From: an uncultured candidatus Brocadiaceae bacterium
GTDB taxonomy: Bacteria; Planctomycetota; Brocadiia; SM23-32
Direction of reading: 5' to 3'
Assembly (NCBI GenBank): GCA_964534775.1
Contig: CAZHPE010000001.1
Location: 33,009 to 65,117 of the forward strand
DNA length: 32,109 bases
The notes under the pieces were generated by a model. The model had not been told where the DNA came from. It ran no database searches and was given only the letters and a program-made list of their open reading frames with translations. Shown here piece after piece: positions 1-32,109 of the stretch. Both the position numbers and the translations under genes were made by a program. Each line of letters begins with the position of its first letter. Positions within the stretch are counted from its first letter, which is position 1.

Positions 1-1085
1 ATCTCGGCCGACACACCCCGGGCCCGCAGCGTCTGCACGAGCTCAAAGCACCGCCGAAGCCCCTCGCGCTCGAAGCATACCACGAATACGCTCGGGCGCA
101 GCGATGAGTCGTCGCCGGTGCCTAGATCGGCCTCCATGGCCAGCATGGTTGCCTCCACGCCCATCGCGAATCCCACGCACGGCGTGGCGGGCCCGCCGAG
201 CTGCTCCACCAGCGCGTCGTATCGCCCGCCGCCGCAGATGGTATCGCGCGCGCCGAGCGCGGCGTGCTTGATCTCGTAGACCGTGCGCGTGTAATAGTCC
301 AGCCCGCGGACCAGGTACGCGTCCTCCTCGTAGGCCACGCCCATCTCGTCGAGAGCCTGCCGAAGCTGCGCGTGGTGGTCCCGGCAGACGCCGCACAGAA
401 ACTCGCCCATCAGGGGCACTTCTGCCGCCACCTGCTTGCAGGGCGCTTCCTTGCAGTCCAGAACGCGCAGCACGTTGCGGTCCACGCGCCTCCGGCAGTC
501 CTCGCACAGCTCCTCGCGCTGCGCACCCAACCGGCCCCTCAGAGCGCCGCGATAGGCGGGCCGGCACTCGGCGCAGCCGATGGAGTTCACCAGCACCCGG
601 AGGTTCTTTAGCCCCACGTCTTCGAATATATCGCGCGCGAGCATCAGCGTCTCGGCGTCCAGCAGAGGGCTTGCGCTGCCGATGGCCTCGACGCCGATCT
701 GGTGGAACTGGCGCAGGCGGCCCTTCTGCGGCCGCTCCCTGCGGAACATTGGGCCGGCGTACCAGAACTTCTGATACGGCTCCCGCTTGTGCAGGTTGTT
801 TTCCTGGTAGGCGCGCACGACCGACGGGGTGCCTTCGGGGCGCAGGGTGACGCTCTCGCCCTCGCCGGCGTCCATGGTGTACATTTGCTTTTCCACGATG
901 TCCGTCGTCTCGCCCGTGCCCTTGACGAACAGGCACGTGGGCTCGATGATCGGCGTGCGCACCTCGCCGTAGCCGAACAGCTCGAACGCGCCGCGCGCCG
1001 CCTCATGCAGCGCGCGCCAATGCGCCCACCCGCCCGGCATCAGGTCCTCGGTTCCCGGAAGCGACTTGATCCGCCCGTTGCTCAT
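1..1085 (-). CDS. hisS: Histidine--tRNA ligase, 5' part (runs off the window start)
   Basis: Translated by hand; it is absent from the ORF track because no stop falls in the window. Reads MSNGRIKSLPGTEDL...FGYGEVRTPIIE...DIVEKQMY...LRPEGT...GPMFRRERPQKGRLRQFHQIGVE...LVRGLDYYTRTVYE...GGGRYD, the class II HisRS motifs. Alternative in-frame ATG at 1094. Confidence 0.97.
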   Translation of the reverse strand, partial: MSNGRIKSLPGTEDLMPGGWAHWRALHEAARGAFELFGYGEVRTPIIEPTCLFVKGTGETTDIVEKQMYTMDAGEGESVTLRPEGTPSVVRAYQENNLHKREPYQKFWYAGPMFRRERPQKGRLRQFHQIGVEAIGSASPLLDAETLMLARDIFEDVGLKNLRVLVNSIGCAECRPAYRGALRGRLGAQREELCEDCRRRVDRNVLRVLDCKEAPCKQVAAEVPLMGEFLCGVCRDHHAQLRQALDEMGVAYEEDAYLVRGLDYYTRTVYEIKHAALGARDTICGGGRYDALVEQLGGPATPCVGFAMGVEATMLAMEADLGTGDDSSLRPSVFVVCFEREGLRRCFELVQTLRARGVSAE

Positions 1086-1139
1086 AATGTCCATGGGGGT
1101 TGAAGCTGAGCGGCGCGTACCCCTATCGCCACGCCGACG

Positions 1140-1168
1140 ATTCTATCAGAATAGTTGCATCATTCCAA
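1140..1168 (-). promoter_or_regulatory. Putative sigma70 promoter for hisS
   Basis: Minus strand TTGGAA-N17-TAGAAT with extended -10 TGn, about 55 bp upstream of the hisS ATG. Confidence 0.55.
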
Positions 1169-1193
1169 GCGCGCCGCGCGGCCACGGGGCCGG

Positions 1194-2538
1194 CTACTTG
1201 AACTGCGGCAGGTGGCCCGAGGAGGCCGCCAGGAGCTCGCCGACCATCGTCTCGGTCTTCTCGGGTGGGATGGCCATCTCGTCCAGCAGCATCGCCTGCA
1301 CGGCCAAGTTCGGGTCGCCCTTGACGGCGGCCTCGACCACCATTTCCTGCCAGGCAATCCTCTTCTGCAAGAGCCCGGCGAGTGCCAGGGGGGCTTCGCC
1401 CGCATACAGCCCGCGCACCCCGACGCTGTCGGTGACGCCTTCGACCTCGAGCACGGCGTAGTCCGGCCGGTTCGGCACGCAGCCGCGGTTGGGGATGTTG
1501 ACGATGTGCGCCTTCCGCCGACCCAGCGCGATGGCCTCGACCAGCGAGCCCAGCCCCTCGCCGGTGACGGCGTCGCTCGGCTCCCCGGGCAGCTCTGCCC
1601 CCGCCAGCAGCTCCTGGAGCGCCTTGAACTGGGCGGCCCGATCCGGCGGCGCGGCCACTTCGCCCGCCTCGGGCTTGAACATGGAGTGGCCGACCTTGCC
1701 CAGGCCGTAGGGGATGTTCTTCGGGCCGCCGACCTGTGCTAGAAACGGGTAGAACTCGACGACGTGCGTGTCTTCGGGGAAGATGAGTTGGAAGCCGTAG
1801 ACGCGCGAGAGCTTCGATGCCATCTCCGAGCCGGGCTTCGGCGTGCGCTTGGCCGTGCGCCTGATCAGCTCCGGGTAGACGTCTCGCCCCCGGCAGCGCA
1901 GCCGCGTGAACCAGTAGTAATGGTTCGTGCCGATCCATACGGCGTCCAGCTCGTGCGGGTCCGCCTCCAGGGCGTCCGCCGCGTGCCGGAGCCCAATCTG
2001 CACGCCGTGGCAGATGCCGATGACGTTTGGCAGGCCCGTATACTTGAGCATCGCGCGGCAGAGCACGGCCATCGGGTTCGAGTGATTCAGCAGCACCACG
2101 TCGGGGCAGCGCTTCTCCATCTCGCGGCAGATCTCCGGGTAGATCGGCACGCTGCGCAGGCCCATCATCATGCCAGCTGGCCCCCCGGTGTCGCCGATGA
2201 TCTGGCAGATGCCATACCGGGATCAGGATGTCGGCCGCGTGGGCCGGGCTTCCGTAGGCGCTCCCCGCGCCCGCACCCGAGCTGCCGATGGCGGAGATGG
2301 CGAAGTCCGCCCCGTCCACGGCCTCCGCCAGGTCGCCGCACGCCCGCACCCTCATCCCCGAGCCGGCCCCATCGGCCATGCGGCGGTCGTGCGACGCCAT
2401 GATCCCGGCCTTCTCGTGGTCGATGTCATAGAGGACGATCTCGCTCCCGCTCAGCCCCTCGGCCACGACCAGGTCTGGCCGCGCCCTCGCGAAGTAGGCG
2501 CTGCCGCCGCCTAGGCAGACGATCTTCTTGCATGCCAT
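1194..2538 (-). pseudogene. GH4 NAD+-dependent glycosidase (MelA/alpha-galactosidase-like), split by a frameshift near 2217
   Basis: N-terminus MACKKIVCLGGGS...LYDID...ADFAISAI...DILIP (ATG 2538, GGAGGAG RBS) is in one frame. YGICQIIGDTGGPAGMMMGLR...NHSNPM...GICHG...GTNHYYW...VNIPNRG...VLEV is in another. Together they form one complete GH4. Confidence 0.88.
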
Positions 2539-2637
2539 GTCCTCGCGCTCCTCCGGCACGATGAATGGGACGGACCCGCTCCGGGTCGGCCACTCGGCAC
2601 AGGGCAACATCATGGCCCCGCGCGCGGGCCGCGTCAC

Positions 2638-2666
2638 TTGACGCATTCTGCGCCGCCCGGTAGGCT
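2638..2666 (+). promoter_or_regulatory. Putative sigma70 promoter for the DUF362 gene
   Basis: TTGACG-N17-TAGGCT, 46 bp upstream of ATG 2713. Confidence 0.6.
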
Positions 2667-2712
2667 CTATCGCTTGCATTTCGAGAGAACAGGGGACGTC
2701 TGGAGGCTGGGC

Positions 2713-3798
2713 ATGAACGAGTTGCTGTTTGCCGATGCACGGGTGCGCGAGCTTTCGTCCGACCACACGCTGCCGGCCAAGTTCCACCGGCTCTTGAAGC
2801 GGCTGGACCTGGAGTCGACGGTCAAGGATCGCTCGGTGGCGATCAAGATGCACCTTGGGGGGCACCTGGGCTATACGACCATCCGCCCGCTGTTCGTGCG
2901 CATGCTGGTGGAGGAGTGCAAGCAGGCGGGGGCGAGGAGCGTGGCGGTGATGGACGGCGACGTCGCAGGGGCGCCGGGGCGGGGCTATACGCCGGAGGTA
3001 GTCGGGGCGCCGATCGTCTCGTGCTTCGGCTGGACGGGCGACTACCTGTACAAGCGGAAGATCGGCTTCGGCGAGTTGAAAGAGGCCATATACGGCGGCA
3101 ACGTCTGGGATGCGGAGGTGTTCATCGACCTGTCCCATGTGAAGGGCCACGGCAACTGCGGCTTCGGCGGCGCCACCAAGAACATCGGCATGGGCTGCGT
3201 CATTGGGAAGACGCGCGGCGCCGTCCATCACCTCGCCGGCGGCATCGTCTGGGACGGGGAGAAGTGCATCCACTGCGGCAAGTGCATCGAGGAGTGCCCG
3301 AACAATGTCAACTCCTTCGACGAAGAGGGCAGCTATAACGTGAGCTGGCACAATTGCACGTTCTGCCAGCATTGCGTCATGATCTGCCCCACAGAGGCGC
3401 TCACGCCCGATGCGGATCGGTTCGATGCTATGCAGGAGGGCCTGGCACACGTCGCGGCGGTGTTCCTGAAGCACTTCAAGCCCGACAGGCTCCTGTTCAT
3501 CAACATCCTCACCGACATCACGATCTACTGCGACTGTTGGGGCATGAGCACCCCGCCGCTGGTGCCCGACATCGGCATCCTGGCCGGGCGCAACATCGTC
3601 GCGGTGGACAAGGCGAGTCTGGACAAGATCAAGTCGTCAAAGCTCATGCCCGAGGGCCTGCCCATCGGTGGTAAGCCCATGCGCAAGAAGGGACACCTCT
3701 TCCAGCGCCTGCACGGCAAGGACCCTTACGTCCAGGTGCGCAAGCTCGAGGAGCTGGGCTTCGGCCCCGCCGACTATAAGATCGTCGAGGTGCGCTGA
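2713..3798 (+). CDS. DUF362 domain protein with a 2x[4Fe-4S] ferredoxin domain
   Basis: AIKMHLG, SHVKGH...GFGGATKNIGMGC, CIHCGKCIEECP and CTFCQHCVMICP, CDC...PDIGILA...VAVDKAS; GGAGG RBS before ATG 2713. Confidence 0.88.
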   Translation: MNELLFADARVRELSSDHTLPAKFHRLLKRLDLESTVKDRSVAIKMHLGGHLGYTTIRPLFVRMLVEECKQAGARSVAVMDGDVAGAPGRGYTPEVVGAPIVSCFGWTGDYLYKRKIGFGELKEAIYGGNVWDAEVFIDLSHVKGHGNCGFGGATKNIGMGCVIGKTRGAVHHLAGGIVWDGEKCIHCGKCIEECPNNVNSFDEEGSYNVSWHNCTFCQHCVMICPTEALTPDADRFDAMQEGLAHVAAVFLKHFKPDRLLFINILTDITIYCDCWGMSTPPLVPDIGILAGRNIVAVDKASLDKIKSSKLMPEGLPIGGKPMRKKGHLFQRLHGKDPYVQVRKLEELGFGPADYKIVEVR

Positions 3799-3800
3799 GC

Positions 3801-4583
3801 TTACCGCTTCCGGGCCAACCGGTCCCGCACGGACGCCGTCACCCGGTCCATCGATTCAACCAGGTACTCGACGTCTCCGCCGAGCTGCAGCCATTGGATG
3901 CCGCGCTCGATCATGACGCAGGCGAAGTCTAGGCTGATGCCCATGCCCGCCCCTATGATCAACCCGGCGGCGCGGGTCTTGTCGATGATCGTCTGCATGG
4001 CCGCGACCACCTCGGGGTGGTCCAGGTCCCCGAGCCGGCCCATGGAGCCGGAAAGATCGTTGGGCCCGATCACGACGGAGTCCAGCCCTTCAATGGCCAG
4101 AATCTCGTCGAGCGCCGCCAGTCCCTCCATGTTCTCGACCTGCACCGCCACGAAGACGTTCTCGTTCGCGCGCTCGATGTATTCCGCGCCGCCGTCGCGC
4201 CCGTAGTTCGAGGGCACCCGCGGACCGTAGCCTCGCGTTCCCACCGGTGGATAGTGGCAGTCGCTGACGATCTGGCGAACCTCCTCCGCGCTTCGCACCT
4301 GCGGCACGATGATACCCTCGGCCCCCGCATCCAGCGCCGGCTTGATGAAAGGGGTCTCGCTGCTCGTCACGCGGACAAGCGCCGGCACGGCCCTGGCGCG
4401 CGCCGCCAGCAGGTGGCACTGGAGCACCCCCGGGCTCATCGGGCTGTGCTCCATGTCAATCCACAGGAAGTCGGCTGAATCGCCCAGGGCGTCGCTGACC
4501 AGCGGGTCGGCGAGCGTAATGCTCGCGCCCAGGCAAATATCTCCTGCGTTCAGGCGCTCTCGGAACTTTGCGATTACTTCCAT
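3801..4583 (-). CDS. HpcH/HpaI family pyruvate-dependent aldolase
   Basis: DFLWIDMEHSP, LVRV, LDAGAEGIIVPQV, YPPVGTRG, QVE, IGPNDLS. The start is placed at MEVIAKFRERL (4583); the ORF-track extension to 5150 is antisense to arfB. Confidence 0.92.
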   Translation of the reverse strand: MEVIAKFRERLNAGDICLGASITLADPLVSDALGDSADFLWIDMEHSPMSPGVLQCHLLAARARAVPALVRVTSSETPFIKPALDAGAEGIIVPQVRSAEEVRQIVSDCHYPPVGTRGYGPRVPSNYGRDGGAEYIERANENVFVAVQVENMEGLAALDEILAIEGLDSVVIGPNDLSGSMGRLGDLDHPEVVAAMQTIIDKTRAAGLIIGAGMGISLDFACVMIERGIQWLQLGGDVEYLVESMDRVTASVRDRLARKR

Positions 4584-4680
4584 CGAACGATCCACCCTCC
4601 ATTGCTTGTGCAAGCAGGTCGCGCCAGCCTGCGCCGGCGGTTTCCCTGTCGCGGTGGCTTGAATGATACGATCAACCACA

Positions 4681-4709
4681 ATCGTAGGGAGCCCGTGGGG
4701 CTTTGTCAA
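4681..4709 (-). promoter_or_regulatory. Putative sigma70 promoter for the HpcH aldolase
   Basis: Minus strand TTGACA-N17-TACGAT. Confidence 0.7.
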
Positions 4710-4726
4710 ACTTGCGGGGGCCGCGA

Positions 4727-4755
4727 TTGAGCGCGCGATGCGAGGAGGGTAAGCT
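4727..4755 (+). promoter_or_regulatory. Putative sigma70 promoter for arfB (possibly giving a leaderless mRNA)
   Basis: TTGAGC-N17-TAAGCT; the ATG at 4762 lies 7 nt after the -10 hexamer. Confidence 0.5.
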
Positions 4756-4761
4756 ATGGGT

Positions 4762-5187
4762 ATGATCCGCATCACGGCGGCCATCGCGATCGACGAGTCG
4801 GAAATCCGGGAGGAGTTCGTCCGCGCTTCGGGCCCCGGCGGGCAGAATGTAAACAAGGTCGCGACGGCCGTGCAGCTTCGCTTCGACGTGGCGAACTCCC
4901 CCTCGCTGCCGGACGAGGTTCGCAGGCGTCTCGTCCTTCTGGCCGGCAGGCGGGTCACGCAGGAGGGCGTGCTGATTGTCGATGCCCGGCGGTTCCGGGC
5001 GCAGGAGCGGAACCGCCAGGACGCGCAGGATCGGCTGATCGACCTGATCCGCCGGGCGGCCCGGAAACCTATCCCGCGCCGCAGGACGAGGCCGACGCGC
5101 GCCTCGAAAGAGCGCCGGCTCGAGGCCAAGCGCCGCCGGAGCGAGGCCAAGCAACGGAGGCGGCCCGCGCCGCCCTCTGAAGAATAG
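4762..5187 (+). CDS. arfB: Alternative ribosome rescue peptidyl-tRNA hydrolase ArfB (YaeJ)
   Basis: RASGPGGQNVNKVATAVQLRF (GGQ motif), AQERNR, and a basic C-tail RRRTRPTRASKERRLEAKRRRSEAK. Alternative start at 4756. Confidence 0.95.
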   Translation: MIRITAAIAIDESEIREEFVRASGPGGQNVNKVATAVQLRFDVANSPSLPDEVRRRLVLLAGRRVTQEGVLIVDARRFRAQERNRQDAQDRLIDLIRRAARKPIPRRRTRPTRASKERRLEAKRRRSEAKQRRRPAPPSEE

Positions 5188-5278
5188 CCTCGCGCGCGGG
5201 TTCGCCCAAACTCCAGGCTGGCGGGCGGGACAGACCGGGGGTGGAATAGGAGCGCGGCCGGGGGGTGGTCCGTGGGCC

Positions 5279-5515
5279 GTGAGCCGTGGCGAGGGCGCCG
5301 GATCAGATCGCAAGCGTGCCGTGATGGGGAATTTCAACAAGGACGGCATGAACCACAAGGGCGGTTCCGAGATCCTCTTTGCCGACAGCCATGTCAAGCG
5401 GGTTGAGATGGACGAGGCAGGCCGCCACCCGAACCCGCATTTGCCCGACATCGACCCGGACATCTATGCCATCGACACGGAGCCGCGCCACCCGGACGAT
5501 GCGGACCTGGACTGA
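5279..5515 (+). pseudogene. Orphan C-terminal H-X9-DG-type fragment of a prepilin-associated (DUF1559-like) protein
   Basis: NHKGGSEILFADSHV is H-X9-D(S)H. No prepilin N-terminus lies in frame upstream. Possible start at ATG 5324. Confidence 0.55.
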
Positions 5516-5520
5516 GGGGC

Positions 5521-5555
5521 ATTTGCGATTTTGGATTTGCGAATTTCAATTTGGG
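5521..5555. repeat. Five degenerate tandem heptamers
   Basis: ATTTGCG ATTTTGG ATTTGCG AATTTCA ATTTGGG, AT-rich in a GC-rich background, between convergent ORFs. Confidence 0.75.
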
Positions 5556-5604
5556 AAGGCGCCAAGGCCACGGAGCTACATGTCGCGCGAAGCGGGTTGA
5601 CGGA

Positions 5605-6330
5605 CTATGCGCCCTCCGCTTCGCTCAAGATTTGGCGGAAGCGTGAGTTGATGGCCCGGACGTAAATCGCACGGCGCACGAGTTCGCGCGAGACGGCCAC
5701 GGCGGTTTTGTCCTCGACCCTGCCGCCCGTCACGAGCTCCCTGCCCGCCTCCCTGGCCGCCTCGTAGACCCCGCCGACGGCGATGCCATGCTTCTCAAGC
5801 TCCGGGAGCGCCGTCGCACAGGGCCGGAGCAGCGCGCCTGCGAACTCGCGCCCGAAGTTCGCGGCGATGGCCCGCGCGTGGCACAGGAGAGGGTCGAAGT
5901 TGTCGAGCTCGGTGAAGCCGCTGGCGGAGACCAGCACCACCTTCCCCGGCTTGACGCCTTGGCGCACGGGATGCCTGCAATGGCCGTCGCGCACCTCGAA
6001 AAACGGTTCCAGCAATGGAATGCAGCGGTCGATCAGCGTCTTCATCGTGCCGGTCATGCCATCGGCGTAGACCGGCGTGGCGAACACGATCACGTCGGAG
6101 GCCCCGATCTTCGGGCAGAGCGCGGCCATGTCATCCTGCTGCACGCATTCGCCGGGCGTCTTCAGCCAGCAGGCGAAGCACGCCGTGCAGGGATTGATGT
6201 CGAGCTGGCGCAGATAGACCACTTCGACGGCGGCGCCGGCTTCCTGCATTCCCTCGACAAAAGGGTTCAGGATCAGCGCCGTGCCGCCCTCATCCATGTT
6301 CGGGCTGCTGTTGAGTGCGATGACGTTCAT
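5605..6330 (-). CDS. Flavodoxin-fold NADPH-dependent FMN reductase / iron-sulfur flavoprotein (Isf-like)
   Basis: MNVIALNSSPN...GGT, CTACFACWLKTPGEC (CxxCxxC...C), DDM, FATPVY, MKTLIDR. Confidence 0.88.
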   Translation of the reverse strand: MNVIALNSSPNMDEGGTALILNPFVEGMQEAGAAVEVVYLRQLDINPCTACFACWLKTPGECVQQDDMAALCPKIGASDVIVFATPVYADGMTGTMKTLIDRCIPLLEPFFEVRDGHCRHPVRQGVKPGKVVLVSASGFTELDNFDPLLCHARAIAANFGREFAGALLRPCATALPELEKHGIAVGGVYEAAREAGRELVTGGRVEDKTAVAVSRELVRRAIYVRAINSRFRQILSEAEGA

Positions 6331-6463
6331 GGGGCCATCCTCGTATGGGTTCTCCAAGCGGGTTCTTCCAGACCGGCTCGCCGGCCGGCTTGCTTGCGAC
6401 ATCGGCGCGGGGCCAGGAGAGGATCGATCGGACAGGGGGCGGCGGCCAGCGGCGGCTCGACGG

Positions 6464-7921
6464 TCAGAACGGGGCGTAGCTCTCGAGCCGGAAGAAAGAG
6501 GGATCCGGGACATAATCGCCGTACTGCTTGTCCATAACGTACTTCGCCCCGGGGCCGTCGGTGATGATGGAGGTGAGGGCCTCAACCAGGTAATCGATCT
6601 CCTCAGCCGTGTTGTATGCGCCCAGGCTCATCCTGACCATGCCCGGCACCGTCGTGTGGCCCCCCTCGGCCAGGCGCTGCGCGATCTCGCGCATCTCTTC
6701 GGTGGAGATGCCGAGCAGTTCCCGCACGTAGGGCTGGGCGCAGAAGCAGCCGTTGCGCACCCCGATGCCCCACTCGTGCGCCAGCACTGCCGCCAGCTTG
6801 CCGTGGTCCAGGCCGTCCGCGCTCAGCGGTATCACGCCCAGCCGGTCGCATCCGAGGTCGGGGTCCGTGCGACCGAACAGCTCGACGCCCGGTTTCCCCA
6901 CGAGCTTCGACAGGGCCCTGCGTGTAAGGTCGCGCTCGTGCTCGGCGACGTTTTCCATGCCGATGGCATTGAGCGTGTGCATCGCGGCCCCGAGGGCCAG
7001 GGCGCCCGGCACGTTGGGCGTGCCGGCTTCTTCCCGTTCGGGCGGGTCGGCCCAGATCACCTCGTCCATCGTGACGGCGTTGATCGTGCCGCCGCCCACG
7101 ACGTCGGGCTCGCCGCTTTCGAAGACACACCTGGGACCGATAAGCACTCCGGACCCGAAGGGCGCGTACATCTTGTGCGCGCTGAAGGCCACGAAGTCGA
7201 TCCTCTCGGGGTCGTCCGGCGCCCCCATCTTGAACGGGCGGTGACCGACGAGTTGGGAGGCGTCCAGGGCGATCATCGCCCCGTGTTCGTGGGCCAGGCG
7301 GGCGATGCGGCGAATGGGCGGCATCTCACCGGTCACGTTGGAGGCGCCGGTAACGGCCACAAGGCAGAGGTTGCCCGCGTTGGCGCGTATCTTGCTTTCC
7401 ATGTCGGAGAGATCAAGGGCGCCGTCCTCGCCCGTAATGCCGGCGTACTCCACCCGGCAACCGGCCTTGCGCCACGGGAGCATGTTGGAATGGTGCTCCA
7501 GGACGGTGGATATGACCATGTGTCCTTCGGGCCGGCACATTCGCATGGCGAGCTTGTTGAGGGCGTGCGTGGCGTTCTGGAGGAAGATGAGGGTGTGGTG
7601 GGAGAGGTCGGCGCCTACGAATTCCGCCACGACCTCGCGGCAGCGCTCGTAGATGTGCGTGGAGAGCAGGGACTTGAATCCGGCGCCCCGGTGGACGCTG
7701 GAATACCACTCGAAGAAGTGCTGCAGACAGTCCAGGACCAGCTTGAACGGGGGGGTGGTGGCGGCGTTGTCGAGGTTGACATAGGGCACCGTGCGGCCGC
7801 CAATGAGCGGGACTTGGCGATCGAGCCCCACCACATAGTCCCGGATGTTGCGGATGTTGACGTGCGAGGCGCTACGGCCCCACTCGCGGCACAGGTCGGC
7901 GATTTCGTCGTCAAATCCCAT
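6464..7921 (-). CDS. Class V PLP enzyme, cysteine desulfurase-like (SufS-type motif)
   Basis: NLDNAATT, VHRG, EHHSN, DASQ, SAHKMYAPFG (PLP Lys), EAGTPN, RNGCFCAQP. Confidence 0.9.
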   Translation of the reverse strand: MGFDDEIADLCREWGRSASHVNIRNIRDYVVGLDRQVPLIGGRTVPYVNLDNAATTPPFKLVLDCLQHFFEWYSSVHRGAGFKSLLSTHIYERCREVVAEFVGADLSHHTLIFLQNATHALNKLAMRMCRPEGHMVISTVLEHHSNMLPWRKAGCRVEYAGITGEDGALDLSDMESKIRANAGNLCLVAVTGASNVTGEMPPIRRIARLAHEHGAMIALDASQLVGHRPFKMGAPDDPERIDFVAFSAHKMYAPFGSGVLIGPRCVFESGEPDVVGGGTINAVTMDEVIWADPPEREEAGTPNVPGALALGAAMHTLNAIGMENVAEHERDLTRRALSKLVGKPGVELFGRTDPDLGCDRLGVIPLSADGLDHGKLAAVLAHEWGIGVRNGCFCAQPYVRELLGISTEEMREIAQRLAEGGHTTVPGMVRMSLGAYNTAEEIDYLVEALTSIITDGPGAKYVMDKQYGDYVPDPSFFRLESYAPF

Positions 7922-7963
7922 AAGCCCCTGCCATCTGACGCGACTTGCCACACGTTCGATCGC

Positions 7964-9487
7964 TCAGGACGAGCCCGCAACGGCCGCCGACTGGTGCTTC
8001 TCCGTGATCCTGCGCTGGATGTCGTTCTTGTATAAACCCCACATACAGACCGGCACGGTTTTCACTGCGCCCGTCTCCGGGTCCTCGTAGGCGAACCCCG
8101 AGGGGCACCCCTCCAGTCGCGCGGACTCGACGGAGTGGTACTCTTCGAAAGGCAGCACCACCATGAGCATGGCGCTCTGGACGTTGGTGTGCTTGCGAAG
8201 CTGGTCTTTCAGCCGCTTGCCTATCGCCAGGCCGCCGAGGATGCGCGCCACCGCAAGGAAACGATTCCCCTTCAGGAGCCTCTTCGTGTCCAACGCACCC
8301 AGCATCAGGCCGCCGAAGGCCCGAATCACCATGAGCCGCCCCCGCCATTTCTCGAACCACTTGTGCGCGTCGAGGCGGGCCAGCTTGACGTCCAGCTTCT
8401 CGGCGCGGCTGACCCAATCCTGGGCTATGTCCTCCAGGGGTCGTTTCAGGTAATCGCTGAGCGGCCGATAGCGCTCTCCGTCGGACAGCAGGTAGGTGGC
8501 GGTCTCACAGTTCGGATGAACGCCGCCGAAGCGCAGGGGCGCAGCGCCGAAGAAATCGAGCGACAGCCTCAGGCTTTCCGACGGGCCCATGGGCAGGAAC
8601 TCCACCCGCCCTTCGGGGAACGCCTCGTCCACGATCTGCTCGACATCTTCGGTCGTGGTCGCAACGTCGGTCTCGAACTCCCCGTCCTCCCACGTCTCGG
8701 TGAGCGGGATCAGGTGCAGGCACTTGATGAAAGAGCGGCTCTCATGGCAGAAATCTATCAGCGACCGCATGTGCTTGTCGTTGATCTTGCGCGCGACGCA
8801 GCACATGATCGTGTTCTTGTGCCGGCTGTACTTCTTCAGGTTCTCGAGCGCCTTCAGCTTCTTTGGATATGCGGCAGGCGTCTTGCGGAGCCTTTGATAT
8901 ATCTCGGGGTCCAGTCCGTCGAAGGCCATCAGCACGTGGACCTTCTCTTCGCATATCCGCTTGCAGTATTCCTCGTCGGCCAGCCTGAGCCCGTTGGTGA
9001 CGATGCGCGGGGAAAGGCCGTAGTTGCGGGCCATCTCGATTATCTCGAACAGGTCGTCGCGCATCGTGGGCTCGCCGCCGAACAGATTCACGGCCGTCGG
9101 CTTGGGTTCCATATCCGCCAAGCCCTTGAAGATGTTCTCGAAGTAGCTGAGCGGCGGATGGAACTCGAACCCCATGCTCGGGATGTTGGCGATGCAGATG
9201 GGGCAGTTCATGTTGCAGCGGTTGGTAACGTCCAGGAATATCATGCGCGGATTATGCTGCACTTTGCAGTTTTCGCAGCGCAGCGAGCATTTCAGCGGCG
9301 AGTCGGGGTCGAAGTGGCAGATATCCCTCTTGCGCTGCCACCGGACCGCGTCCGAGCTCACCAGGGCCTCGGTGGCTCCGCAGTCAGGGCAGTTCTTCTT
9401 GATATATACCTTGCCGTCTCTTATTACATGTTCCGAAGAGACACGCTTGCGGCAGGTATTGCAGATTCCAAAATTGACCGGCGCCAT
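7964..9487 (-). CDS. Radical SAM protein with Tes/MJ0619 (GDGT-MAS)-like architecture
   Basis: N-terminal CNTC...KKNCPDCG, CSLRCENCKVQH, DVTNRCNMNCPICIAN (CxxxCxxC), GGEPT, TNG, FDG, HPNC, C-terminal RLEGC...VPVC. Confidence 0.85.
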   Translation of the reverse strand: MAPVNFGICNTCRKRVSSEHVIRDGKVYIKKNCPDCGATEALVSSDAVRWQRKRDICHFDPDSPLKCSLRCENCKVQHNPRMIFLDVTNRCNMNCPICIANIPSMGFEFHPPLSYFENIFKGLADMEPKPTAVNLFGGEPTMRDDLFEIIEMARNYGLSPRIVTNGLRLADEEYCKRICEEKVHVLMAFDGLDPEIYQRLRKTPAAYPKKLKALENLKKYSRHKNTIMCCVARKINDKHMRSLIDFCHESRSFIKCLHLIPLTETWEDGEFETDVATTTEDVEQIVDEAFPEGRVEFLPMGPSESLRLSLDFFGAAPLRFGGVHPNCETATYLLSDGERYRPLSDYLKRPLEDIAQDWVSRAEKLDVKLARLDAHKWFEKWRGRLMVIRAFGGLMLGALDTKRLLKGNRFLAVARILGGLAIGKRLKDQLRKHTNVQSAMLMVVLPFEEYHSVESARLEGCPSGFAYEDPETGAVKTVPVCMWGLYKNDIQRRITEKHQSAAVAGSS

Positions 9488-9533
9488 AATCCCGACCTTC
9501 CCTGCACGCCTCGCTCTTCCCCCACGCGTGCAA

Positions 9534-10100
9534 TCACTGTTCGTCCGCGGCATCCGCCGTCATGGACTCGCCCCCGCCATCGTCGCCCATGATGTCCAGC
9601 GTGGTCCAGCCGAGAAAGAAATCGGCGAGTTCCGCGAAGTGGCAGTTCAATGTGATGCCTACCCACCCCAGGTGCAGCAGCTTCGGACAGTTGAGCAACT
9701 CGTGCTTCGGAATGCTCGTCCCCTTGACCACCGGGATGATGCCCACCTGCCACGGTTCGGGCGAGTTCGGGTCTTCCCAGTCGACATCCTCGTATCCGAG
9801 CTGCTCGCTTCCCTTCAGGAGGATCCCGCCAGCCTTATGGCGCATCGGCAGCGCGCCGGCATCCCTATGCGCGATGCCAAGAAGCGTGCCGTCTACATTA
9901 GAGTACCCGAGCGACACGACGTTGACGAATCCCGCGTATAGAGACAGTTGGGGCTTCTTCGAGACCGTGATGCCGAACTCCATGAAGTCGAGCGCGTCGT
10001 TACCCCTCTTCTGCATGTAACTGCATCCGGTGCTGCTGAAGAGCAATGCGCTCAACAGGACGACGCCAGCCGCACACACAACAAACCTATTAGCCATCAT
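9534..10100 (-). CDS. Hypothetical lipoprotein
   Basis: Basic N-terminus, hydrophobic stretch and lipobox STG-C (MMANRFVVCAAGVVLLSALLFSSTGC). Lies 46 bp upstream of the radical SAM gene on the same strand. Confidence 0.75.
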   Translation of the reverse strand: MMANRFVVCAAGVVLLSALLFSSTGCSYMQKRGNDALDFMEFGITVSKKPQLSLYAGFVNVVSLGYSNVDGTLLGIAHRDAGALPMRHKAGGILLKGSEQLGYEDVDWEDPNSPEPWQVGIIPVVKGTSIPKHELLNCPKLLHLGWVGITLNCHFAELADFFLGWTTLDIMGDDGGGESMTADAADEQ

Positions 10101-10264
10101 GCCTACCTACCCCCTGGACAATCTACGCCAGCGAGAATGTGGATGATTACGAGCGTCCGCCACGAAACAACATACGCCTGCAGGTGCGGGAGCATACTCC
10201 ACGAACCTGCGGATGTCAAAGCTTGAATTTGGCAAAGAACAGCACGGATGAGCACGCTCCAACT

Positions 10265-10297
10265 GTACCACTGTACCACAAAAGCGTACCACAAAAG
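10265..10297. repeat. Direct repeats GTACCAC x3 / GTACCACAAAAG x2 (operator-like)
   Basis: GTACCAC at 10265, 10273 and 10286; GTACCACAAAAG at 10273-10284 and 10286-10297. Confidence 0.7.
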
Positions 10298-10311
10298 GCC
10301 CATTCGGTCAA
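10283..10311 (-). promoter_or_regulatory. Putative sigma70 promoter for the lipoprotein-radical SAM unit
   Basis: Minus strand TTGACC-N17-TACGCT with extended -10 TGn. Confidence 0.6.
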
Positions 10312-10392
10312 GTACCGCCACCGGCAGCACCGAAACGCAATGCCCCGTTGTTCTCCCCTATCGCCATCGGCCGCCGGCCTGATCTCGTGGCG

Positions 10393-11493
10393 TCAAGCGA
10401 CCCTGATGCGGAACCAGCGGATGCCGTAGACGCAGTCCTCGCAGCACCAGCAGTAGCCCATGATTTCGCCCCCGGGCAGCATCACCATCCCGGGGAAGCC
10501 GAACTTCAGCGCGCTCAGCTCGTCTGCGCTGGCCCCTTCGCCGACCATGCCCGACTGCGCCCCCTGCCATATCGGCGCCTCCTCCAGGTTCACCCAGCGG
10601 TCGCCGTCCATCCGCGAAAGGTTCGCCCACAGGCCCGGCCTGTCGTCCCGGCGGTAGAGGCACAGGATGCGGCCGTCGGCGAGCGGGTGGATCTTGGTGG
10701 TCTGGCCGCGCAGGCCCGTGGGGCGCGGCGCGGAGAACGTGCGCCCGTCCTCCGAGAGCGCATACGGCGTGGGATCGGTGCGGCCGGTACCCTCATCGAG
10801 CGCCCAGCAGACGGCCAGCAGCCGGCCGTCCGGAAGCTGCCGGAGCGACTGCTCCCAACTGGTGAGGTCCCGGCCGTACTGGTCGATCACGTCCAGATGC
10901 TCGGCCCACGTCTCGCCCTTGTCGTGCGAGACCAGCGCCACGGCCCTCACGCCATAGGGCGCCTCGCCGTCCCATGTCTTGAACATCGCCGTCGGGAACA
11001 GCAGGCGTCCGTCTGCCAGCTCGACCACCGAATGGCAGATCTCAAACCGCCCGCCGGGCAGCGACGGGCGCACCGTCTCCGGCCCTTCCCAGGTGCGTCC
11101 CTCGTCATGGCTGCGCAGAACGATCAGCTCCGTGTCCACATAGCCGAGGTTCTCGCGGTTGATTATGCCCACCTCGGAATCGTCGCGGAAGATCCGCCCG
11201 CCCATGGCGATCAGCGTGCCGTCGGAGAGCCGGTTGATGCGCACGGTGTGGACCGAGCGGCGCGGGACCGGGTCCTCGAACATCCGCGCCGGCTCCGACC
11301 ACGTCGCCCCGCCATCGCTGGAGCGGCACACGTAGGTGCGGTAATCGAGGCTCTCCACCGCCTGCCCCAGGTCGAAAGCCGCCACCAACTCGTTCTCTCG
11401 CAGGCACACCAGCGACGGATGCCAGGCGTGGATCGCGCGCAGGTAGGGTTTCGGGTTGCGATAGATCAGGCCCGTGCTGAGACATTCGATCAT
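10393..11493 (-). CDS. BNR/Asp-box beta-propeller, sialidase-family protein (no signal peptide)
   Basis: Asp boxes SSDGGATW, SHDEGRTW, SHDKGETW, SEDGRTF; C-terminal FGFP. Confidence 0.85.
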   Translation of the reverse strand: MIECLSTGLIYRNPKPYLRAIHAWHPSLVCLRENELVAAFDLGQAVESLDYRTYVCRSSDGGATWSEPARMFEDPVPRRSVHTVRINRLSDGTLIAMGGRIFRDDSEVGIINRENLGYVDTELIVLRSHDEGRTWEGPETVRPSLPGGRFEICHSVVELADGRLLFPTAMFKTWDGEAPYGVRAVALVSHDKGETWAEHLDVIDQYGRDLTSWEQSLRQLPDGRLLAVCWALDEGTGRTDPTPYALSEDGRTFSAPRPTGLRGQTTKIHPLADGRILCLYRRDDRPGLWANLSRMDGDRWVNLEEAPIWQGAQSGMVGEGASADELSALKFGFPGMVMLPGGEIMGYCWCCEDCVYGIRWFRIRVA

Positions 11494-11516
11494 GGCTTGC
11501 CCCCCTATTGACGAAA

Positions 11517-13853
11517 CTATAGAAGACGCTGGAATCCGCTGTGGGCCACGGGGCCCTTCAGGCGCTTTTTCACCTCTTCCTTCTCAAGCGCGTCGGCGAT
11601 CTCGGCGAACACCTCATCGATTGCCACGGCGTAGCGCCCGATGATCCGGTCAGTGTGCGCCAGCGTAACGGAGATGGACAGCCCGGCGAGGTAGCCGCGC
11701 TCCAGCATGAGCTGAATGTAGAGGGTCTTGAGCTCGGCGGCGAGCGCGTGCTCGAAAGCGAAGTGCGCCAGGGCCGGGTAGGTATCCTCAACCTCTACCG
11801 GAAGTCCGTGCCGCCCGGCCGCCGCGCGCCAGGCGTCCTGGACCTTTCGGCCGATGCGTGCGCAGTGCGCCGGCACATCTACCTCCTGCATCTTCCGGAT
11901 GGTGGCGAGCGCCGCCGCCGGTCCGATTCCCTCCGTCCAGTATGTGCTGCTGATGAAGGACGTGTGAGCGCCCTCCATGGCCTCGCGCGTTCCAATCACG
12001 GCGGCCATGGGGTGGCCGTTGGCGATGCTCTTGGCGAAGACCGCCATGTCGGGCGAGACCCCGAGCCTAAGATGCGCCCCGCCCAGAGCGAGCCGCCAGC
12101 CGATCGACACTTCGTCGAAGACCAGCAGCGCCCCGGCCCTGTGCGCCTCGTCGCGGACGAACTCGAGGAACCCCGGCTCGGGGTCCCGGTAGCGGCACGG
12201 CTCCATGACGACCGCCGCCAGCCGGTCCCCGTGCTCGTCGAGGATTCTCGTCAGTTCCTCGCGGTTGTTGTAGGTGAAGGTGAGCGAGGTGCCGCGGAGC
12301 TCCCTCGGCACCCCGAGCGGATCGAGCCCGGAGAGCAGGTGGCCGCGCAGGGCGTCGTTCTCGCCGAGGTTCGCCGCGAGATACCAGTCGTGCCAGCCGT
12401 GGTAGCCGCAGATGGCGATCAGCGAGCGGTCGGTCGTGGCGCGCGCTATGCGGGCCGCAATGCTCATTATCTCGCCACCGGTGCGCGCATACCGCACCTG
12501 CTCCGCCCATGGGTGCAGCTCGCAAAGGAGCCTGGCGAGCTCGACCTCCTCGGGCGGGCTGAGCGTGCAGAAGCTGCCCCGGGCGATGCGGCGCTGGACC
12601 GCGCGGGTTACATCCGGGTTCCTGAACCCCAGCAGGCATGCCGAGATGCCGGTCTTGCCGACGTCGTAGTAGTGCCTCCCGTCCAGGTCCCATACCTCGC
12701 ACCCGCGCGCCTCGCGGAAGTAAGCGGGCCACTGATCCGGGGCTTCCATCTCGGGGCGTTTGCTAAGGAGCTGCGTCCCGCCGGGGATGATGGTCTTCGC
12801 CTCGCGGTAGAGGTCCTGGACGACGCCCTCCGTCTCTGCCTTCATGCCGAGCAGGCGCAGGGCGTTGTCGCAGAAGACGTCCTGGAGGTCTTCTGCGCTC
12901 AGGAACCCGCCATCGGCCGCCCTGAGCAGCGCGTGGAGCGATTCCAGGCCGACCATGACCGGTTCGCCGAAGAACGCCCTCTCATTCCATTCCATCTGGT
13001 CCGTGGCGACCCAGACGAAACCGGTTCCGAGCGTGACGGCGCGCCCGCGCTCCTGCGAGACCGGGAAGTCGGTGCCCCACAGCAGGCGGCGCGGGCCGAA
13101 CTCGTCCAGGATGGCCGCGAACGGCTCGGCCTCGCAGATGGCCGCCGAATCGAACCAGACGTTCTCGAGCCCCCGCAGCGCGGAGATGCCCTTCACGGTG
13201 TTGGTAGCGTTGAATCCCCGTGCCGCGTGGGCCAGCAGAAGCCTGGCGTTCGGGTACTTCTCGCATCGGGTGACGATGCTCTTCTGGTTCTGCGGGTCCG
13301 AAAGCGCGCCGAGCCGCACCATGTGAAGCAGGATGACCAGCCCGCGCTCTTCGGCCAGCTCCCACGCCCACTCGGGCACGAACTCATCCAGCGTACACTC
13401 GTACGAGGGCGATTTCCCGCTGTAGACGTGGTAGGGCTTGAAGCAGCGCACGCGCGGGTTCTGAAGCAGCGCCTCGGCGGCCTCCCGCGTTTGCTCGGGG
13501 TAAACAAGGATGGAAGCCGCACACCCCGGGGCGTCAGCAACCTGCGCGGCCACGTATGCGTTGGCCGCGTCGGGATCGCCGTCCCGGCTGGGGTGGGGCG
13601 TGAACAGGGCGCCGCAGAGGCATTCGGCGCCCACCTGGCCGCCGATGTAGTGGCGCCAGGTCGCTTGGTCGTACTCCGGCGGACCGCTTGCGTAGAAGGC
13701 GCCGTAGGGGTCCAGATGCTCTTTGTGGAAGAGGTGCGCGTGGACGTCGAAGAGGCGTTCCGGAAGGCGCGCCTGCAGCTCCGCCGCAAACGCGCGGTCC
13801 GCCTCCGTGAAGGTCCATCCCGGGGGGATGTCGGGGTTCATCATCTCGCTCAT
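11517..13853 (-). CDS. Fusion of an N-terminal amidohydrolase-superfamily domain and a C-terminal class III aminotransferase (GSA-aminomutase-like)
   Basis: N-half: DVHAH, KPYH, LLHM, LAHAARGF, WFDS, GTDFP. C-half: IPGGTQLLSKRPE, RTGGE, GYHGWHDW, MEP, FDEV, FAKSIANG, SSTY. Confidence 0.9.
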   Translation of the reverse strand: MSEMMNPDIPPGWTFTEADRAFAAELQARLPERLFDVHAHLFHKEHLDPYGAFYASGPPEYDQATWRHYIGGQVGAECLCGALFTPHPSRDGDPDAANAYVAAQVADAPGCAASILVYPEQTREAAEALLQNPRVRCFKPYHVYSGKSPSYECTLDEFVPEWAWELAEERGLVILLHMVRLGALSDPQNQKSIVTRCEKYPNARLLLAHAARGFNATNTVKGISALRGLENVWFDSAAICEAEPFAAILDEFGPRRLLWGTDFPVSQERGRAVTLGTGFVWVATDQMEWNERAFFGEPVMVGLESLHALLRAADGGFLSAEDLQDVFCDNALRLLGMKAETEGVVQDLYREAKTIIPGGTQLLSKRPEMEAPDQWPAYFREARGCEVWDLDGRHYYDVGKTGISACLLGFRNPDVTRAVQRRIARGSFCTLSPPEEVELARLLCELHPWAEQVRYARTGGEIMSIAARIARATTDRSLIAICGYHGWHDWYLAANLGENDALRGHLLSGLDPLGVPRELRGTSLTFTYNNREELTRILDEHGDRLAAVVMEPCRYRDPEPGFLEFVRDEAHRAGALLVFDEVSIGWRLALGGAHLRLGVSPDMAVFAKSIANGHPMAAVIGTREAMEGAHTSFISSTYWTEGIGPAAALATIRKMQEVDVPAHCARIGRKVQDAWRAAAGRHGLPVEVEDTYPALAHFAFEHALAAELKTLYIQLMLERGYLAGLSISVTLAHTDRIIGRYAVAIDEVFAEIADALEKEEVKKRLKGPVAHSGFQRLL

Positions 13854-13855
13854 GC

Positions 13856-14824
13856 TCACGCCGTCCTTTCGCTTATCTCGTCCAGCGGAACCTTGCGCCC
13901 GCCCTCCTTGCGGCTGCGGGTGCCGGCGATGATGATCTTCATCATCTCGACCGTCTGCGGCCACGGGATCGGCCGCTCGCCGGTGCGAAGATAATCCACG
14001 AAGCTCTGGAGCTGCGTCTTGAATGCGTAGAACGTGTCGGAAACGCTAGCCTTCAGGTCCGACTTCGTGCCCATGACGGAGAGGTGCCCGAACCCGCCGT
14101 GCATGTCCTTTATTGCGATCAGGACCACATCAACGCCGCGCTCGTGCTCCAGGTGGACGATGTTGCGGTCTATGGTGCCGGTGTTGCGCGCGGAGGTAAA
14201 CCCTGGCCCGACAAGGGGATACAGTCCTTCCAGGGCGTGAACCCCGTAGCGCTCCCAGGTCTTCGCCGTGGAGAGCGAAAGAAACCGCAGCTCTCCGATT
14301 TCGCCCAACTGCTCCCGCGCCGCCGCGAACTCGCGCGAGTAGCGCAAGGCGCTCGAGGAGATGAGCGCCTTGCCTTCCTGCACCCAGGCGTGAAAGGCCT
14401 GGAGGTCGGGCTCGTTATCGACGAGCGGCTTGTCGACGAAGATCGGCAGCCCGGCCTCGATAAACGGGCGCGCCCGGTCCACGTGCTCGTGCCCGATGTC
14501 GGTGGCGATGATGACGGCGTCCACCTGGCCGATCACGTCCGCGGCCGTCTCGACGACGTTGGGTATCCTCGAAGCCGCGGCGACCCTTTCGGCAGCGGTC
14601 GGATCGTCGGTCCAGATGTGGGTCACGCGGGCGCCCTCGATCTGGAGCGTCGCGGGGTCCTCGGCGCCGAGGTACTCGGGGATCGTGGCGTAGGGGCAGT
14701 CCGCCATCGCCTCCCGATCGTACCCGTTGAAGATGGCGCTCCAGGAGTAAGGGTGGCCGTTCCCGTCGACCATGCCGAGCATGGCCAGGCGTATGTTGTC
14801 TGCGTCCGGCACGAGGGCTGCCAT
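13856..14824 (-). CDS. Gfo/Idh/MocA family oxidoreductase
   Basis: RLAMLGMVDGNGHPYSWS, DAVIIAT, FVDKPL, SSSALRY, YGVH; the stop abuts the next start. Confidence 0.85.
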   Translation of the reverse strand: MAALVPDADNIRLAMLGMVDGNGHPYSWSAIFNGYDREAMADCPYATIPEYLGAEDPATLQIEGARVTHIWTDDPTAAERVAAASRIPNVVETAADVIGQVDAVIIATDIGHEHVDRARPFIEAGLPIFVDKPLVDNEPDLQAFHAWVQEGKALISSSALRYSREFAAAREQLGEIGELRFLSLSTAKTWERYGVHALEGLYPLVGPGFTSARNTGTIDRNIVHLEHERGVDVVLIAIKDMHGGFGHLSVMGTKSDLKASVSDTFYAFKTQLQSFVDYLRTGERPIPWPQTVEMMKIIIAGTRSRKEGGRKVPLDEISERTA

Positions 14825-14870
14825 ATGGGGGGCGTCCTTTCCTCCGACCTGTTGGCTCTCGGCCGGTCGG

Positions 14871-15881
14871 TTATATCTCCACGGCGCGGCCGAGCCGCCC
14901 GCTCTCGGCGGCGGCCATGCAGATCGCAACTGTGTGCGCGGCTTCCTCGAGAGAACACAGGATTTCGGCCTTCCCTTCGACGGCGTCGAGGAAGTTGTTT
15001 GCCTCGAGCACGAAGGGCTCATCCACTTGGCCCTTCGCGTCGCGCTTGCCGGCCGGCACCGGCGTCCAGTTCCATTCGCCCGTCTCGCGATGCAGGATGC
15101 CCACCTTCTCGAGCGAGTTGTCGCAGATTACTTGCTTGTCATTGCTTGAGAGGGTGACCCGGTTGGTCTGACAGGGGTGCCACATTGAGACGTGGATGTT
15201 GCACATGGCGCTGCTGTCGCGAAAGCGCAGCAGCGCCGAGAGCGTGTCTTCCACGTCCGCATCTTCCCAGGCCAGGCGCTCGTAGCTCGCCACCACCTGC
15301 CTCACAGGGCCCAAAAACCACTGGATCAGGTTGGCCCGGTGCGAGAGCTGGTCCGGAATCGCGCCGCCACCCATCGCCTTACTGACCGCGTAGGTGCTGC
15401 GGTAGTCCGGGCGGGCGACGCGATGGTCGTAGCCGCAGACGCAGGTGATGTCCAGAATCTCCCCGGCCCGGCCGGAGTCGATCTCGTCCTTAACCACCTT
15501 CGCAATGCGCGTCGCCCGTAGCAGAAAGGCCACGCCGATGGTGAGCCCCTTCTGCTCAGCGGTGCGCCCAAGCTCGGGGACGCCCGCCAGATCCAGCGAG
15601 AGCGGCTTTTCGATGAAGGCGTGACAGCCGGCGTCAATCACCCGGCGCGCGTAGGGCACGTGGAGGCGGGGCGGCAAGCAGATAACCGCCGCGTCGAACC
15701 GGGACAGGTCGATCCCATCGAAATCATCGAATGTGGCGGAGAGCGCATACCTGGCCGCCATCTCATCCCGGCGTTCCGGCTTGGTCTCGCACAGCGCCAC
15801 CTCGGCCCGGCCCGTGTTGATGAAGCACCGGGCGTGGCGCTCTCCGATGCTGCCCCCCCCTACCACCAGCACTCTATACAT
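14871..15881 (-). CDS. Gfo/Idh/MocA family oxidoreductase
   Basis: VVGGGSIGERH, FIEKPL, GGGAIPDQLSH, VEDT; GGAGGAG RBS. Confidence 0.9.
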   Translation of the reverse strand: MYRVLVVGGGSIGERHARCFINTGRAEVALCETKPERRDEMAARYALSATFDDFDGIDLSRFDAAVICLPPRLHVPYARRVIDAGCHAFIEKPLSLDLAGVPELGRTAEQKGLTIGVAFLLRATRIAKVVKDEIDSGRAGEILDITCVCGYDHRVARPDYRSTYAVSKAMGGGAIPDQLSHRANLIQWFLGPVRQVVASYERLAWEDADVEDTLSALLRFRDSSAMCNIHVSMWHPCQTNRVTLSSNDKQVICDNSLEKVGILHRETGEWNWTPVPAGKRDAKGQVDEPFVLEANNFLDAVEGKAEILCSLEEAAHTVAICMAAAESGRLGRAVEI

Positions 15882-15928
15882 GTCTCCTCCCTAGTCCGTG
15901 GGCACGCCACGCCGCAGCCATGCGGGTA

Positions 15929-16016
15929 CCCATCGCCTAACCGTGAGGGGTCCATGCCGGGCCGCCTGGCGCAGCTTTCGCTCCGGTCGCCCATCCCCTA
16001 CCCGTGAGGGGTGCAT
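15929..16016. repeat. 27-bp imperfect direct repeat with a 61-bp period
   Basis: CCCATCGCCTAACCGTGAGGGGTCCAT (15929-15955) vs CCCATCCCCTACCCGTGAGGGGTGCAT (15990-16016), 24/27 identical. Confidence 0.7.
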
Positions 16017-17032
16017 ACGGCCTTGATGATGGGCTGATCGGCCTCGACGATCCCCTTGAATGTCGCCTCGTAATCCTCGAGGCGGAACGTGTGGGAGATT
16101 ATATCCTGCGCGGGCATCATGCCCTTTTGCAGGAGCTTCAGCGACATTGGGAACTTGATGGCCGGCTCGGCGAACGTGGGGGTGAGGGTCCGCTTGTTGA
16201 AGACGAGCTCGTTCACGTCCACCGTAATGCTCGACTTACCGCCCAGGTGGATGCCGATGAACGAGACGGTCTCGCCGAAGCGGCCGGTTTCGATCGCGAC
16301 CTCCATGCTCTGGGGCGGGCTGGTAACGATGACGCGGTCCGCGCCTTCGGGAAAGTGCTTGTGGACGGCCTCCACGGCGTCCTCCGCGGCGGAGTCGACC
16401 ACGAAGTCCGCGCCGAGTTTCCTGCCGACCTCGAGCCGCGCCTTCTCCATCGGCCTGCCGGCCTCGTACCCGACCAGCCCCACCGCCGCCGCGCCGCGCA
16501 GCTTCGCCAGTCGCACGCACATGATGCCGAGCGGGCCCGGGCCGAACACGACCACATCGCCCGCCAGCGGGATGTCCGCGTGGAGCACCGCGCTGAGCGA
16601 GACCGCCTGGGGTTCGGTGAGGCAGGCCAGCAGGTAGTCAAGGCCCTCGAACGGGTCGCAGAGGCGCTCGTGGACGACCATGTACTCGGCCATGCCGGGG
16701 CGCCCCTCAAGCTCGTGCATCCGGCGGCACAGGTGCGGGTCGCCGTTCTTACAGTTCACGCACATCCCGCACATGCCGACGTCCTCGATGATGACGCGGT
16801 CGCCGACCTTCACGTTCGTCACGTTCCTGCCGACTCCCGTGACCTCGGCCGCGATCTCGTGCCCGAGGGCGTTGTATTCGCCCTCGGCATCCCTGGCGAA
16901 GTGGACGTCCGTGCCGCACACGCCGCAGGCGTGCACCTTCACCAGGGCATCGTTATCGCCCAGGGCGGGCAGCTCGAACTCCCTCAGCTCGAAGTCCATG
17001 AAACTTCTGGCGAACAGTCCTCTTGTCTTCAT
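15998..17032 (-). CDS. Zinc-dependent medium-chain (polyol/sugar) dehydrogenase
   Basis: CGVCGTDVH, LGHE, CGMCVNCKNGDPHLC (structural Zn site), GPGPLG. Confidence 0.92.
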   Translation of the reverse strand: MKTRGLFARSFMDFELREFELPALGDNDALVKVHACGVCGTDVHFARDAEGEYNALGHEIAAEVTGVGRNVTNVKVGDRVIIEDVGMCGMCVNCKNGDPHLCRRMHELEGRPGMAEYMVVHERLCDPFEGLDYLLACLTEPQAVSLSAVLHADIPLAGDVVVFGPGPLGIMCVRLAKLRGAAAVGLVGYEAGRPMEKARLEVGRKLGADFVVDSAAEDAVEAVHKHFPEGADRVIVTSPPQSMEVAIETGRFGETVSFIGIHLGGKSSITVDVNELVFNKRTLTPTFAEPAIKFPMSLKLLQKGMMPAQDIISHTFRLEDYEATFKGIVEADQPIIKAVCTPHG

Positions 17033-17046
17033 CGCGGAACCCTCTC

Positions 17047-17176
17047 GCTCTGTTGAAAAGCTCCATCCCGGTAGCCCCCGGCGCCAGAGCCGGGGGTGTC
17101 AGAAGCGCCATGCGGCCGGGCGAGACGCCCGGCCTACCCAAACACTGAGAAGGCGAGAACGGGTTTTCAACGGAGC
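17047..17176. mobile_element. 130-bp MITE-like element enclosing an inverted pair of GTAG REP-like hairpins
   Basis: Terminal inverted repeats GCTCTGTTGAAAA (17047-17059) and TTTTCAACGGAGC (17164-17176), 12/13 match. Inside are GTAG-CCCCCGGC-N6-GCCGGGGG (17071-17096) and, on the opposite strand, GTAG-GCCGGGCG-TCT-CGCCCGGC (17115-17137). Confidence 0.65.
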
Positions 17177-17205
17177 AACGCCCTCTCGCAGTCGTATGAG
17201 CCGAT

Positions 17206-18555
17206 TCACCCGGACCCGTAGATCGAGCCTTCCGCGTGCGGGAATATGCGGTCGTCCTCGTGCTCCATGGCCACGTCCAGATTATCGAACACTTTGTGGA
17301 AGGCCTTGACGTAGAGCTTCATCTGCCGGAGCATGTTGGGCGGATGGATGCCGTGGACGACCGTGTAGCTCTCGCACAGCGCCTGGGCGACCGGATAGTC
17401 GTCCGGGTTGTAGGGCTGGTCGGAGCGTTTCCTTTTCTTCATCTTCCCCTTGTACTTGTCGCAGTCCCACGGGCACCCGGTCTTCGCGTAGCCCCACATC
17501 GTCTGAAACAGGTCCTGCGCCGGCACGGGCATGGTCTGCCACTGGCCTATCGCAAGGCCCTCCTTGTAGAGCGCCTTCTCGACGGCCGTGCGGAACTGGG
17601 CCGGGCTCGCCTTCACGCCGGCCTTCGTCGGGTCGAAGCGCACGTTATACATGAAGTAGACGTGCGTCTGCTTCGGCGGCACGTACGGGGGTATGACGCC
17701 GGGGATCTTGCCGAGTTCTTCGGTCAGATAGGCCGCGTTCGCCTGGCGCCGGGCGTTGAGGCGGTCCAGCTTGTGAAGCTGCGCCCGCGCGAAGGCGGCC
17801 GGGAGCTCCTGCGTGCGGTACATGTAGCCGAGGATGCTCGCATTGTAAACGCGCAACTGGCTCTCGTCGTCCACCTCGTCGCCGAACATGCGCACGAGGC
17901 CGGCCCGGTGGGCCCAGGTCTCGTCATCGGTCACCAGCAGGCCGCCTTCGCCGCCGCAGAGGTTCTTCAGGTTGTTCAGGCTGAAGCACGCCATGTCCCC
18001 GATAGATCCCGACACCTTGCCCTTGTAGGTTGCGCCGTGGGCCTGCGCGGCGTCCTCGATGACGACTATGTTGTGTTTCCTCGCGATGCGCACGATCTTG
18101 TCCATGTCGGCCATCAGGCCCTGGATGTGCGGCACGACGATCGCTTTGGTCCGCCGCGTGATGGATGCCTCGATCTTCCTCGGGTCCATGTTGTAGGTGC
18201 GCGGGTCGATGTCGACGAACACCGGCACGGCGTTCTGGTGCAGCGCGCAACTGGCCGAGGCCAGGAACGTGAAGGCGGAGGTAATGACCTCAGAGCCCGG
18301 CCCCACCTGCGCCGCCGCCAGCGCCATCTGAAGCGCCGCCGTGCCGCTGTTGGTGGCCAGGCAGAACTTCCGACCGCAGTACTTCGCCCATTCCTTCTCC
18401 AGCTTCACAGCCTCCGGTGCGGTGCCGCCGGCCACGACGCCGCGCTCCAGCACCCGAAGGACGGCCTTCCGGTCCGTCGCGTCCAGAACCGGCCAATTCC
18501 TGATAGTGCCCTTGGGCACCGCGGGCCTGCCGCCCGCCACTGCCAGTCTTGCCAT
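17206..18555 (-). CDS. DegT/DnrJ/EryC1/StrS family PLP-dependent sugar/cyclitol aminotransferase
   Basis: LAVAGG, NSGTAAL, FTFLAS, PVFVDID, IEDAAQAHGA, FSLNNLKNL..GEGG, GYMYR. Confidence 0.93.
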   Translation of the reverse strand: MARLAVAGGRPAVPKGTIRNWPVLDATDRKAVLRVLERGVVAGGTAPEAVKLEKEWAKYCGRKFCLATNSGTAALQMALAAAQVGPGSEVITSAFTFLASASCALHQNAVPVFVDIDPRTYNMDPRKIEASITRRTKAIVVPHIQGLMADMDKIVRIARKHNIVVIEDAAQAHGATYKGKVSGSIGDMACFSLNNLKNLCGGEGGLLVTDDETWAHRAGLVRMFGDEVDDESQLRVYNASILGYMYRTQELPAAFARAQLHKLDRLNARRQANAAYLTEELGKIPGVIPPYVPPKQTHVYFMYNVRFDPTKAGVKASPAQFRTAVEKALYKEGLAIGQWQTMPVPAQDLFQTMWGYAKTGCPWDCDKYKGKMKKRKRSDQPYNPDDYPVAQALCESYTVVHGIHPPNMLRQMKLYVKAFHKVFDNLDVAMEHEDDRIFPHAEGSIYGSG

Positions 18556-18593
18556 CTTCTCAATCTCCCGAAAGCTTGGGACAGATAGTGGGT

Positions 18594-19901
18594 TCAGTGC
18601 GTCGCCTTCGCGTTGAGCCGCCTCAAGAGCGCCAGGGCGTGCTCCGCGATGATGTCCTCGGCGTGCGCATCCAGTTGACCGGACCCCGGCCGCGTGGCGT
18701 AGCCGCCCTCTTCGATCGCGCGGGCCGTGGGAACGTAGCCGAACGATCCGTTGGCGAGGTCGACGATGAACGTGTGCTCGATGGGGCTCGCGCGCTTGAT
18801 CTGCAGGCCGATCTCCGTGAACAACTCCCCGGGATAGCTCACGAACGCCGCGCCCCCCAGCGTGAAGCCGACCATATCGAGTTCGTAGTTGTCAATGCCG
18901 TTGTCCGCCAGTTCCACGCACATCCGCGCGTATATCTCGTCATCGATGCCGTCGCGGATGTTCACAACGTGCTCACCCGTTTCGGCGGCGATCTTGCGGG
19001 CCCACTTCAGGTAATCCGGGTCGATCGTGCGTTTGGCCACCGGATAACTCGTGCGCACCGCAGCGGCCAGGTCGCATGCCGGCCGTATGTCTTTGGCCAC
19101 GCTCAGCACCTCACGGGCCAGCCACGTGCCCTTGCGCTCCACCCCATCCCAGTCGCGCTCGCGGAAGGCGGGGATGTCCACGCTGCCCTGCGCGCCGTTG
19201 GTGAACAGGGCCACGCCTCCCAACTCTCCCTCGATCATGGCGGAGGCGAAGGCGGGATAGTCGCCGCTGAGTTCGAACCAGGTGCCCGGCGGCGTGTTCG
19301 GGTGGCCGGCGTGGTTGTAGATTACGGCGATGGTGGGGCCGTCCACGGCGTCGATGCGCACGACGCCCACCTCCGGATCGGCCGGCCCGGCCGGGCCCAG
19401 AATGTCGTCCCAGGGGAAATCCTCCCAGTTCATCATGATCGTGCCGTCTTTTCGCCAGAGCCGGCGGCACTCGCTGATGGTGAACTCCTGCCCCGAGCCG
19501 GAGCCCGCGAGGGCCGGCGCGGCGTTGTGCCGGGCCTCTGCGACGAGGTGCGCGAGCTTATCCACCAGCCACGCGTTGTACTCCGTCTCGCGCGGGCAGA
19601 GAAACCCGCGGGTCGCCGGGCCGGAATGGACGTGCGCGCAGGCGATGAGCTGCCTCTCGGGCCGGATGCCGGCCGCGTCCGAGATGGCGGCGCGAATTTC
19701 GGCGACCGTATCCTCCCAGAGCCCGCAGATCTCCGCACTCACCAGCGCGAAAGGCCCGTCTGCGCCCTCCACGACCAGCGCGCGCGCCGAGAGGGGATCG
19801 TGCACGCCCTCGCTCTTGCGGTCCCGCGGGTTCCCGTCCATCCACACCGGGTAATCCGGCGTGATGTCGGTCTTCGCCGCTCCGGCCTTCAGCTTCGACA
19901 T
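18594..19901 (-). CDS. Neutral/alkaline ceramidase-like amidohydrolase
   Basis: AGAAKTDITP, VHDPLSARAL, AHVHSGP, NHAGHP, SGDYP, NGAQG, PGELFTEIG, GYVPT...GGY. Confidence 0.8.
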   Translation of the reverse strand: MSKLKAGAAKTDITPDYPVWMDGNPRDRKSEGVHDPLSARALVVEGADGPFALVSAEICGLWEDTVAEIRAAISDAAGIRPERQLIACAHVHSGPATRGFLCPRETEYNAWLVDKLAHLVAEARHNAAPALAGSGSGQEFTISECRRLWRKDGTIMMNWEDFPWDDILGPAGPADPEVGVVRIDAVDGPTIAVIYNHAGHPNTPPGTWFELSGDYPAFASAMIEGELGGVALFTNGAQGSVDIPAFRERDWDGVERKGTWLAREVLSVAKDIRPACDLAAAVRTSYPVAKRTIDPDYLKWARKIAAETGEHVVNIRDGIDDEIYARMCVELADNGIDNYELDMVGFTLGGAAFVSYPGELFTEIGLQIKRASPIEHTFIVDLANGSFGYVPTARAIEEGGYATRPGSGQLDAHAEDIIAEHALALLRRLNAKATH

Positions 19902-20006
19902 TTCCTCTCCCTTTCCCGTGGCAATCACGGTCGTGTTTTGCGCCTGGGTCCTTCGTTGCCAAGAGCGCGCCTCGGCGGGCGTAGTTCGGGCGGGCGGACC
20001 AGCCGG

Positions 20007-21200
20007 TCAGGATCGGGCGAAAACAACCTTGCCGCGGATGATCGTTGTCTCGACCTGCATGTTCTCGTCCGCGATGCAGATGTCGGCGTCCTTGCCCGCT
20101 TCCAGGCTACCCTTTCGCCGGTTTGCACGGATGAGGCGCGCCGGGTTCAGCGTGGCCATCTGGACGGCCTGGCACAGGGGCAGCTCGGCCATGCGTGACA
20201 TGTTGATCACGCCCTTGTTGAGCGTCAGCAGGCTGCCTGACAGCCCCAGCGTGTCCGCGGTCCTGCACGAGACGCCGTCGGAGACGACCGGCATTCCGGG
20301 CGCGAACTCGTACCTGCCCGGCGGCATGCCAGCGGCCTTTGTGCTGTCGGTGACGATCACGAGCCGGTCCACGCCCTTGGCGCGCACCGCGAGCTTCATG
20401 AGCAGCGGCTGCACGTGGATGCCGTCCACGATGAGCTCGGCGCACAGACGGTCCTCGCACAGGATCAGGTCCGCCAGCGCCGGCCACTCGGTGCCCGGCT
20501 CCACCTCCGGCGAGCGGGGCCGCATGGCGTCGTAGAGGTGGATGACGTGGCTGGCGCCCGCATCGACCGCTTTCGCGAACACCTTTGCGTCCGCTTCCGA
20601 GTGCCCGATCGCTGCCACGACGCGATTCGCCGCCAGCCTCTTGATGAACCCGATCGCCCCCTTCAACTCCGGCGAGAGCGTGACTATCTTGACGATCCCC
20701 TTCCCCAGGCGGATCAACCGCTCCTGTGCCTGCGCCGAGGGGACGGCGAGGTGTCTTCCCGGGAACGCGCCGTATGCGGGATGGAAGTACGGTCCCTCCA
20801 GGTGCACGCCGAGGATCTGCGCGCCGTCGTAAGAGTCCCGGGCCGCGGCCCTCACCTCATCGAGGCATTCTCTCAGCTCCTGCTCGCCCAGGCAGCCGAG
20901 CGTCGGCAGGAACCCGGTCACGCCGTAGCGGATCAGGTTGCGCCGGATGTTCAGGACCGCCTCGGCGCCCTCATTGGCGTTGGTGCCGCACATGCCGTGA
21001 ATATGCGTCCCGATCAACCCCGGCAGGACCTTCTTGCCGTGCGCCGATATCCTGCGAGCCCCCTTCGGGACGGTCACTTTCCGGGCAGGACCGACCGCGG
21101 CGATCTTCCCGCCCTTGAGTACCACGCGCCCGGACCGGATGGTCTCCAGCGGTGTGATGACCTCGCCGCCGCTGATTACGAGCAGGTCGCCCTTGGCCAT
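20007..21200 (-). CDS. nagA: N-acetylglucosamine-6-phosphate deacetylase family amidohydrolase
   Basis: PGLIGTHIHG, GVTGFLPTL, HLEGPY, IGHS, HLYDAM, IVDGIH, VTDS, LSGS, NPA, GKDAD. The exact substrate is uncertain. Confidence 0.82.
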   Translation of the reverse strand: MAKGDLLVISGGEVITPLETIRSGRVVLKGGKIAAVGPARKVTVPKGARRISAHGKKVLPGLIGTHIHGMCGTNANEGAEAVLNIRRNLIRYGVTGFLPTLGCLGEQELRECLDEVRAAARDSYDGAQILGVHLEGPYFHPAYGAFPGRHLAVPSAQAQERLIRLGKGIVKIVTLSPELKGAIGFIKRLAANRVVAAIGHSEADAKVFAKAVDAGASHVIHLYDAMRPRSPEVEPGTEWPALADLILCEDRLCAELIVDGIHVQPLLMKLAVRAKGVDRLVIVTDSTKAAGMPPGRYEFAPGMPVVSDGVSCRTADTLGLSGSLLTLNKGVINMSRMAELPLCQAVQMATLNPARLIRANRRKGSLEAGKDADICIADENMQVETTIIRGKVVFARS

Positions 21201-21221
21201 GTAACGGTCACCTCCCCTTGC

Positions 21222-21998
21222 TCACTTGCACGTGCGGCCGGCGTCCACGGGCAGGTTCACGCCCGTGATGTAGGCCGCGGCGTCGCTGGCCAGGAACACG
21301 ATCGCGCCCTTCAGGTCGTTGTCGCCCGCCATGCGGCCGAGGCACGTGCTCTTCTCGTAGCGCCACAGGAACCCCTGCTCTTGGTCGGTGAAGTAACCGC
21401 CCGGCGAGATGGTGTTGCATCGCACCCCGCGCGCTCCGTAGTGGGCGGCCACATAGCGTGTGAGGTTGATCATGCCGGCCTTGTGGAAGAAGTAGTCCGG
21501 CGGCTGGGGCCAGCCAACTTCCTCGTAGATCCAGAGGTCTGGCCCGACCATCCCGAAGATCGAGCTGATGTTGATGATGCTGCCGCGCCCGGCATCCCCC
21601 ATCTTCTCGGCGAAGGCCCGCGTGACCAGAAACAGGCCGGTGGCGTTGACCTCCATGCTCTCTTTCCACGTCTCGACGGGATCGGTCCAGGCTTTCATAG
21701 GCCGGAGCACGGAGTTGTTCACGAGCACGTCCAATTGCCCCGCCTGATCGTAGATCGTGTCGCGAAGGGCGAGGATGGATTCTTCCTCGGCGAGGTCGAA
21801 CTGAAGCGCCGTCACGTCCAGGCCCCGGGCGCGCTCCTGCTCGGCCACTTCCTCCAGGGCCGCCAGGTTGCGCGAGGCCACGAAGGTCTTTGCGCCAGCC
21901 TCCGCGACCCCCGCGACGATCTGCCGCCCGTACAGGCCCGCCCCGCCCGTCACGAGCGCGACTTTCCCTTCGAGGGAAAAGCTCTCCATAACGTTCAT
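21222..21998 (-). CDS. Short-chain dehydrogenase/reductase (SDR)
   Basis: LVTGGAGLYG, LVNNS, NISSIFG, YFFHK (YxxxK), RCNTISPGG; ATGA overlap with the upstream aldolase. Confidence 0.92.
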   Translation of the reverse strand: MNVMESFSLEGKVALVTGGAGLYGRQIVAGVAEAGAKTFVASRNLAALEEVAEQERARGLDVTALQFDLAEEESILALRDTIYDQAGQLDVLVNNSVLRPMKAWTDPVETWKESMEVNATGLFLVTRAFAEKMGDAGRGSIINISSIFGMVGPDLWIYEEVGWPQPPDYFFHKAGMINLTRYVAAHYGARGVRCNTISPGGYFTDQEQGFLWRYEKSTCLGRMAGDNDLKGAIVFLASDAAAYITGVNLPVDAGRTCK

Positions 21999-22798
21999 GT
22001 CGCCGAGTCCTTTCCCGCTGGAATCAAACCGGTTTTGGCAACGGTCTCGATCACGCCGTCGAAATACTTCCAGAGGCCCACCACGTCCGCGCAGACGTTC
22101 AGGAACCGGTAGCCCATCTCCCACATCTTCGGCACGTCCGCCGGGGCGCACACGGTGCCCGCGAACTTGCCGTGCCTAGCGGCGGCCTCGACGACGGCCG
22201 CGCGGGCGTCCGCTATCTCCGGAGCGTCCCACTGCCCGAGCTTGCCGATGCCGTGGGAGAAGTCGCCCGGGCCGTACAGCAGCATGTCGTAGCCCGGCAC
22301 CGCCGCGATCTCGTCCAGCTCTTCGAGCGGCTCGGGGTCCTCAATCTGGAACACGATGAAGCGCTCCCGGTTCGCCTGCTCGGTGTAGGTGAGCGGGTCG
22401 ATCTTGCAGAAGAAGCCGTCGAGGTTCCCGCCGTCGAGCGGCCGCCGGCCGACGGGATGGAACCGCGTCATGCGCACGACCTCGCGGGCCTGCTGCGCGC
22501 TCAGGATGTGCGGCACCATGATGCCCGTCGCGTCCATCTCGAGCGGGCGGATGTAGTCGGAGTAGCTCCCCCGGCAGACGCGGACCATCGCGTCGACGTC
22601 GTGGAGCTTCGCCGCGCGCACTTGGTTCTCCAGGGGGATCCAGTCGGTCGGCACGTGCTCGTTGCAGAGCCAGATACAGTCGAAACCGCTCGACGCCGCG
22701 ATCTCGACCATGCGCGGGTCGGCGGAGTTGATCTTCGCGCCGATCGCCAGGCGTCCTTCGCGCAGCTTTCGCAGAACCCGGCTCGGTCTCATTTCCAT
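21995..22798 (-). CDS. HpcH/HpaI family aldolase
   Basis: FDCIWLCNEHVP, MVRV, GIMVPHI, FHPVGRR, FQIED, GPGDFS. Confidence 0.9.
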   Translation of the reverse strand: MEMRPSRVLRKLREGRLAIGAKINSADPRMVEIAASSGFDCIWLCNEHVPTDWIPLENQVRAAKLHDVDAMVRVCRGSYSDYIRPLEMDATGIMVPHILSAQQAREVVRMTRFHPVGRRPLDGGNLDGFFCKIDPLTYTEQANRERFIVFQIEDPEPLEELDEIAAVPGYDMLLYGPGDFSHGIGKLGQWDAPEIADARAAVVEAAARHGKFAGTVCAPADVPKMWEMGYRFLNVCADVVGLWKYFDGVIETVAKTGLIPAGKDSAT

Positions 22799-22819
22799 AC
22801 GCTTTCTCCTCGGTGGCCC

Positions 22820-23278
22820 CTACGAGGCGCCCTCGGGCGCCTGCTTCCTCACGTCCTTTATCACCACGCTGCACCGGGCCCTGTGGCACTCGGATCTGTC
22901 GGGTATGTGCTTGAAGCCCAGGGGGTCGAGGACGCGCTGGTAGAGCACGTCGCAGTGGCCGCAGTAGTCGTGGTACGGTTCGATGTGGGTCAGCTCCAGC
23001 AGGAGTCCCTTCGAGGGGCAGTGGTGCATGTTGATCCGGAACTCGCCCGCCTCCTCGTCCAACGCCATCGTAAAGTCGGCGGCCTCCTCGTTGAGCGTGT
23101 GGGTCCAGTAGAGCCAGCAGCCGCGTATGCCGTGCTCTGTCACAAGGTCGCGCAGGTTGCCCAGGAAGGTGTCGGAGAGATAGTTCCAGAAATCGACGAC
23201 GGCCTCCGTGCCGCCCTCCTGCTCCAGGAACTTGAACAACTCGGAATACGCCGGGATGAAGTCCGTGCAAGGTATCAT
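22820..23278 (-). CDS. Hypothetical Cys/His-rich small protein, possibly V4R/ATC-hydrolase-like fold
   Basis: GGAGG RBS 5 nt before ATG 23278; MHHCPSKG...DYCGHC...ECHRARC. The fold assignment is inference. Confidence 0.75.
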   Translation of the reverse strand: MIPCTDFIPAYSELFKFLEQEGGTEAVVDFWNYLSDTFLGNLRDLVTEHGIRGCWLYWTHTLNEEAADFTMALDEEAGEFRINMHHCPSKGLLLELTHIEPYHDYCGHCDVLYQRVLDPLGFKHIPDRSECHRARCSVVIKDVRKQAPEGAS

Positions 23279-23280
23279 GG

Positions 23281-23742
23281 TCACCTCCGATAGAACCGCA
23301 CGACGGAGCGCCCCGTCCCCTCATCGTACTCGGGCATCTCCGCGGCGAACGGAGTTCCCTCGCAGAGGGCTTCGTTGACCGTTCCGGTCGTTTCGCGCCA
23401 GAGCCGGGCCACGTGGTATCCGTGCTCGCGCATGTGCATGACGGCGGGGCAGGCCTCGACCTCTATGACCAGTTCGTCCTCGGACAGCCGCGTCTTGACC
23501 TTGCCGCCCTCGAGCTCGTAGATATTCTCAAAATGCTCCTTGATGGCCTTGAGGCCATGTTCCTTCACGGCCTCGATGAGGGGCGCGTAGAAGGCGGCGG
23601 TGAACTGGCGCAGATACCGTTGGACGGCCCCTTCGCCGAAGTGCTCGTGCACGTACTCGACGCCCCGGCTCAAGGCCCCGTGGAAGTCCTTGTGCAGATA
23701 CGCATTGTCCGAGGCCCGCCTCCGCATCACTTCCTTAGGCAT
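23281..23742 (-). CDS. Hypothetical small protein, possibly V4R/ATC-hydrolase-like fold
   Basis: Overlaps the DHDPS-like stop by 8 bp; LHKDFHG, FGEGAV..YL, EVEACPAV, C-terminal RSVVRF. Length and layout resemble the neighbouring gene. Confidence 0.75.
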   Translation of the reverse strand: MPKEVMRRRASDNAYLHKDFHGALSRGVEYVHEHFGEGAVQRYLRQFTAAFYAPLIEAVKEHGLKAIKEHFENIYELEGGKVKTRLSEDELVIEVEACPAVMHMREHGYHVARLWRETTGTVNEALCEGTPFAAEMPEYDEGTGRSVVRFYRR

Positions 23743-24685
23743 GGCTTTCCCCTTTACGCGGCATCAACACGTCGACATCCCGCTCCAGCACGCGCGCAAT
23801 GGCCTTGACGCATGAGGCCGTGAGCGGGTAATCCGGGAAGTTCTTCCACGTCCGGAAGACCCCCATCTCGACCAGGAGCTTCTTCTCGCCCGAGAGCCAG
23901 CACGTGAGCTTCTTGCCGCCGTATACGGCGAACATGATGCGGCTCATGCGCCTCTGAAGGCGCTCTACGAGGGCAAAGTCGCCCGCCTGCGCGGCCGCGA
24001 CAATCATGTTCGCCAGGTAGCCGTTGAACACCCCGCCGCCGAGCAGCAGCCCGTTGTAGCCCGCCTTCATGTAGACGTCGCACTGCCACTCGTTCCCGTT
24101 CAGAAGCCGCAGGGCGGGGCGTTTGCGCCTCGCAGCCAGGGCGATCTTGCAGCGCCCGGGGTCCGACGAACTGTCCTTGACCAGGATGACTTTCTTCTCG
24201 GCATATATTTTGCCCAGGTCCGCGTTGCTCACGGCGAAGCCGTTTGTGCCCGGCCGGTCGTAGATGCCCACTGGCAGGGGGCTCTTGCGGATGGCCTCCT
24301 GGTAGAGGCCCAGCATCTTGCCGGCCATCAACGGGAACGGAAAATAGGGGGGTGCGATGACGGCGATGTCGGCCCCGTCCCCCTTGACAACGCGCGCGTT
24401 CTCAAGGATTCGGGCGGCCGAATTGTCCGTCACCTGGACGGCGATCGGCAGCCGGCCCTTCGCGCACCTGACCACGGTGCTGACAAGCACGCGCCGGTGC
24501 TCGTCCGTCATCCAGGGACCCTCGCCGTTCGTCCCCGCCAGGAACAGCCCCTTCACGCCGAGGCGCAGGTGGTGCTCGACCATTCGCCTGACCGCCACCG
24601 TGTCCACTTGCATCCGGTCCGTGAACGGCGTCGGCGCTGCGGACCAGACGCCCGAAAGCCTTTCAGCCGCAAACTTTGATCCCAT
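23735..24685 (-). CDS. DHDPS/NanA family class I aldolase/lyase
   Basis: APTPF, GLFLAGTNGEG, APPYF, GIYDRP (catalytic Tyr), VKDSS (Schiff-base Lys). Alternative start at 24691. Confidence 0.9.
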   Translation of the reverse strand: MGSKFAAERLSGVWSAAPTPFTDRMQVDTVAVRRMVEHHLRLGVKGLFLAGTNGEGPWMTDEHRRVLVSTVVRCAKGRLPIAVQVTDNSAARILENARVVKGDGADIAVIAPPYFPFPLMAGKMLGLYQEAIRKSPLPVGIYDRPGTNGFAVSNADLGKIYAEKKVILVKDSSSDPGRCKIALAARRKRPALRLLNGNEWQCDVYMKAGYNGLLLGGGVFNGYLANMIVAAAQAGDFALVERLQRRMSRIMFAVYGGKKLTCWLSGEKKLLVEMGVFRTWKNFPDYPLTASCVKAIARVLERDVDVLMPRKGESHA

Positions 24686-24737
24686 TGTCATCCTGCCTTG
24701 AAGGGTATGCCAACCGGCCCCGTCCCTGGTTCGCGAG

Positions 24738-24766
24738 AGTCTATCAGATAGGGAATGATCCCACAA
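24738..24766 (-). promoter_or_regulatory. Candidate promoter for the 13-gene minus-strand cluster
   Basis: TTGTGG-N17-TAGACT with TGn, overlapped by the palindrome CTATC-A-GATAG (24741-24751). Confidence 0.4.
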
Positions 24767-24786
24767 AAGCCCGCCCATTTGGCGGG
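24763..24786 (-). terminator. Terminator-like hairpin in the divergent intergenic region
   Basis: Minus strand CCCGCC-AAATG-GGCGGG followed by CTTTTGT. Confidence 0.35.
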
Positions 24787-24828
24787 GGCGCGCGCCACCG
24801 GCGTCGTCGATCCGGGACGCACTATGGT

Positions 24829-24856
24829 AGAATATCACATCCGGCGTGGTTTTCAA
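24829..24856 (-). promoter_or_regulatory. Second candidate minus-strand promoter
   Basis: TTGAAA-N16-TATTCT with TGn; it overlaps a plus-strand TGG-TAGAAT (24825-24833). Confidence 0.4.
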
Positions 24857-24897
24857 TGGGATGAGCCCGCTTCGTCGCCGCCGCGTCCGGCTCGTTA

Positions 24898-24926
24898 TTG
24901 ACAGACGCGCGCCGGGGCCATACATT
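24898..24926 (+). promoter_or_regulatory. sigma70 promoter for the isomerase-RLP-kinase operon
   Basis: TTGACA-N17-TACATT. Confidence 0.7.
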
Positions 24927-25051
24927 GCTTGTCGAACGTCCGCCGTGCGGCGCGCGGCGGGCAGGACGGGCGATGGCAGGCGCAGTGCGTGCGTTCGGCG
25001 TGCGACGTTCAGTGTCAGGTTTTTTCCGCTACCAGGTAGGAGGTCTTCACC

Positions 25052-26773
25052 ATGGCCAAGGCACAGATGCTTTCGGCACCCGCGGATGCAGCGGTCAACG
25101 CGGTGACGTTCGGCGTATGCTCGGCGGCTGATCCGCGCATCCCTCCGGAGGCGCGCGAGCGCTGCGTCAACATCGTCCGGATGGCTGCCGAGACCATCGC
25201 GAAGGGCGTGAAGATACCCGACGGTCGGCCCGTGAACGTCGTCTGGACGGACGTGGTGGTCGGCGGCGAGCGGGACGCGGACGTCGTCGCGCGGCAGTTC
25301 CGCGAGGCATGCGTCGACGCCGTGGTCGTCACGCCCGATACCTGGGCGTTCCCGCAGCCCACGCTCATGAGCCTGTTCAGCCACCTTCCCAAGGACATCC
25401 CCATCAACATCACCTGCGGCAATAACGGCTCCAAGCCCGGGATGGTCTACTCCCACGGCGTGAACGGTGCGCTGGCGCAGGGCGGCCGTCTGACGACGCT
25501 TAACGTGGGCGACTGGCTGGCGACGGGCCAGAAGCCGAGGATGACGCCCGAAACGGCCGAGGCGCTCATCGACTGGTGCTACGGCGCGCTGGCGGCCGCG
25601 GGCCTGAAAGGGCGGCGCGTGGTGATTTTCGGCCACGACTCCATGGGCATCGAGACCTGCCTGGCCCACGTGATACCCACGCGCAATACCTTCGGGATCG
25701 AGATCACGCGCCTGGACATGAAGCTCCTGGGCGACATGCTGACCGGCGGCGCGTACGACAAGAAGGAGGTCAAGGCGCTGCGGGCGTGGTTCAACCGGTA
25801 CGTCGGGGACCGCATCGAGTTGCGCGATGAGGCCGACGACGAGAAGTTCGACCTCTCGCTGGCGATGTACCTCATCGTGCGCGACATCATGGACGATCTG
25901 GACGCGGTCGGTGGCGGCTTCCAGAGCCAGCTCGAATGGGGCTCCGACCCCCGCTGCGTGCCGATGCCCGTGGCCGACCCGATGGAGAGCCTGTTCAACG
26001 CCACCTTCGATCACCGCGGGCGCAAGGCGCCCGTGCCTTACGCGACCGAGTCCGACGCGCAGGGCGTCCTGACGATGCTGGTCATGACCTGGCTCACGGG
26101 CGGCAATCCCCCGCTGTTCATGGACTTCCGGAAGGTCTGGGAGCCGTGGGAGATCAAGCTCGCGTGCGAGAAGCTCGAGGTCCCCTGCACGGGCGACGAG
26201 CCGTGGATGGAGAAGGGGTTTGTGGACGGCGAGAACTCCGGCTCCGCCAGCCTCAACTGGGCGGCCGCGCCCGGCGCCTCCGTCAGCGAGTGCATGAACG
26301 GGGTCTCGATGGGGGCGGCCGGTAGGTGGTATGAGTTCGCCGGCGGCGGGAACAACGTGCGGTTCGTCTCGCCCGGCGGCATAGAGGGCATAGCGGCCCG
26401 GCTGAGCTACAGCGACCTGACCGGCATGTTCTCGCTCCTGTGGGACGAGGCCTACAGCGTCGATCTGCCCCCCGAGCTGGCCGAGGTTGTCTGCAACGCC
26501 TCAACCTACACCTGGCCGCACTCCTTCCTGGTGCCCAAGTACGCGACCATGAAGGAGTACAAGCAGTACGCGCCGACCAACCACTCCCACATGACGTGGA
26601 ACCTGCCGCCGGCCCGGCTGGAGCACTGGATGGACCTGACCCAGGTGCTCTCGGAGACGCCCTGGGCGGCGCGGGATGCGTGGATCGACGGCGTGGACAG
26701 GCCGCTGCCGCTGCTCTACCTCCTCAACGGCGGCGAGAACAATGCCAAGCTGAAGCTGGCCGGGAAGGCGTAG
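25052..26773 (+). CDS. L-fucose/D-arabinose isomerase family protein
   Basis: AGGAGG RBS; DPRI, TWAFP, DSMGI, GFQSQLEW, and candidate Mn ligands in ATESDAQG (Glu), FMDFR (Asp), TWPH and PTNH (His). Confidence 0.88.
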   Translation: MAKAQMLSAPADAAVNAVTFGVCSAADPRIPPEARERCVNIVRMAAETIAKGVKIPDGRPVNVVWTDVVVGGERDADVVARQFREACVDAVVVTPDTWAFPQPTLMSLFSHLPKDIPINITCGNNGSKPGMVYSHGVNGALAQGGRLTTLNVGDWLATGQKPRMTPETAEALIDWCYGALAAAGLKGRRVVIFGHDSMGIETCLAHVIPTRNTFGIEITRLDMKLLGDMLTGGAYDKKEVKALRAWFNRYVGDRIELRDEADDEKFDLSLAMYLIVRDIMDDLDAVGGGFQSQLEWGSDPRCVPMPVADPMESLFNATFDHRGRKAPVPYATESDAQGVLTMLVMTWLTGGNPPLFMDFRKVWEPWEIKLACEKLEVPCTGDEPWMEKGFVDGENSGSASLNWAAAPGASVSECMNGVSMGAAGRWYEFAGGGNNVRFVSPGGIEGIAARLSYSDLTGMFSLLWDEAYSVDLPPELAEVVCNASTYTWPHSFLVPKYATMKEYKQYAPTNHSHMTWNLPPARLEHWMDLTQVLSETPWAARDAWIDGVDRPLPLLYLLNGGENNAKLKLAGKA

Positions 26774-26785
26774 CGTGCCGGAAAA

Positions 26786-26814
26786 TTGACAGGTGTGGCC
26801 GGAGTGGGTACCTT
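26786..26814 (+). promoter_or_regulatory. Internal sigma70 promoter upstream of the RLP gene
   Basis: TTGACA-N17-TACCTT, 12 bp after the isomerase stop. Confidence 0.65.
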
Positions 26815-26885
26815 GCTCTGTCCGCAGCGCCCCCGTCCCGAGAGGGGCGAGGGCCATCGGCCCAGGAAGAAAGGCGAAGCGATCC

Positions 26886-28235
26886 ATGTACACGCGTTAC
26901 TACTATCCGGAGATATTCGAACAGACGCTCGACGGCATCGACCGCAGCACGCACATAATGGCGACGTATTACGTGGCCGACGAGCTGGCGGGCGAGGACT
27001 TTATCGAGCACTTCTCGCTGATTCAGGCCATGGTCCTCGAGGGTTCGACGGGAACCTGGCAGGACGTGCCGGATCATACGCTGGAGGTCCGCCAGCGGCT
27101 GTGCGGCAAGATGGTGGGCTATTACGAGGTCCCCACCGACAGCCCATACAAGCGCGCTGCGGTGGTGCAGCTCGCCTTCCCGATAGATGCCTGGACCGAC
27201 AATGTGCCGATGATGCTTCTTAGCATCGCAGGCAACTGCTTCGCGTTCAGCAAGGGGCTGCGCCTCCTGGACGTGTTCATTCCGGAGAAGTTGCTGGCGA
27301 ACTTCAAGGGCCCGAAGTTCGGCGTGCCGGGCATTCGCGAGCTGATGGGCGAGCAGGAGCGGCCCTTCTCTCTCCACATCATCAAGCCGAAGATGGGCAT
27401 GACGCCCAAGCAGCTCGCCAAGCAGTGCTACGAGACGGCGATGGGCGGGGTGGACATGATCAAAGACGACGAGATGACCAGCGACGTCTACAACTCGAGC
27501 TACGATGACCGCCTAAAGGCCGTGCTGGAGGCCCTGGACAAGGCCGAGACGAAGACCGGCAAGCGGGTCATCTACTACCTGAGCATCACTGACGAGCCGC
27601 GTCGCATCTTCGATAAGGCGGCGAGGGCCGTCGAGCTCGGCGCGCGCGGCCTTCTGATCTGCTACTCGGCGGGCCTGCCGGTCCTTCGCCAGATTGCGGA
27701 GGACCCGGCGATCAATGTGCCGATACTGTTCCACGGCTCGCACATGATCGCCGCCACGCCCACCATCTCATGGCCGGTCTTCGCCAAACTCGCCCGGCTG
27801 TGCGGCGCCGACCTGATGCTCACACCCACGTACTGGTCGAGCATTCCGATGGTGAGCCTGGAGGAAGGCATCCGCACCGCACACATAAAGCTCGCGCCTC
27901 TGGGCCACATCAAGCCCATGTGGCCGATGCCCTGCGCGGGCATCTACCCGGGGCTGATGCCCATACTGGTCGGGGAGTACGGGCCGGACATCATCGTCCC
28001 GGCCGGCGGCGGCATGCTGGGGCATCCGGACGGTTACCGGGCCGGTGCGGCGTCCTGGCAGCAGGCGATAAGCGCGACCATGTCCGACGAGCACATCGCC
28101 GAGTACGCGAAACGAGCCGAGAACAAGGAGCTGCGGCGTGCGCTGGAGCACTGGGGCCACATCGAACGCCCCAAGACCCCCTGGCTGCGCGTGGCCCCGA
28201 AGTTCCACCCGAAGAAGATGACCTTCGACGAGTGA
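26886..28235 (+). CDS. RuBisCO-like protein (form IV, non-carboxylating)
   Basis: EGSTGTW, AGN, GPKFG..GIR, IKPKMG, DMIKDDE, LFH, ARLCGAD, GGGMLGHPDG..AGA. It lacks the HR arginine, the H327 equivalent and the loop-6 GK. No small subunit or phosphoribulokinase lies nearby. Confidence 0.93.
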   Translation: MYTRYYYPEIFEQTLDGIDRSTHIMATYYVADELAGEDFIEHFSLIQAMVLEGSTGTWQDVPDHTLEVRQRLCGKMVGYYEVPTDSPYKRAAVVQLAFPIDAWTDNVPMMLLSIAGNCFAFSKGLRLLDVFIPEKLLANFKGPKFGVPGIRELMGEQERPFSLHIIKPKMGMTPKQLAKQCYETAMGGVDMIKDDEMTSDVYNSSYDDRLKAVLEALDKAETKTGKRVIYYLSITDEPRRIFDKAARAVELGARGLLICYSAGLPVLRQIAEDPAINVPILFHGSHMIAATPTISWPVFAKLARLCGADLMLTPTYWSSIPMVSLEEGIRTAHIKLAPLGHIKPMWPMPCAGIYPGLMPILVGEYGPDIIVPAGGGMLGHPDGYRAGAASWQQAISATMSDEHIAEYAKRAENKELRRALEHWGHIERPKTPWLRVAPKFHPKKMTFDE

Positions 28236-28259
28236 TCGTCACAGGAGAGGTTGGCAGCA

Positions 28260-29744
28260 ATGGCGAGACGCCGCTTTCTCGCATTCGATCTGGGGGCCGA
28301 GAGCGGGCGCGCCGTCGTCGGCACGCTCGAAGGCGGCCGGCTCGCGCTCGATGAGATCCACCGGTTCCCGAACGAACCGGTCGAGTTGTGCGGCACGCTA
28401 CACTGGGACGTGCTGAGCCTCTTCAGGAACGTGCTGGCGGGAATGAGGGCGTACGTCGAGCGTTTCGGCGACTCGGTGGACGGGATCGGAATCGACACCT
28501 GGGGCGTGGACTTCGGCCTCCTGGCGGCGGACGGGGCGTTGCTTCAGAACCCGGTGCATTACCGCGACCGGCGCACCGACGGCATGCTGGAAGAGTTGCA
28601 GCGGCGGATCGCCCCGCAAGAGTTATATGAGAAGACCGGGCTGCCCCAGTCGCCCGTTCATACCGTCTGCCAACTGCTCTCCATGCGCCGGAAGCGCAGC
28701 CCGATCCTCGAGTCCGCCGCCACGCTCCTCATGATGCCCGACCTGTTCGCGTACTTCCTGACGGGCGAGAAGCGCTGCGAACGTACCGAGGCCGTCAGCA
28801 GCCAGCTCTATGATCCGCGAAGCGGCGAATGGCACAAGGGCGTCTTCGAGGCCCTCGATCTGCCGCTTTCCATCATGCCGGAGCTTGTGGACCCCGGCAC
28901 CGTCCTGGGGGAGCTTAGCCAGTCGGTCAAACGCGAAACCGGCCTCAAGGAAGCGCCCGTGATTGCCGCGTGCACGCATGATACGGCGGCGGCCGTCGCG
29001 GCCGTACCGGGCAGGGGCGATGGCTGGGCCTTCCTGAGTTCCGGCACGTGGTCCGTTCCGGGGGCGCTCACCGCCGAGGTCGTGACCTCCGAGGGGGCCC
29101 TGGCGGCCGGGATGCTCAACGAACTGACGCTCGGGAGCACGTTCCTGTGTCGCAACATCCTGGGCCTGTGGCTCCTCCAGCAGGCGCGCGCCGTGTGGCA
29201 GCGGGGCGGCGAGGATTATTCGTATGCCGACCTCGTCAGCCTGGCGGAAGGCGCGCCCGAAGGCGGCGCCCTGGTGCACATCGACGACGCCGCTTTCCTG
29301 GCGCCGGAGGACATGTGCCGGGCCATCCGGGACTACTGCAAGCGCACCGGGCAGCCGCAGCCGGAGGGGCCAGCCGAGATTTCGCGCTGCATCCTGGAGA
29401 GCCTCGCCCTGTGCTATCGCCGCGCGCTGGATCAGCTCAAGGCCATCCTCGGGCGGGATTTCGACGTTATGCACGTTGTAGGCGGCGGCTCTCTCAACAC
29501 GCTCCTGTGCCGGCTCACGGCCGATGCGACGGGCATTCCGGTTCTTGCCGGGCCGGTCGAGACGGCCGTCGCGGGAAACGTTCTCGTGCAGGCTTATGCC
29601 CGCGGCTTTCTCGGCTCGCCTCAGGAGATTCGCGACGTCGTCCGCGAGTCGTCCGAACTGGTCGAATATGAACCCCACGACGCCGCGCGGTGGGACGAGC
29701 GCTACGGCCGGTATGTCGAGCTGGCCGACGGGCGGCACGGATAG
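28260..29744 (+). CDS. FGGY carbohydrate kinase, rhamnulokinase/fuculokinase-like
   Basis: AFDLGAESGR, HRFPN, GIDTWGVDF, HYRDRRT, MPDL, HDTA, SSGTWS, NILGLWLLQ, ESLAL, VGGGS, AGPVE, GN. Confidence 0.92.
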   Translation: MARRRFLAFDLGAESGRAVVGTLEGGRLALDEIHRFPNEPVELCGTLHWDVLSLFRNVLAGMRAYVERFGDSVDGIGIDTWGVDFGLLAADGALLQNPVHYRDRRTDGMLEELQRRIAPQELYEKTGLPQSPVHTVCQLLSMRRKRSPILESAATLLMMPDLFAYFLTGEKRCERTEAVSSQLYDPRSGEWHKGVFEALDLPLSIMPELVDPGTVLGELSQSVKRETGLKEAPVIAACTHDTAAAVAAVPGRGDGWAFLSSGTWSVPGALTAEVVTSEGALAAGMLNELTLGSTFLCRNILGLWLLQQARAVWQRGGEDYSYADLVSLAEGAPEGGALVHIDDAAFLAPEDMCRAIRDYCKRTGQPQPEGPAEISRCILESLALCYRRALDQLKAILGRDFDVMHVVGGGSLNTLLCRLTADATGIPVLAGPVETAVAGNVLVQAYARGFLGSPQEIRDVVRESSELVEYEPHDAARWDERYGRYVELADGRHG

Positions 29745-29786
29745 CTTGCCCCCATGGAGACGGCGCCCCGCGCGCCCGGCCGGGGT

Positions 29787-30653
29787 TCAACGCGCCTTGC
29801 CGACGCTGCCGAACAGTTCCAGCTTCCCTTCGACATACCCCTCTATTCGCTTCATCGCCTCGGCAAGCGCCGGGCGGGGGTCGACATACTCCGGGCCCGC
29901 GCCGAGGCCGGCGCGGACGGCGTCCACGAAGGCCTTCCGCAGTCCGTGGGCCACGTTCACCTTCGCTATGCCCAGGCCGATGGCCGTGCGCATCTGCTCG
30001 TCCGGAATGCCCGTGCCACCGTGAAACACGAGGGGAATTGACACTCTCTGCGCAATTCGATCCAGCCGGTCGAAGTCCATCTCTATCTTCTTGGTGTCGA
30101 AGCAGCCGGAGATCGACCCGACGCTGACGGCCAGGAAGTCGATGCCGGACTTCTCGGCGAACTCTGCGGCCTCGTCAGGATCGGTCATCATCGCCTCGAT
30201 CTGCTCGGGGCTGGCGTTCGGGTCGCGGCTCACCTGCCCCAGTTCGCCTTCCACCGCCGCCCCAAGGGGCCTTGCGGCCGCGACGACCCGCTGCATGAGG
30301 GCGATGTTCTCCTCCAGCGGCAGGTGAGAGCCGTCCGCCATTACCGACGGAAACCCGAGCTTCAGACAGTCGACGATCAGATCAAGCGGCATCTCGCGCG
30401 AGCCGTGGTCCAGGTGAAAGGTCGCCGGGACGGCCGCCGCTTCAAGCGCCGAGAGGACCGAGCGGCAGAGCGACTCCTTCGCGTAGAAGTCGAAGTTTAT
30501 GAAGCTCGTCTGGATCATCACGGGCGAGCTGGTGCGTTCGCAGGCGCGCAGCACCCCTTCGAGCAGCTCGAGATTGAACACGTCGAATCCCGCGATGCAG
30601 TACCCGTCTGCCGCGGCGTCCTCGAGCATCTGCCTGGCCGGAACCAAAGGCAT
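29787..30653 (-). CDS. Class II fructose/tagatose-bisphosphate aldolase family protein (atypical metal site)
   Basis: SPVMIQ, FHLDHG, SVMADGS, VEGELG, TDPDEA, LAVSVGSISG, LVFHGGTG, KVN. Confidence 0.9.
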   Translation of the reverse strand: MPLVPARQMLEDAAADGYCIAGFDVFNLELLEGVLRACERTSSPVMIQTSFINFDFYAKESLCRSVLSALEAAAVPATFHLDHGSREMPLDLIVDCLKLGFPSVMADGSHLPLEENIALMQRVVAAARPLGAAVEGELGQVSRDPNASPEQIEAMMTDPDEAAEFAEKSGIDFLAVSVGSISGCFDTKKIEMDFDRLDRIAQRVSIPLVFHGGTGIPDEQMRTAIGLGIAKVNVAHGLRKAFVDAVRAGLGAGPEYVDPRPALAEAMKRIEGYVEGKLELFGSVGKAR

Positions 30654-30773
30654 CTTTCGGTTTCCTCCGATGGGCGAATCATCACTGATCTGCGCAGCCG
30701 TCGAGCGCCGGGACCGACGTTACCATGCGGGGCGAGTGAGCGAGTAGAGCGACGGCGGCCTTCCTGGCGGCTC

Positions 30774-30802
30774 AGTGTATGGCAAGGACACCTGCCGATC
30801 AA
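30774..30802 (-). promoter_or_regulatory. Putative sigma70 promoter for the class II aldolase
   Basis: Minus strand TTGATC-N17-TACACT. Confidence 0.6.
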
Positions 30803-30869
30803 TCGGCTTGAGCATGCGCCGGAATGCGGGTCGTTTCCCGCACCCGATCCGCTGCCGCGCGGGCGCAGG

Positions 30870-30898
30870 TTGACACGCAGTCTGCAATGGCCTACAGT
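30870..30898 (+). promoter_or_regulatory. sigma70 promoter for the UroD/MtaA family gene
   Basis: TTGACA-N17-TACAGT, 37 bp upstream of ATG 30936. Confidence 0.72.
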
Positions 30899-30935
30899 CG
30901 CAAGGGGATGCTCCTATCGCGCGGAAGGGTGAACG

Positions 30936-32024
30936 ATGACGAGCAGAGAACGGGTCCTTGCCGTGTTTGAAGGGAAGCTGCCCGACCGGTGCCCGATCGA
31001 TTTCCAGGCGACCCCGGATGCCGAAGCCATGCTGACGGATGCGTTCGGCCTGAGCGACGCGGAGGCTCTGCGCGAGTACCTCGGCTGCGACATCCGGGTG
31101 GTCTCGCCGGTGCCGAAGCCGGCGAACCAGGGAGTGTTTGCGCGCCACCTGTTCGTCGAGGAGGCCGGACAGGGCAGGTGGCTCGATAACTGGGGCCTCA
31201 CGTGGCAGCGGGTGGAGGTGCCGGCGGGAGACGTCTTCTACGATGTCGTCGATGCGCCCCTCAAGGACGTTGCGGAAGTGGCCGAGGTCGAGGACTATCC
31301 GTTCCCGAAGCCGGGACAGGACTGGGATTTCTCCGGGTTGCAGGGCGAGGCTCTGCGGCATTCCGGCCGCGCGGTGGCCGGGCAGACGGCGGCGGTCTTC
31401 GACGATGCGTGGCGTCTGCTCGGCCTGGAGAAGATGTTCATCGACATCGCGCTCAGGCCCGAGCTTGTGCACGCCGTGCTCAGAAAGGTCTGCGACTACT
31501 GGCTCGAGTTCGCGCGGCTTGAGTTCGAGGCGGCCGCCGGCGCGCTCGACCTGATGTGGATATTCGACGATCTGGGCACCCAGAACGGGCTCGTCATCTC
31601 CCCGGAAACATGCCGGGAGTTCGTCCTGCCGCTGATCGGGGAGCGCGCGGCGCTTTGCCACAGATACGTGGCCAGGGCGATCCTGCACTGCTGCGGCGGC
31701 ATCGAGCCAGTTATCGAGGACATAATCGGCGCGGGGGTGGACGCGCTCAACCCCATCCAATCGGCCCCCCGGGGGATGGACCGGGGGCGGCTGAAGGCAA
31801 GGTATGGCGACCGGCTCGTCTTCCACGGTTCAGTGGACGAGCAGCGGGTGCTTGTGCCGGGCACGCCCGACGTCGTCGCGGCCGATACGCGGGAGTGTAT
31901 CGACACCCTCGGGGCGGGCGGCGGCTACATTGTGGCGGCCTCCCACAAGATCGAAACCGACATTTCCCCCGAGAACGTCAGAGCGATGTTCTTCACCGCC
32001 ATGGAGCACGGTCGCTACCCCTGA
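30936..32024 (+). CDS. Uroporphyrinogen decarboxylase / MtaA-CmuA methyltransferase family protein
   Basis: MTSRERV...PDRCP, DNWG, DDLGTQNG..ISPE, LHCCG, LNPIQ, FHGSVDEQ..L..GTP, GGGYI..SH. Confidence 0.88.
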   Translation: MTSRERVLAVFEGKLPDRCPIDFQATPDAEAMLTDAFGLSDAEALREYLGCDIRVVSPVPKPANQGVFARHLFVEEAGQGRWLDNWGLTWQRVEVPAGDVFYDVVDAPLKDVAEVAEVEDYPFPKPGQDWDFSGLQGEALRHSGRAVAGQTAAVFDDAWRLLGLEKMFIDIALRPELVHAVLRKVCDYWLEFARLEFEAAAGALDLMWIFDDLGTQNGLVISPETCREFVLPLIGERAALCHRYVARAILHCCGGIEPVIEDIIGAGVDALNPIQSAPRGMDRGRLKARYGDRLVFHGSVDEQRVLVPGTPDVVAADTRECIDTLGAGGGYIVAASHKIETDISPENVRAMFFTAMEHGRYP

Positions 32025-32109
32025 CGCTGACCGCCCGATGAGGCGGTCCCTGCGCTCTCGGCCCGATTCTGTGCTTGACGGCCCTGCAGCAGCCGGGTGC
32101 TATCCCCCG

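Follow-up and report, generated by a model that had tools for sequence, protein, structure and literature searches.

The window, the whole stretch of 32,109 nucleotides that was analysed, carries on its minus strand a lipoprotein gene, a radical SAM (rSAM) gene and a gene for a SufS-like class-V PLP enzyme. The remaining genes of the window belong to sugar metabolism. The features discussed below are, in the direction of transcription:

10191..10219, minus strand: match (10 of 12) to a sigma-70-like promoter, located in the 290-nt gap 5' of the lipoprotein gene; possible start of a three-gene unit, suggestive by position only, since the region yielded one such site where 0.9 were expected
9534..10100, minus strand: lipoprotein of an orphan family with Cys and Sec forms, here the Cys form, 188 aa; Cys26 of the lipobox at 10023-10025, invariant Cys138 at 9687-9689
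7964..9487, minus strand: rSAM protein with the GDGT-MAS/Tes fold, 507 aa, subclade T1 of the clade termed FAM (Pfam, HMM, predicted structure, tree)
9353..9466, minus strand: rubredoxin-like or Zn-ribbon domain of rSAM, residues 8-45, ligands C9, C12, C33 and C36 (Cys4; PF23545 and alignment)
9254..9289, minus strand: C67-x3-C71-x2-C74-x3-H78, predicted ligands of an N-terminal auxiliary [4Fe-4S] cluster (cysteines common to FAM, Tes and TrsS)
9194..9217, minus strand: C91-x3-C95-x2-C98, radical SAM cluster motif (invariant; PF04055)
8507..8518, minus strand: H324-P-N-C327, with C327 the predicted first ligand of a C-terminal cluster (invariant, n=61; Cys also in Tes and TrsS)
8189..8437, minus strand: basic helical insert, residues 351-433, net charge +10 (helices in the model, without a transmembrane segment)
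8045..8155, minus strand: C-terminal cluster region with L445, C461, F465 and C481 (alignment)
6464..7951, minus strand: SufS-like class-V PLP enzyme, 495 aa; K260 at 7172-7174, G-C402-F-C404-A at 6740-6748 (Pfam, HMM, alignment)

The rSAM start is placed at the Met at 9487, which matches the starts of homologues and has GGAAGG 8 nt to its 5' side; a longer ATG at 9553 also exists. The SufS-like gene begins 12 nt past the rSAM stop. An earlier note on this DNA had listed the motifs C9xxC12...C33xxC36, C67x3C71x2C74x3H78, C91x3C95x2C98, H324-P-N-C327 and R457-L-x-x-C461...P479-x-C481, all of which are present. The protein matches Radical_SAM (PF04055; E 1.9e-19, 70.9 bits against a gathering score of 29.5), which places it in the superfamily, and Zn_ribbon_HMPTM (PF23545; E 6.5e-12). 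Among 61 family members there is no variation at C9, C12, C33, C67, C71, C74, C91, C95, C98, H324-C327, C461, P479 and C481, and conservation is at least 90% at C36 and H78. The Pfam matches and this conservation indicate that the motifs are not due to chance.

Relationship to GDGT-MAS and Tes

Evidence for the GDGT-MAS/Tes architecture proposed in the earlier note came from the predicted structure of rSAM (pLDDT 88.3). Foldseek aligned the model to Methanocaldococcus jannaschii GDGT-MAS (MJ0619; PDB 7TOL/7TOM) with E 4e-31 and TM 0.76/0.77 for 7TOM, and VIA aligned model residues 2-506 to chain residues 2-496 with Z 39.9 and rmsd 3.4 over 436 residues, the next entry having Z 18.4. The four-domain fold, comprising rubredoxin-like, N-terminal cluster, RS core and C-terminal cluster domains, is therefore recovered end to end at 21% sequence identity. 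The note had also called the C-terminus divergent, and this holds for the sequence, where HMMER could not align residues 345-507 to MjGDGT-MAS, but not for the fold, which aligns to residue 506 and retains three C-terminal cluster cysteines common to both proteins. The basic helical insert may correspond, by position in the model, to the amphipathic-helix (second) lipid pocket that PMC9433317 describes for GDGT-MAS.

All cluster cysteines are common to the two proteins: both have CX3CX2C, the 3Cys+His motif of the N-terminal cluster and the three cysteines of the C-terminal one. In the account given in PMC9433317, the M. jannaschii enzyme has the rubredoxin-like motif C9X2C12X20C33X2H36 and an N-terminal cluster held by C73, C77, C80 and a His. 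The C9-X2-C12-X20-C33-X2- spacing is identical in rSAM, but the fourth ligand is Cys36 rather than the His36 of Tes (3 Cys + 1 His). The earlier note had correctly read this as CPDC for CPxH, and the change marks the clade, with Cys in 18/18 FAM rows and His in 22/22 Tes and near-Tes rows. Two further substitutions lie in the C-terminal cluster region. The position of Tes Met439 is L445 in rSAM (15 of 18 clade rows have Leu and the other 3 Ile; 19/22 Tes rows have Met), and that of Tes Tyr459 is F465 (most often Phe, in 13 of the 18 clade rows, with Met in 2 and Trp in 1; Tyr in 18/22 Tes rows). Where Tes has M-H-F-x-D-x-Y-N and C-x-[IV]-H-Y, the clade has [LI]-P-[FY]-E-[DE] and C-x-x-x-F. PMC9433317 describes Met439 as the labile ligand of the GDGT-MAS [Fe4S4]C cluster, conserved in 1000 archaeal homologues, and Tyr459 as an active-site residue strictly conserved in archaeal homologues; the same source reports that the M439A and Y459F/L variants fully keep C-C coupling activity. 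The substitutions in rSAM are thus compatible with Tes-like chemistry.

While the fold is that of Tes, profile scores and phylogeny point to a separate family. Against the Tes equivalog profile (NF045702, cut-off 450) rSAM scored 164.1 bits, with only residues 8-348 aligned, and clade representatives scored 146-201 bits (n=12); a profile search of the source genome found no protein above this cut-off. TrsS, a radical SAM (seleno)protein (NF045646), shares the superfamily and the N-terminal half with rSAM, which nevertheless scored 139 bits against a cut-off of 490, and TrsS lies elsewhere in the tree. A table in review PMC13188914 lists TrsS with a link to selenoproteins. In a quick, unrooted tree of 76 rows the clade is monophyletic, on one side of a branch with SH-aLRT 100 and a stem length of 0.81, and its nearest neighbours are unassigned clades. 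The suggestion of a divergent subfamily in the earlier note is thus borne out: the clade does not group with an unrelated radical SAM subgroup, and the auxiliary-cluster ligands are present. With a score far below the cut-off, a separate clade and three near-invariant residues replaced, rSAM is a Tes-fold protein without being a Tes orthologue.

The clade has its centre in the Planctomycetota and occurs in 11 of 301 genomes of this phylum, with up to five or more paralogues per genome and a matching expansion of lipoprotein paralogues. Proteins passing the Tes model were found in 6 of the 301 genomes; in these 6 loci, which extend ~1.5 kb to each side, tblastn with the SufS-like protein and the lipoprotein of the window found neither. 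Mss, the Thermotoga membrane-spanning lipid synthase, is a radical SAM enzyme proposed to couple in a Tes-like manner (review PMC13459092). In the genome of Thermotoga maritima, used as a control, nothing matched the Tes profile at E<=1e-30, so that by this limit Mss is not part of the superfamily.

The SufS-like partner and the cassette

The SufS-like protein resembles the group II cysteine desulfurases/selenocysteine lyases (SufS, CsdA/CsdB), aligning to Bacillus subtilis SufS with E 3e-59 and with K260 and C404 in register. In an alignment, 22/22 sequences retain both the PLP lysine and the Cys of the catalytic loop. It differs from SufS in scoring 286.7 bits against the SufS model (TIGR01979, cut-off 475.1), in having G-C-F-C-A where SufS has G-H-H-C-A, in carrying ~55 extra N-terminal residues and a ~24-residue insert past the catalytic loop, and in being found only in genomes that contain the rSAM clade. 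Cassette-type SufS-like proteins (at least 640 bits) occur in 9/11 clade-positive and 0/290 clade-negative Planctomycetota genomes, the best score among the 290 being 388 bits. No SufB, and no SufS above the cut-off, was found in the source genome.

Comparison of related loci indicates an ancestral neighbourhood in which one or more lipoprotein genes are followed by rSAM and then by the SufS-like gene. The SufS-like gene adjoins rSAM in 23/79 related loci. Within T1, which includes the basal Sumerlaeota branch, rSAM lies within 1.5 kb of a SufS-like gene, a lipoprotein gene or both in 24/38 rows, and of a SufS-like gene in 19/38; the 14 rows without the cassette are paralogues in other contexts. 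No SufS-like gene adjoins rSAM in subclades T2 and T3. Further evidence for a close association is a single 1025-aa open reading frame in one genome (G196) that fuses rSAM to the SufS-like enzyme, and a 1007-aa metagenome protein, 95% identical to it, has the same fusion. The fusion is limited to one lineage. We know of no sulfur-inserting radical SAM enzyme (BioB, LipA, MiaB/RimO) that is fused to a cysteine desulfurase. A complex prediction of rSAM with residues 29-495 of the SufS-like protein scored 0.00, which has no bearing either way. The outer flanks of the cassette are different at every locus, and Pfam scans of these flanks, using greedy ORF calls that are noisy in high-GC loci (antisense frames were picked), found no conserved lipid-biosynthesis gene beside it.

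The Cys/Sec lipoproteins

The lipoprotein family matches no Pfam or NCBIfam model, and no description of it was found in the literature searched. Its model fold gave no Foldseek match in the pdb set at E<=0.001 (best TM 0.14-0.22) and at best Z 3.3 in VIA against 48,161 chains. The family is present at 119 bits or more in 10/11 clade-positive genomes, and clade-negative genomes reach at most 66 bits. In 16 paralogues the column of Cys138 is UGA. A SECIS-like hairpin of 8 pairs begins 13 nt after the UGA, and 3 of its pairs show compensatory changes among 15 aligned sequences. MFE z-scores of single SECIS-like regions are weak (-0.3 to -2.6); covariation in the alignment is better evidence for the hairpin than these single-sequence values. 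The four genomes with UGA-form lipoproteins encode SelA and SelD (4/4) and, in 3/4, SelB; no SelA, SelD or SelB was found in the source genome, which has the Cys form. The alignment of UGA with Cys, the hairpin and the Sec machinery qualify the lipoprotein family as a new selenoprotein candidate. The rSAM clade itself showed no in-frame TGA among 37 matches; a TGA flagged on source-genome contig C176 proved to be a true stop codon, in a gene interrupted by a 10-N run.

Lipoproteins and rSAM subclades are paired, with type-B lipoproteins beside T1 and type-A beside T2, for example at locus L020 and on contig C176. In the sister subclade T3, 15/37 loci have a thioredoxin-fold lipoprotein upstream, and some have AhpC/TSA lipoproteins. 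Beyond the lipobox, the three kinds of partner have no motif in common. In the Cys/Sec family, the residues directly after the lipobox Cys are unusually conserved.

Possible chemistry and competing explanations

The coupling of rSAM to a cysteine desulfurase, fused in one lineage, suggests that evolution has turned the GDGT-MAS fold to C-S chemistry. The SufS-like partner and the Cys/Sec lipoproteins, together with the lack of conserved lipid-synthesis genes in the scanned flanks, shift the likeliest chemistry away from C-C tail coupling. The explanation we tentatively prefer, which we regard as plausible rather than probable, is Tes-type C-H activation in which the radical is trapped as a C-S bond, using desulfurase-supplied sulfur, as part of an envelope thiol/selenol system. 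Here rSAM would be a cytoplasmic, peripherally membrane-associated enzyme with the full four-metal-centre architecture of GDGT-MAS/Tes, forming one unit with the SufS-like enzyme and functionally tied to the exported lipoprotein. A Tes-type tunnel would hold the long, hydrophobic substrate, most probably a lipid tail. The SAM cluster (C91/C95/C98) would generate a 5'-dA radical, which would take a hydrogen from one of the unactivated sp3 carbons of this substrate. The carbon radical would then be caught at the C-terminal [4Fe-4S] cluster (C327/C461/C481), where the absence of the Tes methionine ligand is proposed to leave a free iron site. According to PMC9433317, a substrate-S adduct with [Fe4S4]C arises in MjGDGT-MAS, and lipid with one extra sulfur is released when SAM is limiting. 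The C-S adduct, transient in Tes en route to C-C coupling, would here be the productive outcome, giving a thiolated or thioether product. The SufS-like enzyme would deliver or replenish sulfur, either as a persulfide or by PLP-domain cleavage of a cysteine adduct, and the periplasmic Cys/Sec lipoproteins may act on or with the product in thiol/selenol chemistry. BioB, LipA and MiaB/RimO offer a mechanistic analogy, in that PMC9433317 describes a carbon radical caught by auxiliary-cluster sulfur with a non-Cys or free ligand position; their folds are unrelated to rSAM outside the SAM core.

Against the C-S reading, a desulfurase encoded beside an enzyme with three Fe-S clusters, or fused to it, could also simply feed cluster assembly. 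A somewhat unlikely alternative combines this with Tes-like coupling of lipid tails, the SufS-like enzyme only supplying sulfur to build or repair the three clusters. The full-length fold with its cluster cysteines, the insert at the site of the second lipid pocket, the activity of Tes variants lacking Met439 or Tyr459, and the lack of another obvious SUF system in the source genome are all consistent with this proposal. Published work also treats Planctomycetota "Tes homologues" as brGDGT candidates, PMC11868695 reporting them in 110/684 MAGs (blastp E<1e-30, identity>=30%) and Zeng 2022 (PMC8941075) taking a similar position. Several observations argue against it. The score and long-branch clade of rSAM set it apart from Tes; the Tes-scoring proteins in six genomes have no match to the cassette partners within their flanks; and five or more paralogues per genome, with lipoprotein expansions, are hard to square with a single housekeeping reaction on lipids. 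Strict phyletic coupling and fusion to a desulfurase exceed what generic cluster feeding would call for.

More doubtful is a role for rSAM as a maturase of the adjacent lipoprotein, whose precursor it would modify in the cytoplasm ahead of export. It could, for instance, turn the invariant Cys/Sec into a thio- or selenoether while the free iron in the C-terminal cluster holds this residue. A maturase role would fit the co-expansion and pairing of rSAM and lipoprotein paralogues, the different, thioredoxin-fold partner of T3, and the conservation just past the lipobox Cys. The enzymes anSME and QhpD modify proteins that are exported only afterwards, and a substrate Cys can bind auxiliary clusters. 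However, where Cys and Sec replace each other, the residue is one with a catalytic function in the mature protein and not one that a modification uses up; the long hydrophobic tunnel of the fold suits alkyl chains; three kinds of partner share only the lipobox; and the desulfurase is left without a role. Two further readings were rejected: the lipoprotein lacks the C/S-x-P-x-R motif of substrates of an anSME-type formylglycine maturase, and its single invariant Cys/Sec and lack of a consistent twin-arginine signal do not fit NifB/NifS-like cofactor delivery. Co-regulation alone, with the genes in an anaerobic or oxidative-stress envelope regulon and rSAM acting on an unrelated small hydrophobic metabolite, would agree with the variable outer flanks and the otherwise sugar-metabolic window but is very unlikely, as the fusion and genome-level co-occurrence argue for a shared pathway and the cassette is kept from a Sumerlaeota MAG to Planctomycetota.

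Within the preferred C-S reading, a bolder and quite improbable proposal is that the rSAM-desulfurase pair makes a sulfur-terminated membrane lipid, possibly selenium-bearing in Sec-decoding hosts, so that the lipid-S-cluster intermediate of Tes becomes the product. Such a lipid could serve as a membrane-embedded redox or sulfur carrier linking cytoplasmic cysteine to the exported Cys/Sec, thioredoxin-like and peroxiredoxin-like lipoproteins. If true, the thiol lipid would be a lipid-based alternative to DsbD/CcdA-type transmembrane electron transfer.

What is new here is the gene context of the clade, a cassette with a SufS-like enzyme and an orphan Cys/Sec lipoprotein; this context and the multiple copies per genome distinguish the clade from Tes. 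Environmental studies take Planctomycetota "Tes homologues" as evidence of brGDGT production. Given loose BLAST thresholds, the few genomes that pass the Tes model (6/301) and a clade that represents a different enzyme in a different context, inferences about brGDGT sources need finer classification.

A Tes-fold enzyme whose C-terminal cluster has no methionine ligand

The window radical SAM protein is encoded by one minus-strand ORF at its coordinates, and its start had been correctly placed in the earlier note: homologues start at the same Met, and GGAAGG, a Shine-Dalgarno-like run, lies 8 nt 5' of it. All of the motifs listed for the protein were found in the 507-aa translation.

7964..9487, minus strand: radical SAM ORF, 507 aa
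C9xxC12...C33xxC36
C67x3C71x2C74x3H78
C91x3C95x2C98
H324PNC327
R457LxxC461...P479xC481

Across 61 aligned members of the family, the motif cysteines are invariant or nearly so, and C57 shows no conservation. Its Pfam domains are Radical_SAM, at E 1.9e-19, and the zinc ribbon of HMPTM/MJ0619, at E 6.5e-12; the protein has no transmembrane segment.

The sole solved relative by sequence is Methanocaldococcus jannaschii GDGT-MAS, the archaeal tetraether synthase (E 1e-35, residues 6-344); no HMMER alignment of the C-terminal domain to GDGT-MAS was obtained. An AlphaFold model built on a 61-row alignment is confident (pLDDT 88.3, pTM 0.89) and matches 7TOM/7TOL over its whole length, with Foldseek TM scores of 0.76/0.77 and a VIA Z of 39.9 (rmsd 3.4, 436 residues, model 2-506 vs chain 2-496). 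The second-best VIA entry is MoaA (Z 18.4). By this end-to-end match, the C-terminal domain is homologous in fold. The Tes/GDGT-MAS architecture proposed earlier is therefore borne out by the model, while the proposed divergence of the C-terminus holds for the sequence, which HMMER fails to align, but not for the fold, which follows GDGT-MAS to model residue 506.

GDGT-MAS is described as binding metal at four sites: a rubredoxin-like Fe (C9X2C12X20C33X2H36), [Fe4S4]N (C73, C77, C80 and a His), the SAM cluster, and [Fe4S4]C, held by three Cys and a labile Met439 (PMC9433317; 2026 review PMC13459092). Tyr459 lies near the substrate's terminal carbon (Lloyd et al. 2022, PMC9433317). The same study describes Met439 and Tyr459 as conserved across 1000 archaeal homologues, and the variants M439A and Y459F/L as still active. 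We compared these positions in 18 rows of FAM, the clade of the window protein, 22 Tes/near-Tes rows and 4 TrsS rows, leaving out 32 unassigned rows. All cluster cysteines are common to the three groups. The rubredoxin His is Cys in 18/18 FAM rows and His in 22/22 Tes/near-Tes rows, so the earlier observation of CPDC replacing CPxH extends to every FAM row. The Met439 position is Leu/Ile in 18/18 FAM rows versus Met in 19/22 Tes/near-Tes rows, the Tyr459 position is Phe in 13/18 versus Tyr in 18/22, and the Tes motifs around both are rewritten in FAM. FAM-specific residues include C175, C247-H248, W266 and E328. Basic (+10) helices, hydrophobic in part, make up residues 351-433 and would occupy the place of the amphipathic lipid pocket of GDGT-MAS.

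The window protein is not a Tes orthologue. It scores 164.1 bits with NCBIfam Tes (cut-off 450) and 139 with TrsS (cut-off 490). Among 1.84 billion representatives searched, its own family's full-length members scored 306-534 bits and, after a gap, the next full-length proteins at most 142; NCBIfam labelled 70 of those matches as 18 true Tes, 4 true TrsS, 4 near-Tes, 12 window family and 32 unassigned. In an unrooted 76-row tree (quick IQ-TREE, LG+G4), a branch of length 0.81 and SH-aLRT 100 sets FAM (18 rows) apart from the other rows, which, with the scores far under both cut-offs, agrees with the divergent subfamily first proposed. Unassigned clades adjoin FAM, and beyond them comes a Tes-labelled clade with low scores; TrsS falls elsewhere in the tree.

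Species-representative genomes yielded 329 relatives; the 79 loci retained are almost all from Planctomycetota MAGs, besides one from a Sumerlaeota MAG and three labelled Anaerolineales. Among 301 evenly drawn Planctomycetota genomes, 73 carry some member of the superfamily at E<=1e-30, just 6 reach the Tes cut-off, and 11, including the window's own genome, have FAM, with copy numbers reaching at least 5. FAM is present twice in that genome (3.13 Mb, 92.7% complete), as the window gene and as a paralogue of subclade T2 on contig C176 (43% identical). Bacterial "Tes homologues" have been discussed as possible brGDGT makers by Zeng et al. 2022 (PMC8941075) and in a Black Sea study, where they were counted in 110/684 Planctomycetota MAGs at blastp E<1e-30 and identity>=30% (PMC11868695). 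FAM members could pass thresholds of this type.

Tandem arrays of the radical SAM gene exist, for example four copies in L034. One of the six genomes with a true Tes-scoring gene, G120, also has one FAM member; its Tes-scoring gene (L105, G120:C58) is flanked upstream by a second radical SAM gene and downstream by a ceramidase-like gene. Fused forms of the superfamily, at L001:1-2711 (minus strand) and in proteins P0162 and P0244, comprise an open frame of 903 aa that carries two zinc ribbons and two radical SAM cores, a FAM N-terminus joined to TPR repeats (726 aa), and a superfamily member preceded by an nSTAND3 NTPase (1024 aa).

An obligate, sometimes fused partner of the cysteine-desulfurase type

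The main new result is the gene context. In tblastn searches of the 79 loci with the window neighbours, a SufS-like PLP enzyme gene was found in 23 and the window lipoprotein family in 24, and none of the remaining window genes recurred in more than two. The cassette commonly starts with one or two lipoprotein paralogues (types A and B; B in the window), followed by the radical SAM gene and then the SufS-like gene, often with a T2 radical SAM gene adjacent. There are 34 close loci (at least 54% identity), 30 with enough flank; in 16/30 a lipoprotein gene lies directly upstream, and in 16/30 the SufS-like gene lies directly downstream. In a FastTree of 95 rows (without L005 and L012, whose matches contain an internal stop, and without the partial L018 and L021), the cassette marks T1, the window subclade, from basal branches (Sumerlaeota L074; L030/32/33) up to the crown. 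At least part of it is present in 24/38 T1 rows, the other 14 being extra paralogues elsewhere. Genes beyond the cassette vary by locus, those of the window being sugar-metabolism genes.

The SufS-like protein matches Bacillus subtilis SufS (E 3e-59), with the PLP lysine (SAHK260M) in register. The catalytic-loop cysteine is also in register (G-C402-F-C404-A versus G-H-H-C-A), and both residues are invariant in 22 cassette copies; an insert of ~24 residues follows the loop, relative to B. subtilis SufS. The NCBIfam SufS score, 286.7 bits, is below the cut-off of 475.1. A profile of the SufS-like protein scores at least 640 bits in 9 genomes, every one FAM-positive, and at most 388 bits among 290 FAM-negative genomes; the two FAM-positive genomes without a match at this level are 84-86% complete. 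One genome encodes both enzymes as a single protein, with a linker of ~30 residues.

L126:379-3456, minus strand: radical SAM/SufS-like fusion, 1025 aa, one uninterrupted ORF in genome G196

A separate metagenome protein (P0300, 1007 aa) has the same fusion and is 95% identical (53 differences), which rules out a single read error as its origin and shows that the fusion is real.

Constant neighbours: exported thiol/selenol lipoproteins

A signal peptide and a lipobox, its G25-C26 conserved at 90% or more, mark the window lipoprotein (188 aa), which also has an invariant Cys138, then H143 and an acidic C-terminal motif. A word search of 5.8 billion clusters found only 25 homologues, and Pfam and NCBIfam gave nothing but a match of 15-26 bits to a family of Leptospira adhesins. 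Its model is confident (pLDDT 90.4), with long beta-hairpins, and has no convincing match in the PDB. The lipoprotein profile scores at least 119 bits in 10/11 FAM-positive genomes and at most 66 elsewhere, with up to 10 scored copies per FAM-positive genome. Tandem arrays of 5-6 paralogues occur at L112 (G244:C236:400-7600), G076:C99 and G101:C215.

Sixteen paralogues, all from genomes G055, G162, G244 and G289, have an in-frame TGA that aligns with Cys138 in 16/16, with conserved sequence continuing past it; one lies directly upstream of a radical SAM and SufS-like pair (G162:C89).

L111-L123: UGA-form lipoproteins
L112:2864-2911 and L117:666-713: examples of the UGA form
window 9687-9689: the Cys counterpart

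In 13/16 UGA forms, a hairpin, CCACGUR-GGY-YACGUGG, begins 11-14 nt past the UGA; Cys paralogues, with the same encoded peptide, have no such hairpin. RNAalifold on 15 sequences (L111, with a different hairpin, was left out) gave 8 pairs, 3 with compensatory double changes. SelA and a TGA-containing SelD are present in all four genomes, and SelB is above cut-off in three; none of the three was found in the window's own genome, whose lipoproteins have Cys. Such a family is absent from a full-text literature search and from the portions available of three selenoproteome papers (PMC13188914, PMC12013277, PMC13326102). The lipoproteins with UGA at the invariant Cys are therefore a candidate new selenoprotein family.

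Cys and Sec forms are mixed within one tandem array, and codon choices covary in the conserved 7-8 bp hairpin. L118 and L120 (G244:C28, G162:C25) carry another in-frame TGA within an insertion, C-x-G-P-x-U-G, and may be double selenoproteins. The type-A gene of the window's own genome (L081, contig C176), convergent with the T2 radical SAM gene, is broken by a 10-N run at L081 2798-2807, across which its frame is not traceable. In T3, the sister subclade, below 54% identity to the window protein, a thioredoxin-fold lipoprotein lies upstream in 15/37 loci (G-C-x-x-C at L042, L046, L056, L059, L064, L068, L070, L073 and L075-L078), an AhpC/TSA lipoprotein is found further upstream in 6, and in 6 the downstream side has an OmpA-type lipoprotein.

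Proposed chemistry and other genes of the window

GDGT-MAS is reported to form a C-S bond between substrate and [Fe4S4]C and, when SAM is limiting, to release lipid with one additional sulfur atom (PMC9433317). Given that documented bond, the simplest synthesis is that FAM halts at, or exploits, the C-S step. Its members would add a thiol to an unactivated carbon in a hydrophobic chain, or link carbons through a thioether bridge, with the PLP enzyme supplying or restoring sulfur. We put this forward tentatively, as a reading with a little less than an even chance. Neither SufB nor an above-cut-off SufS was found in the window's own genome (92.7% complete), so the SufS-like protein may serve general Fe-S supply; a Tes-like C-C coupling in which the desulfurase merely supplies clusters is an unlikely but serious alternative. 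That the radical SAM enzyme matures the lipoprotein itself seems improbable, and mere co-regulation as the explanation of the neighbourhood more improbable still.

Elsewhere in the window, a sugar-acid cluster (25052-30653) looks like an RLP-dependent sugar catabolic pathway, and two long ORFs are unusual.

25052-26773, plus strand: L-fucose-isomerase-like
26793-28235, plus strand: RuBisCO-like protein
28251-29744, plus strand: FGGY kinase
29787-30653, minus strand: class II aldolase
11517-13964, minus strand: 815 aa, Amidohydro_2 and class-III aminotransferase combined
1123-3474, minus strand: 783 aa, with only a short GH4 N-terminal match, mid-protein

What the first reader, a model, noticed from the sequence alone, without database searches (positions are those of the whole stretch)
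10393..24685. 13-gene cluster resembling an undescribed catabolic pathway for a di-N-acylated amino sugar or aminocyclitol
Seen, in transcription order: DHDPS/NanA-like lyase, two unknown small proteins, HpcH aldolase, SDR, NagA-like deacetylase, ceramidase-like amidase, DegT aminotransferase, Zn dehydrogenase, two Gfo/Idh/MocA enzymes, an amidohydrolase-class III aminotransferase fusion, and a cytoplasmic Asp-box sialidase-like protein. Several junctions overlap. That gives three amide-hydrolase-type domains, two aminotransferases, four dehydrogenases and two pyruvate-type aldolases. There is no nucleotidyltransferase or glycosyltransferase, which argues against glycan biosynthesis. Inference: release, deacylation, deamination and cleavage of a substrate with two amino groups. 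Candidates are a pseudaminic/legionaminic-type nonulosonate (sialidase plus NanA-like lyase) or an aminocyclitol/aminoglycoside (DegT plus Zn dehydrogenase plus MocA-like, as in inosamine chemistry). The substrate cannot be read from sequence.
Basis: partly seen in the sequence, partly recalled or inferred. Interest (0 to 1): 0.72.

Follow-up and report, generated by a model that had tools for sequence, protein, structure and literature searches.

The report
Conserved uncharacterised amino-sugar breakdown gene cluster
Thirteen neighbouring genes in an uncultured planctomycete look like an undescribed route for breaking down an N-acetylated amino sugar, built around a three-enzyme core found in seven bacterial phyla and including two small proteins of no known family.

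Summary
The 13 co-directional genes are real (window 10393-24691, minus strand). The Amidohydro_2 half of the fusion resembles lactonases, not amidases. The BNR protein cannot be shown to be a sialidase.

The cluster is modular. Only 1 of 58 related loci carries all 13 genes. The conserved part is a triad: a ceramidase-like Zn amidase, a Fic25/DOI-type DegT aminotransferase and a Tdh/polyol-type Zn dehydrogenase. These lie together in 36 of 58 loci from seven phyla, often with a GntR/UTRA regulator, a NagA-like deacetylase and sugar transporters.

Three accessory blocks come and go: DHDPS aldolase plus two small unknown proteins; GFO, HpcH aldolase and SDR; and lactonase plus class III aminotransferase.

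The two small proteins are Cys/His-rich, and no Pfam domain is recorded for G3's listed relatives (at least 1502 clusters). They are predicted to heterodimerise, occur as natural fusions, and are sometimes fused to the YhcH sialate-anomerase domain.

Best reading: an uncharacterised catabolic route of deacylation, transamination to ketones, redox steps and pyruvate aldol cleavage. The substrate is unknown. Diacetamido-deoxy sugars or 9-deoxy-nonulosonates fit best but are unproven. Ten literature searches found no description.

The parts
23735..24691 (-). G1, class I pyruvate aldolase/lyase of the DHDPS superfamily (318 aa)
   Evidence: Pfam DHDPS, 106 bits. It fails the dapA (85.8 vs 206) and nanA (58-71 vs 281-382) cut-offs. 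Best solved relative is 4xky, E 1.4e-26; NanA entries reach about 1e-17. Orthologues at 58-63% identity sit directly before G2-G3 in L018, L029 and L054.
23281..23742 (-). G2, small unknown protein (153 aa), distant paralogue and predicted partner of G3
   Evidence: No Pfam or NCBIfam hit. hhalign against G3: probability 81%, E 1.3e-5. Weak ATC_hydrolase signal in 4 of 9 members, best E 0.011, and in the Atlas at 0.90. Its start overlaps the end of G1 by 8 nt.
22820..23278 (-). G3, small Cys/His-rich unknown protein (152 aa)
   Evidence: No Pfam hit. 1502 clusters at E<=1e-3; the 120 listed are all unnamed or 'hypothetical' and have no precomputed Pfam domain. It is 66-73% identical across phyla. 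Conserved residues are C87-P, Y-C106-x-H108-C109 and C136. The model has pLDDT 80.9, and its fold neighbours are V4R phenol-sensor domains, Bet3 and H-NOX at weak E of 0.01-0.1.
21995..22798 (-). G4, class II (metal-dependent) pyruvate aldolase, HpcH/HpaI family (267 aa)
   Evidence: Pfam HpcH_HpaI, 81 bits. HpaI, GarL and KDR-aldolase models score 89-116 bits, all below their cut-offs. Orthologues at 55-63% identity occur in L018, L032, L033, L043 and L058.
21222..21998 (-). G5, short-chain dehydrogenase (258 aa), closest to the gluconate 5-dehydrogenase/KduD type
   Evidence: Pfam adh_short_C2, 139 bits. The best NCBIfam model, gluconate 5-dehydrogenase, scores 192.6 against a cut-off of 279. 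Its start overlaps the G4 stop by 4 nt.
20007..21200 (-). G6, NagA (N-acetylglucosamine-6-phosphate deacetylase family, 397 aa)
   Evidence: TIGR00221 nagA scores 272.5 bits against a cut-off of 225.65. It is the only one of the 13 proteins to reach a curated equivalog cut-off among the rows shown.
18594..19901 (-). G7, ceramidase-N-domain-like Zn amidase (435 aa), first member of the core triad
   Evidence: Most listed homologues carry PF04734. The profile hits neutral ceramidases at 1.6e-15 with the HxHSGP and His200 columns aligned to HTHSGP and the later His. It has no ceramidase C-terminal domain (435 aa against 646-688 aa).
17206..18555 (-). G8, DegT-family PLP aminotransferase (449 aa), second member of the core triad
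   Evidence: Pfam, 309 bits. Best solved relative is Fic25 (8gyh), E 1.4e-86, over the full length including the C-terminal extension and the FSL..K..GEGG lysine stretch. DOI aminotransferases also align to residue about 401, whereas nucleotide-sugar enzymes align only to about 308. It is 57-65% identical across phyla.
15998..17032 (-). G9, Zn-dependent medium-chain dehydrogenase (344 aa), third member of the core triad
   Evidence: Pfam ADH_N + ADH_zinc_N. Tdh scores 150 bits and IolM 144 bits, both far below their cut-offs. The best solved relatives are threonine 3-dehydrogenases (3e-31) and polyol dehydrogenases.
14871..15881 (-). G10, Gfo/Idh/MocA oxidoreductase (336 aa)
   Evidence: Pfam, three GFO domains. 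Best solved relative is 3q2k, E 8e-18, followed by inositol dehydrogenases and a glucuronide 3-dehydrogenase. Close orthologues occur only in L001 and L002.
13856..14824 (-). G11, divergent Gfo/Idh/MocA oxidoreductase (322 aa)
   Evidence: Pfam matches the NAD domain only, 35.6 bits. Orthologues at 43-60% identity lie next to HpcH in L032, L058 and L043.
11517..13853 (-). G12, fusion of an Amidohydro_2 domain (probable lactonase) and a class III PLP enzyme (778 aa)
   Evidence: Pfam Amidohydro_2 (residues 91-336) and Aminotran_3 (residues 375-678). The C-terminal half resembles GSA aminomutase, C-6' aminotransferase and FumI. For the N-terminal half, the fold neighbours of a poor model (pLDDT 64) are LigI lactonase (E 7e-7) and COG3618 amidohydrolases. 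The two halves occur as separate genes in L028, L029 and L038.
10393..11493 (-). G13, BNR/Asp-box beta-propeller protein (366 aa); lineage-specific last gene
   Evidence: Pfam BNR_2, 59.5 bits. Best solved relative is the uncharacterised Dfer_1899 (5hx0), E 3.9e-8; sialidases reach about 2e-4. An orthologue occurs only in L001.
24829..24856 (-). Promoter-like site upstream of G1, in the 360-nt divergent intergenic region
   Evidence: Consensus scan, 9 of 12 matches with a TG extension. The region gave 4 sites against 1.8 expected. This is a pattern match only.
10241..10258 (-). Terminator-like hairpin downstream of G13
   Evidence: Consensus scan. The count does not exceed chance: 8 sites found against 8.9 expected.

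Best explanation
This is a modular catabolic operon for an N-acylated amino sugar or amino-sugar acid. It has not been characterised.

The core is a three-step 'de-amination' module:
1. G7, a Zn amidase related to the neutral-ceramidase catalytic domain, removes an N-acyl group (probably acetyl).
2. G8, a DegT-family PLP aminotransferase of the kind that works on free substrates rather than nucleotide-linked ones, moves the freed amine onto a 2-oxo acid and leaves a ketone flanked by hydroxyls.
3. G9, a Zn-dependent dehydrogenase of the threonine/polyol type, reduces that ketone or oxidises the neighbouring carbinol.
The net effect is that an acetamido group becomes a hydroxyl. This is the reverse of the dehydrogenase, aminotransferase, N-acetyltransferase logic used to make amino sugars.

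In this organism the core is combined with further steps:
- a canonical NagA (G6) for a second N-acetyl group;
- an oxidative branch, in which the GFO dehydrogenases G10 and G11 form a lactone, the G12 N-domain opens it, and the fused class III PLP domain acts on the resulting amino-aldonate;
- an SDR (G5) of the gluconate-5-dehydrogenase/KduD type;
- two pyruvate aldolases (G1 class I, G4 class II) that split a 4-hydroxy-2-oxo (2-keto-3-deoxy) acid into pyruvate and an aldehyde.

G2 and G3 form a heterodimer that serves the class I aldolase step, possibly by ring opening or anomerisation of an ulosonic acid. G13 may release the sugar from an imported oligosaccharide.

Shown by computation: family membership, conservation and adjacency, active-site motifs, and the predicted G2-G3 pairing. 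Inferred: every substrate, the order of the steps and their direction.
For: Conservation of the core:
- G7, G8 and G9 homologues lie together in 36 of 58 loci anchored on G7 relatives (tblastn; 31 of these lie within 3 genes on the same strand).
- By record titles these loci come from Planctomycetota, Chloroflexota, Armatimonadota, Verrucomicrobiota, Kiritimatiellota, Latescibacterota and Spirochaetota.
- Triad-linked copies are spread over the whole G7 tree.

Catabolic context in those loci:
- GntR+UTRA regulator in 16 loci and GntR+sugar-binding regulator in 7.
- CUT1 ABC transporter sets, an SSF symporter, MFS, an Opp-type ABC transporter, ROK kinases, sulfatases and a GH172-type domain.
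- No NagB within the fetched stretches (up to 10 kb each side).

Individual enzymes:
- The G7 profile aligns the ceramidase Zn-site motif.
- The nearest solved relative of G8 is Fic25 (E 1.4e-86, full length). Fic25 aminates a 6-oxo group flanked by 5- and 7-hydroxyls on a non-nucleotide substrate (passages of PMC11726168).
- G9 is closest to threonine and polyol dehydrogenases.
- G6 passes the nagA cut-off.
- The fold neighbours of the G12 N-domain are lactonases. Its two halves are separate genes elsewhere, which fits consecutive steps.

G2 and G3:
- They are adjacent in 8 of 58 loci, and all 8 are triad loci.
- DHDPS-G2-G3 is a fixed block in L001, L018, L029 and L054 as well as the window.
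- Complex prediction scored 0.93 in all three runs against a best control of 0.01. That mark was reached by 116 of 157 solved complexes and 2 of 215 mismatched pairs. The runs agree in at least 97% of contacts and the partner pLDDT is 92. My own shallow alignments were used, so the calibration holds only roughly.
- Of the 21 proteins of 230 aa or more among the 150 listed representatives, 7 are full G3-G2 fusions in the opposite order to the genes (P0244, P0249, P0264, P0268, P0269, P0274, P0278). One more has G2-G3 order, and three are partial.
- Three representatives fuse a G3-like domain to DUF386/YhcH (E 1e-22 to 1e-24). YhcH is a Zn-containing anomerase that hands NanA the open form of Neu5Ac (abstract of PMC8141875).
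Against: - No enzyme was assayed, and no substrate can be read from sequence.
- The closest characterised relatives of G8 (Fic25, DOI aminotransferases, perosamine synthase) and of G10 are biosynthetic.
- The cluster has no kinase, although canonical NagA needs a 6-phosphate.
- It has no recognisable sugar-acid dehydratase, although two aldolases imply a 2-keto-3-deoxy acid.
- The window cluster has no transporter or regulator of its own.
- Gaps of 105, 116 and 173 nt could hide internal promoters, so a single transcript is not shown.
- The promoter and terminator hits are pattern matches at or near chance.
- NagA-like genes in most other triad loci fall below the nagA cut-off (6 of 8 scanned scored 154-188 bits against 225.65). 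They may therefore not do what G6 does.
- The G12 N-domain model is poor (pLDDT 64), and the G3 fold matches are weak (E >= 0.01).
- The 58 loci were chosen by similarity to G7. The 36/58 figure describes that family, not genomes at large.
Confidence: 0.5

Rival explanations
1. Specific version A. The substrate is a di-N-acetylated 6- or 9-deoxy amino sugar: pseudaminic or legionaminic acid, or their hexose halves (2,4-diacetamido-2,4,6-trideoxyhexoses such as bacillosamine). G1, helped by G2/G3, splits the nonulosonate into pyruvate and the diacetamido-trideoxyhexose. G7 and G6 remove the two acetyl groups. G8 and the class III enzyme remove the two amines. The dehydrogenases tidy up the ketones. 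The resulting 6-deoxyhexose goes to the neighbouring isomerase, rhamnulokinase-like kinase and aldolase genes.
For: - The gene content matches the need: two deacetylases, two aminotransferases and a NanA-superfamily lyase.
- The best NCBIfam rows for G8 are PseC (215 bits) and the LegC family (184 bits).
- The Fic25 substrate pattern, an amine between two carbinols on an acid chain, matches C5 and C7 of these acids. That match rests on established structures and is my inference.
- Thr-dehydrogenase likeness of G9 fits the terminal CH(NH2)-CH(OH)-CH3 of 9-deoxy acids (inference).
- G3-like domains are fused to the sialate anomerase family DUF386.
- The flank encodes a rhamnulokinase-like FGGY kinase (400 bits), a FucI-like isomerase and a ketose-bisphosphate aldolase.
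- No catabolic route for these sugars turned up in the search.
Against: - All the G8 equivalog scores are far below cut-off (215 against 423.5).
- G1 fails nanA.
- G13 is not demonstrably a sialidase and is present in 1 of 58 loci.
- Most triad loci have no aldolase and only one aminotransferase.
- Canonical NagA acts on a 6-phosphate, which a 6-deoxy sugar cannot carry.
- The flank link is seen only in the window and L001.
Confidence: 0.2
2. Specific version B. The core triad is a phosphorylation-independent, NagB-independent way to turn a common free N-acetylhexosamine (GlcNAc, ManNAc or GalNAc, or the aldonic acid GlcNAc1A) into a neutral sugar or acid. The steps are deacetylation, C2 transamination to an osone or 2-keto acid, and reduction.
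For: - The triad is widespread and sits with NagR-type GntR/UTRA regulators, chitobiose-type ABC transporters and NagA-like genes, but no NagB within the fetched stretches.
- One distant homologue (30% identity) fuses an N-sulfoglucosamine-sulfohydrolase-type sulfatase to the G7-like domain. Similar sulfatases lie near the triad in 3 loci. This points to N-substituents of hexosamines.
- Three Chloroflexi loci add a fold-type III D-Ser-dehydratase-like enzyme of the same class as OngC.
Against: - I know of no DegT-family enzyme that acts at C2 of a hexosamine (recalled, not tested).
- Two deacetylases would be redundant for a mono-N-acetyl sugar.
- The second aminotransferase and the two aldolases are left unexplained.
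Confidence: 0.18
3. Aminocyclitol (inosamine, 2-deoxystreptamine or rhizopine-type) catabolism. The DegT enzyme, the Zn dehydrogenase and the GFO enzymes would run the inosose/inosamine interconversions in reverse.
For: - G8 aligns nearly full length with 2-deoxy-scyllo-inosose aminotransferases (E 1e-55).
- G9 scores 144 bits on scyllo-inosose 3-dehydrogenase IolM, and G10 79.5 bits on IolG.
- A DegT enzyme next to a Zn dehydrogenase is also the pairing used in 2-deoxystreptamine synthesis (recalled).
Against: - All these scores are far below cut-off.
- No inosose dehydratase or hydrolase (IolE/IolD type) was seen in the Pfam scans, apart from one xylose-isomerase-like TIM barrel in L003.
- NagA, pyruvate aldolases, sugar ABC transporters and sulfatases do not fit cyclitols.
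- Such substrates seem too rare for a module shared by seven phyla (my judgement).
Confidence: 0.06
4. The cluster is biosynthetic. It would make an amino sugar, amino-acid-like polyol or aminocyclitol-derived metabolite.
For: The nearest characterised relatives of G8 (Fic25, BtrR-type, perosamine synthase), the best hit for G10, and the GSA-aminomutase-like half of G12 all belong to biosynthetic pathways.
Against: - The cluster has no nucleotidyltransferase, glycosyltransferase, N-acyltransferase, carrier protein or exporter.
- It has two deacylases and two retro-aldol-type enzymes.
- Related loci carry substrate-responsive repressor types and uptake systems.
- One GNAT does sit next to the triad in L043, and one GT2 lies three genes upstream of the block's regulator gene in L041.
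Confidence: 0.06
5. There is no single pathway. The 13 genes are a chance juxtaposition of two to four independent small operons that share only a strand: the amino-sugar triad, an aldolase block, a sugar-acid block and a BNR gene.
For: - The blocks occur separately in other genomes.
- L002, at 75% identity, lacks G1-G3 and G13.
- Gaps of 105-173 nt lie exactly at the edges of the triad.
Against: - The same accessory families rejoin the triad repeatedly in unrelated phyla and in different orders. Examples are L018 (Kiritimatiellota), L032 and L058 (Spirochaetota), and L028 and L054 (Chloroflexota).
- G2/G3 were found only in triad loci: 8 of 36 against 0 of 22.
Confidence: 0.1

Closest known systems
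Oxidative chitin (GlcNAc1A) pathway OngB/OngC/OngD/KdgK of Pseudoalteromonas (PMC9537276; passages read)
   Same: The logic is the same. A cytoplasmic N-acetyl amino-sugar acid is deacetylated without prior phosphorylation, de-aminated by a PLP enzyme to a 2-keto-3-deoxy acid, and sent to an aldolase. The pathway is repressor-controlled and uses an SSS-family transporter; L029 has an SSF symporter. Three Chloroflexi triad loci also carry an OngC-class fold-type III PLP enzyme.
   Different: The protein families differ. OngB is a D-aminoacylase-type amidohydrolase, whereas here the deacylases are a ceramidase-like amidase and NagA. OngC is a dehydratase-type PLP enzyme, whereas here there are a DegT and a class III aminotransferase. 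No RidA or KdgK is present, and there are four extra dehydrogenases.
Biosynthesis of 3- or 4-acetamido sugars and of 2-deoxystreptamine (dehydrogenase, then DegT aminotransferase, then N-acetyltransferase; WbpB/WbpE/WbpD, PglF/E/D, PseB/C/H, BtrS/NeoA; recalled)
   Same: The enzyme superfamilies are the same (GFO or Zn-MDR dehydrogenase next to a DegT aminotransferase). The chemistry at one carbon is also the same: hydroxyl, ketone, amine, acetamide. WbpE and DOI aminotransferases are among the solved relatives of G8.
   Different: The proposed direction is the reverse. An amidase replaces the acetyltransferase. There are no nucleotide-sugar enzymes. The full-length matches of G8 are to enzymes acting on substrates that are not nucleotide-linked.
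Canonical sialic acid/GlcNAc catabolism (sialidase, NanA, YhcH, NanK, NanE, NagA, NagB)
   Same: A NanA-superfamily lyase, a NagA that passes its cut-off, a BNR propeller, and an accessory protein family whose relatives are fused to the YhcH domain.
   Different: G1 fails the nanA models. No NanK, NanE or NagB was found in the window. G13 is not demonstrably a GH33 enzyme. A DegT, a Zn dehydrogenase and a ceramidase-like amidase have no place in the canonical route.
Non-phosphorylative L-rhamnose/L-fucose pathways (SDR dehydrogenase, Amidohydro_2 lactonase, dehydratase, HpcH-family aldolase; recalled)
   Same: Three of the four enzyme families are present: G5, the G12 N-domain and G4. G5 scores 135 bits on L-rhamnose 1-dehydrogenase Lra1, and G4 89 bits on KDR aldolase.
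   Different: No enolase-superfamily or IlvD-type dehydratase is present. All scores are below cut-off. The lactonase is fused to a PLP enzyme, which implies an amino-aldonate.
Neutral ceramidase (2zws, 4wgk)
   Same: The N-terminal catalytic domain of G7's homologues aligns at E 1.6e-15, and the Zn-site motif columns are shared.
   Different: G7 has 435 aa and lacks the C-terminal domain. It has a cytoplasmic sugar-operon context. Lipid substrates are unlikely given the sugar transporters and regulators.
Fic25/AziC7 aminotransferases of DADH (azabicyclic amino acid) biosynthesis (PMC11726168; passages read)
   Same: This is the closest solved relative of G8 (E 1.4e-86, residues 1-428 against 1-422). 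The catalytic-lysine stretch is shared. The substrate carries a ketone between two carbinols and is not nucleotide-linked.
   Different: Fic25 works on a carrier-protein-tethered intermediate in a secondary-metabolite cluster. No AmCP, transketolase or ArgB/C-like gene is present here.

Membership tests
GH33 exo-alpha-sialidase (G13) | Six-bladed propeller with Asp-boxes | tested here: met
   Pfam BNR_2 (59.5 bits) and BNR. Four SxDxGxTW-like boxes are visible in the translation.
GH33 exo-alpha-sialidase (G13) | Significant sequence similarity to characterised sialidases, and the catalytic Arg triad, Tyr/Glu and Asp | tested here: inconclusive
   Sialidases reach only E about 2e-4 over Asp-box stretches. 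The best hit is the uncharacterised 5hx0 at 3.9e-8. Catalytic residues could not be aligned with the tools available.
N-acetylneuraminate lyase NanA (G1) | Reaches the curated NCBIfam equivalog score | tested here: not met
   NF003164 scores 70.7 against 281, and TIGR00683 58.2 against 382.
DHDPS/NAL class I aldolase superfamily (G1) | Pfam domain, with the Schiff-base Lys and the Tyr | tested here: met
   PF00701 scores 106 bits against 22.1. 'LVKDSS' and 'IYDRP' stretches are present in the translation. Their equivalence to the catalytic Lys and Tyr is recalled, not aligned.
NagA, GlcNAc-6-phosphate deacetylase (G6) | Reaches the curated equivalog score | tested here: met
   TIGR00221 scores 272.5 against 225.65. 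The narrower NF008371 is not met (180 against 483).
Neutral/alkaline ceramidase (G7) | N-terminal catalytic domain with Zn ligands | tested here: met
   The profile of 28 homologues hits 2zws at E 1.6e-15, with HxHSGP and the later His aligned. PF04734 is precomputed for most homologues. G7 itself gives no Pfam hit at 0.01.
Neutral/alkaline ceramidase (G7) | C-terminal ceramidase domain and full length of about 650-700 aa | tested here: not met
   G7 and its relatives are 429-445 aa. The ceramidase chains are 646 and 688 aa, and only their first 500 or so residues align.
DegT/DnrJ/EryC1/StrS aminotransferases (G8) | Pfam domain and PLP lysine | tested here: met
   PF01041 scores 309 bits. The lysine-bearing 'FSLnnlKN..GEGG' stretch aligns with Fic25.
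PseC / LegC / ArnB / WecE nucleotide-sugar aminotransferase equivalogs (G8) | Reaches a curated equivalog score | tested here: not met
   The best is PseC at 215.3 against 423.5. All others are lower relative to their cut-offs.
L-threonine 3-dehydrogenase / scyllo-inosose 3-dehydrogenase (G9) | Reaches a curated equivalog score | tested here: not met
   Tdh scores 150.2 against 458, and IolM 143.9 against 450. Membership of the Zn-MDR superfamily is met by Pfam.
Glutamate-1-semialdehyde aminomutase (G12 C-domain) | Reaches a curated equivalog score | tested here: not met
   The best score is 219.9 against 486. The class III fold is met by Pfam at 124.5 bits.
Amide hydrolase reading of the G12 N-domain | Relatives that hydrolyse amides | tested here: inconclusive
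   Pfam Amidohydro_2. There was no sequence hit in the PDB at E<0.29. The fold neighbours of a poor model (pLDDT 64) are lactonases (LigI, E 7e-7; COG3618), a C-C hydrolase and decarboxylases, with amide-ring hydrolases (dihydroorotases) only lower in the list.
HpaI / GarL / KDR aldolase equivalogs (G4) | Reaches a curated equivalog score | tested here: not met
   Scores are 89-116 bits against cut-offs of 369-441. Pfam HpcH_HpaI is met at 81 bits.
ATC_hydrolase (PF14196) / V4R-like fold (G2, G3) | Pfam gathering score or a significant fold match | tested here: not met
   G2: 4 of 9 members reach a best E of 0.011, below threshold. G3: 0 of 8. The best Foldseek E is 0.0098, with TM about 0.45. 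This is a lead only.

The most novel reading that the evidence does not exclude
The cluster would be the first catabolic pathway for bacterial 5,7-diacetamido-9-deoxy-nonulosonic acids (pseudaminic/legionaminic type) and their diacetamido-trideoxyhexose halves. On this reading the ceramidase-like amidase, DegT aminotransferase and Zn dehydrogenase triad is a general, previously unrecognised 'acetamido-to-hydroxyl' module used by glycan-degrading bacteria of at least seven phyla. G2/G3 would be a new heterodimeric accessory factor, functionally akin to YhcH, that feeds the open-chain ulosonic acid to the lyase.
Probability: 0.2. Interest if true: 0.85.

Novelty: new variant of a known kind. Interest (0 to 1): 0.62.

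Why it matters
Amino sugars carry a large share of organic nitrogen in soils, sediments and sludge. Known catabolism covers mainly GlcNAc, GalNAc, sialic acid and, recently, oxidised chitin. Sugars with acetamido groups away from C2 are common in bacterial and archaeal surface glycans: bacillosamine, 2,3-diacetamido sugars, and pseudaminic and legionaminic acids. I know of no route for their breakdown, and the one search aimed at pseudaminic and legionaminic acid found none.

A conserved amidase, aminotransferase and dehydrogenase module in Chloroflexota, Armatimonadota, the PVC phyla, Latescibacterota and Spirochaetota would be a plausible answer. It would also give a function to a large ceramidase-like family that is now mis-annotated.

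Independently of the substrate, G2/G3 define a highly conserved family (at least 1502 clusters; 66-73% identity between phyla). None of the 120 listed relatives has a precomputed Pfam domain. The family has a Cys3-His-Cys motif and a fusion link to the sialate anomerase family. That makes a testable lead for a new aldolase-accessory function.

Tried and rejected
- Literature. Ten full-text searches found no description of the gene set: 8GYH; 8Y96; ceramidase+DegT+dehydrogenase+deacetylase; 8GYI/8GYJ; Fic25; PF04734; Leg/Pse catabolism; DegT catabolic pathway; GlcNAc1A; neutral ceramidase+GlcNAc+GntR. Subscription-only papers and supplements were not searched.
- Rfam. No family reached its gathering score anywhere in the window, so no known riboswitch lies in the G1 leader.
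- Plasmid collection. G7 has only 27-28% identical relatives. The Agrobacterium pAt context (peptidase, multicopper oxidase fragments) was uninformative. G3 has no match.
- Longer forms of G7. Only one was found, a sulfatase fusion at 30% identity. The tool warns that finding few is weak evidence.
- G12 N-domain. There was no useful sequence match to solved structures. The structure model was poor (pLDDT 64), so its lactonase neighbours are only a lead.
- G3 fold search. The matches (V4R sensor domains, Bet3, H-NOX) all have E >= 0.0098. The idea that G3 is a sensor domain replacing a regulator was dropped, because the 6 intact non-window G2/G3 loci outside the close relative L001 all also have a GntR/UTRA gene.
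- The listing of cluster members, for the sources of the fusion proteins, could not be run. The fusions therefore rest on predicted metagenome proteins whose contigs I could not inspect.
- L058. Its G3 orthologue contains a stop and its G7 region is split into several ORFs. It was left out of alignment A3 and of the tree, but counted as triad-positive by tblastn.
The neighbourhoods of G3, G8 and G12 homologues outside G7-anchored loci stayed unchecked.

Full report
**What is there**

The window has about 66% G+C, so six-frame ORF lists are crowded (149 ORFs of at least 80 aa). Between 10393 and 24691 the minus strand carries 13 consecutive genes. None has an internal stop, and most have purine-rich SD-like sequence upstream.

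Pfam assigns 10 of the 13 at E<=0.01:
- G1: DHDPS
- G4: HpcH_HpaI
- G5: adh_short
- G6: Amidohydro_1
- G8: DegT_DnrJ_EryC1
- G9: ADH_N/ADH_zinc_N
- G10: GFO_IDH_MocA
- G11: weak GFO_IDH_MocA
- G12: Amidohydro_2 + Aminotran_3
- G13: BNR_2

G2, G3 and G7 have no hit. G7 is still ceramidase-like. Its database relatives are about 435 aa, and most carry precomputed PF04734. A profile of 28 of them hits neutral ceramidases 2zws and 4wgk at 1.6e-15 and 1.2e-14, with the HxHSGP motif and a later His in register.

Among the NCBIfam rows shown, only G6 reaches a curated cut-off (nagA TIGR00221, 272.5 against 225.65). All the others are superfamily-level matches.

Junctions:
- Overlaps: G1/G2 by 8 nt and G4/G5 by 4 nt.
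- 2-nt gaps: G2/G3 and G11/G12.
- All other gaps: 21, 21, 105, 38, 173, 116, 46 and 23 nt.

A promoter-like site (24856-24829) lies in the 360-nt divergent region upstream of G1, and a terminator-like hairpin (10258-10241) follows G13. Terminator-like sites are no more frequent than in shuffles (8 against 8.9), so these are only pattern matches. Rfam found nothing in the window.

**Conservation**

One genome-contig scan was made with the G7 alignment and 10-kb flanks. It returned 58 loci; 59 of 74 pattern matches were confirmed. All of them are MAG or metagenome records. I ran tblastn with the 13 proteins and the flanking proteins, at E<=1e-10 and at least 50% query coverage.

Close relatives:
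- L001 (a 'Brocadiaceae'-labelled MAG; G7 92% identical) has all 13 genes in the same order, plus the divergent FucI-like gene.
- L002 (75% identical) has G4-G12 only. Unrelated genes on the other strand lie at both ends.
- L003 (60% identical) has G7-G8-G9 and an SDR.

Beyond these close relatives the picture is modular:
- G8 and G9 homologues accompany G7 in 36 of 58 loci. In 31 they lie within three genes on the same strand. Four Chloroflexi loci have the order DegT-ZnDH-NagA-UROD-CER. L058 was counted by tblastn only.
- By record title these 36 loci come from seven phyla.
- On a FastTree of 57 G7-family proteins, the triad-linked copies are spread through all major branches. Several of the unlinked copies are second copies in MAGs that also hold a linked one, or lie at contig ends.
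- Identities to the window proteins are 57-65% for G8, about 47-58% for G9 and 40-47% for G7.

Counts for the other genes, out of 58 loci:
- NagA-like: 22
- G2+G3: 8 (all of them triad loci)
- G1 at 58% identity or more: 4
- G4 at 55% or more: 7
- G5 at 57% or more: 8
- G11: 5
- G12: 3 as the fusion, plus 1 with the aminotransferase half alone
- G13: 1

**Neighbourhood**

I clustered the ORFs of all loci and ran Pfam on representatives. The recurring neighbours are:
- a GntR+UTRA regulator directly beside G7 or G8 in 16 loci, and a GntR+periplasmic-binding-type regulator in 7;
- AraC and HTH-cupin regulators;
- a CUT1 ABC set (SBP_bac_1, two permeases, MalK-type ATPase) in the Chloroflexi loci;
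- an SSF symporter (L029), MFS transporters and an Opp-type ABC transporter;
- ROK kinases (2 loci), Ldh_2 pairs, an AKR, URO-D/MtaA-like proteins, and SGSH-type sulfatases (3 loci);
- a DUF2961 domain and a fold-type III D-Ser-dehydratase-like enzyme (3 loci).

No NagB and no nucleotidyltransferase were seen. One GT2 lies three genes upstream of the block's regulator gene in L041, and one GNAT sits beside G7 in L043. This context argues for uptake and catabolism.

The NagA-like genes of 6 of 8 other loci scanned score below the nagA cut-off (154-188 bits). G6, L038 and L011 pass. So the window has a canonical NagA, whereas most triad loci have a divergent one.

**The core enzymes**

G8. Its best solved relative is 8gyh/8gyj (E 1.4e-86, residues 1-428 against 1-422).
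- PMC11726168 (passages read) identifies this structure as Fic25. Fic25 converts a carrier-protein-bound 5,7-dihydroxy-6-oxoheptanoate derivative into the 6-amino compound.
- 2-Deoxy-scyllo-inosose aminotransferases also align almost full length. Nucleotide-sugar aminotransferases align only up to residue about 308.
- G8 therefore groups with DegT enzymes that use substrates which are not nucleotide-linked and bear a ketone between two carbinols.

G9. It is nearest to threonine 3-dehydrogenases (3e-31) and polyol dehydrogenases.

G7. It keeps the ceramidase metal-site motif but lacks the C-terminal domain. The only longer relative found joins it to an N-sulfoglucosamine-sulfohydrolase-type sulfatase (30% identity). 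This is a weak hint that the family acts on N-substituents of hexosamines.

The simplest chemistry for an amidase, an aminotransferase and a dehydrogenase kept together is acetamide to amine to ketone to alcohol. That is the reverse of amino-sugar biosynthetic logic. This is an inference.

**Accessory blocks**

G12.
- The C-terminal half resembles GSA aminomutases, aminoglycoside C-6' aminotransferases and the aminopentol aminotransferase.
- The N-terminal half has the D-x-H-x-H start of Amidohydro_2 and no sequence match among solved structures.
- A poor model (pLDDT 64) has as best fold neighbours the LigI lactonase (E 7e-7), COG3618 amidohydrolases, LigY and IDCase.
- The halves are separate genes in L028 (34% identity to the N-half), L029 and L038 (50% identity to the C-half).
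- I read this as a lactonase followed by a PLP step on an amino-aldonate, with G10 and G11 as the C1 dehydrogenases. This is an inference.

G10. Its best solved hit is 3q2k (8e-18). I recall this entry as WlbA, a UDP-GlcNAcA 3-dehydrogenase, so a C3 role is equally possible.

G5. It is nearest to gluconate 5-dehydrogenase/KduD models.

G1 and G4. They are class I and class II pyruvate aldolases that fail all specific models.

A dehydratase that would make the 2-keto-3-deoxy acid is missing.

**G2 and G3**

- Both lack Pfam and NCBIfam hits.
- They are distant paralogues (hhalign probability 81%, E 1.3e-5).
- G3 has 1502 relatives at E<=1e-3 among 1510 candidates. The 120 listed are 70-94% identical, unnamed or 'hypothetical', and have no precomputed Pfam domain.
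- A profile search of 1.84 billion representatives found 342 proteins at E<=1e-3, 183 at <=1e-10 and 46 at <=1e-30.
- In 78 members the motif C87-P, Y-C106-x-H108-C109, Y113, C136 is kept wherever the column is filled. This suggests a metal site.
- The G3 model (pLDDT 80.9) weakly resembles V4R phenol-sensor domains, Bet3 and H-NOX (best E 0.0098, TM about 0.45).
- ATC_hydrolase is a sub-threshold lead for G2 (4 of 9 members, best E 0.011; Atlas 0.90).

Three independent lines say that G2 and G3 act together:
1. They are adjacent in a fixed order in all 8 loci that have them, and the G3 start falls on the last base of the G2 ORF in five of them (ORF coordinates).
2. The complex prediction scored 0.93 in each of three runs, against a best control of 0.01. 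That mark was reached by 116 of 157 solved complexes and 2 of 215 mismatched pairs. Contacts agree in at least 97% and the partner pLDDT is 92. My own shallow alignments were used, so the calibration holds only roughly.
3. Natural single-chain G3-G2 fusions exist in the opposite order to the genes. There are 7 full ones among the 21 proteins of 230 aa or more within the 150 listed representatives.

Three further representatives join a G3-like domain to DUF386/YhcH (E 1e-22 to 1e-24). That domain is 46-54% identical to G3 and keeps all the Cys and His residues. YhcH is a Zn-containing cytoplasmic anomerase that supplies NanA with open-chain Neu5Ac (abstract of PMC8141875).

DHDPS-G2-G3 is a fixed block in the window, L001, L018, L029 and L054, and G1 and G2 overlap. 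I therefore propose that G2/G3 assist the class I aldolase, perhaps by ring opening of an ulosonic acid. This is guilt by fusion and by neighbourhood, not a demonstrated function. The sources of the fusion proteins could not be inspected.

**G13**

It has four Asp-boxes. Its best solved relative is an uncharacterised BNR protein (5hx0, 3.9e-8), and sialidases reach only about 2e-4. It occurs in 1 of 58 loci. It cannot carry the sialidase argument.

**Which substrate**

The evidence fixes the type (N-acylated, amine-bearing, hydrophilic, sugar-like, ending in pyruvate) but not the compound.

A di-N-acetylated 6- or 9-deoxy sugar (Pse/Leg or bacillosamine type) uses the most genes. It agrees with:
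- the Fic25-like and Thr-dehydrogenase-like specificities;
- the PseC/LegC-leaning scores of G8;
- the YhcH fusions;
- the adjacent rhamnulokinase-like, FucI-like and aldolase genes.

Against it: every one of these hints is weak, NagA needs a 6-phosphate, and most triad loci lack aldolases.

A common N-acetylhexosamine, or GlcNAc1A, explains the wide distribution but not the second deacetylase and second aminotransferase.

Aminocyclitols fit only by family resemblance.

Probabilities:
- generic mechanism: 0.5
- Pse/Leg/diacetamido version: 0.2
- HexNAc version: 0.18
- cyclitol: 0.06
- biosynthetic: 0.06
- unrelated juxtaposed operons: 0.1

The two specific versions are nested in the generic one.

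**Novelty**

The parts belong to known superfamilies, and the overall kind (a sugar catabolic operon) is ordinary. The combination is what appears undescribed in the ten searches made:
- a conserved ceramidase-like amidase, DegT aminotransferase and Zn dehydrogenase triad;
- the lactonase-aminotransferase fusion;
- the G2/G3 family.

I rate it a new variant of a known kind, with interest 0.62.

Noticed in passing
window 25052-29741 (+) and 29790-30653 (-): Divergent from G1 lie three genes on the + strand. The first is a FucI-like isomerase (142 bits against a cut-off of 775). The second is a RuBisCO-like protein (MtnW model 265 against 409; OiaX 136 against 700). The third is a rhamnulokinase-like FGGY kinase (400 against 528). 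On the - strand follows a class II ketose-bisphosphate aldolase, which passes the cbbA subfamily model (231 against 215.6). A RuBisCO-like protein inside what looks like a deoxy-sugar isomerase/kinase/aldolase set has no assigned function here. The FucI-like gene keeps its place in L001.
   Followed up: partly
window 30936-32021 (+); L004, L005, L006, L007, L009, L032, L058, L054, L038, L003: URO-D/MtaA-CmuA-like proteins recur near the triad. One sits between NagA and the ceramidase-like gene in 5 Chloroflexi loci, and L032 has three copies. No corrinoid protein was seen nearby. Their role in a sugar operon is unexplained.
   Followed up: partly
window 24770-24786 (-): A GC-rich hairpin followed by a T-run (CCCGCC-loop-GGCGGG CTTTTG) lies in the G1 leader, between the promoter-like site and the start codon. 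It could be an attenuator. Rfam has no match, and terminator-like sites are at chance frequency in this region.
   Followed up: no
window 5608-9553 (-): Downstream of the cluster lie three genes: a radical SAM protein with an HMPTM-type N-terminal Zn ribbon (7967-9553), a class V aminotransferase/cysteine-desulfurase-like gene (6467-7951) and an FMN reductase-like gene (5608-6585). This may be a separate small cluster.
   Followed up: no
window 1126-5150: A second HpcH/HpaI aldolase domain occupies residues 217-430 of a 449-aa ORF (3804-5150, -). A 783-aa minus-strand ORF with only a short GH4 match (1126-3474) overlaps a plus-strand DUF362/4Fe-4S gene (2638-3795). At least one of these ORF calls must be too long.
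   Followed up: no
protein P0391 (database protein, not in the window): This 915-aa protein fuses a sulfatase and an SGSH_C domain (N-sulfoglucosamine sulfohydrolase type) to a ceramidase-N-like domain that is 30% identical to G7. It was the only longer homologue found.
   Followed up: partly
L058 9665-12475 and about 20235-20678: The Spirochaetota locus L058 has the same gene set as L032. However, its G7 region is broken into several ORFs and its G3 orthologue contains a stop. This reflects either assembly errors or a decaying copy.
   Followed up: no
L032 7098-9259, L054 5078-7257, L058 7284-8171, L022 7784-8812: Ldh_2-family dehydrogenases (malate/L-lactate/ureidoglycolate/sulfolactate dehydrogenase type) lie near the triad in L032, L054, L058 and L022. 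In L032 and L054 they form tandem pairs directly upstream of the GntR/UTRA gene. They are absent from the window.
   Followed up: no
L054 364-4913: Upstream of the triad in this Chloroflexota locus lie a D-aminoacylase-like Amidohydro_3 protein, a second DegT aminotransferase and a TPP-dependent enzyme. This suggests a larger variant of the pathway.
   Followed up: no

Follow-up and report, generated by a model that had tools for sequence, protein, structure and literature searches.

Organisation of the locus

The window, i.e. the whole stretch of 32,109 nucleotides that was analysed, contains an isomerase gene, a gene for a RuBisCO-like protein (RLP) and a kinase gene in the same orientation. 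The features of this region are listed below (window coordinates).

24898–24926, plus strand: promoter-like sequence TTGACA-17-TACATT, about 125 nt 5' of the isomerase gene (consensus scan, 10/12 matches; a pattern match only)
25052–26773, plus strand: divergent aldose-ketose isomerase of the FucI/D-arabinose isomerase family, 573 aa (Pfam, NCBIfam, PDB)
26886–28235, plus strand: form IV RLP, 449 aa (ORF opens at GTG 26793)
28260–29744, plus strand: FGGY kinase of the FucK/RhaB (deoxy-ketose 1-kinase) subfamily, 494 aa (ORF opens at TTG 28251)
29787–30653, minus strand: class II ketose-bisphosphate aldolase (PF01116; TIGR00167, 231 bits, cut-off 215.6), convergent with the kinase gene
30936–32024, plus strand: URO-D/MtaA-superfamily protein; a separate promoter-like site precedes it (30870–30898)

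All three genes were confirmed as co-oriented members of the families named in an earlier note on this DNA, and their GC3 values (0.85–0.93) are of the coding type. The consensus scan returned three promoter-like sites in the region, compared to 0.8 expected in shuffled sequences. Since RLP homologues comprise 447–450 aa and the ATG at 26886 is preceded by a purine-rich stretch, the RLP is likely a protein of 449 aa. The likely start of the kinase is the ATG at 28260, preceded by AGGAGAGG. Isomerase gene and RLP are separated by 112 nt, the RLP stop codon and the kinase start by 24 nt.

Scanning of the 28 ORFs in the window identified no FucA/RhaD-type aldolase (PF00596) and no methionine-salvage family (MtnK, MtnA, MtnX and MtnD were not seen), as the earlier note had stated. 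Its claim on aldolases holds for the window; two PF00596-like genes are located on other contigs of the genome (C24 and C113, tblastn only). It had not mentioned the PF01116 gene on the opposite strand. A homologue of this aldolase was found near the RLP in one of 33 related loci, at a distance of 7 kb, and the gene probably lies outside the RLP module. Two HpcH/HpaI aldolases and one DHDPS-family lyase are encoded upstream of the trio. The URO-D-like gene, whose product shares only 26–31% identity with its counterparts at other RLP loci, is a possible accessory gene of the module.

Isomerase and kinase

Based on its Pfam domains (Fucose_iso_N1 and N2, plus a weak C domain), the isomerase is assigned to the FucI family, which does not imply that it shares the substrate of FucI. 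It scored below the cut-offs of both NCBIfam FucI equivalogs (NF008220, 142 bits, cut-off 775; TIGR01089, 118 bits, cut-off 850), and the closest solved structures are those of D-arabinose isomerase (3a9r, 119 bits) and FucI (82–96 bits). The equivalents of E. coli FucI Glu337 and Asp361, which we take to be catalytic/metal residues together with His528, are kept; the alignment stops short of His528. A second FucI-like gene, a 72% paralogue, is located on contig C18 of the same genome.

The kinase ORF (28251–29744) contains the domains FGGY_N and FGGY_C. Its closest solved structures, 4c23 ('L-fuculose kinase FucK', 321 bits) and RhaB 2cgj (303 bits), compared to ≤58 bits for other FGGY kinases, place the enzyme in the FucK/RhaB subfamily, with its specificity left unassigned because it stays below the equivalog cut-offs (TIGR02627 rhamnulokinase, 400 bits, cut-off 528; NF007925, 365 bits, cut-off 639; TIGR02628, 117 bits, cut-off 471). 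FucK and RhaB are deoxy-ketose 1-kinases. Since tblastn detected no second close RhaB/FucK-like gene in the genome, both FucI-like isomerases probably depend on this kinase, and the adjacent isomerase may feed it in the source organism.

Classification and active site of the RLP

The RLP matched RuBisCO_large (144 bits) and RuBisCO_large_N (37 bits) above the Pfam cut-offs and is classified as a form IV member of the RuBisCO large-subunit superfamily. In NCBIfam, it remained under every curated RLP or RuBisCO cut-off. Scores were 219 bits for PRK04208 (cut-off 438), 218 for the type III model (497) and 108 for PRK13475 (489) among the RuBisCO models, and 265 bits for NF007095 (409) and 220 for TIGR03332 (513.6) among the MtnW models, on which a true MtnW representative (P0151) used as a control reached 652 and 641 bits, respectively. 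MtnW nevertheless provided the best NCBIfam and PDB matches (265 bits; 2oek, 209 bits), and many homologues bear automatic JGI names as methionine-salvage enzyme.

These homologues form a highly conserved clade whose members, from MAGs with labels from 11 phyla, are 60–80% identical. Residues E60, W66, N123, K175, K177, K201, D203, E204, H294, G381, G403 and G404 are invariant in its 149 members, as is the carbamylation/metal motif K-D-D-E, and position 65 is occupied by Thr or Ser. By contrast, K334 is replaced by Ser (147/149), H327 by Leu (149/149), S379 by Cys (141/149) and R295 by Ala, Gly, Cys or Pro in the 149 members. Lys334 (loop 6), His327, Arg295 and Ser379 belong to the catalytic set of carboxylating RuBisCO; given their replacement and the scores below cut-off, an assignment to forms I–III was rejected. 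A function as OiaX 3-oxo-isoapionate-4-phosphate decarboxylase was dismissed on its score (136 bits, cut-off 700). The active site retains the P1 phosphate site and the residues for enolisation but has neither the P2 site nor Lys334; it fits a ketose-1-phosphate, the type of substrate that the earlier note had suggested.

In an alignment to 2oek, Asn148 of the query (RuBisCO Asn123) is positioned opposite Lys98 of G. kaustophilus MtnW, which Imker and co-workers reportedly proposed in 2007 as the general base; asparagine is found here in 149/149 clade members. The RLP clade is also separate from the N123K MtnW clade in the tree, both with SH-aLRT values of 99–100 (100 for the N123K sequences). 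Scores, asparagine and tree together place the RLP outside the characterised methionine-salvage clade, as the earlier note had presumed, and assign it to a conserved, well-supported and uncharacterised clade of its own rather than to the methionine-salvage enolases.

Conserved gene neighbourhood

Synteny was analysed for 33 related RLP loci from 31 MAGs with labels from 11 phyla. The earlier note had itself named a lack of synteny of the trio elsewhere among the results that would refute it, and the trio did not recur: a FucI-like gene adjoined the RLP in 0/33 of these loci, and an RLP lay within 1.5 kb of a FucI-like gene in 0/29 other FucI-like loci of the same phylum. The FucI-like gene is a local, lineage-specific addition beside the RLP. 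The conserved isomerase partner is not FucI but a xylose-isomerase-like (XI-like) TIM barrel, present at 20/33 loci. The adjacency of RLP and kinase, on the other hand, is recurrent (15/33; missing from 18/33), and an RpiR regulator is equally frequent (15/33). In three of five genomes with kinase-less clusters, a kinase with 55–62% identity is encoded elsewhere, in one case adjoining RpiR, whereas the remaining two contain only a 35% FGGY match.

The most frequent partner is a pyruvate/acetoin-dehydrogenase-type E1alpha and/or E1beta, found beside the RLP at 23/33 loci and usually accompanied by E2. Five of the ten loci without E1alpha/E1beta have less than 1.6 kb of downstream flank, and another four (L011, L013, L017 and L027) lack E1/E2 despite flanks of 8 kb. 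Six loci of the divergent branch (L021, L023, L024, L025, L026 and L028) share the order RLP-E2-E1alpha-E1beta with gaps below 150 nt; L028 additionally encodes E3, a monosaccharide-type ABC transporter and LacI/DeoR regulators. The RLP-linked E1beta passes the cut-off of the PDH subfamily NF006667 (321) with 334 bits (L003) and 357 bits (L015), and E1alpha falls just below that of TIGR03182 (363 bits, cut-off 394), with human PDH as its best PDB match. E1 and E2 are encoded outside the window and were hence invisible to the earlier note.

URO-D-like genes occur within 9 kb of the RLP at 15/33 loci, often as two paralogues, and adjoin a B12-binding corrinoid protein at two of them (L023 and L030). 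The sole PDB match of UROD1, one of the URO-D-like proteins, is MtaA (23 bits), and it carries HSDG opposite the MtaA motif His-x-Cys, which we take to be zinc-binding. Class II aldolase/MtnB-family genes were detected at 4/33 loci, and Amidohydro_2 and histidine-phosphatase genes also recur. Glycosidase genes were also seen among the 101 neighbour ORFs scanned (apiosidase-like in two, a weak GH67N match in three).

Further pieces of the module are found in the source genome. Contig C163 encodes an XI-like isomerase (78% identical), and contig C3 carries an E2-E1alpha-E1beta set that adjoins a fucosidase-like glycosidase gene; the C3 E1beta nests within the clade of RLP-linked E1betas, outside of which the four other E1beta paralogues of the genome are placed. 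As the module is split over three contigs of a MAG with 92.7% completeness and 4.7% contamination, the co-residence of its parts in one cell is not certain. The genome also yielded more than 20 URO-D-like matches, so that the adjacency of such a gene is weak evidence here.

Proposed pathway

From the gene identities, clade membership, active-site pattern and synteny described above, we infer a substrate and a series of chemical steps. It is quite possible, if short of probable, that the RLP and kinase genes belong to an undescribed and aldolase-free sugar pathway, scattered widely among bacteria, in which a thiamine/lipoyl complex cleaves the product of the RLP. The starting aldose, for which an omega-deoxy sugar is the most likely candidate, would be isomerised to the ketose by the XI-like TIM barrel in most organisms, and here the FucI-like enzyme may also act. 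The FucK/RhaB-type kinase would then produce a ketose-1-phosphate, which the RLP would bind via its P1 site and whose carbonyl it would move along the chain with the enolisation residues that it has kept from RuBisCO (carbamylated Lys201, Lys175, Lys177, Asp203, Glu204, His294, Asn123 and Glu60), in parallel to the action of the Rhodospirillum rubrum RLP on 5-methylthioribulose-1-phosphate. A dedicated complex of thiamine-diphosphate E1alpha/beta and lipoyl E2 (with E3 where encoded) would finally cleave the ketol phosphate oxidatively to acyl-CoA and triose phosphate. In the neatest case, 5-deoxy-pentulose-1-phosphate would yield 1-deoxy-xylulose-5-phosphate (DXP) and then acetyl-CoA and glyceraldehyde-3-phosphate; alternatively, 6-deoxy-hexulose-1-phosphate would yield lactoyl-CoA and glyceraldehyde-3-phosphate. 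We consider it doubtful that the full route operates, in which the carbonyl is 'walked' by the RLP to the opposite end of the chain, E1-E2-E3 cuts the methyl ketol as a DXP-cleaving 'reverse DXS', giving acetyl-CoA (or lactoyl-CoA) and glyceraldehyde-3-phosphate, and corrinoid/URO-D demethylation is coupled to these steps in some lineages.

Several known systems bear on this proposal. According to passages in PMC6302742, the R. rubrum RLP of the MTA-isoprenoid shunt is a form IV 1,3-isomerase that acts on a ketose-1-phosphate through successive enolisations, and desulfurylation of its product gives DXP, which is a methyl ketol like the proposed E1 substrate; the likeness drawn here is one of reaction. 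The substrate of this enzyme is derived from MTA by a phosphorylase and MtnA, instead of a free-sugar isomerase and a FucK/RhaB kinase as proposed here, and its partner is a cupin methylsulfurylase instead of E1/E2. E1 chemistry on DXP is plausible, since DXP formation by a mutant E1 of E. coli pyruvate dehydrogenase has been reported (PMC3424233). The RLP-linked E1alpha, E1beta and E2 share their domains with acetoin and pyruvate dehydrogenase complexes and score near or above the PDH models, but their genes lie within a sugar cluster that includes an RLP, in MAGs whose labels span 11 phyla, and the RLP-type E1beta of the window's genome is distinct from its four other E1beta genes. Acetoin dehydrogenase converts a methyl ketol to acetyl-CoA and an aldehyde, the type of reaction proposed for the RLP-linked complex.

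The L-fucose and L-rhamnose pathways and the DHAP shunt for 5-deoxy-pentoses likewise proceed from aldose to ketose to ketose-1-phosphate, with an isomerase, a 1-kinase or equivalent and a class II aldolase (portions of PMC10986504 and PMC6079011), and the kinase of the present locus belongs to the same subfamily as FucK and RhaB. Most RLP loci, however, lack a FucA/RhaD/Ald2-type aldolase and have the RLP and the thiamine/lipoyl complex instead, so that the product would be a CoA thioester in place of the free aldehyde. In D-apiose/apionate catabolism, RLPs (OiaX decarboxylase, OiaT transcarboxylase/hydrolase) also occur in sugar clusters with kinases and isomerases, as mentioned in PMC6302742 (citing Carter 2018); those RLPs act on 3-oxo acid-sugar 4-phosphates, which are formed by DUF1537 kinases, a type of kinase not seen here. 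MtnW/YkrW of Bacillus and Geobacillus (2oek, 2zvi) offers the closest solved structures and curated model. As in the RLP clade, H327 is replaced by Leu and K334 by Ser, R295 is lost, and the motifs KDDE and GGG are present. At N123 and E60, however, MtnW carries Lys and Gly, respectively, and it lacks K177, whereas the RLP clade keeps all three RuBisCO residues; clade and gene neighbours differ as well.

The proposed pathway does not account for the recurrence of URO-D-like, corrinoid, class II aldolase-family, Amidohydro_2 and histidine-phosphatase genes. A kinase-made substrate is not universal, since the kinase is absent from 18 loci and two kinase-less genomes offer only the 35% match. Moreover, the RLP-linked E1 subunits resemble ordinary PDH, so that the complex might simply oxidise pyruvate released by the pathway.

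Alternative explanations

The genes around the RLP also suggest a methylated sugar (an O-methyl deoxy-sugar or 5-methylthioribose) whose methyl group is removed or transferred by URO-D-like and corrinoid proteins before RLP and E1/E2 act on the demethylated or thio-sugar phosphate. URO-D-like genes between isomerase and E2 at 15/33 loci, often in two copies, the adjoining corrinoid protein (L023, L030) and nearby glycosidases agree with such a substrate, as does the membership of corrinoid-dependent O-, S- and halogen-demethylases in the UroD superfamily (excerpts of PMC10418091). The corrinoid protein, however, is confined to 2/33 loci, an activating enzyme was not identified, UROD1 has HSDG in place of His-x-Cys and a single 23-bit PDB match, and the >20 URO-D-like matches in the window's genome weaken the adjacency argument, which makes this reading unlikely. 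We regard as more improbable still a self-contained trio, as envisaged in the earlier note, that converts D-arabinose (or L-fucose) via ketose and ketose-1-phosphate to a pentulose-5-phosphate for the pentose phosphate pathway, with no further dedicated enzyme. Three co-oriented genes behind a single promoter-like site, D-arabinose isomerase as best solved relative, the probable dependence of two FucI-like isomerases on the sole close kinase and the fit of a 1-phosphate to the RLP would all accord with it. Yet the isomerase-RLP pairing is limited to this genome (0/33 and 0/29 loci), the 112-nt gap before the RLP exceeds the 24 nt that follow it, and the conserved partners are the XI-like isomerase and E1/E2. 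As a pentulose-5-phosphate route needs no such complex, it would leave the strongest partner of the RLP (23/33) without a role.

Beta-elimination of phosphate from the enediol is a known side reaction of RuBisCO and resembles methylglyoxal synthase. The RLP could accordingly enolise the ketose-1-phosphate and expel the 1-phosphate, leaving a 1-deoxy-2,3-diulose, a diketone for cleavage by E1/E2. Its full enolisation set without Lys334 and the P2 site and the adjacency of an acetyl-forming-type E1/E2 (23/33) are compatible with this reaction, and the present data do not tell it apart from isomerisation. Phosphate loss would waste the ATP spent by the kinase, however, the invariant P1-site glycines argue for binding only, and we know of no characterised RLP that eliminates phosphate; the chances of this variant appear low. 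Least credible by far is the MtnW (2,3-diketo-5-methylthiopentyl-1-phosphate enolase) function implied by the JGI names, which draws on the top matches (265 bits; 2oek, 209 bits) and on class II aldolase/MtnB-family genes at 4/33 loci. It conflicts with scores far under 409 and 513.6 (652 for a true MtnW), the invariant Asn opposite Lys98 (149/149), the distinct clades (SH-aLRT 99–100 each) and a window in which MtnK, MtnA, MtnX and MtnD were not seen.

Significance

The interpretation given in the earlier note is partly supported. Its view that the gene trio is not a described pathway agrees with the literature searched, in which we found neither such a cluster nor a partnership of an RLP with a pyruvate/acetoin-dehydrogenase-type complex. 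To our knowledge, only a handful of RLPs have known reactions; every addition to them has brought surprising chemistry and shaped views on the evolution of carbon fixation. In the present clade, the active site of RuBisCO is more fully preserved than in MtnW. The module also provides an easily testable set of enzymes. If true, the proposed pathway would represent a new logic for the catabolism of deoxy-sugars or 5-deoxyribose in bacteria of soil, sediment and water, in which bond energy would be saved as a thioester and no toxic acetaldehyde or lactaldehyde would be released.

Gene organisation of the window

Genes in the window (G+C content 66%) were picked by reading frames with high third-position G+C. 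As proposed in the earlier note, an isomerase, a form IV RuBisCO-like protein (RLP) and a kinase are encoded by three co-oriented genes, which are followed by two further genes:

25052-26773, plus strand: FucI-family isomerase, first gene of the trio
26793-28235, plus strand: ORF of the RuBisCO large-chain homologue (RLP)
28251-29744, plus strand: ORF of the FGGY kinase, last gene of the trio
29787-30653, downstream of and convergent with the trio: class II ketose-bisphosphate aldolase
30936-32024, 3' of the class II aldolase: URO-D/MtaA-superfamily gene

Since RLP homologues are 447-450 aa long and an ATG with a purine-rich stretch 5' of it is found at 26886, the RLP probably comprises 449 aa. 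The kinase probably starts at the ATG at 28260, which is preceded by AGGAGAGG. The RLP and kinase genes are separated by 24 nt, and the isomerase and RLP genes by 112 nt. The latter gap gave no sign of a structured element (fold z-score -0.64, not better than shuffled sequence), and the only promoter-like match 5' of the trio was located at 24898-24926.

Upstream of the trio, the minus strand carries a run of genes related to sugars and amino sugars, encoding a DHDPS-family lyase, HpcH aldolases, an SDR, NagA, DegT, GFO/MocA oxidoreductases and BNR proteins. Neither a FucA/RhaD-type (PF00596) domain nor any methionine-salvage family was detected in the 28 window ORFs scanned, which bears out the absence of both reported previously. 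Four further features were recorded, the second and third of them amid sugar-catabolic genes:

1194-2171, minus strand: family 4 glycoside hydrolase ORF, with the N-terminal domain profile matched in its last third only; possible reasons are a true start further upstream and truncation of the gene
2638-3798, plus strand: DUF362 protein with a 4Fe-4S ferredoxin insert
7964-9553, minus strand: radical SAM protein with an HMPTM-type N-terminal zinc ribbon
11517-13964, minus strand: 815-aa fusion of Amidohydro_2 and class III aminotransferase domains

Classification and active site of the RLP

The RLP scored below all curated NCBIfam cut-offs (MtnW, 265 versus 409; type III RuBisCO, 218 versus 497; OiaX, 136 versus 700) and, by score, is not an apiose-pathway RLP. 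The closest solved structures belong to the MtnW enolases of Geobacillus (209 bits) and Bacillus (204 bits), an RLP of Alicyclobacillus and form III enzymes of archaea. A search of the ESM Atlas returned generic RuBisCO clusters only. Among 1.84 billion cluster representatives scanned, 1828 relatives were found at E <= 0.001; identity was 53% and 48% for the two nearest and at most 43% for the other full-length matches listed.

The 149 clade members that were aligned comprised the window RLP, 28 translations from RLP loci of other genomes and 120 further homologues. By RuBisCO numbering, E60, W66, N123, K175, K177, K201, D203, E204, H294, G381, G403 and G404 are invariant and position 65 is Thr or Ser, whereas R295 is replaced throughout by Ala or Gly, H327 by Leu, K334 by Ser and S379 by Cys. 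Following RuBisCO structure-function relationships, we take this to mean that the clade has kept the P1 phosphate site together with the machinery for enolisation, and has lost the P2 site along with the lysine of loop 6 that carboxylation requires. This pattern fits a substrate with a single phosphate adjacent to a carbonyl.

A tree was calculated from 13 clade members and 105 representatives of 380-600 aa, taken from 150 listed (118 rows; IQ-TREE quick search, LG+G4, SH-aLRT support). The window RLP was placed in a clade with a support of 100, extended by L030/P0121 and then by the homologue P0122 (99 each); three representatives retaining Lys334 formed the sister of the extended clade. Sequences with Lys123 formed a separate clade (support 100) that includes P0151, which at 652 bits is a genuine MtnW. 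Although MtnW is closest in sequence, an assignment as this methionine-salvage enzyme was rejected on the basis of this separation, the scores below cut-off and the clade-invariant Asn aligned opposite Lys98 of the Geobacillus enolase (2oek), the proposed general base of that enzyme. The RLP thus falls outside the MtnW clade, the methionine-salvage clade labelled in this tree; a position inside a characterised clade of that kind was named in the earlier note as a result that would speak against its proposal.

Gene neighbourhoods of related RLPs

RLP loci were collected by a pattern scan in which each GTDB species was represented by one genome; it gave 33 loci from 31 metagenome-assembled genomes (MAGs). 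By NCBI labels, they span 11 phyla: Acidobacteriota, Armatimonadota, Omnitrophota, Planctomycetota, Latescibacterota, Nitrospirota, Bacillota, Actinomycetota, Lentisphaerota, Verrucomicrobiota and Chloroflexota. Neighbouring genes were counted by tblastn with Pfam-checked representatives.

Genes <=9 kb from the RLP gene (33 interrelated loci; counts are not independent)
E1alpha and/or E1beta of a 2-oxoacid/acetoin-dehydrogenase-type complex: 23/33 (E2 alone in one further locus)
Xylose-isomerase-like TIM barrel, ~326 aa: 20/33
FucK/RhaB-like kinase: 15/33
RpiR regulator, mostly immediately upstream of the RLP gene: 15/33
URO-D-like protein(s): 15/33
Class II FBA-type aldolase: 1/33
FucI-like isomerase: 0/33

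The usual gene order is RpiR-RLP-(kinase)-isomerase-(URO-D, one or two copies)-E2-E1alpha-E1beta; in a divergent RLP branch (60-63% identity), RLP is followed directly by E2-E1alpha-E1beta. Among the ten loci lacking E1, five had less than 1.6 kb of downstream sequence (L001, L002, L006, L016, L022), L009 had 3.6 kb, and L011, L013, L017 and L027 had 8 kb. The TIM-barrel protein is probably an aldose-ketose isomerase acting on free sugars because of its closest solved relatives: the first is 3ktc (205 bits), deposited as a 'xylose isomerase' but uncharacterised, and class I xylose isomerases and L-rhamnose isomerase come next.

The earlier proposal of a conserved trio did not hold: a FucI-like gene was found beside the RLP gene in none of the 33 loci, and no RLP gene lay within 1.5 kb of any of the 29 other FucI-like loci from the window's phylum. 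The sole one of these with an adjoining kinase (43% identical) was L055 of another genome (G222:C89), in which a FucK/RhaB-like kinase gene (2-1423) lies directly 5' of the isomerase gene, with no RLP in the 1.5-kb flanks; it looks like a conventional isomerase-kinase pair. The class II aldolase at 29787-30653 was considered as the 'missing aldolase' and dismissed, its single RLP-linked homologue being located 7 kb from the RLP gene; because it is convergent in the window, it is probably unrelated.

Accessory genes included E3, LacI, DeoR and a monosaccharide-type ABC transporter (L028), class II aldolase-family proteins (L019, L021, L024, L028), histidine-phosphatase-family proteins (L025, L028), Amidohydro_2 (L025, L026, L028), class III aminotransferases (L025, L026, L027), an apiosidase-like glycosidase (L024) and Leloir genes (L027). 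The separate Amidohydro_2 and class III aminotransferase genes near RLP in L025, L026 and L027 are not close homologues of the fusion in the window. A B12-binding corrinoid protein adjoining URO-D-like genes was found in L023 (7187-7828; an Actinomycetota MAG) and L030 (4677-5288; an Anaerolineae MAG), in both cases between these genes and RLP, which suggests a corrinoid methyltransferase step within the sugar cluster.

A Pfam scan of the nearest 101 of 158 unlabelled candidate ORFs from the 33 loci detected no extra family in more than three ORFs, which argues against a further universal RLP partner. Two ORFs gave matches to PF18582, the middle domain of hydrazine synthase alpha, and two to the APH phosphotransferase family, whose fold is that of MtnK. 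Matches to RLP, kinase or E1beta were split in two frames in L032 (8001-9346 and 9417-10872), L033 (8209-9206) and L021 (4805-5885), reflecting either frameshifted pseudogenes or long-read assembly errors. In five genomes with kinase-less RLP clusters, a 55-62% identical kinase was encoded elsewhere in three, one of them adjoining RpiR, and only a 35% match was obtained in the remaining two.

The module in the window's own genome and its distribution

The window's MAG comprises 3.13 Mb in 367 contigs (completeness 92.7%, contamination 4.7%), and the window ends ~890 bases short of its contig's end. A 78% identical xylose-isomerase-like gene is located at the end of contig C163, next to genes for a GH123-like glycosidase, an Amidohydro_2 protein and a GFO/MocA oxidoreductase. 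An E2-E1alpha-E1beta set on contig C3 adjoins a fucosidase-like glycosidase and BNR proteins. In a 22-sequence tree, its E1beta was nested in the RLP-linked E1beta clade (support 96 and 97), with the genome's four other E1beta paralogues outside it. The module thus appears to be present but divided, at least in the assembly, among three contigs. By tblastn, the RLP-adjoining kinase gene is the only close RhaB/FucK-like gene of the genome, which encodes two FucI-like isomerases, the second on C18 (72% identical). The genome also shows a large URO-D/MtaA-superfamily expansion, with tblastn matches of the window's URO-D-like protein on 22 contigs (including C107, C124, C133, C6, C193, C37 and C47), and one corrinoid-protein homologue on C48 (42% to the L023 protein).

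Of 301 genomes sampled from the window's phylum, 34 carried the FucI-like gene. RLP orthologues were found neither in the 300 other genomes sampled there (five other matches, 30-33% identical) nor in a further sample of 200 other genomes, drawn from the phylum of genome G301; random sampling was uninformative as a phylogenetic profile. The RLP gene is thus rare and patchily distributed, and the closest relatives of the window RLP (77-80% identical) are found in other phyla. In the simplest history, the RLP-kinase pair would have been horizontally transferred to a site beside a resident FucI-like gene.

Proposed pathway

The nearest solved relatives of the kinase are FucK and RhaB, which phosphorylate C1 of 6-deoxy-ketohexoses (PMC10986504). 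The RLP active site fits a 1-phosphorylated ketose, and the R. rubrum RLP is the one characterised RLP known to use a substrate of this type, shifting the carbonyl of 5-methylthioribulose-1-phosphate by two carbons to yield 1-methylthio-xylulose-5-phosphate and the ribulose epimer (PMC6302742). The RLP-linked E1 proteins belong to the pyruvate-dehydrogenase type, which is acetyl-forming. Acetoin dehydrogenase complexes, which share the architecture of the RLP-linked E1/E2, cleave methyl ketols. A mutant E. coli pyruvate dehydrogenase E1 is reported to form 1-deoxy-xylulose-5-phosphate (DXP) in vivo (PMC3424233). Taken together, the kinase relatives, the RLP site, the R. rubrum precedent and the E1 type lead us to propose a sequence of isomerisation, 1-phosphorylation, carbonyl migration by the RLP and oxidative thiamine/lipoyl cleavage.

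Rival readings were weighed as well. The RLP could eliminate phosphate, giving a diketone, in place of moving the carbonyl. The E1/E2 proteins, given their type, could simply act as a pyruvate dehydrogenase on pyruvate that the pathway sets free. A methylated-sugar pathway would involve the URO-D-like proteins and the corrinoid proteins, which co-occur at two loci; a literature search on corrinoid-dependent sugar demethylation returned nothing relevant. The pentulose-5-phosphate route of the earlier note is a further, unlikely reading.

RLP-dependent sugar catabolism as such is known, and the R. rubrum isomerase is closest to the window RLP in its presumed mode of working. The present gene set was undescribed in the full-text literature searched, and an earlier description may exist in RLP reviews or supplements; the neighbourhood networks reported by Carter 2018 and Zhang 2016 could bear on its novelty. 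An unrelated RLP near epimerase and DeoR genes was listed with unknown function in a genome paper (PMC7325909).

The comparative-genomic signal for an RLP module is well supported; the chemistry of the proposed isomerase-kinase-RLP-cleavage pathway is inferred in its entirety. A 6-deoxy-hexose would be converted to a 4-ketose, whose cleavage could give lactoyl-CoA and glyceraldehyde-3-phosphate. In the cleanest case, a 5-deoxy-pentose would be converted via DXP to acetyl-CoA and glyceraldehyde-3-phosphate.

Follow-up and report, generated by a model that had tools for sequence, protein, structure and literature searches.

Genomic context of the RLP gene

The stretch of DNA analysed here (the window, 32,109 nucleotides from an uncultured candidatus Brocadiaceae bacterium) encodes a RuBisCO-like protein (RLP), which lies second in a putative operon of three genes, between a FucI-like sugar isomerase and a kinase of the FGGY family (Table 1). 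The intergenic gaps are 112 nt between the isomerase and RLP genes and 15 nt between the RLP and kinase genes, and a promoter-like site is located upstream. The RLP open reading frame has a stop-free translation and is read from the ATG at 26886 rather than from an upstream GTG at 26793, in agreement with the N-termini of homologues in a 13-row alignment; a purine-rich stretch precedes this ATG. The protein is matched by the Pfam families RuBisCO_large (PF00016; 5.3e-42, 144.5 bits against a cut-off of 30.1) and RuBisCO_large_N (PF02788; 4.4e-09, 37 bits against a cut-off of 20.7). Its AlphaFold (AF2) model, with a pLDDT of 92.6, has the fold of the superfamily, as reflected in TM values of 0.8-0.9 against RuBisCO and RLP structures. 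The best Foldseek match is MtnW from Geobacillus (TMq 0.81-0.83, TMt 0.89-0.92), with type III RuBisCO approximately equal, and a PDB sequence search returned MtnW 2oek at 8.5e-61 and type III RuBisCO at 1e-55. The C-terminal tail is kept in the clade consensus of both the 13-row and the 60-row alignments, and in the model pLDDT averages 60 and 70 over the last two blocks of 10 residues (from residue 431).

Table 1. Features of the RLP gene and its surroundings, with positions in the window
Feature	Position	Strand	Evidence
Sigma-70-like promoter match	24898-24926	+	10/12 positions; consensus match alone
FucI-like sugar isomerase, first gene of putative operon	25052-26773	+	Pfam Fucose_iso_N1/N2/C
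RuBisCO-like protein (RLP, form IV), 449 aa	26886..28235	+	Pfam, alignments, AF2 model
T57-W58 (T65/W66), 1-phosphate site	27054..27059	+	Alignment; role from the excerpt of PMC3153676
K167, K169 (K175, K177); K193 (K201, carbamate Lys); D195-E196 (D203, E204, metal ligands)	27384..27473	+	Alignments
H283 (H294 kept), G284 (R295 lost), H286, M287 (H298 lost)	27732..27746	+	Alignments, model
L312 (H327 lost) to S319 (loop-6 K334 lost)	27819..27842	+	Alignments
C350-A351-G352 (S379 to C, G380 to A, G381 kept)	27933..27941	+	Alignments
G374-G375 (G403, G404), 1-phosphate site	28005..28010	+	Alignments
Clade-specific C-terminal tail, residues 428-449	28167..28232	+	Missing in MtnW and OiaX rows
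FGGY kinase, L-fuculokinase/L-rhamnulokinase-like, 15 nt past RLP stop	28251..29744	+	Pfam FGGY_N/C
Class II ketose-bisphosphate aldolase family gene, convergent with operon	29787..30653	-	Pfam F_bP_aldolase, 2.6e-78
URO-D/MtaA-like protein, recurrent neighbour of RLP clade	30936..32024	+	Pfam URO-D

The FucI-like isomerase scores 142 bits against the NCBIfam L-fucose isomerase model, far under its cut-off of 775, and among solved structures it is closest to D-arabinose isomerase 3a9r (2.1e-33), followed by L-fucose isomerases (1.9e-26). The FGGY kinase reaches 400 bits against NCBIfam rhamnulokinase, under the cut-off of 528; its best solved relatives are L-fuculose kinase 4c23 (8.5e-95) and L-rhamnulose kinase 2cgj (4.1e-89). 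Both L-fuculose kinase (FucK) and L-rhamnulose kinase (RhaB) phosphorylate C1 and thereby yield ketose 1-phosphates. Further downstream, the convergent aldolase exceeds the cut-off of NCBIfam TIGR00167 (231 against 215.6 bits); this class II FBA-type enzyme was considered as a conserved partner of RLP and rejected, with a homologue in 0 of 29 related loci (E<=1e-10). The URO-D/MtaA-like protein scores 71 bits against the NCBIfam MtaA/CmuA family, under its cut-off.

Active-site residues of RLP

Residues were mapped with an annotated form I large subunit from an Afipia plasmid record (locus L034) as reference, on which the spinach numbers, as we take them to be, were placed from its motifs. The mapping was based on a 117-row alignment and cross-checked with a 60-row alignment and the strands of the AF2 model. 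In the 117-row alignment RLP keeps E60 (E52 of RLP), T65 (T57), W66 (W58), N123 (N117), K175 (K167), K177 (K169), K201 (K193), D203 (D195), E204 (E196), H294 (H283), G381 (G352), G403 (G374) and G404 (G375), and replaces T173 (by I165), R295 (G284), H298 (M287), H327 (L312), K334 (S319), L335 (I320), S379 (C350) and G380 (A351). The carbamylatable Lys and the metal ligands of the superfamily (K201, D203 and E204 positions) are present, and the columns of K167, K193, D195, E196 and H283 are invariant in the 60-row alignment. In the model, H283 closes the predicted strand 280-283, as H294 closes beta-5, and around the lost H327 and K334 a strand (310-314) is followed by coil up to residue 324. 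A 13-row MAFFT alignment displaces the H294 region by two columns, and we relied here on the two larger alignments and the model. Apart from this displacement, seen in the 13-row alignment only, every residue that an earlier note on this DNA had listed by eye as kept or lost was reproduced by formal alignment, which also showed the equivalents of R295, H327 and K334 to be absent (G284, L312, S319).

According to the excerpted text of PMC3153676, the 1-phosphate site of RuBisCO consists of T65 (W66 when open) and the backbone of G381, G403 and G404, and the 5-phosphate site of R295 and H327 (H298 when open); roles of these sites in bona fide RuBisCO (forms I-III) were also taken from the excerpted part of PMC5786004. 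All five 1-phosphate residues occur in RLP, which has Gly, Met and Leu at the three 5-phosphate positions R295, H298 and H327. As confirmed by the alignments and the AF2 model, RLP retains the Mg/carbamate core together with the enolisation residues and the entire 1-phosphate site, with the 5-phosphate ligands and loop-6 K334 replaced. This pattern supports the proposal of the earlier note that the substrate would carry a single phosphate, at P1, and the FucI-like isomerase and L-fuculokinase/L-rhamnulokinase-like kinase flanking RLP further strengthen it. Loop-6 K334 is needed for carboxylation in RuBisCO. With Ser at this position, scores below the type III and form II NCBIfam cut-offs and a place within an RLP clade, RLP is predicted to lack carboxylation, in line with the accompanying proposal that it would not fix CO2. 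A second histidine, H286, is found in the clade consensus one residue ahead of the H298 position, and might still touch a distal group. A P1-only site is also common among RLPs generally.

Phylogenetic placement and distribution of the RLP clade

In trees built with FastTree on 117 rows and with IQ-TREE (LG+G4) on 60 rows, the clade of the query RLP is separate from MtnW (SH-aLRT 99-100), the MtnW equivalogs form a clade of their own (SH-aLRT 100), and annotated OiaX and its kin form another separate clade in both trees. RLP does not reach the NCBIfam MtnW equivalogs NF007095 and TIGR03332 (265 vs 409 and 221 vs 514 bits). It also scores below the bona fide RuBisCO models (type III, 218 vs 497; form II, 108 vs 489; large subunit, 219 vs 438 bits), from which it differs by S319, G284, L312 and M287 at the K334, R295, H327 and H298 positions, and below the model of the OiaX/OiaT apiose-pathway RLPs (136 vs 700 bits), which belong to a different clade. 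At the N123 position, a Lys is present in all 8 MtnW rows and in 14/14 rows of the MtnW clade, where the query has Asn117; this Lys (Lys98 of MtnW) is presumably the catalytic base. MtnW identity of RLP was contradicted on three tested features.

The view that RLP represents a distinct subfamily stands in that it falls into a separate clade, but the reason originally given for it, the loss of K334 together with the Ser-to-Cys change, is not the defining feature. The loss of R295, H327 and K334 does not define the subfamily because it is common to all 8 MtnW rows, and the Cys at the S379 position occurs in 9 of 12 clade rows of the 117-row alignment (Ala in 2, Gly in 1). Judged from the alignments, it is the retention of E60, N123 and K177 that sets the RLP clade apart from MtnW. 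Outer members of the clade (P0123, P0127-P0129) still have K334.

On sequence evidence, RLP is a form IV member of an uncharacterised and widely distributed clade, which includes at least 120 near-full-length relatives of 90%-identity clusters, at an identity of at least 67%, carried by soil, freshwater and marine bacteria from many phyla. Many homologues bear automatic JGI names of a MtnW-type methionine-salvage enolase, and cluster look-ups of 10 sister representatives returned automatic names and no characterised one. Our literature search yielded no publication dealing with this clade or with an RLP linked to E1/E2 components, and no biochemical data for its members.

Conserved gene neighborhoods and the rest of the source genome

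Synteny was analysed in 29 related loci from many phyla, and partners were counted among the 25 loci with at least 4 kb of flank. Most frequent near RLP are the pyruvate dehydrogenase (PDH)-like E1alpha (18 loci, on the same strand and within 7 kb), E2 (16) and E1beta (15), and a xylose-isomerase-like TIM protein (16), followed by URO-D-like proteins (13, within 7 kb), RpiR regulators (10) and FGGY kinases (9). The E2 gene often comes directly after RLP; in L005, L007, L008, L012, L015 and L023 the two are 24-132 nt apart. Counting the window, 12 of 30 loci have an orthologue of the FGGY kinase within 7 kb of RLP, and 10 have one less than 200 nt downstream of it. The FucI-like isomerase has a counterpart only in L029, a near-identical record, and the RhaM mutarotase occurs in two loci, L008 and L020. 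In L008 a same-strand run comprises FGGY, isomerase, RhaM, two URO-D-like genes, a corrinoid protein, RLP, E2, E1alpha and E1beta; the URO-D-like gene, here accompanied by the corrinoid protein, is fused to one in L028. Class II aldolase/adducin genes are found in L005, L007, L023 and L024. Each of the 14 E2 proteins examined has both the lipoyl-Lys motif and the catalytic His motif. The RLP-linked E1beta scores over the PDH E1beta subfamily cut-off (325 vs 321 bits), and the linked E1alpha (352 vs 394 bits) and E2 score under their equivalog cut-offs. Other genomes of the same bacterial family contain RLP-TIM isomerase-E2 or RLP-FGGY arrangements.

The E1/E2 and TIM-isomerase genes do not neighbor RLP in the window, and the contig ends 887 nt past the window, so that their linkage to RLP here rests on orthology to other loci. 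The source genome, 92.7% complete, encodes a TIM-isomerase orthologue (75-78% identity) on contig C163 and, on contig C3, an E2-E1alpha-E1beta set beside a fucosidase-like protein. The E1beta of this set groups inside the clade of RLP-linked E1beta sequences (SH-aLRT 99), away from four other paralogues of the genome. MtnA is encoded on contig C74 (443 bits against a cut-off of 279), and class II aldolase-like matches are located on contigs C113 and C24. No MtnB above cut-off, MtnK or MtnX was found in this genome, and no methionine-salvage gene (MtnB, MtnX, MtnK or MtnA) in the window or in the related RLP neighborhoods.

Proposed function of RLP

The context of RLP points to an undescribed step in the breakdown of deoxy-sugars. 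From the established fold, residue pattern, clade membership and synteny we infer a substrate, a reaction and a hand-over to E1/E2, and we hold with moderate confidence that RLP isomerises a 6-deoxy-ketohexose 1-phosphate formed by the neighboring enzymes, ahead of a thiamine- and lipoyl-dependent cleavage. Given the operon with a FucI-like isomerase and an L-fuculokinase/L-rhamnulokinase-like kinase, the substrate is most likely a 6-deoxy-L-ketohexose 1-phosphate, although this assignment is indirect, as FGGY kinases lie near RLP in 12 of 30 loci, RhaM in two and a FucI-like isomerase only here and in L029. In the proposed mechanism, the aldose-ketose isomerase and the kinase would supply L-fuculose-1-P or L-rhamnulose-1-P, which the C1-phosphate pocket would hold while the carbamylated-Lys/Mg2+ centre and the residues abstracting the C3 proton form a 2,3-enediolate. 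Enolisation at C2/C3 and reprotonation would then give a carbonyl shift or an epimerised centre. RLP would stand where a class II aldolase acts in the textbook fucose and rhamnose pathways, and its product would probably be split with thiamine diphosphate by the PDH-like E1/E2 and passed to lipoamide and CoA. The linked E1/E2 could also be a plain pyruvate dehydrogenase serving downstream pyruvate.

Such a dehydrogenase, confined to downstream pyruvate or acetoin metabolism, is part of an alternative in which RLP is a ketose-1-phosphate 3-epimerase whose product is split by an aldolase, perhaps that of the convergent class II gene. This gene lies 43 nt past the kinase, on the opposite strand; four related loci contain class II aldolase/adducin genes, and PMC7325909, in the excerpted text, quotes a view of most RLPs as isomerases or epimerases. 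However, the FBA-type aldolase is convergent and has no homologue in the 29 related loci, whereas E1alpha recurs on the RLP strand and E2 often lies directly 3' of RLP, and we regard this alternative as unlikely. The presence of MtnA in the genome, above its cut-off, means that methylthioribulose-1-P can be made and is a possible alternative substrate. RLP might accordingly be a 1,3-isomerase of 5-methylthio-D-ribulose-1-P or 5-deoxy-D-ribulose-1-P that salvages by-products of SAM rather than serving sugar catabolism. The P1-only active site is compatible with such a reaction, which is described for the RLP from Rhodospirillum rubrum in the excerpted part of PMC6302742. Acting on a 5-deoxy substrate, the enzyme would form 1-deoxyxylulose-5-P, from which acetyl-CoA and glyceraldehyde-3-P could be released by a PDH-like E1/E2; linkage to E1/E2 would suit a deoxyxylulose-P-like product. 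Set against this, MtnA and the class II aldolase-like matches are on other contigs, a cupin-family neighbor was not seen among 173 neighbor ORFs, and the conserved neighbors are enzymes of free sugars (aldose-ketose isomerases, the fuculo/rhamnulokinase-like kinase and RhaM), together with glycoside hydrolases and RpiR/DeoR regulators, which makes a role in SAM by-product salvage quite unlikely.

The automatic annotation would make RLP a MtnW-type enolase of 2,3-diketo-5-methylthiopentyl-1-phosphate in methionine salvage. MtnW indeed gives the top NCBIfam, PDB and Foldseek matches (265 bits; 2oek, 8.5e-61), provides the JGI labels of many homologues and has the loss of R295, H327 and K334 in common with RLP, but with both equivalog cut-offs missed, Asn in place of the MtnW Lys at the N123 position, the separate clade, and MtnB above cut-off, MtnK and MtnX absent from the 92.7%-complete genome and the neighborhoods, this function is very improbable. 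We consider a carboxylase, decarboxylase or transcarboxylase function, whether that of a true RuBisCO or of an OiaX/OiaT-like enzyme with a beta-keto acid phosphate as substrate, to be extremely improbable. E60, N123, K175, K177, K201, D203, E204 and H294 are kept, beyond most RLP rows, and the URO-D-family neighbors might in principle be decarboxylases; yet K334 is replaced by Ser, the 5-phosphate site is gone, the type III, form II and OiaX scores are far from their cut-offs (see above), the OiaX group is another clade, and an acid-sugar kinase of the DUF1537 type was not seen in the neighbor listings.

The isomerisation of a 6-deoxy-ketohexose 1-phosphate can be extended, tentatively and as a possibility we hold to be rather doubtful, to an aldolase-free and lactaldehyde-free route for L-fucose and L-rhamnose, in which enzymes of the RLP clade would move the carbonyl from C2 to C4 and act together with the PDH-like E1/E2. 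Since L-fuculose-1-P and L-rhamnulose-1-P differ at C4 only, such a shift would merge both into one product, which would explain why one RLP pairs with either FucI-like or RhaI-like/RhaM genes. E1 would cleave beside the new carbonyl to give glyceraldehyde-3-P and a lactyl group carried to CoA; in a variant with the carbonyl at C5, acetyl-CoA and a tetrose phosphate would result. In some operons, the corrinoid/URO-D-like methyltransferase set may first remove O-methyl groups from methylated deoxy-sugars. If true, the route conserves a thioester that is wasted by the textbook pathway.

Comparison with characterized systems

To our knowledge, few functions of RLPs have been established. Those described in the excerpted parts of PMC6302742 and PMC7325909 are the MtnW enolase, the isomerase from R. 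rubrum, the decarboxylase and transcarboxylase of the apiose pathway, and a role in the degradation of four-carbon acid sugars; the latter source also mentions an actinobacterial RLP of unknown function. Closest to the query RLP in sequence (~32% identity) and fold is the MtnW/YkrW DK-MTP-1-P enolase (IV-YkrW; 2OEK, 2OEM, 2ZVI, 4NAS), whose substrate has one phosphate, at C1. Both keep K175, K201, D203, E204, H294 and the 1-phosphate site, both have lost R295, H298, H327 and K334, and both have Ala for G380. Unlike MtnW, RLP has E60 (Gly in MtnW), N123 (Lys) and K177 (Val, Gly, Ile, Glu or Thr); it also carries Cys in place of S379 and a tail of ~22 aa at the C-terminus, and its context consists of a sugar isomerase, a kinase and, in relatives, E1/E2, not of mtnA/B/K/X. 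The automatic methionine-salvage enolase label of the clade fails in three tests of membership.

The best mechanistic analogue, likened by its described reaction only, is the RLP from R. rubrum, a 5-methylthio-D-ribulose-1-P 1,3-isomerase of the clade that we take to be IV-DeepYkrW, with a cupin methylsulfurylase as its known partner. The excerpted text of PMC6302742 presents its substrate as a ketose 1-phosphate whose far end is non-polar and whose carbonyl is moved by successive proton transfers. In contrast to that system, no cupin partner was seen in the 173 neighbor ORFs, and the query clade is associated instead with a PDH-like complex and with an isomerase and a kinase of free sugars. 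Type III (archaeal) RuBisCO is as close in fold as MtnW and nearly so in sequence (1e-55), and shares with RLP E60, T65, W66, N123, K175, K177, K201, D203, E204 and H294; it retains R295, H298, H327, K334 and S379 and fixes CO2, whereas RLP is without these residues. If the proposed function is true, the near-complete enolisation machinery of RuBisCO is reused on a mono-phosphate.

Polysaccharides of algae and plants contain fucose and rhamnose as major sugars. As in the textbook pathways for L-fucose (FucI-FucK-FucA) and L-rhamnose (RhaA-RhaB-RhaD), homologues of an isomerase and a C1-kinase flank RLP, and RhaM and the isomerase-like TIM protein occur in the loci of its relatives. Unlike in these pathways, the class II aldolase step would be replaced or preceded by RLP, and the E1/E2 complex added in relatives implies a different carbon-carbon cleavage. 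An RLP and a thiamine/lipoyl complex in place of an aldolase would, if true, be a new piece of carbohydrate catabolism. The linked set resembles the pyruvate/acetoin dehydrogenases (heterotetrameric E1 with E2) in having all Pfam domains, the lipoyl Lys and the catalytic His, and differs from them by its occurrence in sugar operons, including those of anaerobes, and by an E1beta clade of its own.

Family assignment and phylogeny

The RuBisCO-like protein (RLP) matches the Pfam models RuBisCO_large (5.3e-42) and RuBisCO_large_N (4.4e-09), and is encoded by the sole RuBisCO-family gene in the genome of the window (3.13 Mb, 367 contigs, 92.7% complete). A purine-rich stretch lies just 5' of its ATG at 26886; a longer ORF from GTG at 26793 is not supported, and homologues (447-449 aa) start at the position of this ATG. 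The closest NCBIfam models are those of the MtnW enolase (265 and 221 bits), followed by type III RuBisCO (218 bits), and the RLP scores far under all curated cut-offs (409 and 514 bits for MtnW, 497 bits for type III RuBisCO). The top relatives of solved structure are the MtnW proteins of Geobacillus and Bacillus (8.5e-61 and 3.3e-59), with archaeal type III RuBisCOs close behind (~1e-55) and the Chlorobium and Rhodopseudomonas RLPs more remote (1e-43 and 1e-38).

A word-indexed search returned 812 relatives, the best 120 of which are 67-98% identical at 92-100% coverage; their names are all automatic, either 'DK-MTP-1-P enolase' or 'RuBisCO large subunit C-terminal-like domain-containing protein'. 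With HMMER, exhaustive searching of 50%-identity representatives gave 1828 relatives, including 213 at <=1e-30. Of 102 full-length representatives, seven exceed one of the MtnW cut-offs, three that of the type III equivalog and three others that of the large-subunit subfamily; the seven nearest to the RLP have no NCBIfam family match at E<=1e-100. In trees built with FastTree (117 rows) and IQ-TREE under LG+G4 (60 rows), whose rows do not include the R. rubrum RLP, the protein sits in a 9-row clade (SH-aLRT 100), which widens to 11, 12 and 15 rows (99 each). The MtnW equivalogs group in a clade of their own (SH-aLRT 100) inside a separate 25-row clade (98), and the OiaX group and type III rows are placed further out. 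No characterised name was found among ten sister representatives looked up by cluster, and a literature search, supplements aside, turned up nothing published on the clade, nor on any RLP partnered with FGGY or E1/E2. By sequence comparison, the RLP is a member of an uncharacterised RLP clade.

Active-site residues

Residues were mapped onto an annotated form I large subunit from an Afipia plasmid record (L034), which we take to carry the spinach numbers at the positions given by its motifs; further references were L033 (annotated as MtnW), L035 (annotated as OiaX) and L036 (an RLP from Rhizobium). In the 117-row alignment, the RLP retains E60, T65, W66, N123, K175, K177, K201, D203, E204 and H294 (its own E52, T57, W58, N117, K167, K169, K193, D195, E196 and H283), as well as G381, G403 and G404 (G352, G374 and G375). 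The replacements are T173 to Ile, R295 to Gly (G284), H298 to Met (M287), H327 to Leu (L312), K334 to Ser (S319), L335 to Ile, S379 to Cys (C350) and G380 to Ala (A351). The kept and lost residues called by eye in the earlier note were all reproduced. The H294 stretch is displaced by two columns in a 13-row alignment; we accept H283 as its equivalent, because this column is invariant over 60 rows, type III RuBisCOs and MtnW included, and because H283 closes the strand 280-283 predicted in the structural model (pLDDT 92.6).

Lys334 has a role in carboxylation. It is counted among the active-site residues in a passage of PMC5786004. PMC3153676 describes how RuBP is bound: G381, G403 and G404 through their backbone and T65 through its side chain hold the 1-phosphate, with W66 in the open state, and the 5-phosphate ligands are R295 and H327, with H298 in the open state. 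The RLP keeps 5/5 residues of the 1-phosphate site, and its 5-phosphate positions 295, 327 and 298 are occupied by Gly, Leu and Met. An intact 1-phosphate site, a replaced 5-phosphate site and the loss of K334 point to a substrate with a C1 phosphate and no distal phosphate and to an enzyme that would not fix CO2, in agreement with what the earlier note had proposed on both points.

Such a pattern is common enough in RLPs: the same losses occur in 8/8 MtnW rows, where 295 is Pro, 298 is Ser/Ala, 327 is Leu and 334 is Ser. The 12 rows with the clade signature have Cys (9), Ala (2) or Gly (1) at position 379. The subfamily suggested in that note holds as a separate clade, but loss of K334 with the Ser-to-Cys change is not its distinguishing mark, since MtnW has also lost K334 and Cys is not constant within the clade. 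Unlike MtnW, the clade keeps E60, which is Gly in MtnW, N123, which is Lys in 14/14 MtnW-clade rows, and K177, replaced by Val, Gly, Ile, Glu or Thr in the 8 MtnW rows; the complete set of enolisation residues is rare among the other RLP rows of the 117-row alignment. Within the 15-row clade, the outer members (representatives P0123 and P0127-P0129) differ at 295, 327, 334 and 379, and K334 is present in P0127-P0129.

A C-terminal tail conserved across the clade is missing from MtnW and OiaX rows; it is modelled at low confidence (mean pLDDT 60 and 70 in the last two 10-residue blocks) and could be a lid or a partner-binding tail.

Neighbouring genes in the window

Features of the window
Feature	Position	Strand	Description
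DUF362 protein	2638-3798	+	4Fe-4S domains; unrelated to RLP
Radical SAM protein	7964-9553	-	HMPTM-type zinc ribbon; unrelated to RLP
815-aa ORF	11517-13964	-	Amidohydro_2 and class III aminotransferase domains together
Minus-strand run	17206-24700	-	DegT-type aminotransferase, NagA-like deacetylase, SDR, HpcH-type aldolase, DHDPS/NanA-like lyase; divergent from RLP operon
759-aa ORF	23735-26014	-	mostly spurious extension; last ~320 aa (~23735-24700) match DHDPS/NanA-like lyases
FucI-family protein			112 nt upstream of RLP; 573 aa; Pfam
RLP	26886-28235	+	449 aa, translation
RLP C-terminal tail	28167-28232		~22 aa
FGGY kinase			15 nt downstream of RLP; closest NCBIfam model rhamnulokinase (400 bits, cut-off 528)
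Class II ketose-bisphosphate-aldolase-family gene			convergent with RLP operon
URO-D/MtaA-like gene	30936-32024		after class II ketose-bisphosphate-aldolase-family gene

A promoter-like match lies upstream of the FucI-family gene, whose product scores 142 bits against the NCBIfam L-fucose isomerase (cut-off 775) and has D-arabinose isomerase and L-fucose isomerases as its closest solved relatives. Among solved structures, the FGGY kinase comes nearest to 4c23, an L-fuculose kinase (8.5e-95), and 2cgj, an L-rhamnulose kinase (4.1e-89); kinases of autoinducer-2, xylulose, glycerol and gluconate are much more distant. The contig ends 887 nt beyond the window.

The part of the 759-aa ORF outside its lyase match overlaps the opposite-strand FucI-like gene. 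The minus-strand run suggests amino-sugar or sugar-acid catabolism. The two domains joined in the 815-aa ORF are encoded by separate genes near the RLP in four related loci (L012, L015, L020 and L023).

Conserved neighbourhood in relatives

We collected 29 loci encoding RLPs of 51-98% identity, from MAGs labelled Acidobacteriota, Planctomycetota, Armatimonadota, Omnitrophota, Verrucomicrobiota, Lentisphaerota-type, Clostridia, Actinomycetota, Chloroflexota and Latescibacterota, and scanned 173 neighbour ORFs against Pfam. Of the loci, 25 extend 4 kb or more to one side of the RLP, and by tblastn these contain PDH-type E1alpha (18/25), E2 (16), a xylose-isomerase-like TIM protein (16), E1beta (15), a URO-D-like gene (13), an RpiR regulator (10), an FGGY kinase (9; 12/30 counting the window and short loci), class II aldolase/adducin (4), RhaM (2) and a corrinoid protein (2). 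Every listed match to E1alpha, E1beta, E2 or the TIM protein shares the strand of the RLP, and E2 starts 24-132 nt past the RLP in six loci (L005, L007, L008, L012, L015 and L023). Locus L008 is a ten-gene same-strand run of kinase, isomerase, RhaM, two URO-D-like genes, corrinoid protein, RLP, E2, E1alpha and E1beta. The TIM protein, closest in solved structure to the 333-aa 'xylose isomerase' 3ktc (2.8e-62) and then to xylose and L-rhamnose isomerases, is probably the aldose-ketose isomerase of these operons.

The RLP-linked E1beta exceeds the PDH E1beta subfamily cut-off (325 vs 321 bits), E1alpha reaches 352 bits against 394 for its PDH model, and E2 is far under its NCBIfam cut-offs. The lipoyl-Lys and catalytic His motifs are present in 14/14 E2s examined (L005-L028 and contig C3 of the window's genome), the latter with Asn for the usual Asp in 13/14, Asp being kept in L028. 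In the window's genome, a TIM isomerase orthologue (75-78% identity) lies on contig C163, and an E2-E1alpha-E1beta set on C3 adjoins a protein that weakly matches alpha-L-fucosidase and GHL6; the C3 E1beta falls inside the RLP-linked clade (SH-aLRT 99), apart from four other paralogues. Where flanks were seen, the order RLP-isomerase-E2 occurs in two genomes of the same family, and RLP-kinase in one genome from this family and another from the class.

URO-D/MtaA-like genes recur beside the RLP; two accompany a corrinoid (B12-binding) protein in L008:3642-6828, and one is fused to such a domain in L028:4674-6482. These sets resemble a three-component methyltransferase, possibly one that O-demethylates methylated sugars. 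A single URO-D-like tblastn query had matches on over 20 contigs of the window's 3.1-Mb genome, an unusual family expansion. Upstream of the RLP in L013 (779-4361), a distant FGGY-like kinase and a transketolase split into N and C halves resemble the transketolase route for apiose, and L026 has an apiosidase-like GH 3' of the RLP (12576-14177).

Proposed function

The RuBisCO fold, carbamate/Mg centre, enolisation residues and 1-phosphate pocket of the RLP are shown here, with the loop-6 Lys absent and non-polar residues at the distal-phosphate position; the link to thiamine/lipoyl E1/E2 is conserved, and by homology its neighbours would make a 6-deoxy-L-ketohexose 1-phosphate. In the proposed mechanism, the RLP would bind L-fuculose-1-P or L-rhamnulose-1-P through the C1 phosphate and take off the C3 proton, giving a 2,3-enediolate, whose reprotonation would move the carbonyl or invert one centre. 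The R. rubrum RLP likewise moves a carbonyl, on methylthioribulose-1-P, as described in a passage of PMC6302742. E1/E2 would then cleave a carbon-carbon bond of the product and transfer the acyl group to CoA. By our reasoning, a carbonyl shift to C4 would erase the sole stereocentre distinguishing the two sugar phosphates, which would explain why the same RLP occurs with FucI-like or RhaI-like/RhaM genes. The clade probably marks an undescribed deoxy-sugar pathway.

A 3-epimerase feeding an aldolase is an unlikely alternative: the class II ketose-bisphosphate-aldolase-family gene of the window has no homologue in any of the 29 related loci. We regard as quite unlikely a salvage isomerase acting on methylthio- or 5-deoxy-ribulose-1-P, for which the MtnA encoded in the window's genome speaks. 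A true MtnW is very improbable, as three membership features do not hold for the RLP, and MtnB, MtnK and MtnX were not found in this 92.7% complete genome. With Ser in place of K334, a carboxylase or decarboxylase is hardly credible. A part of PMC7325909 describes an actinobacterial RLP of unknown function adjoining epimerase-like and DeoR genes.

The RLP was found in 7/41 related genomes and 6/31 genera (E<=1e-60); such a scattered occurrence and the 75-80% identity between phyla suggest that it is part of a mobile cassette. Marine and seawater metagenomes from several studies contain the window stretch.
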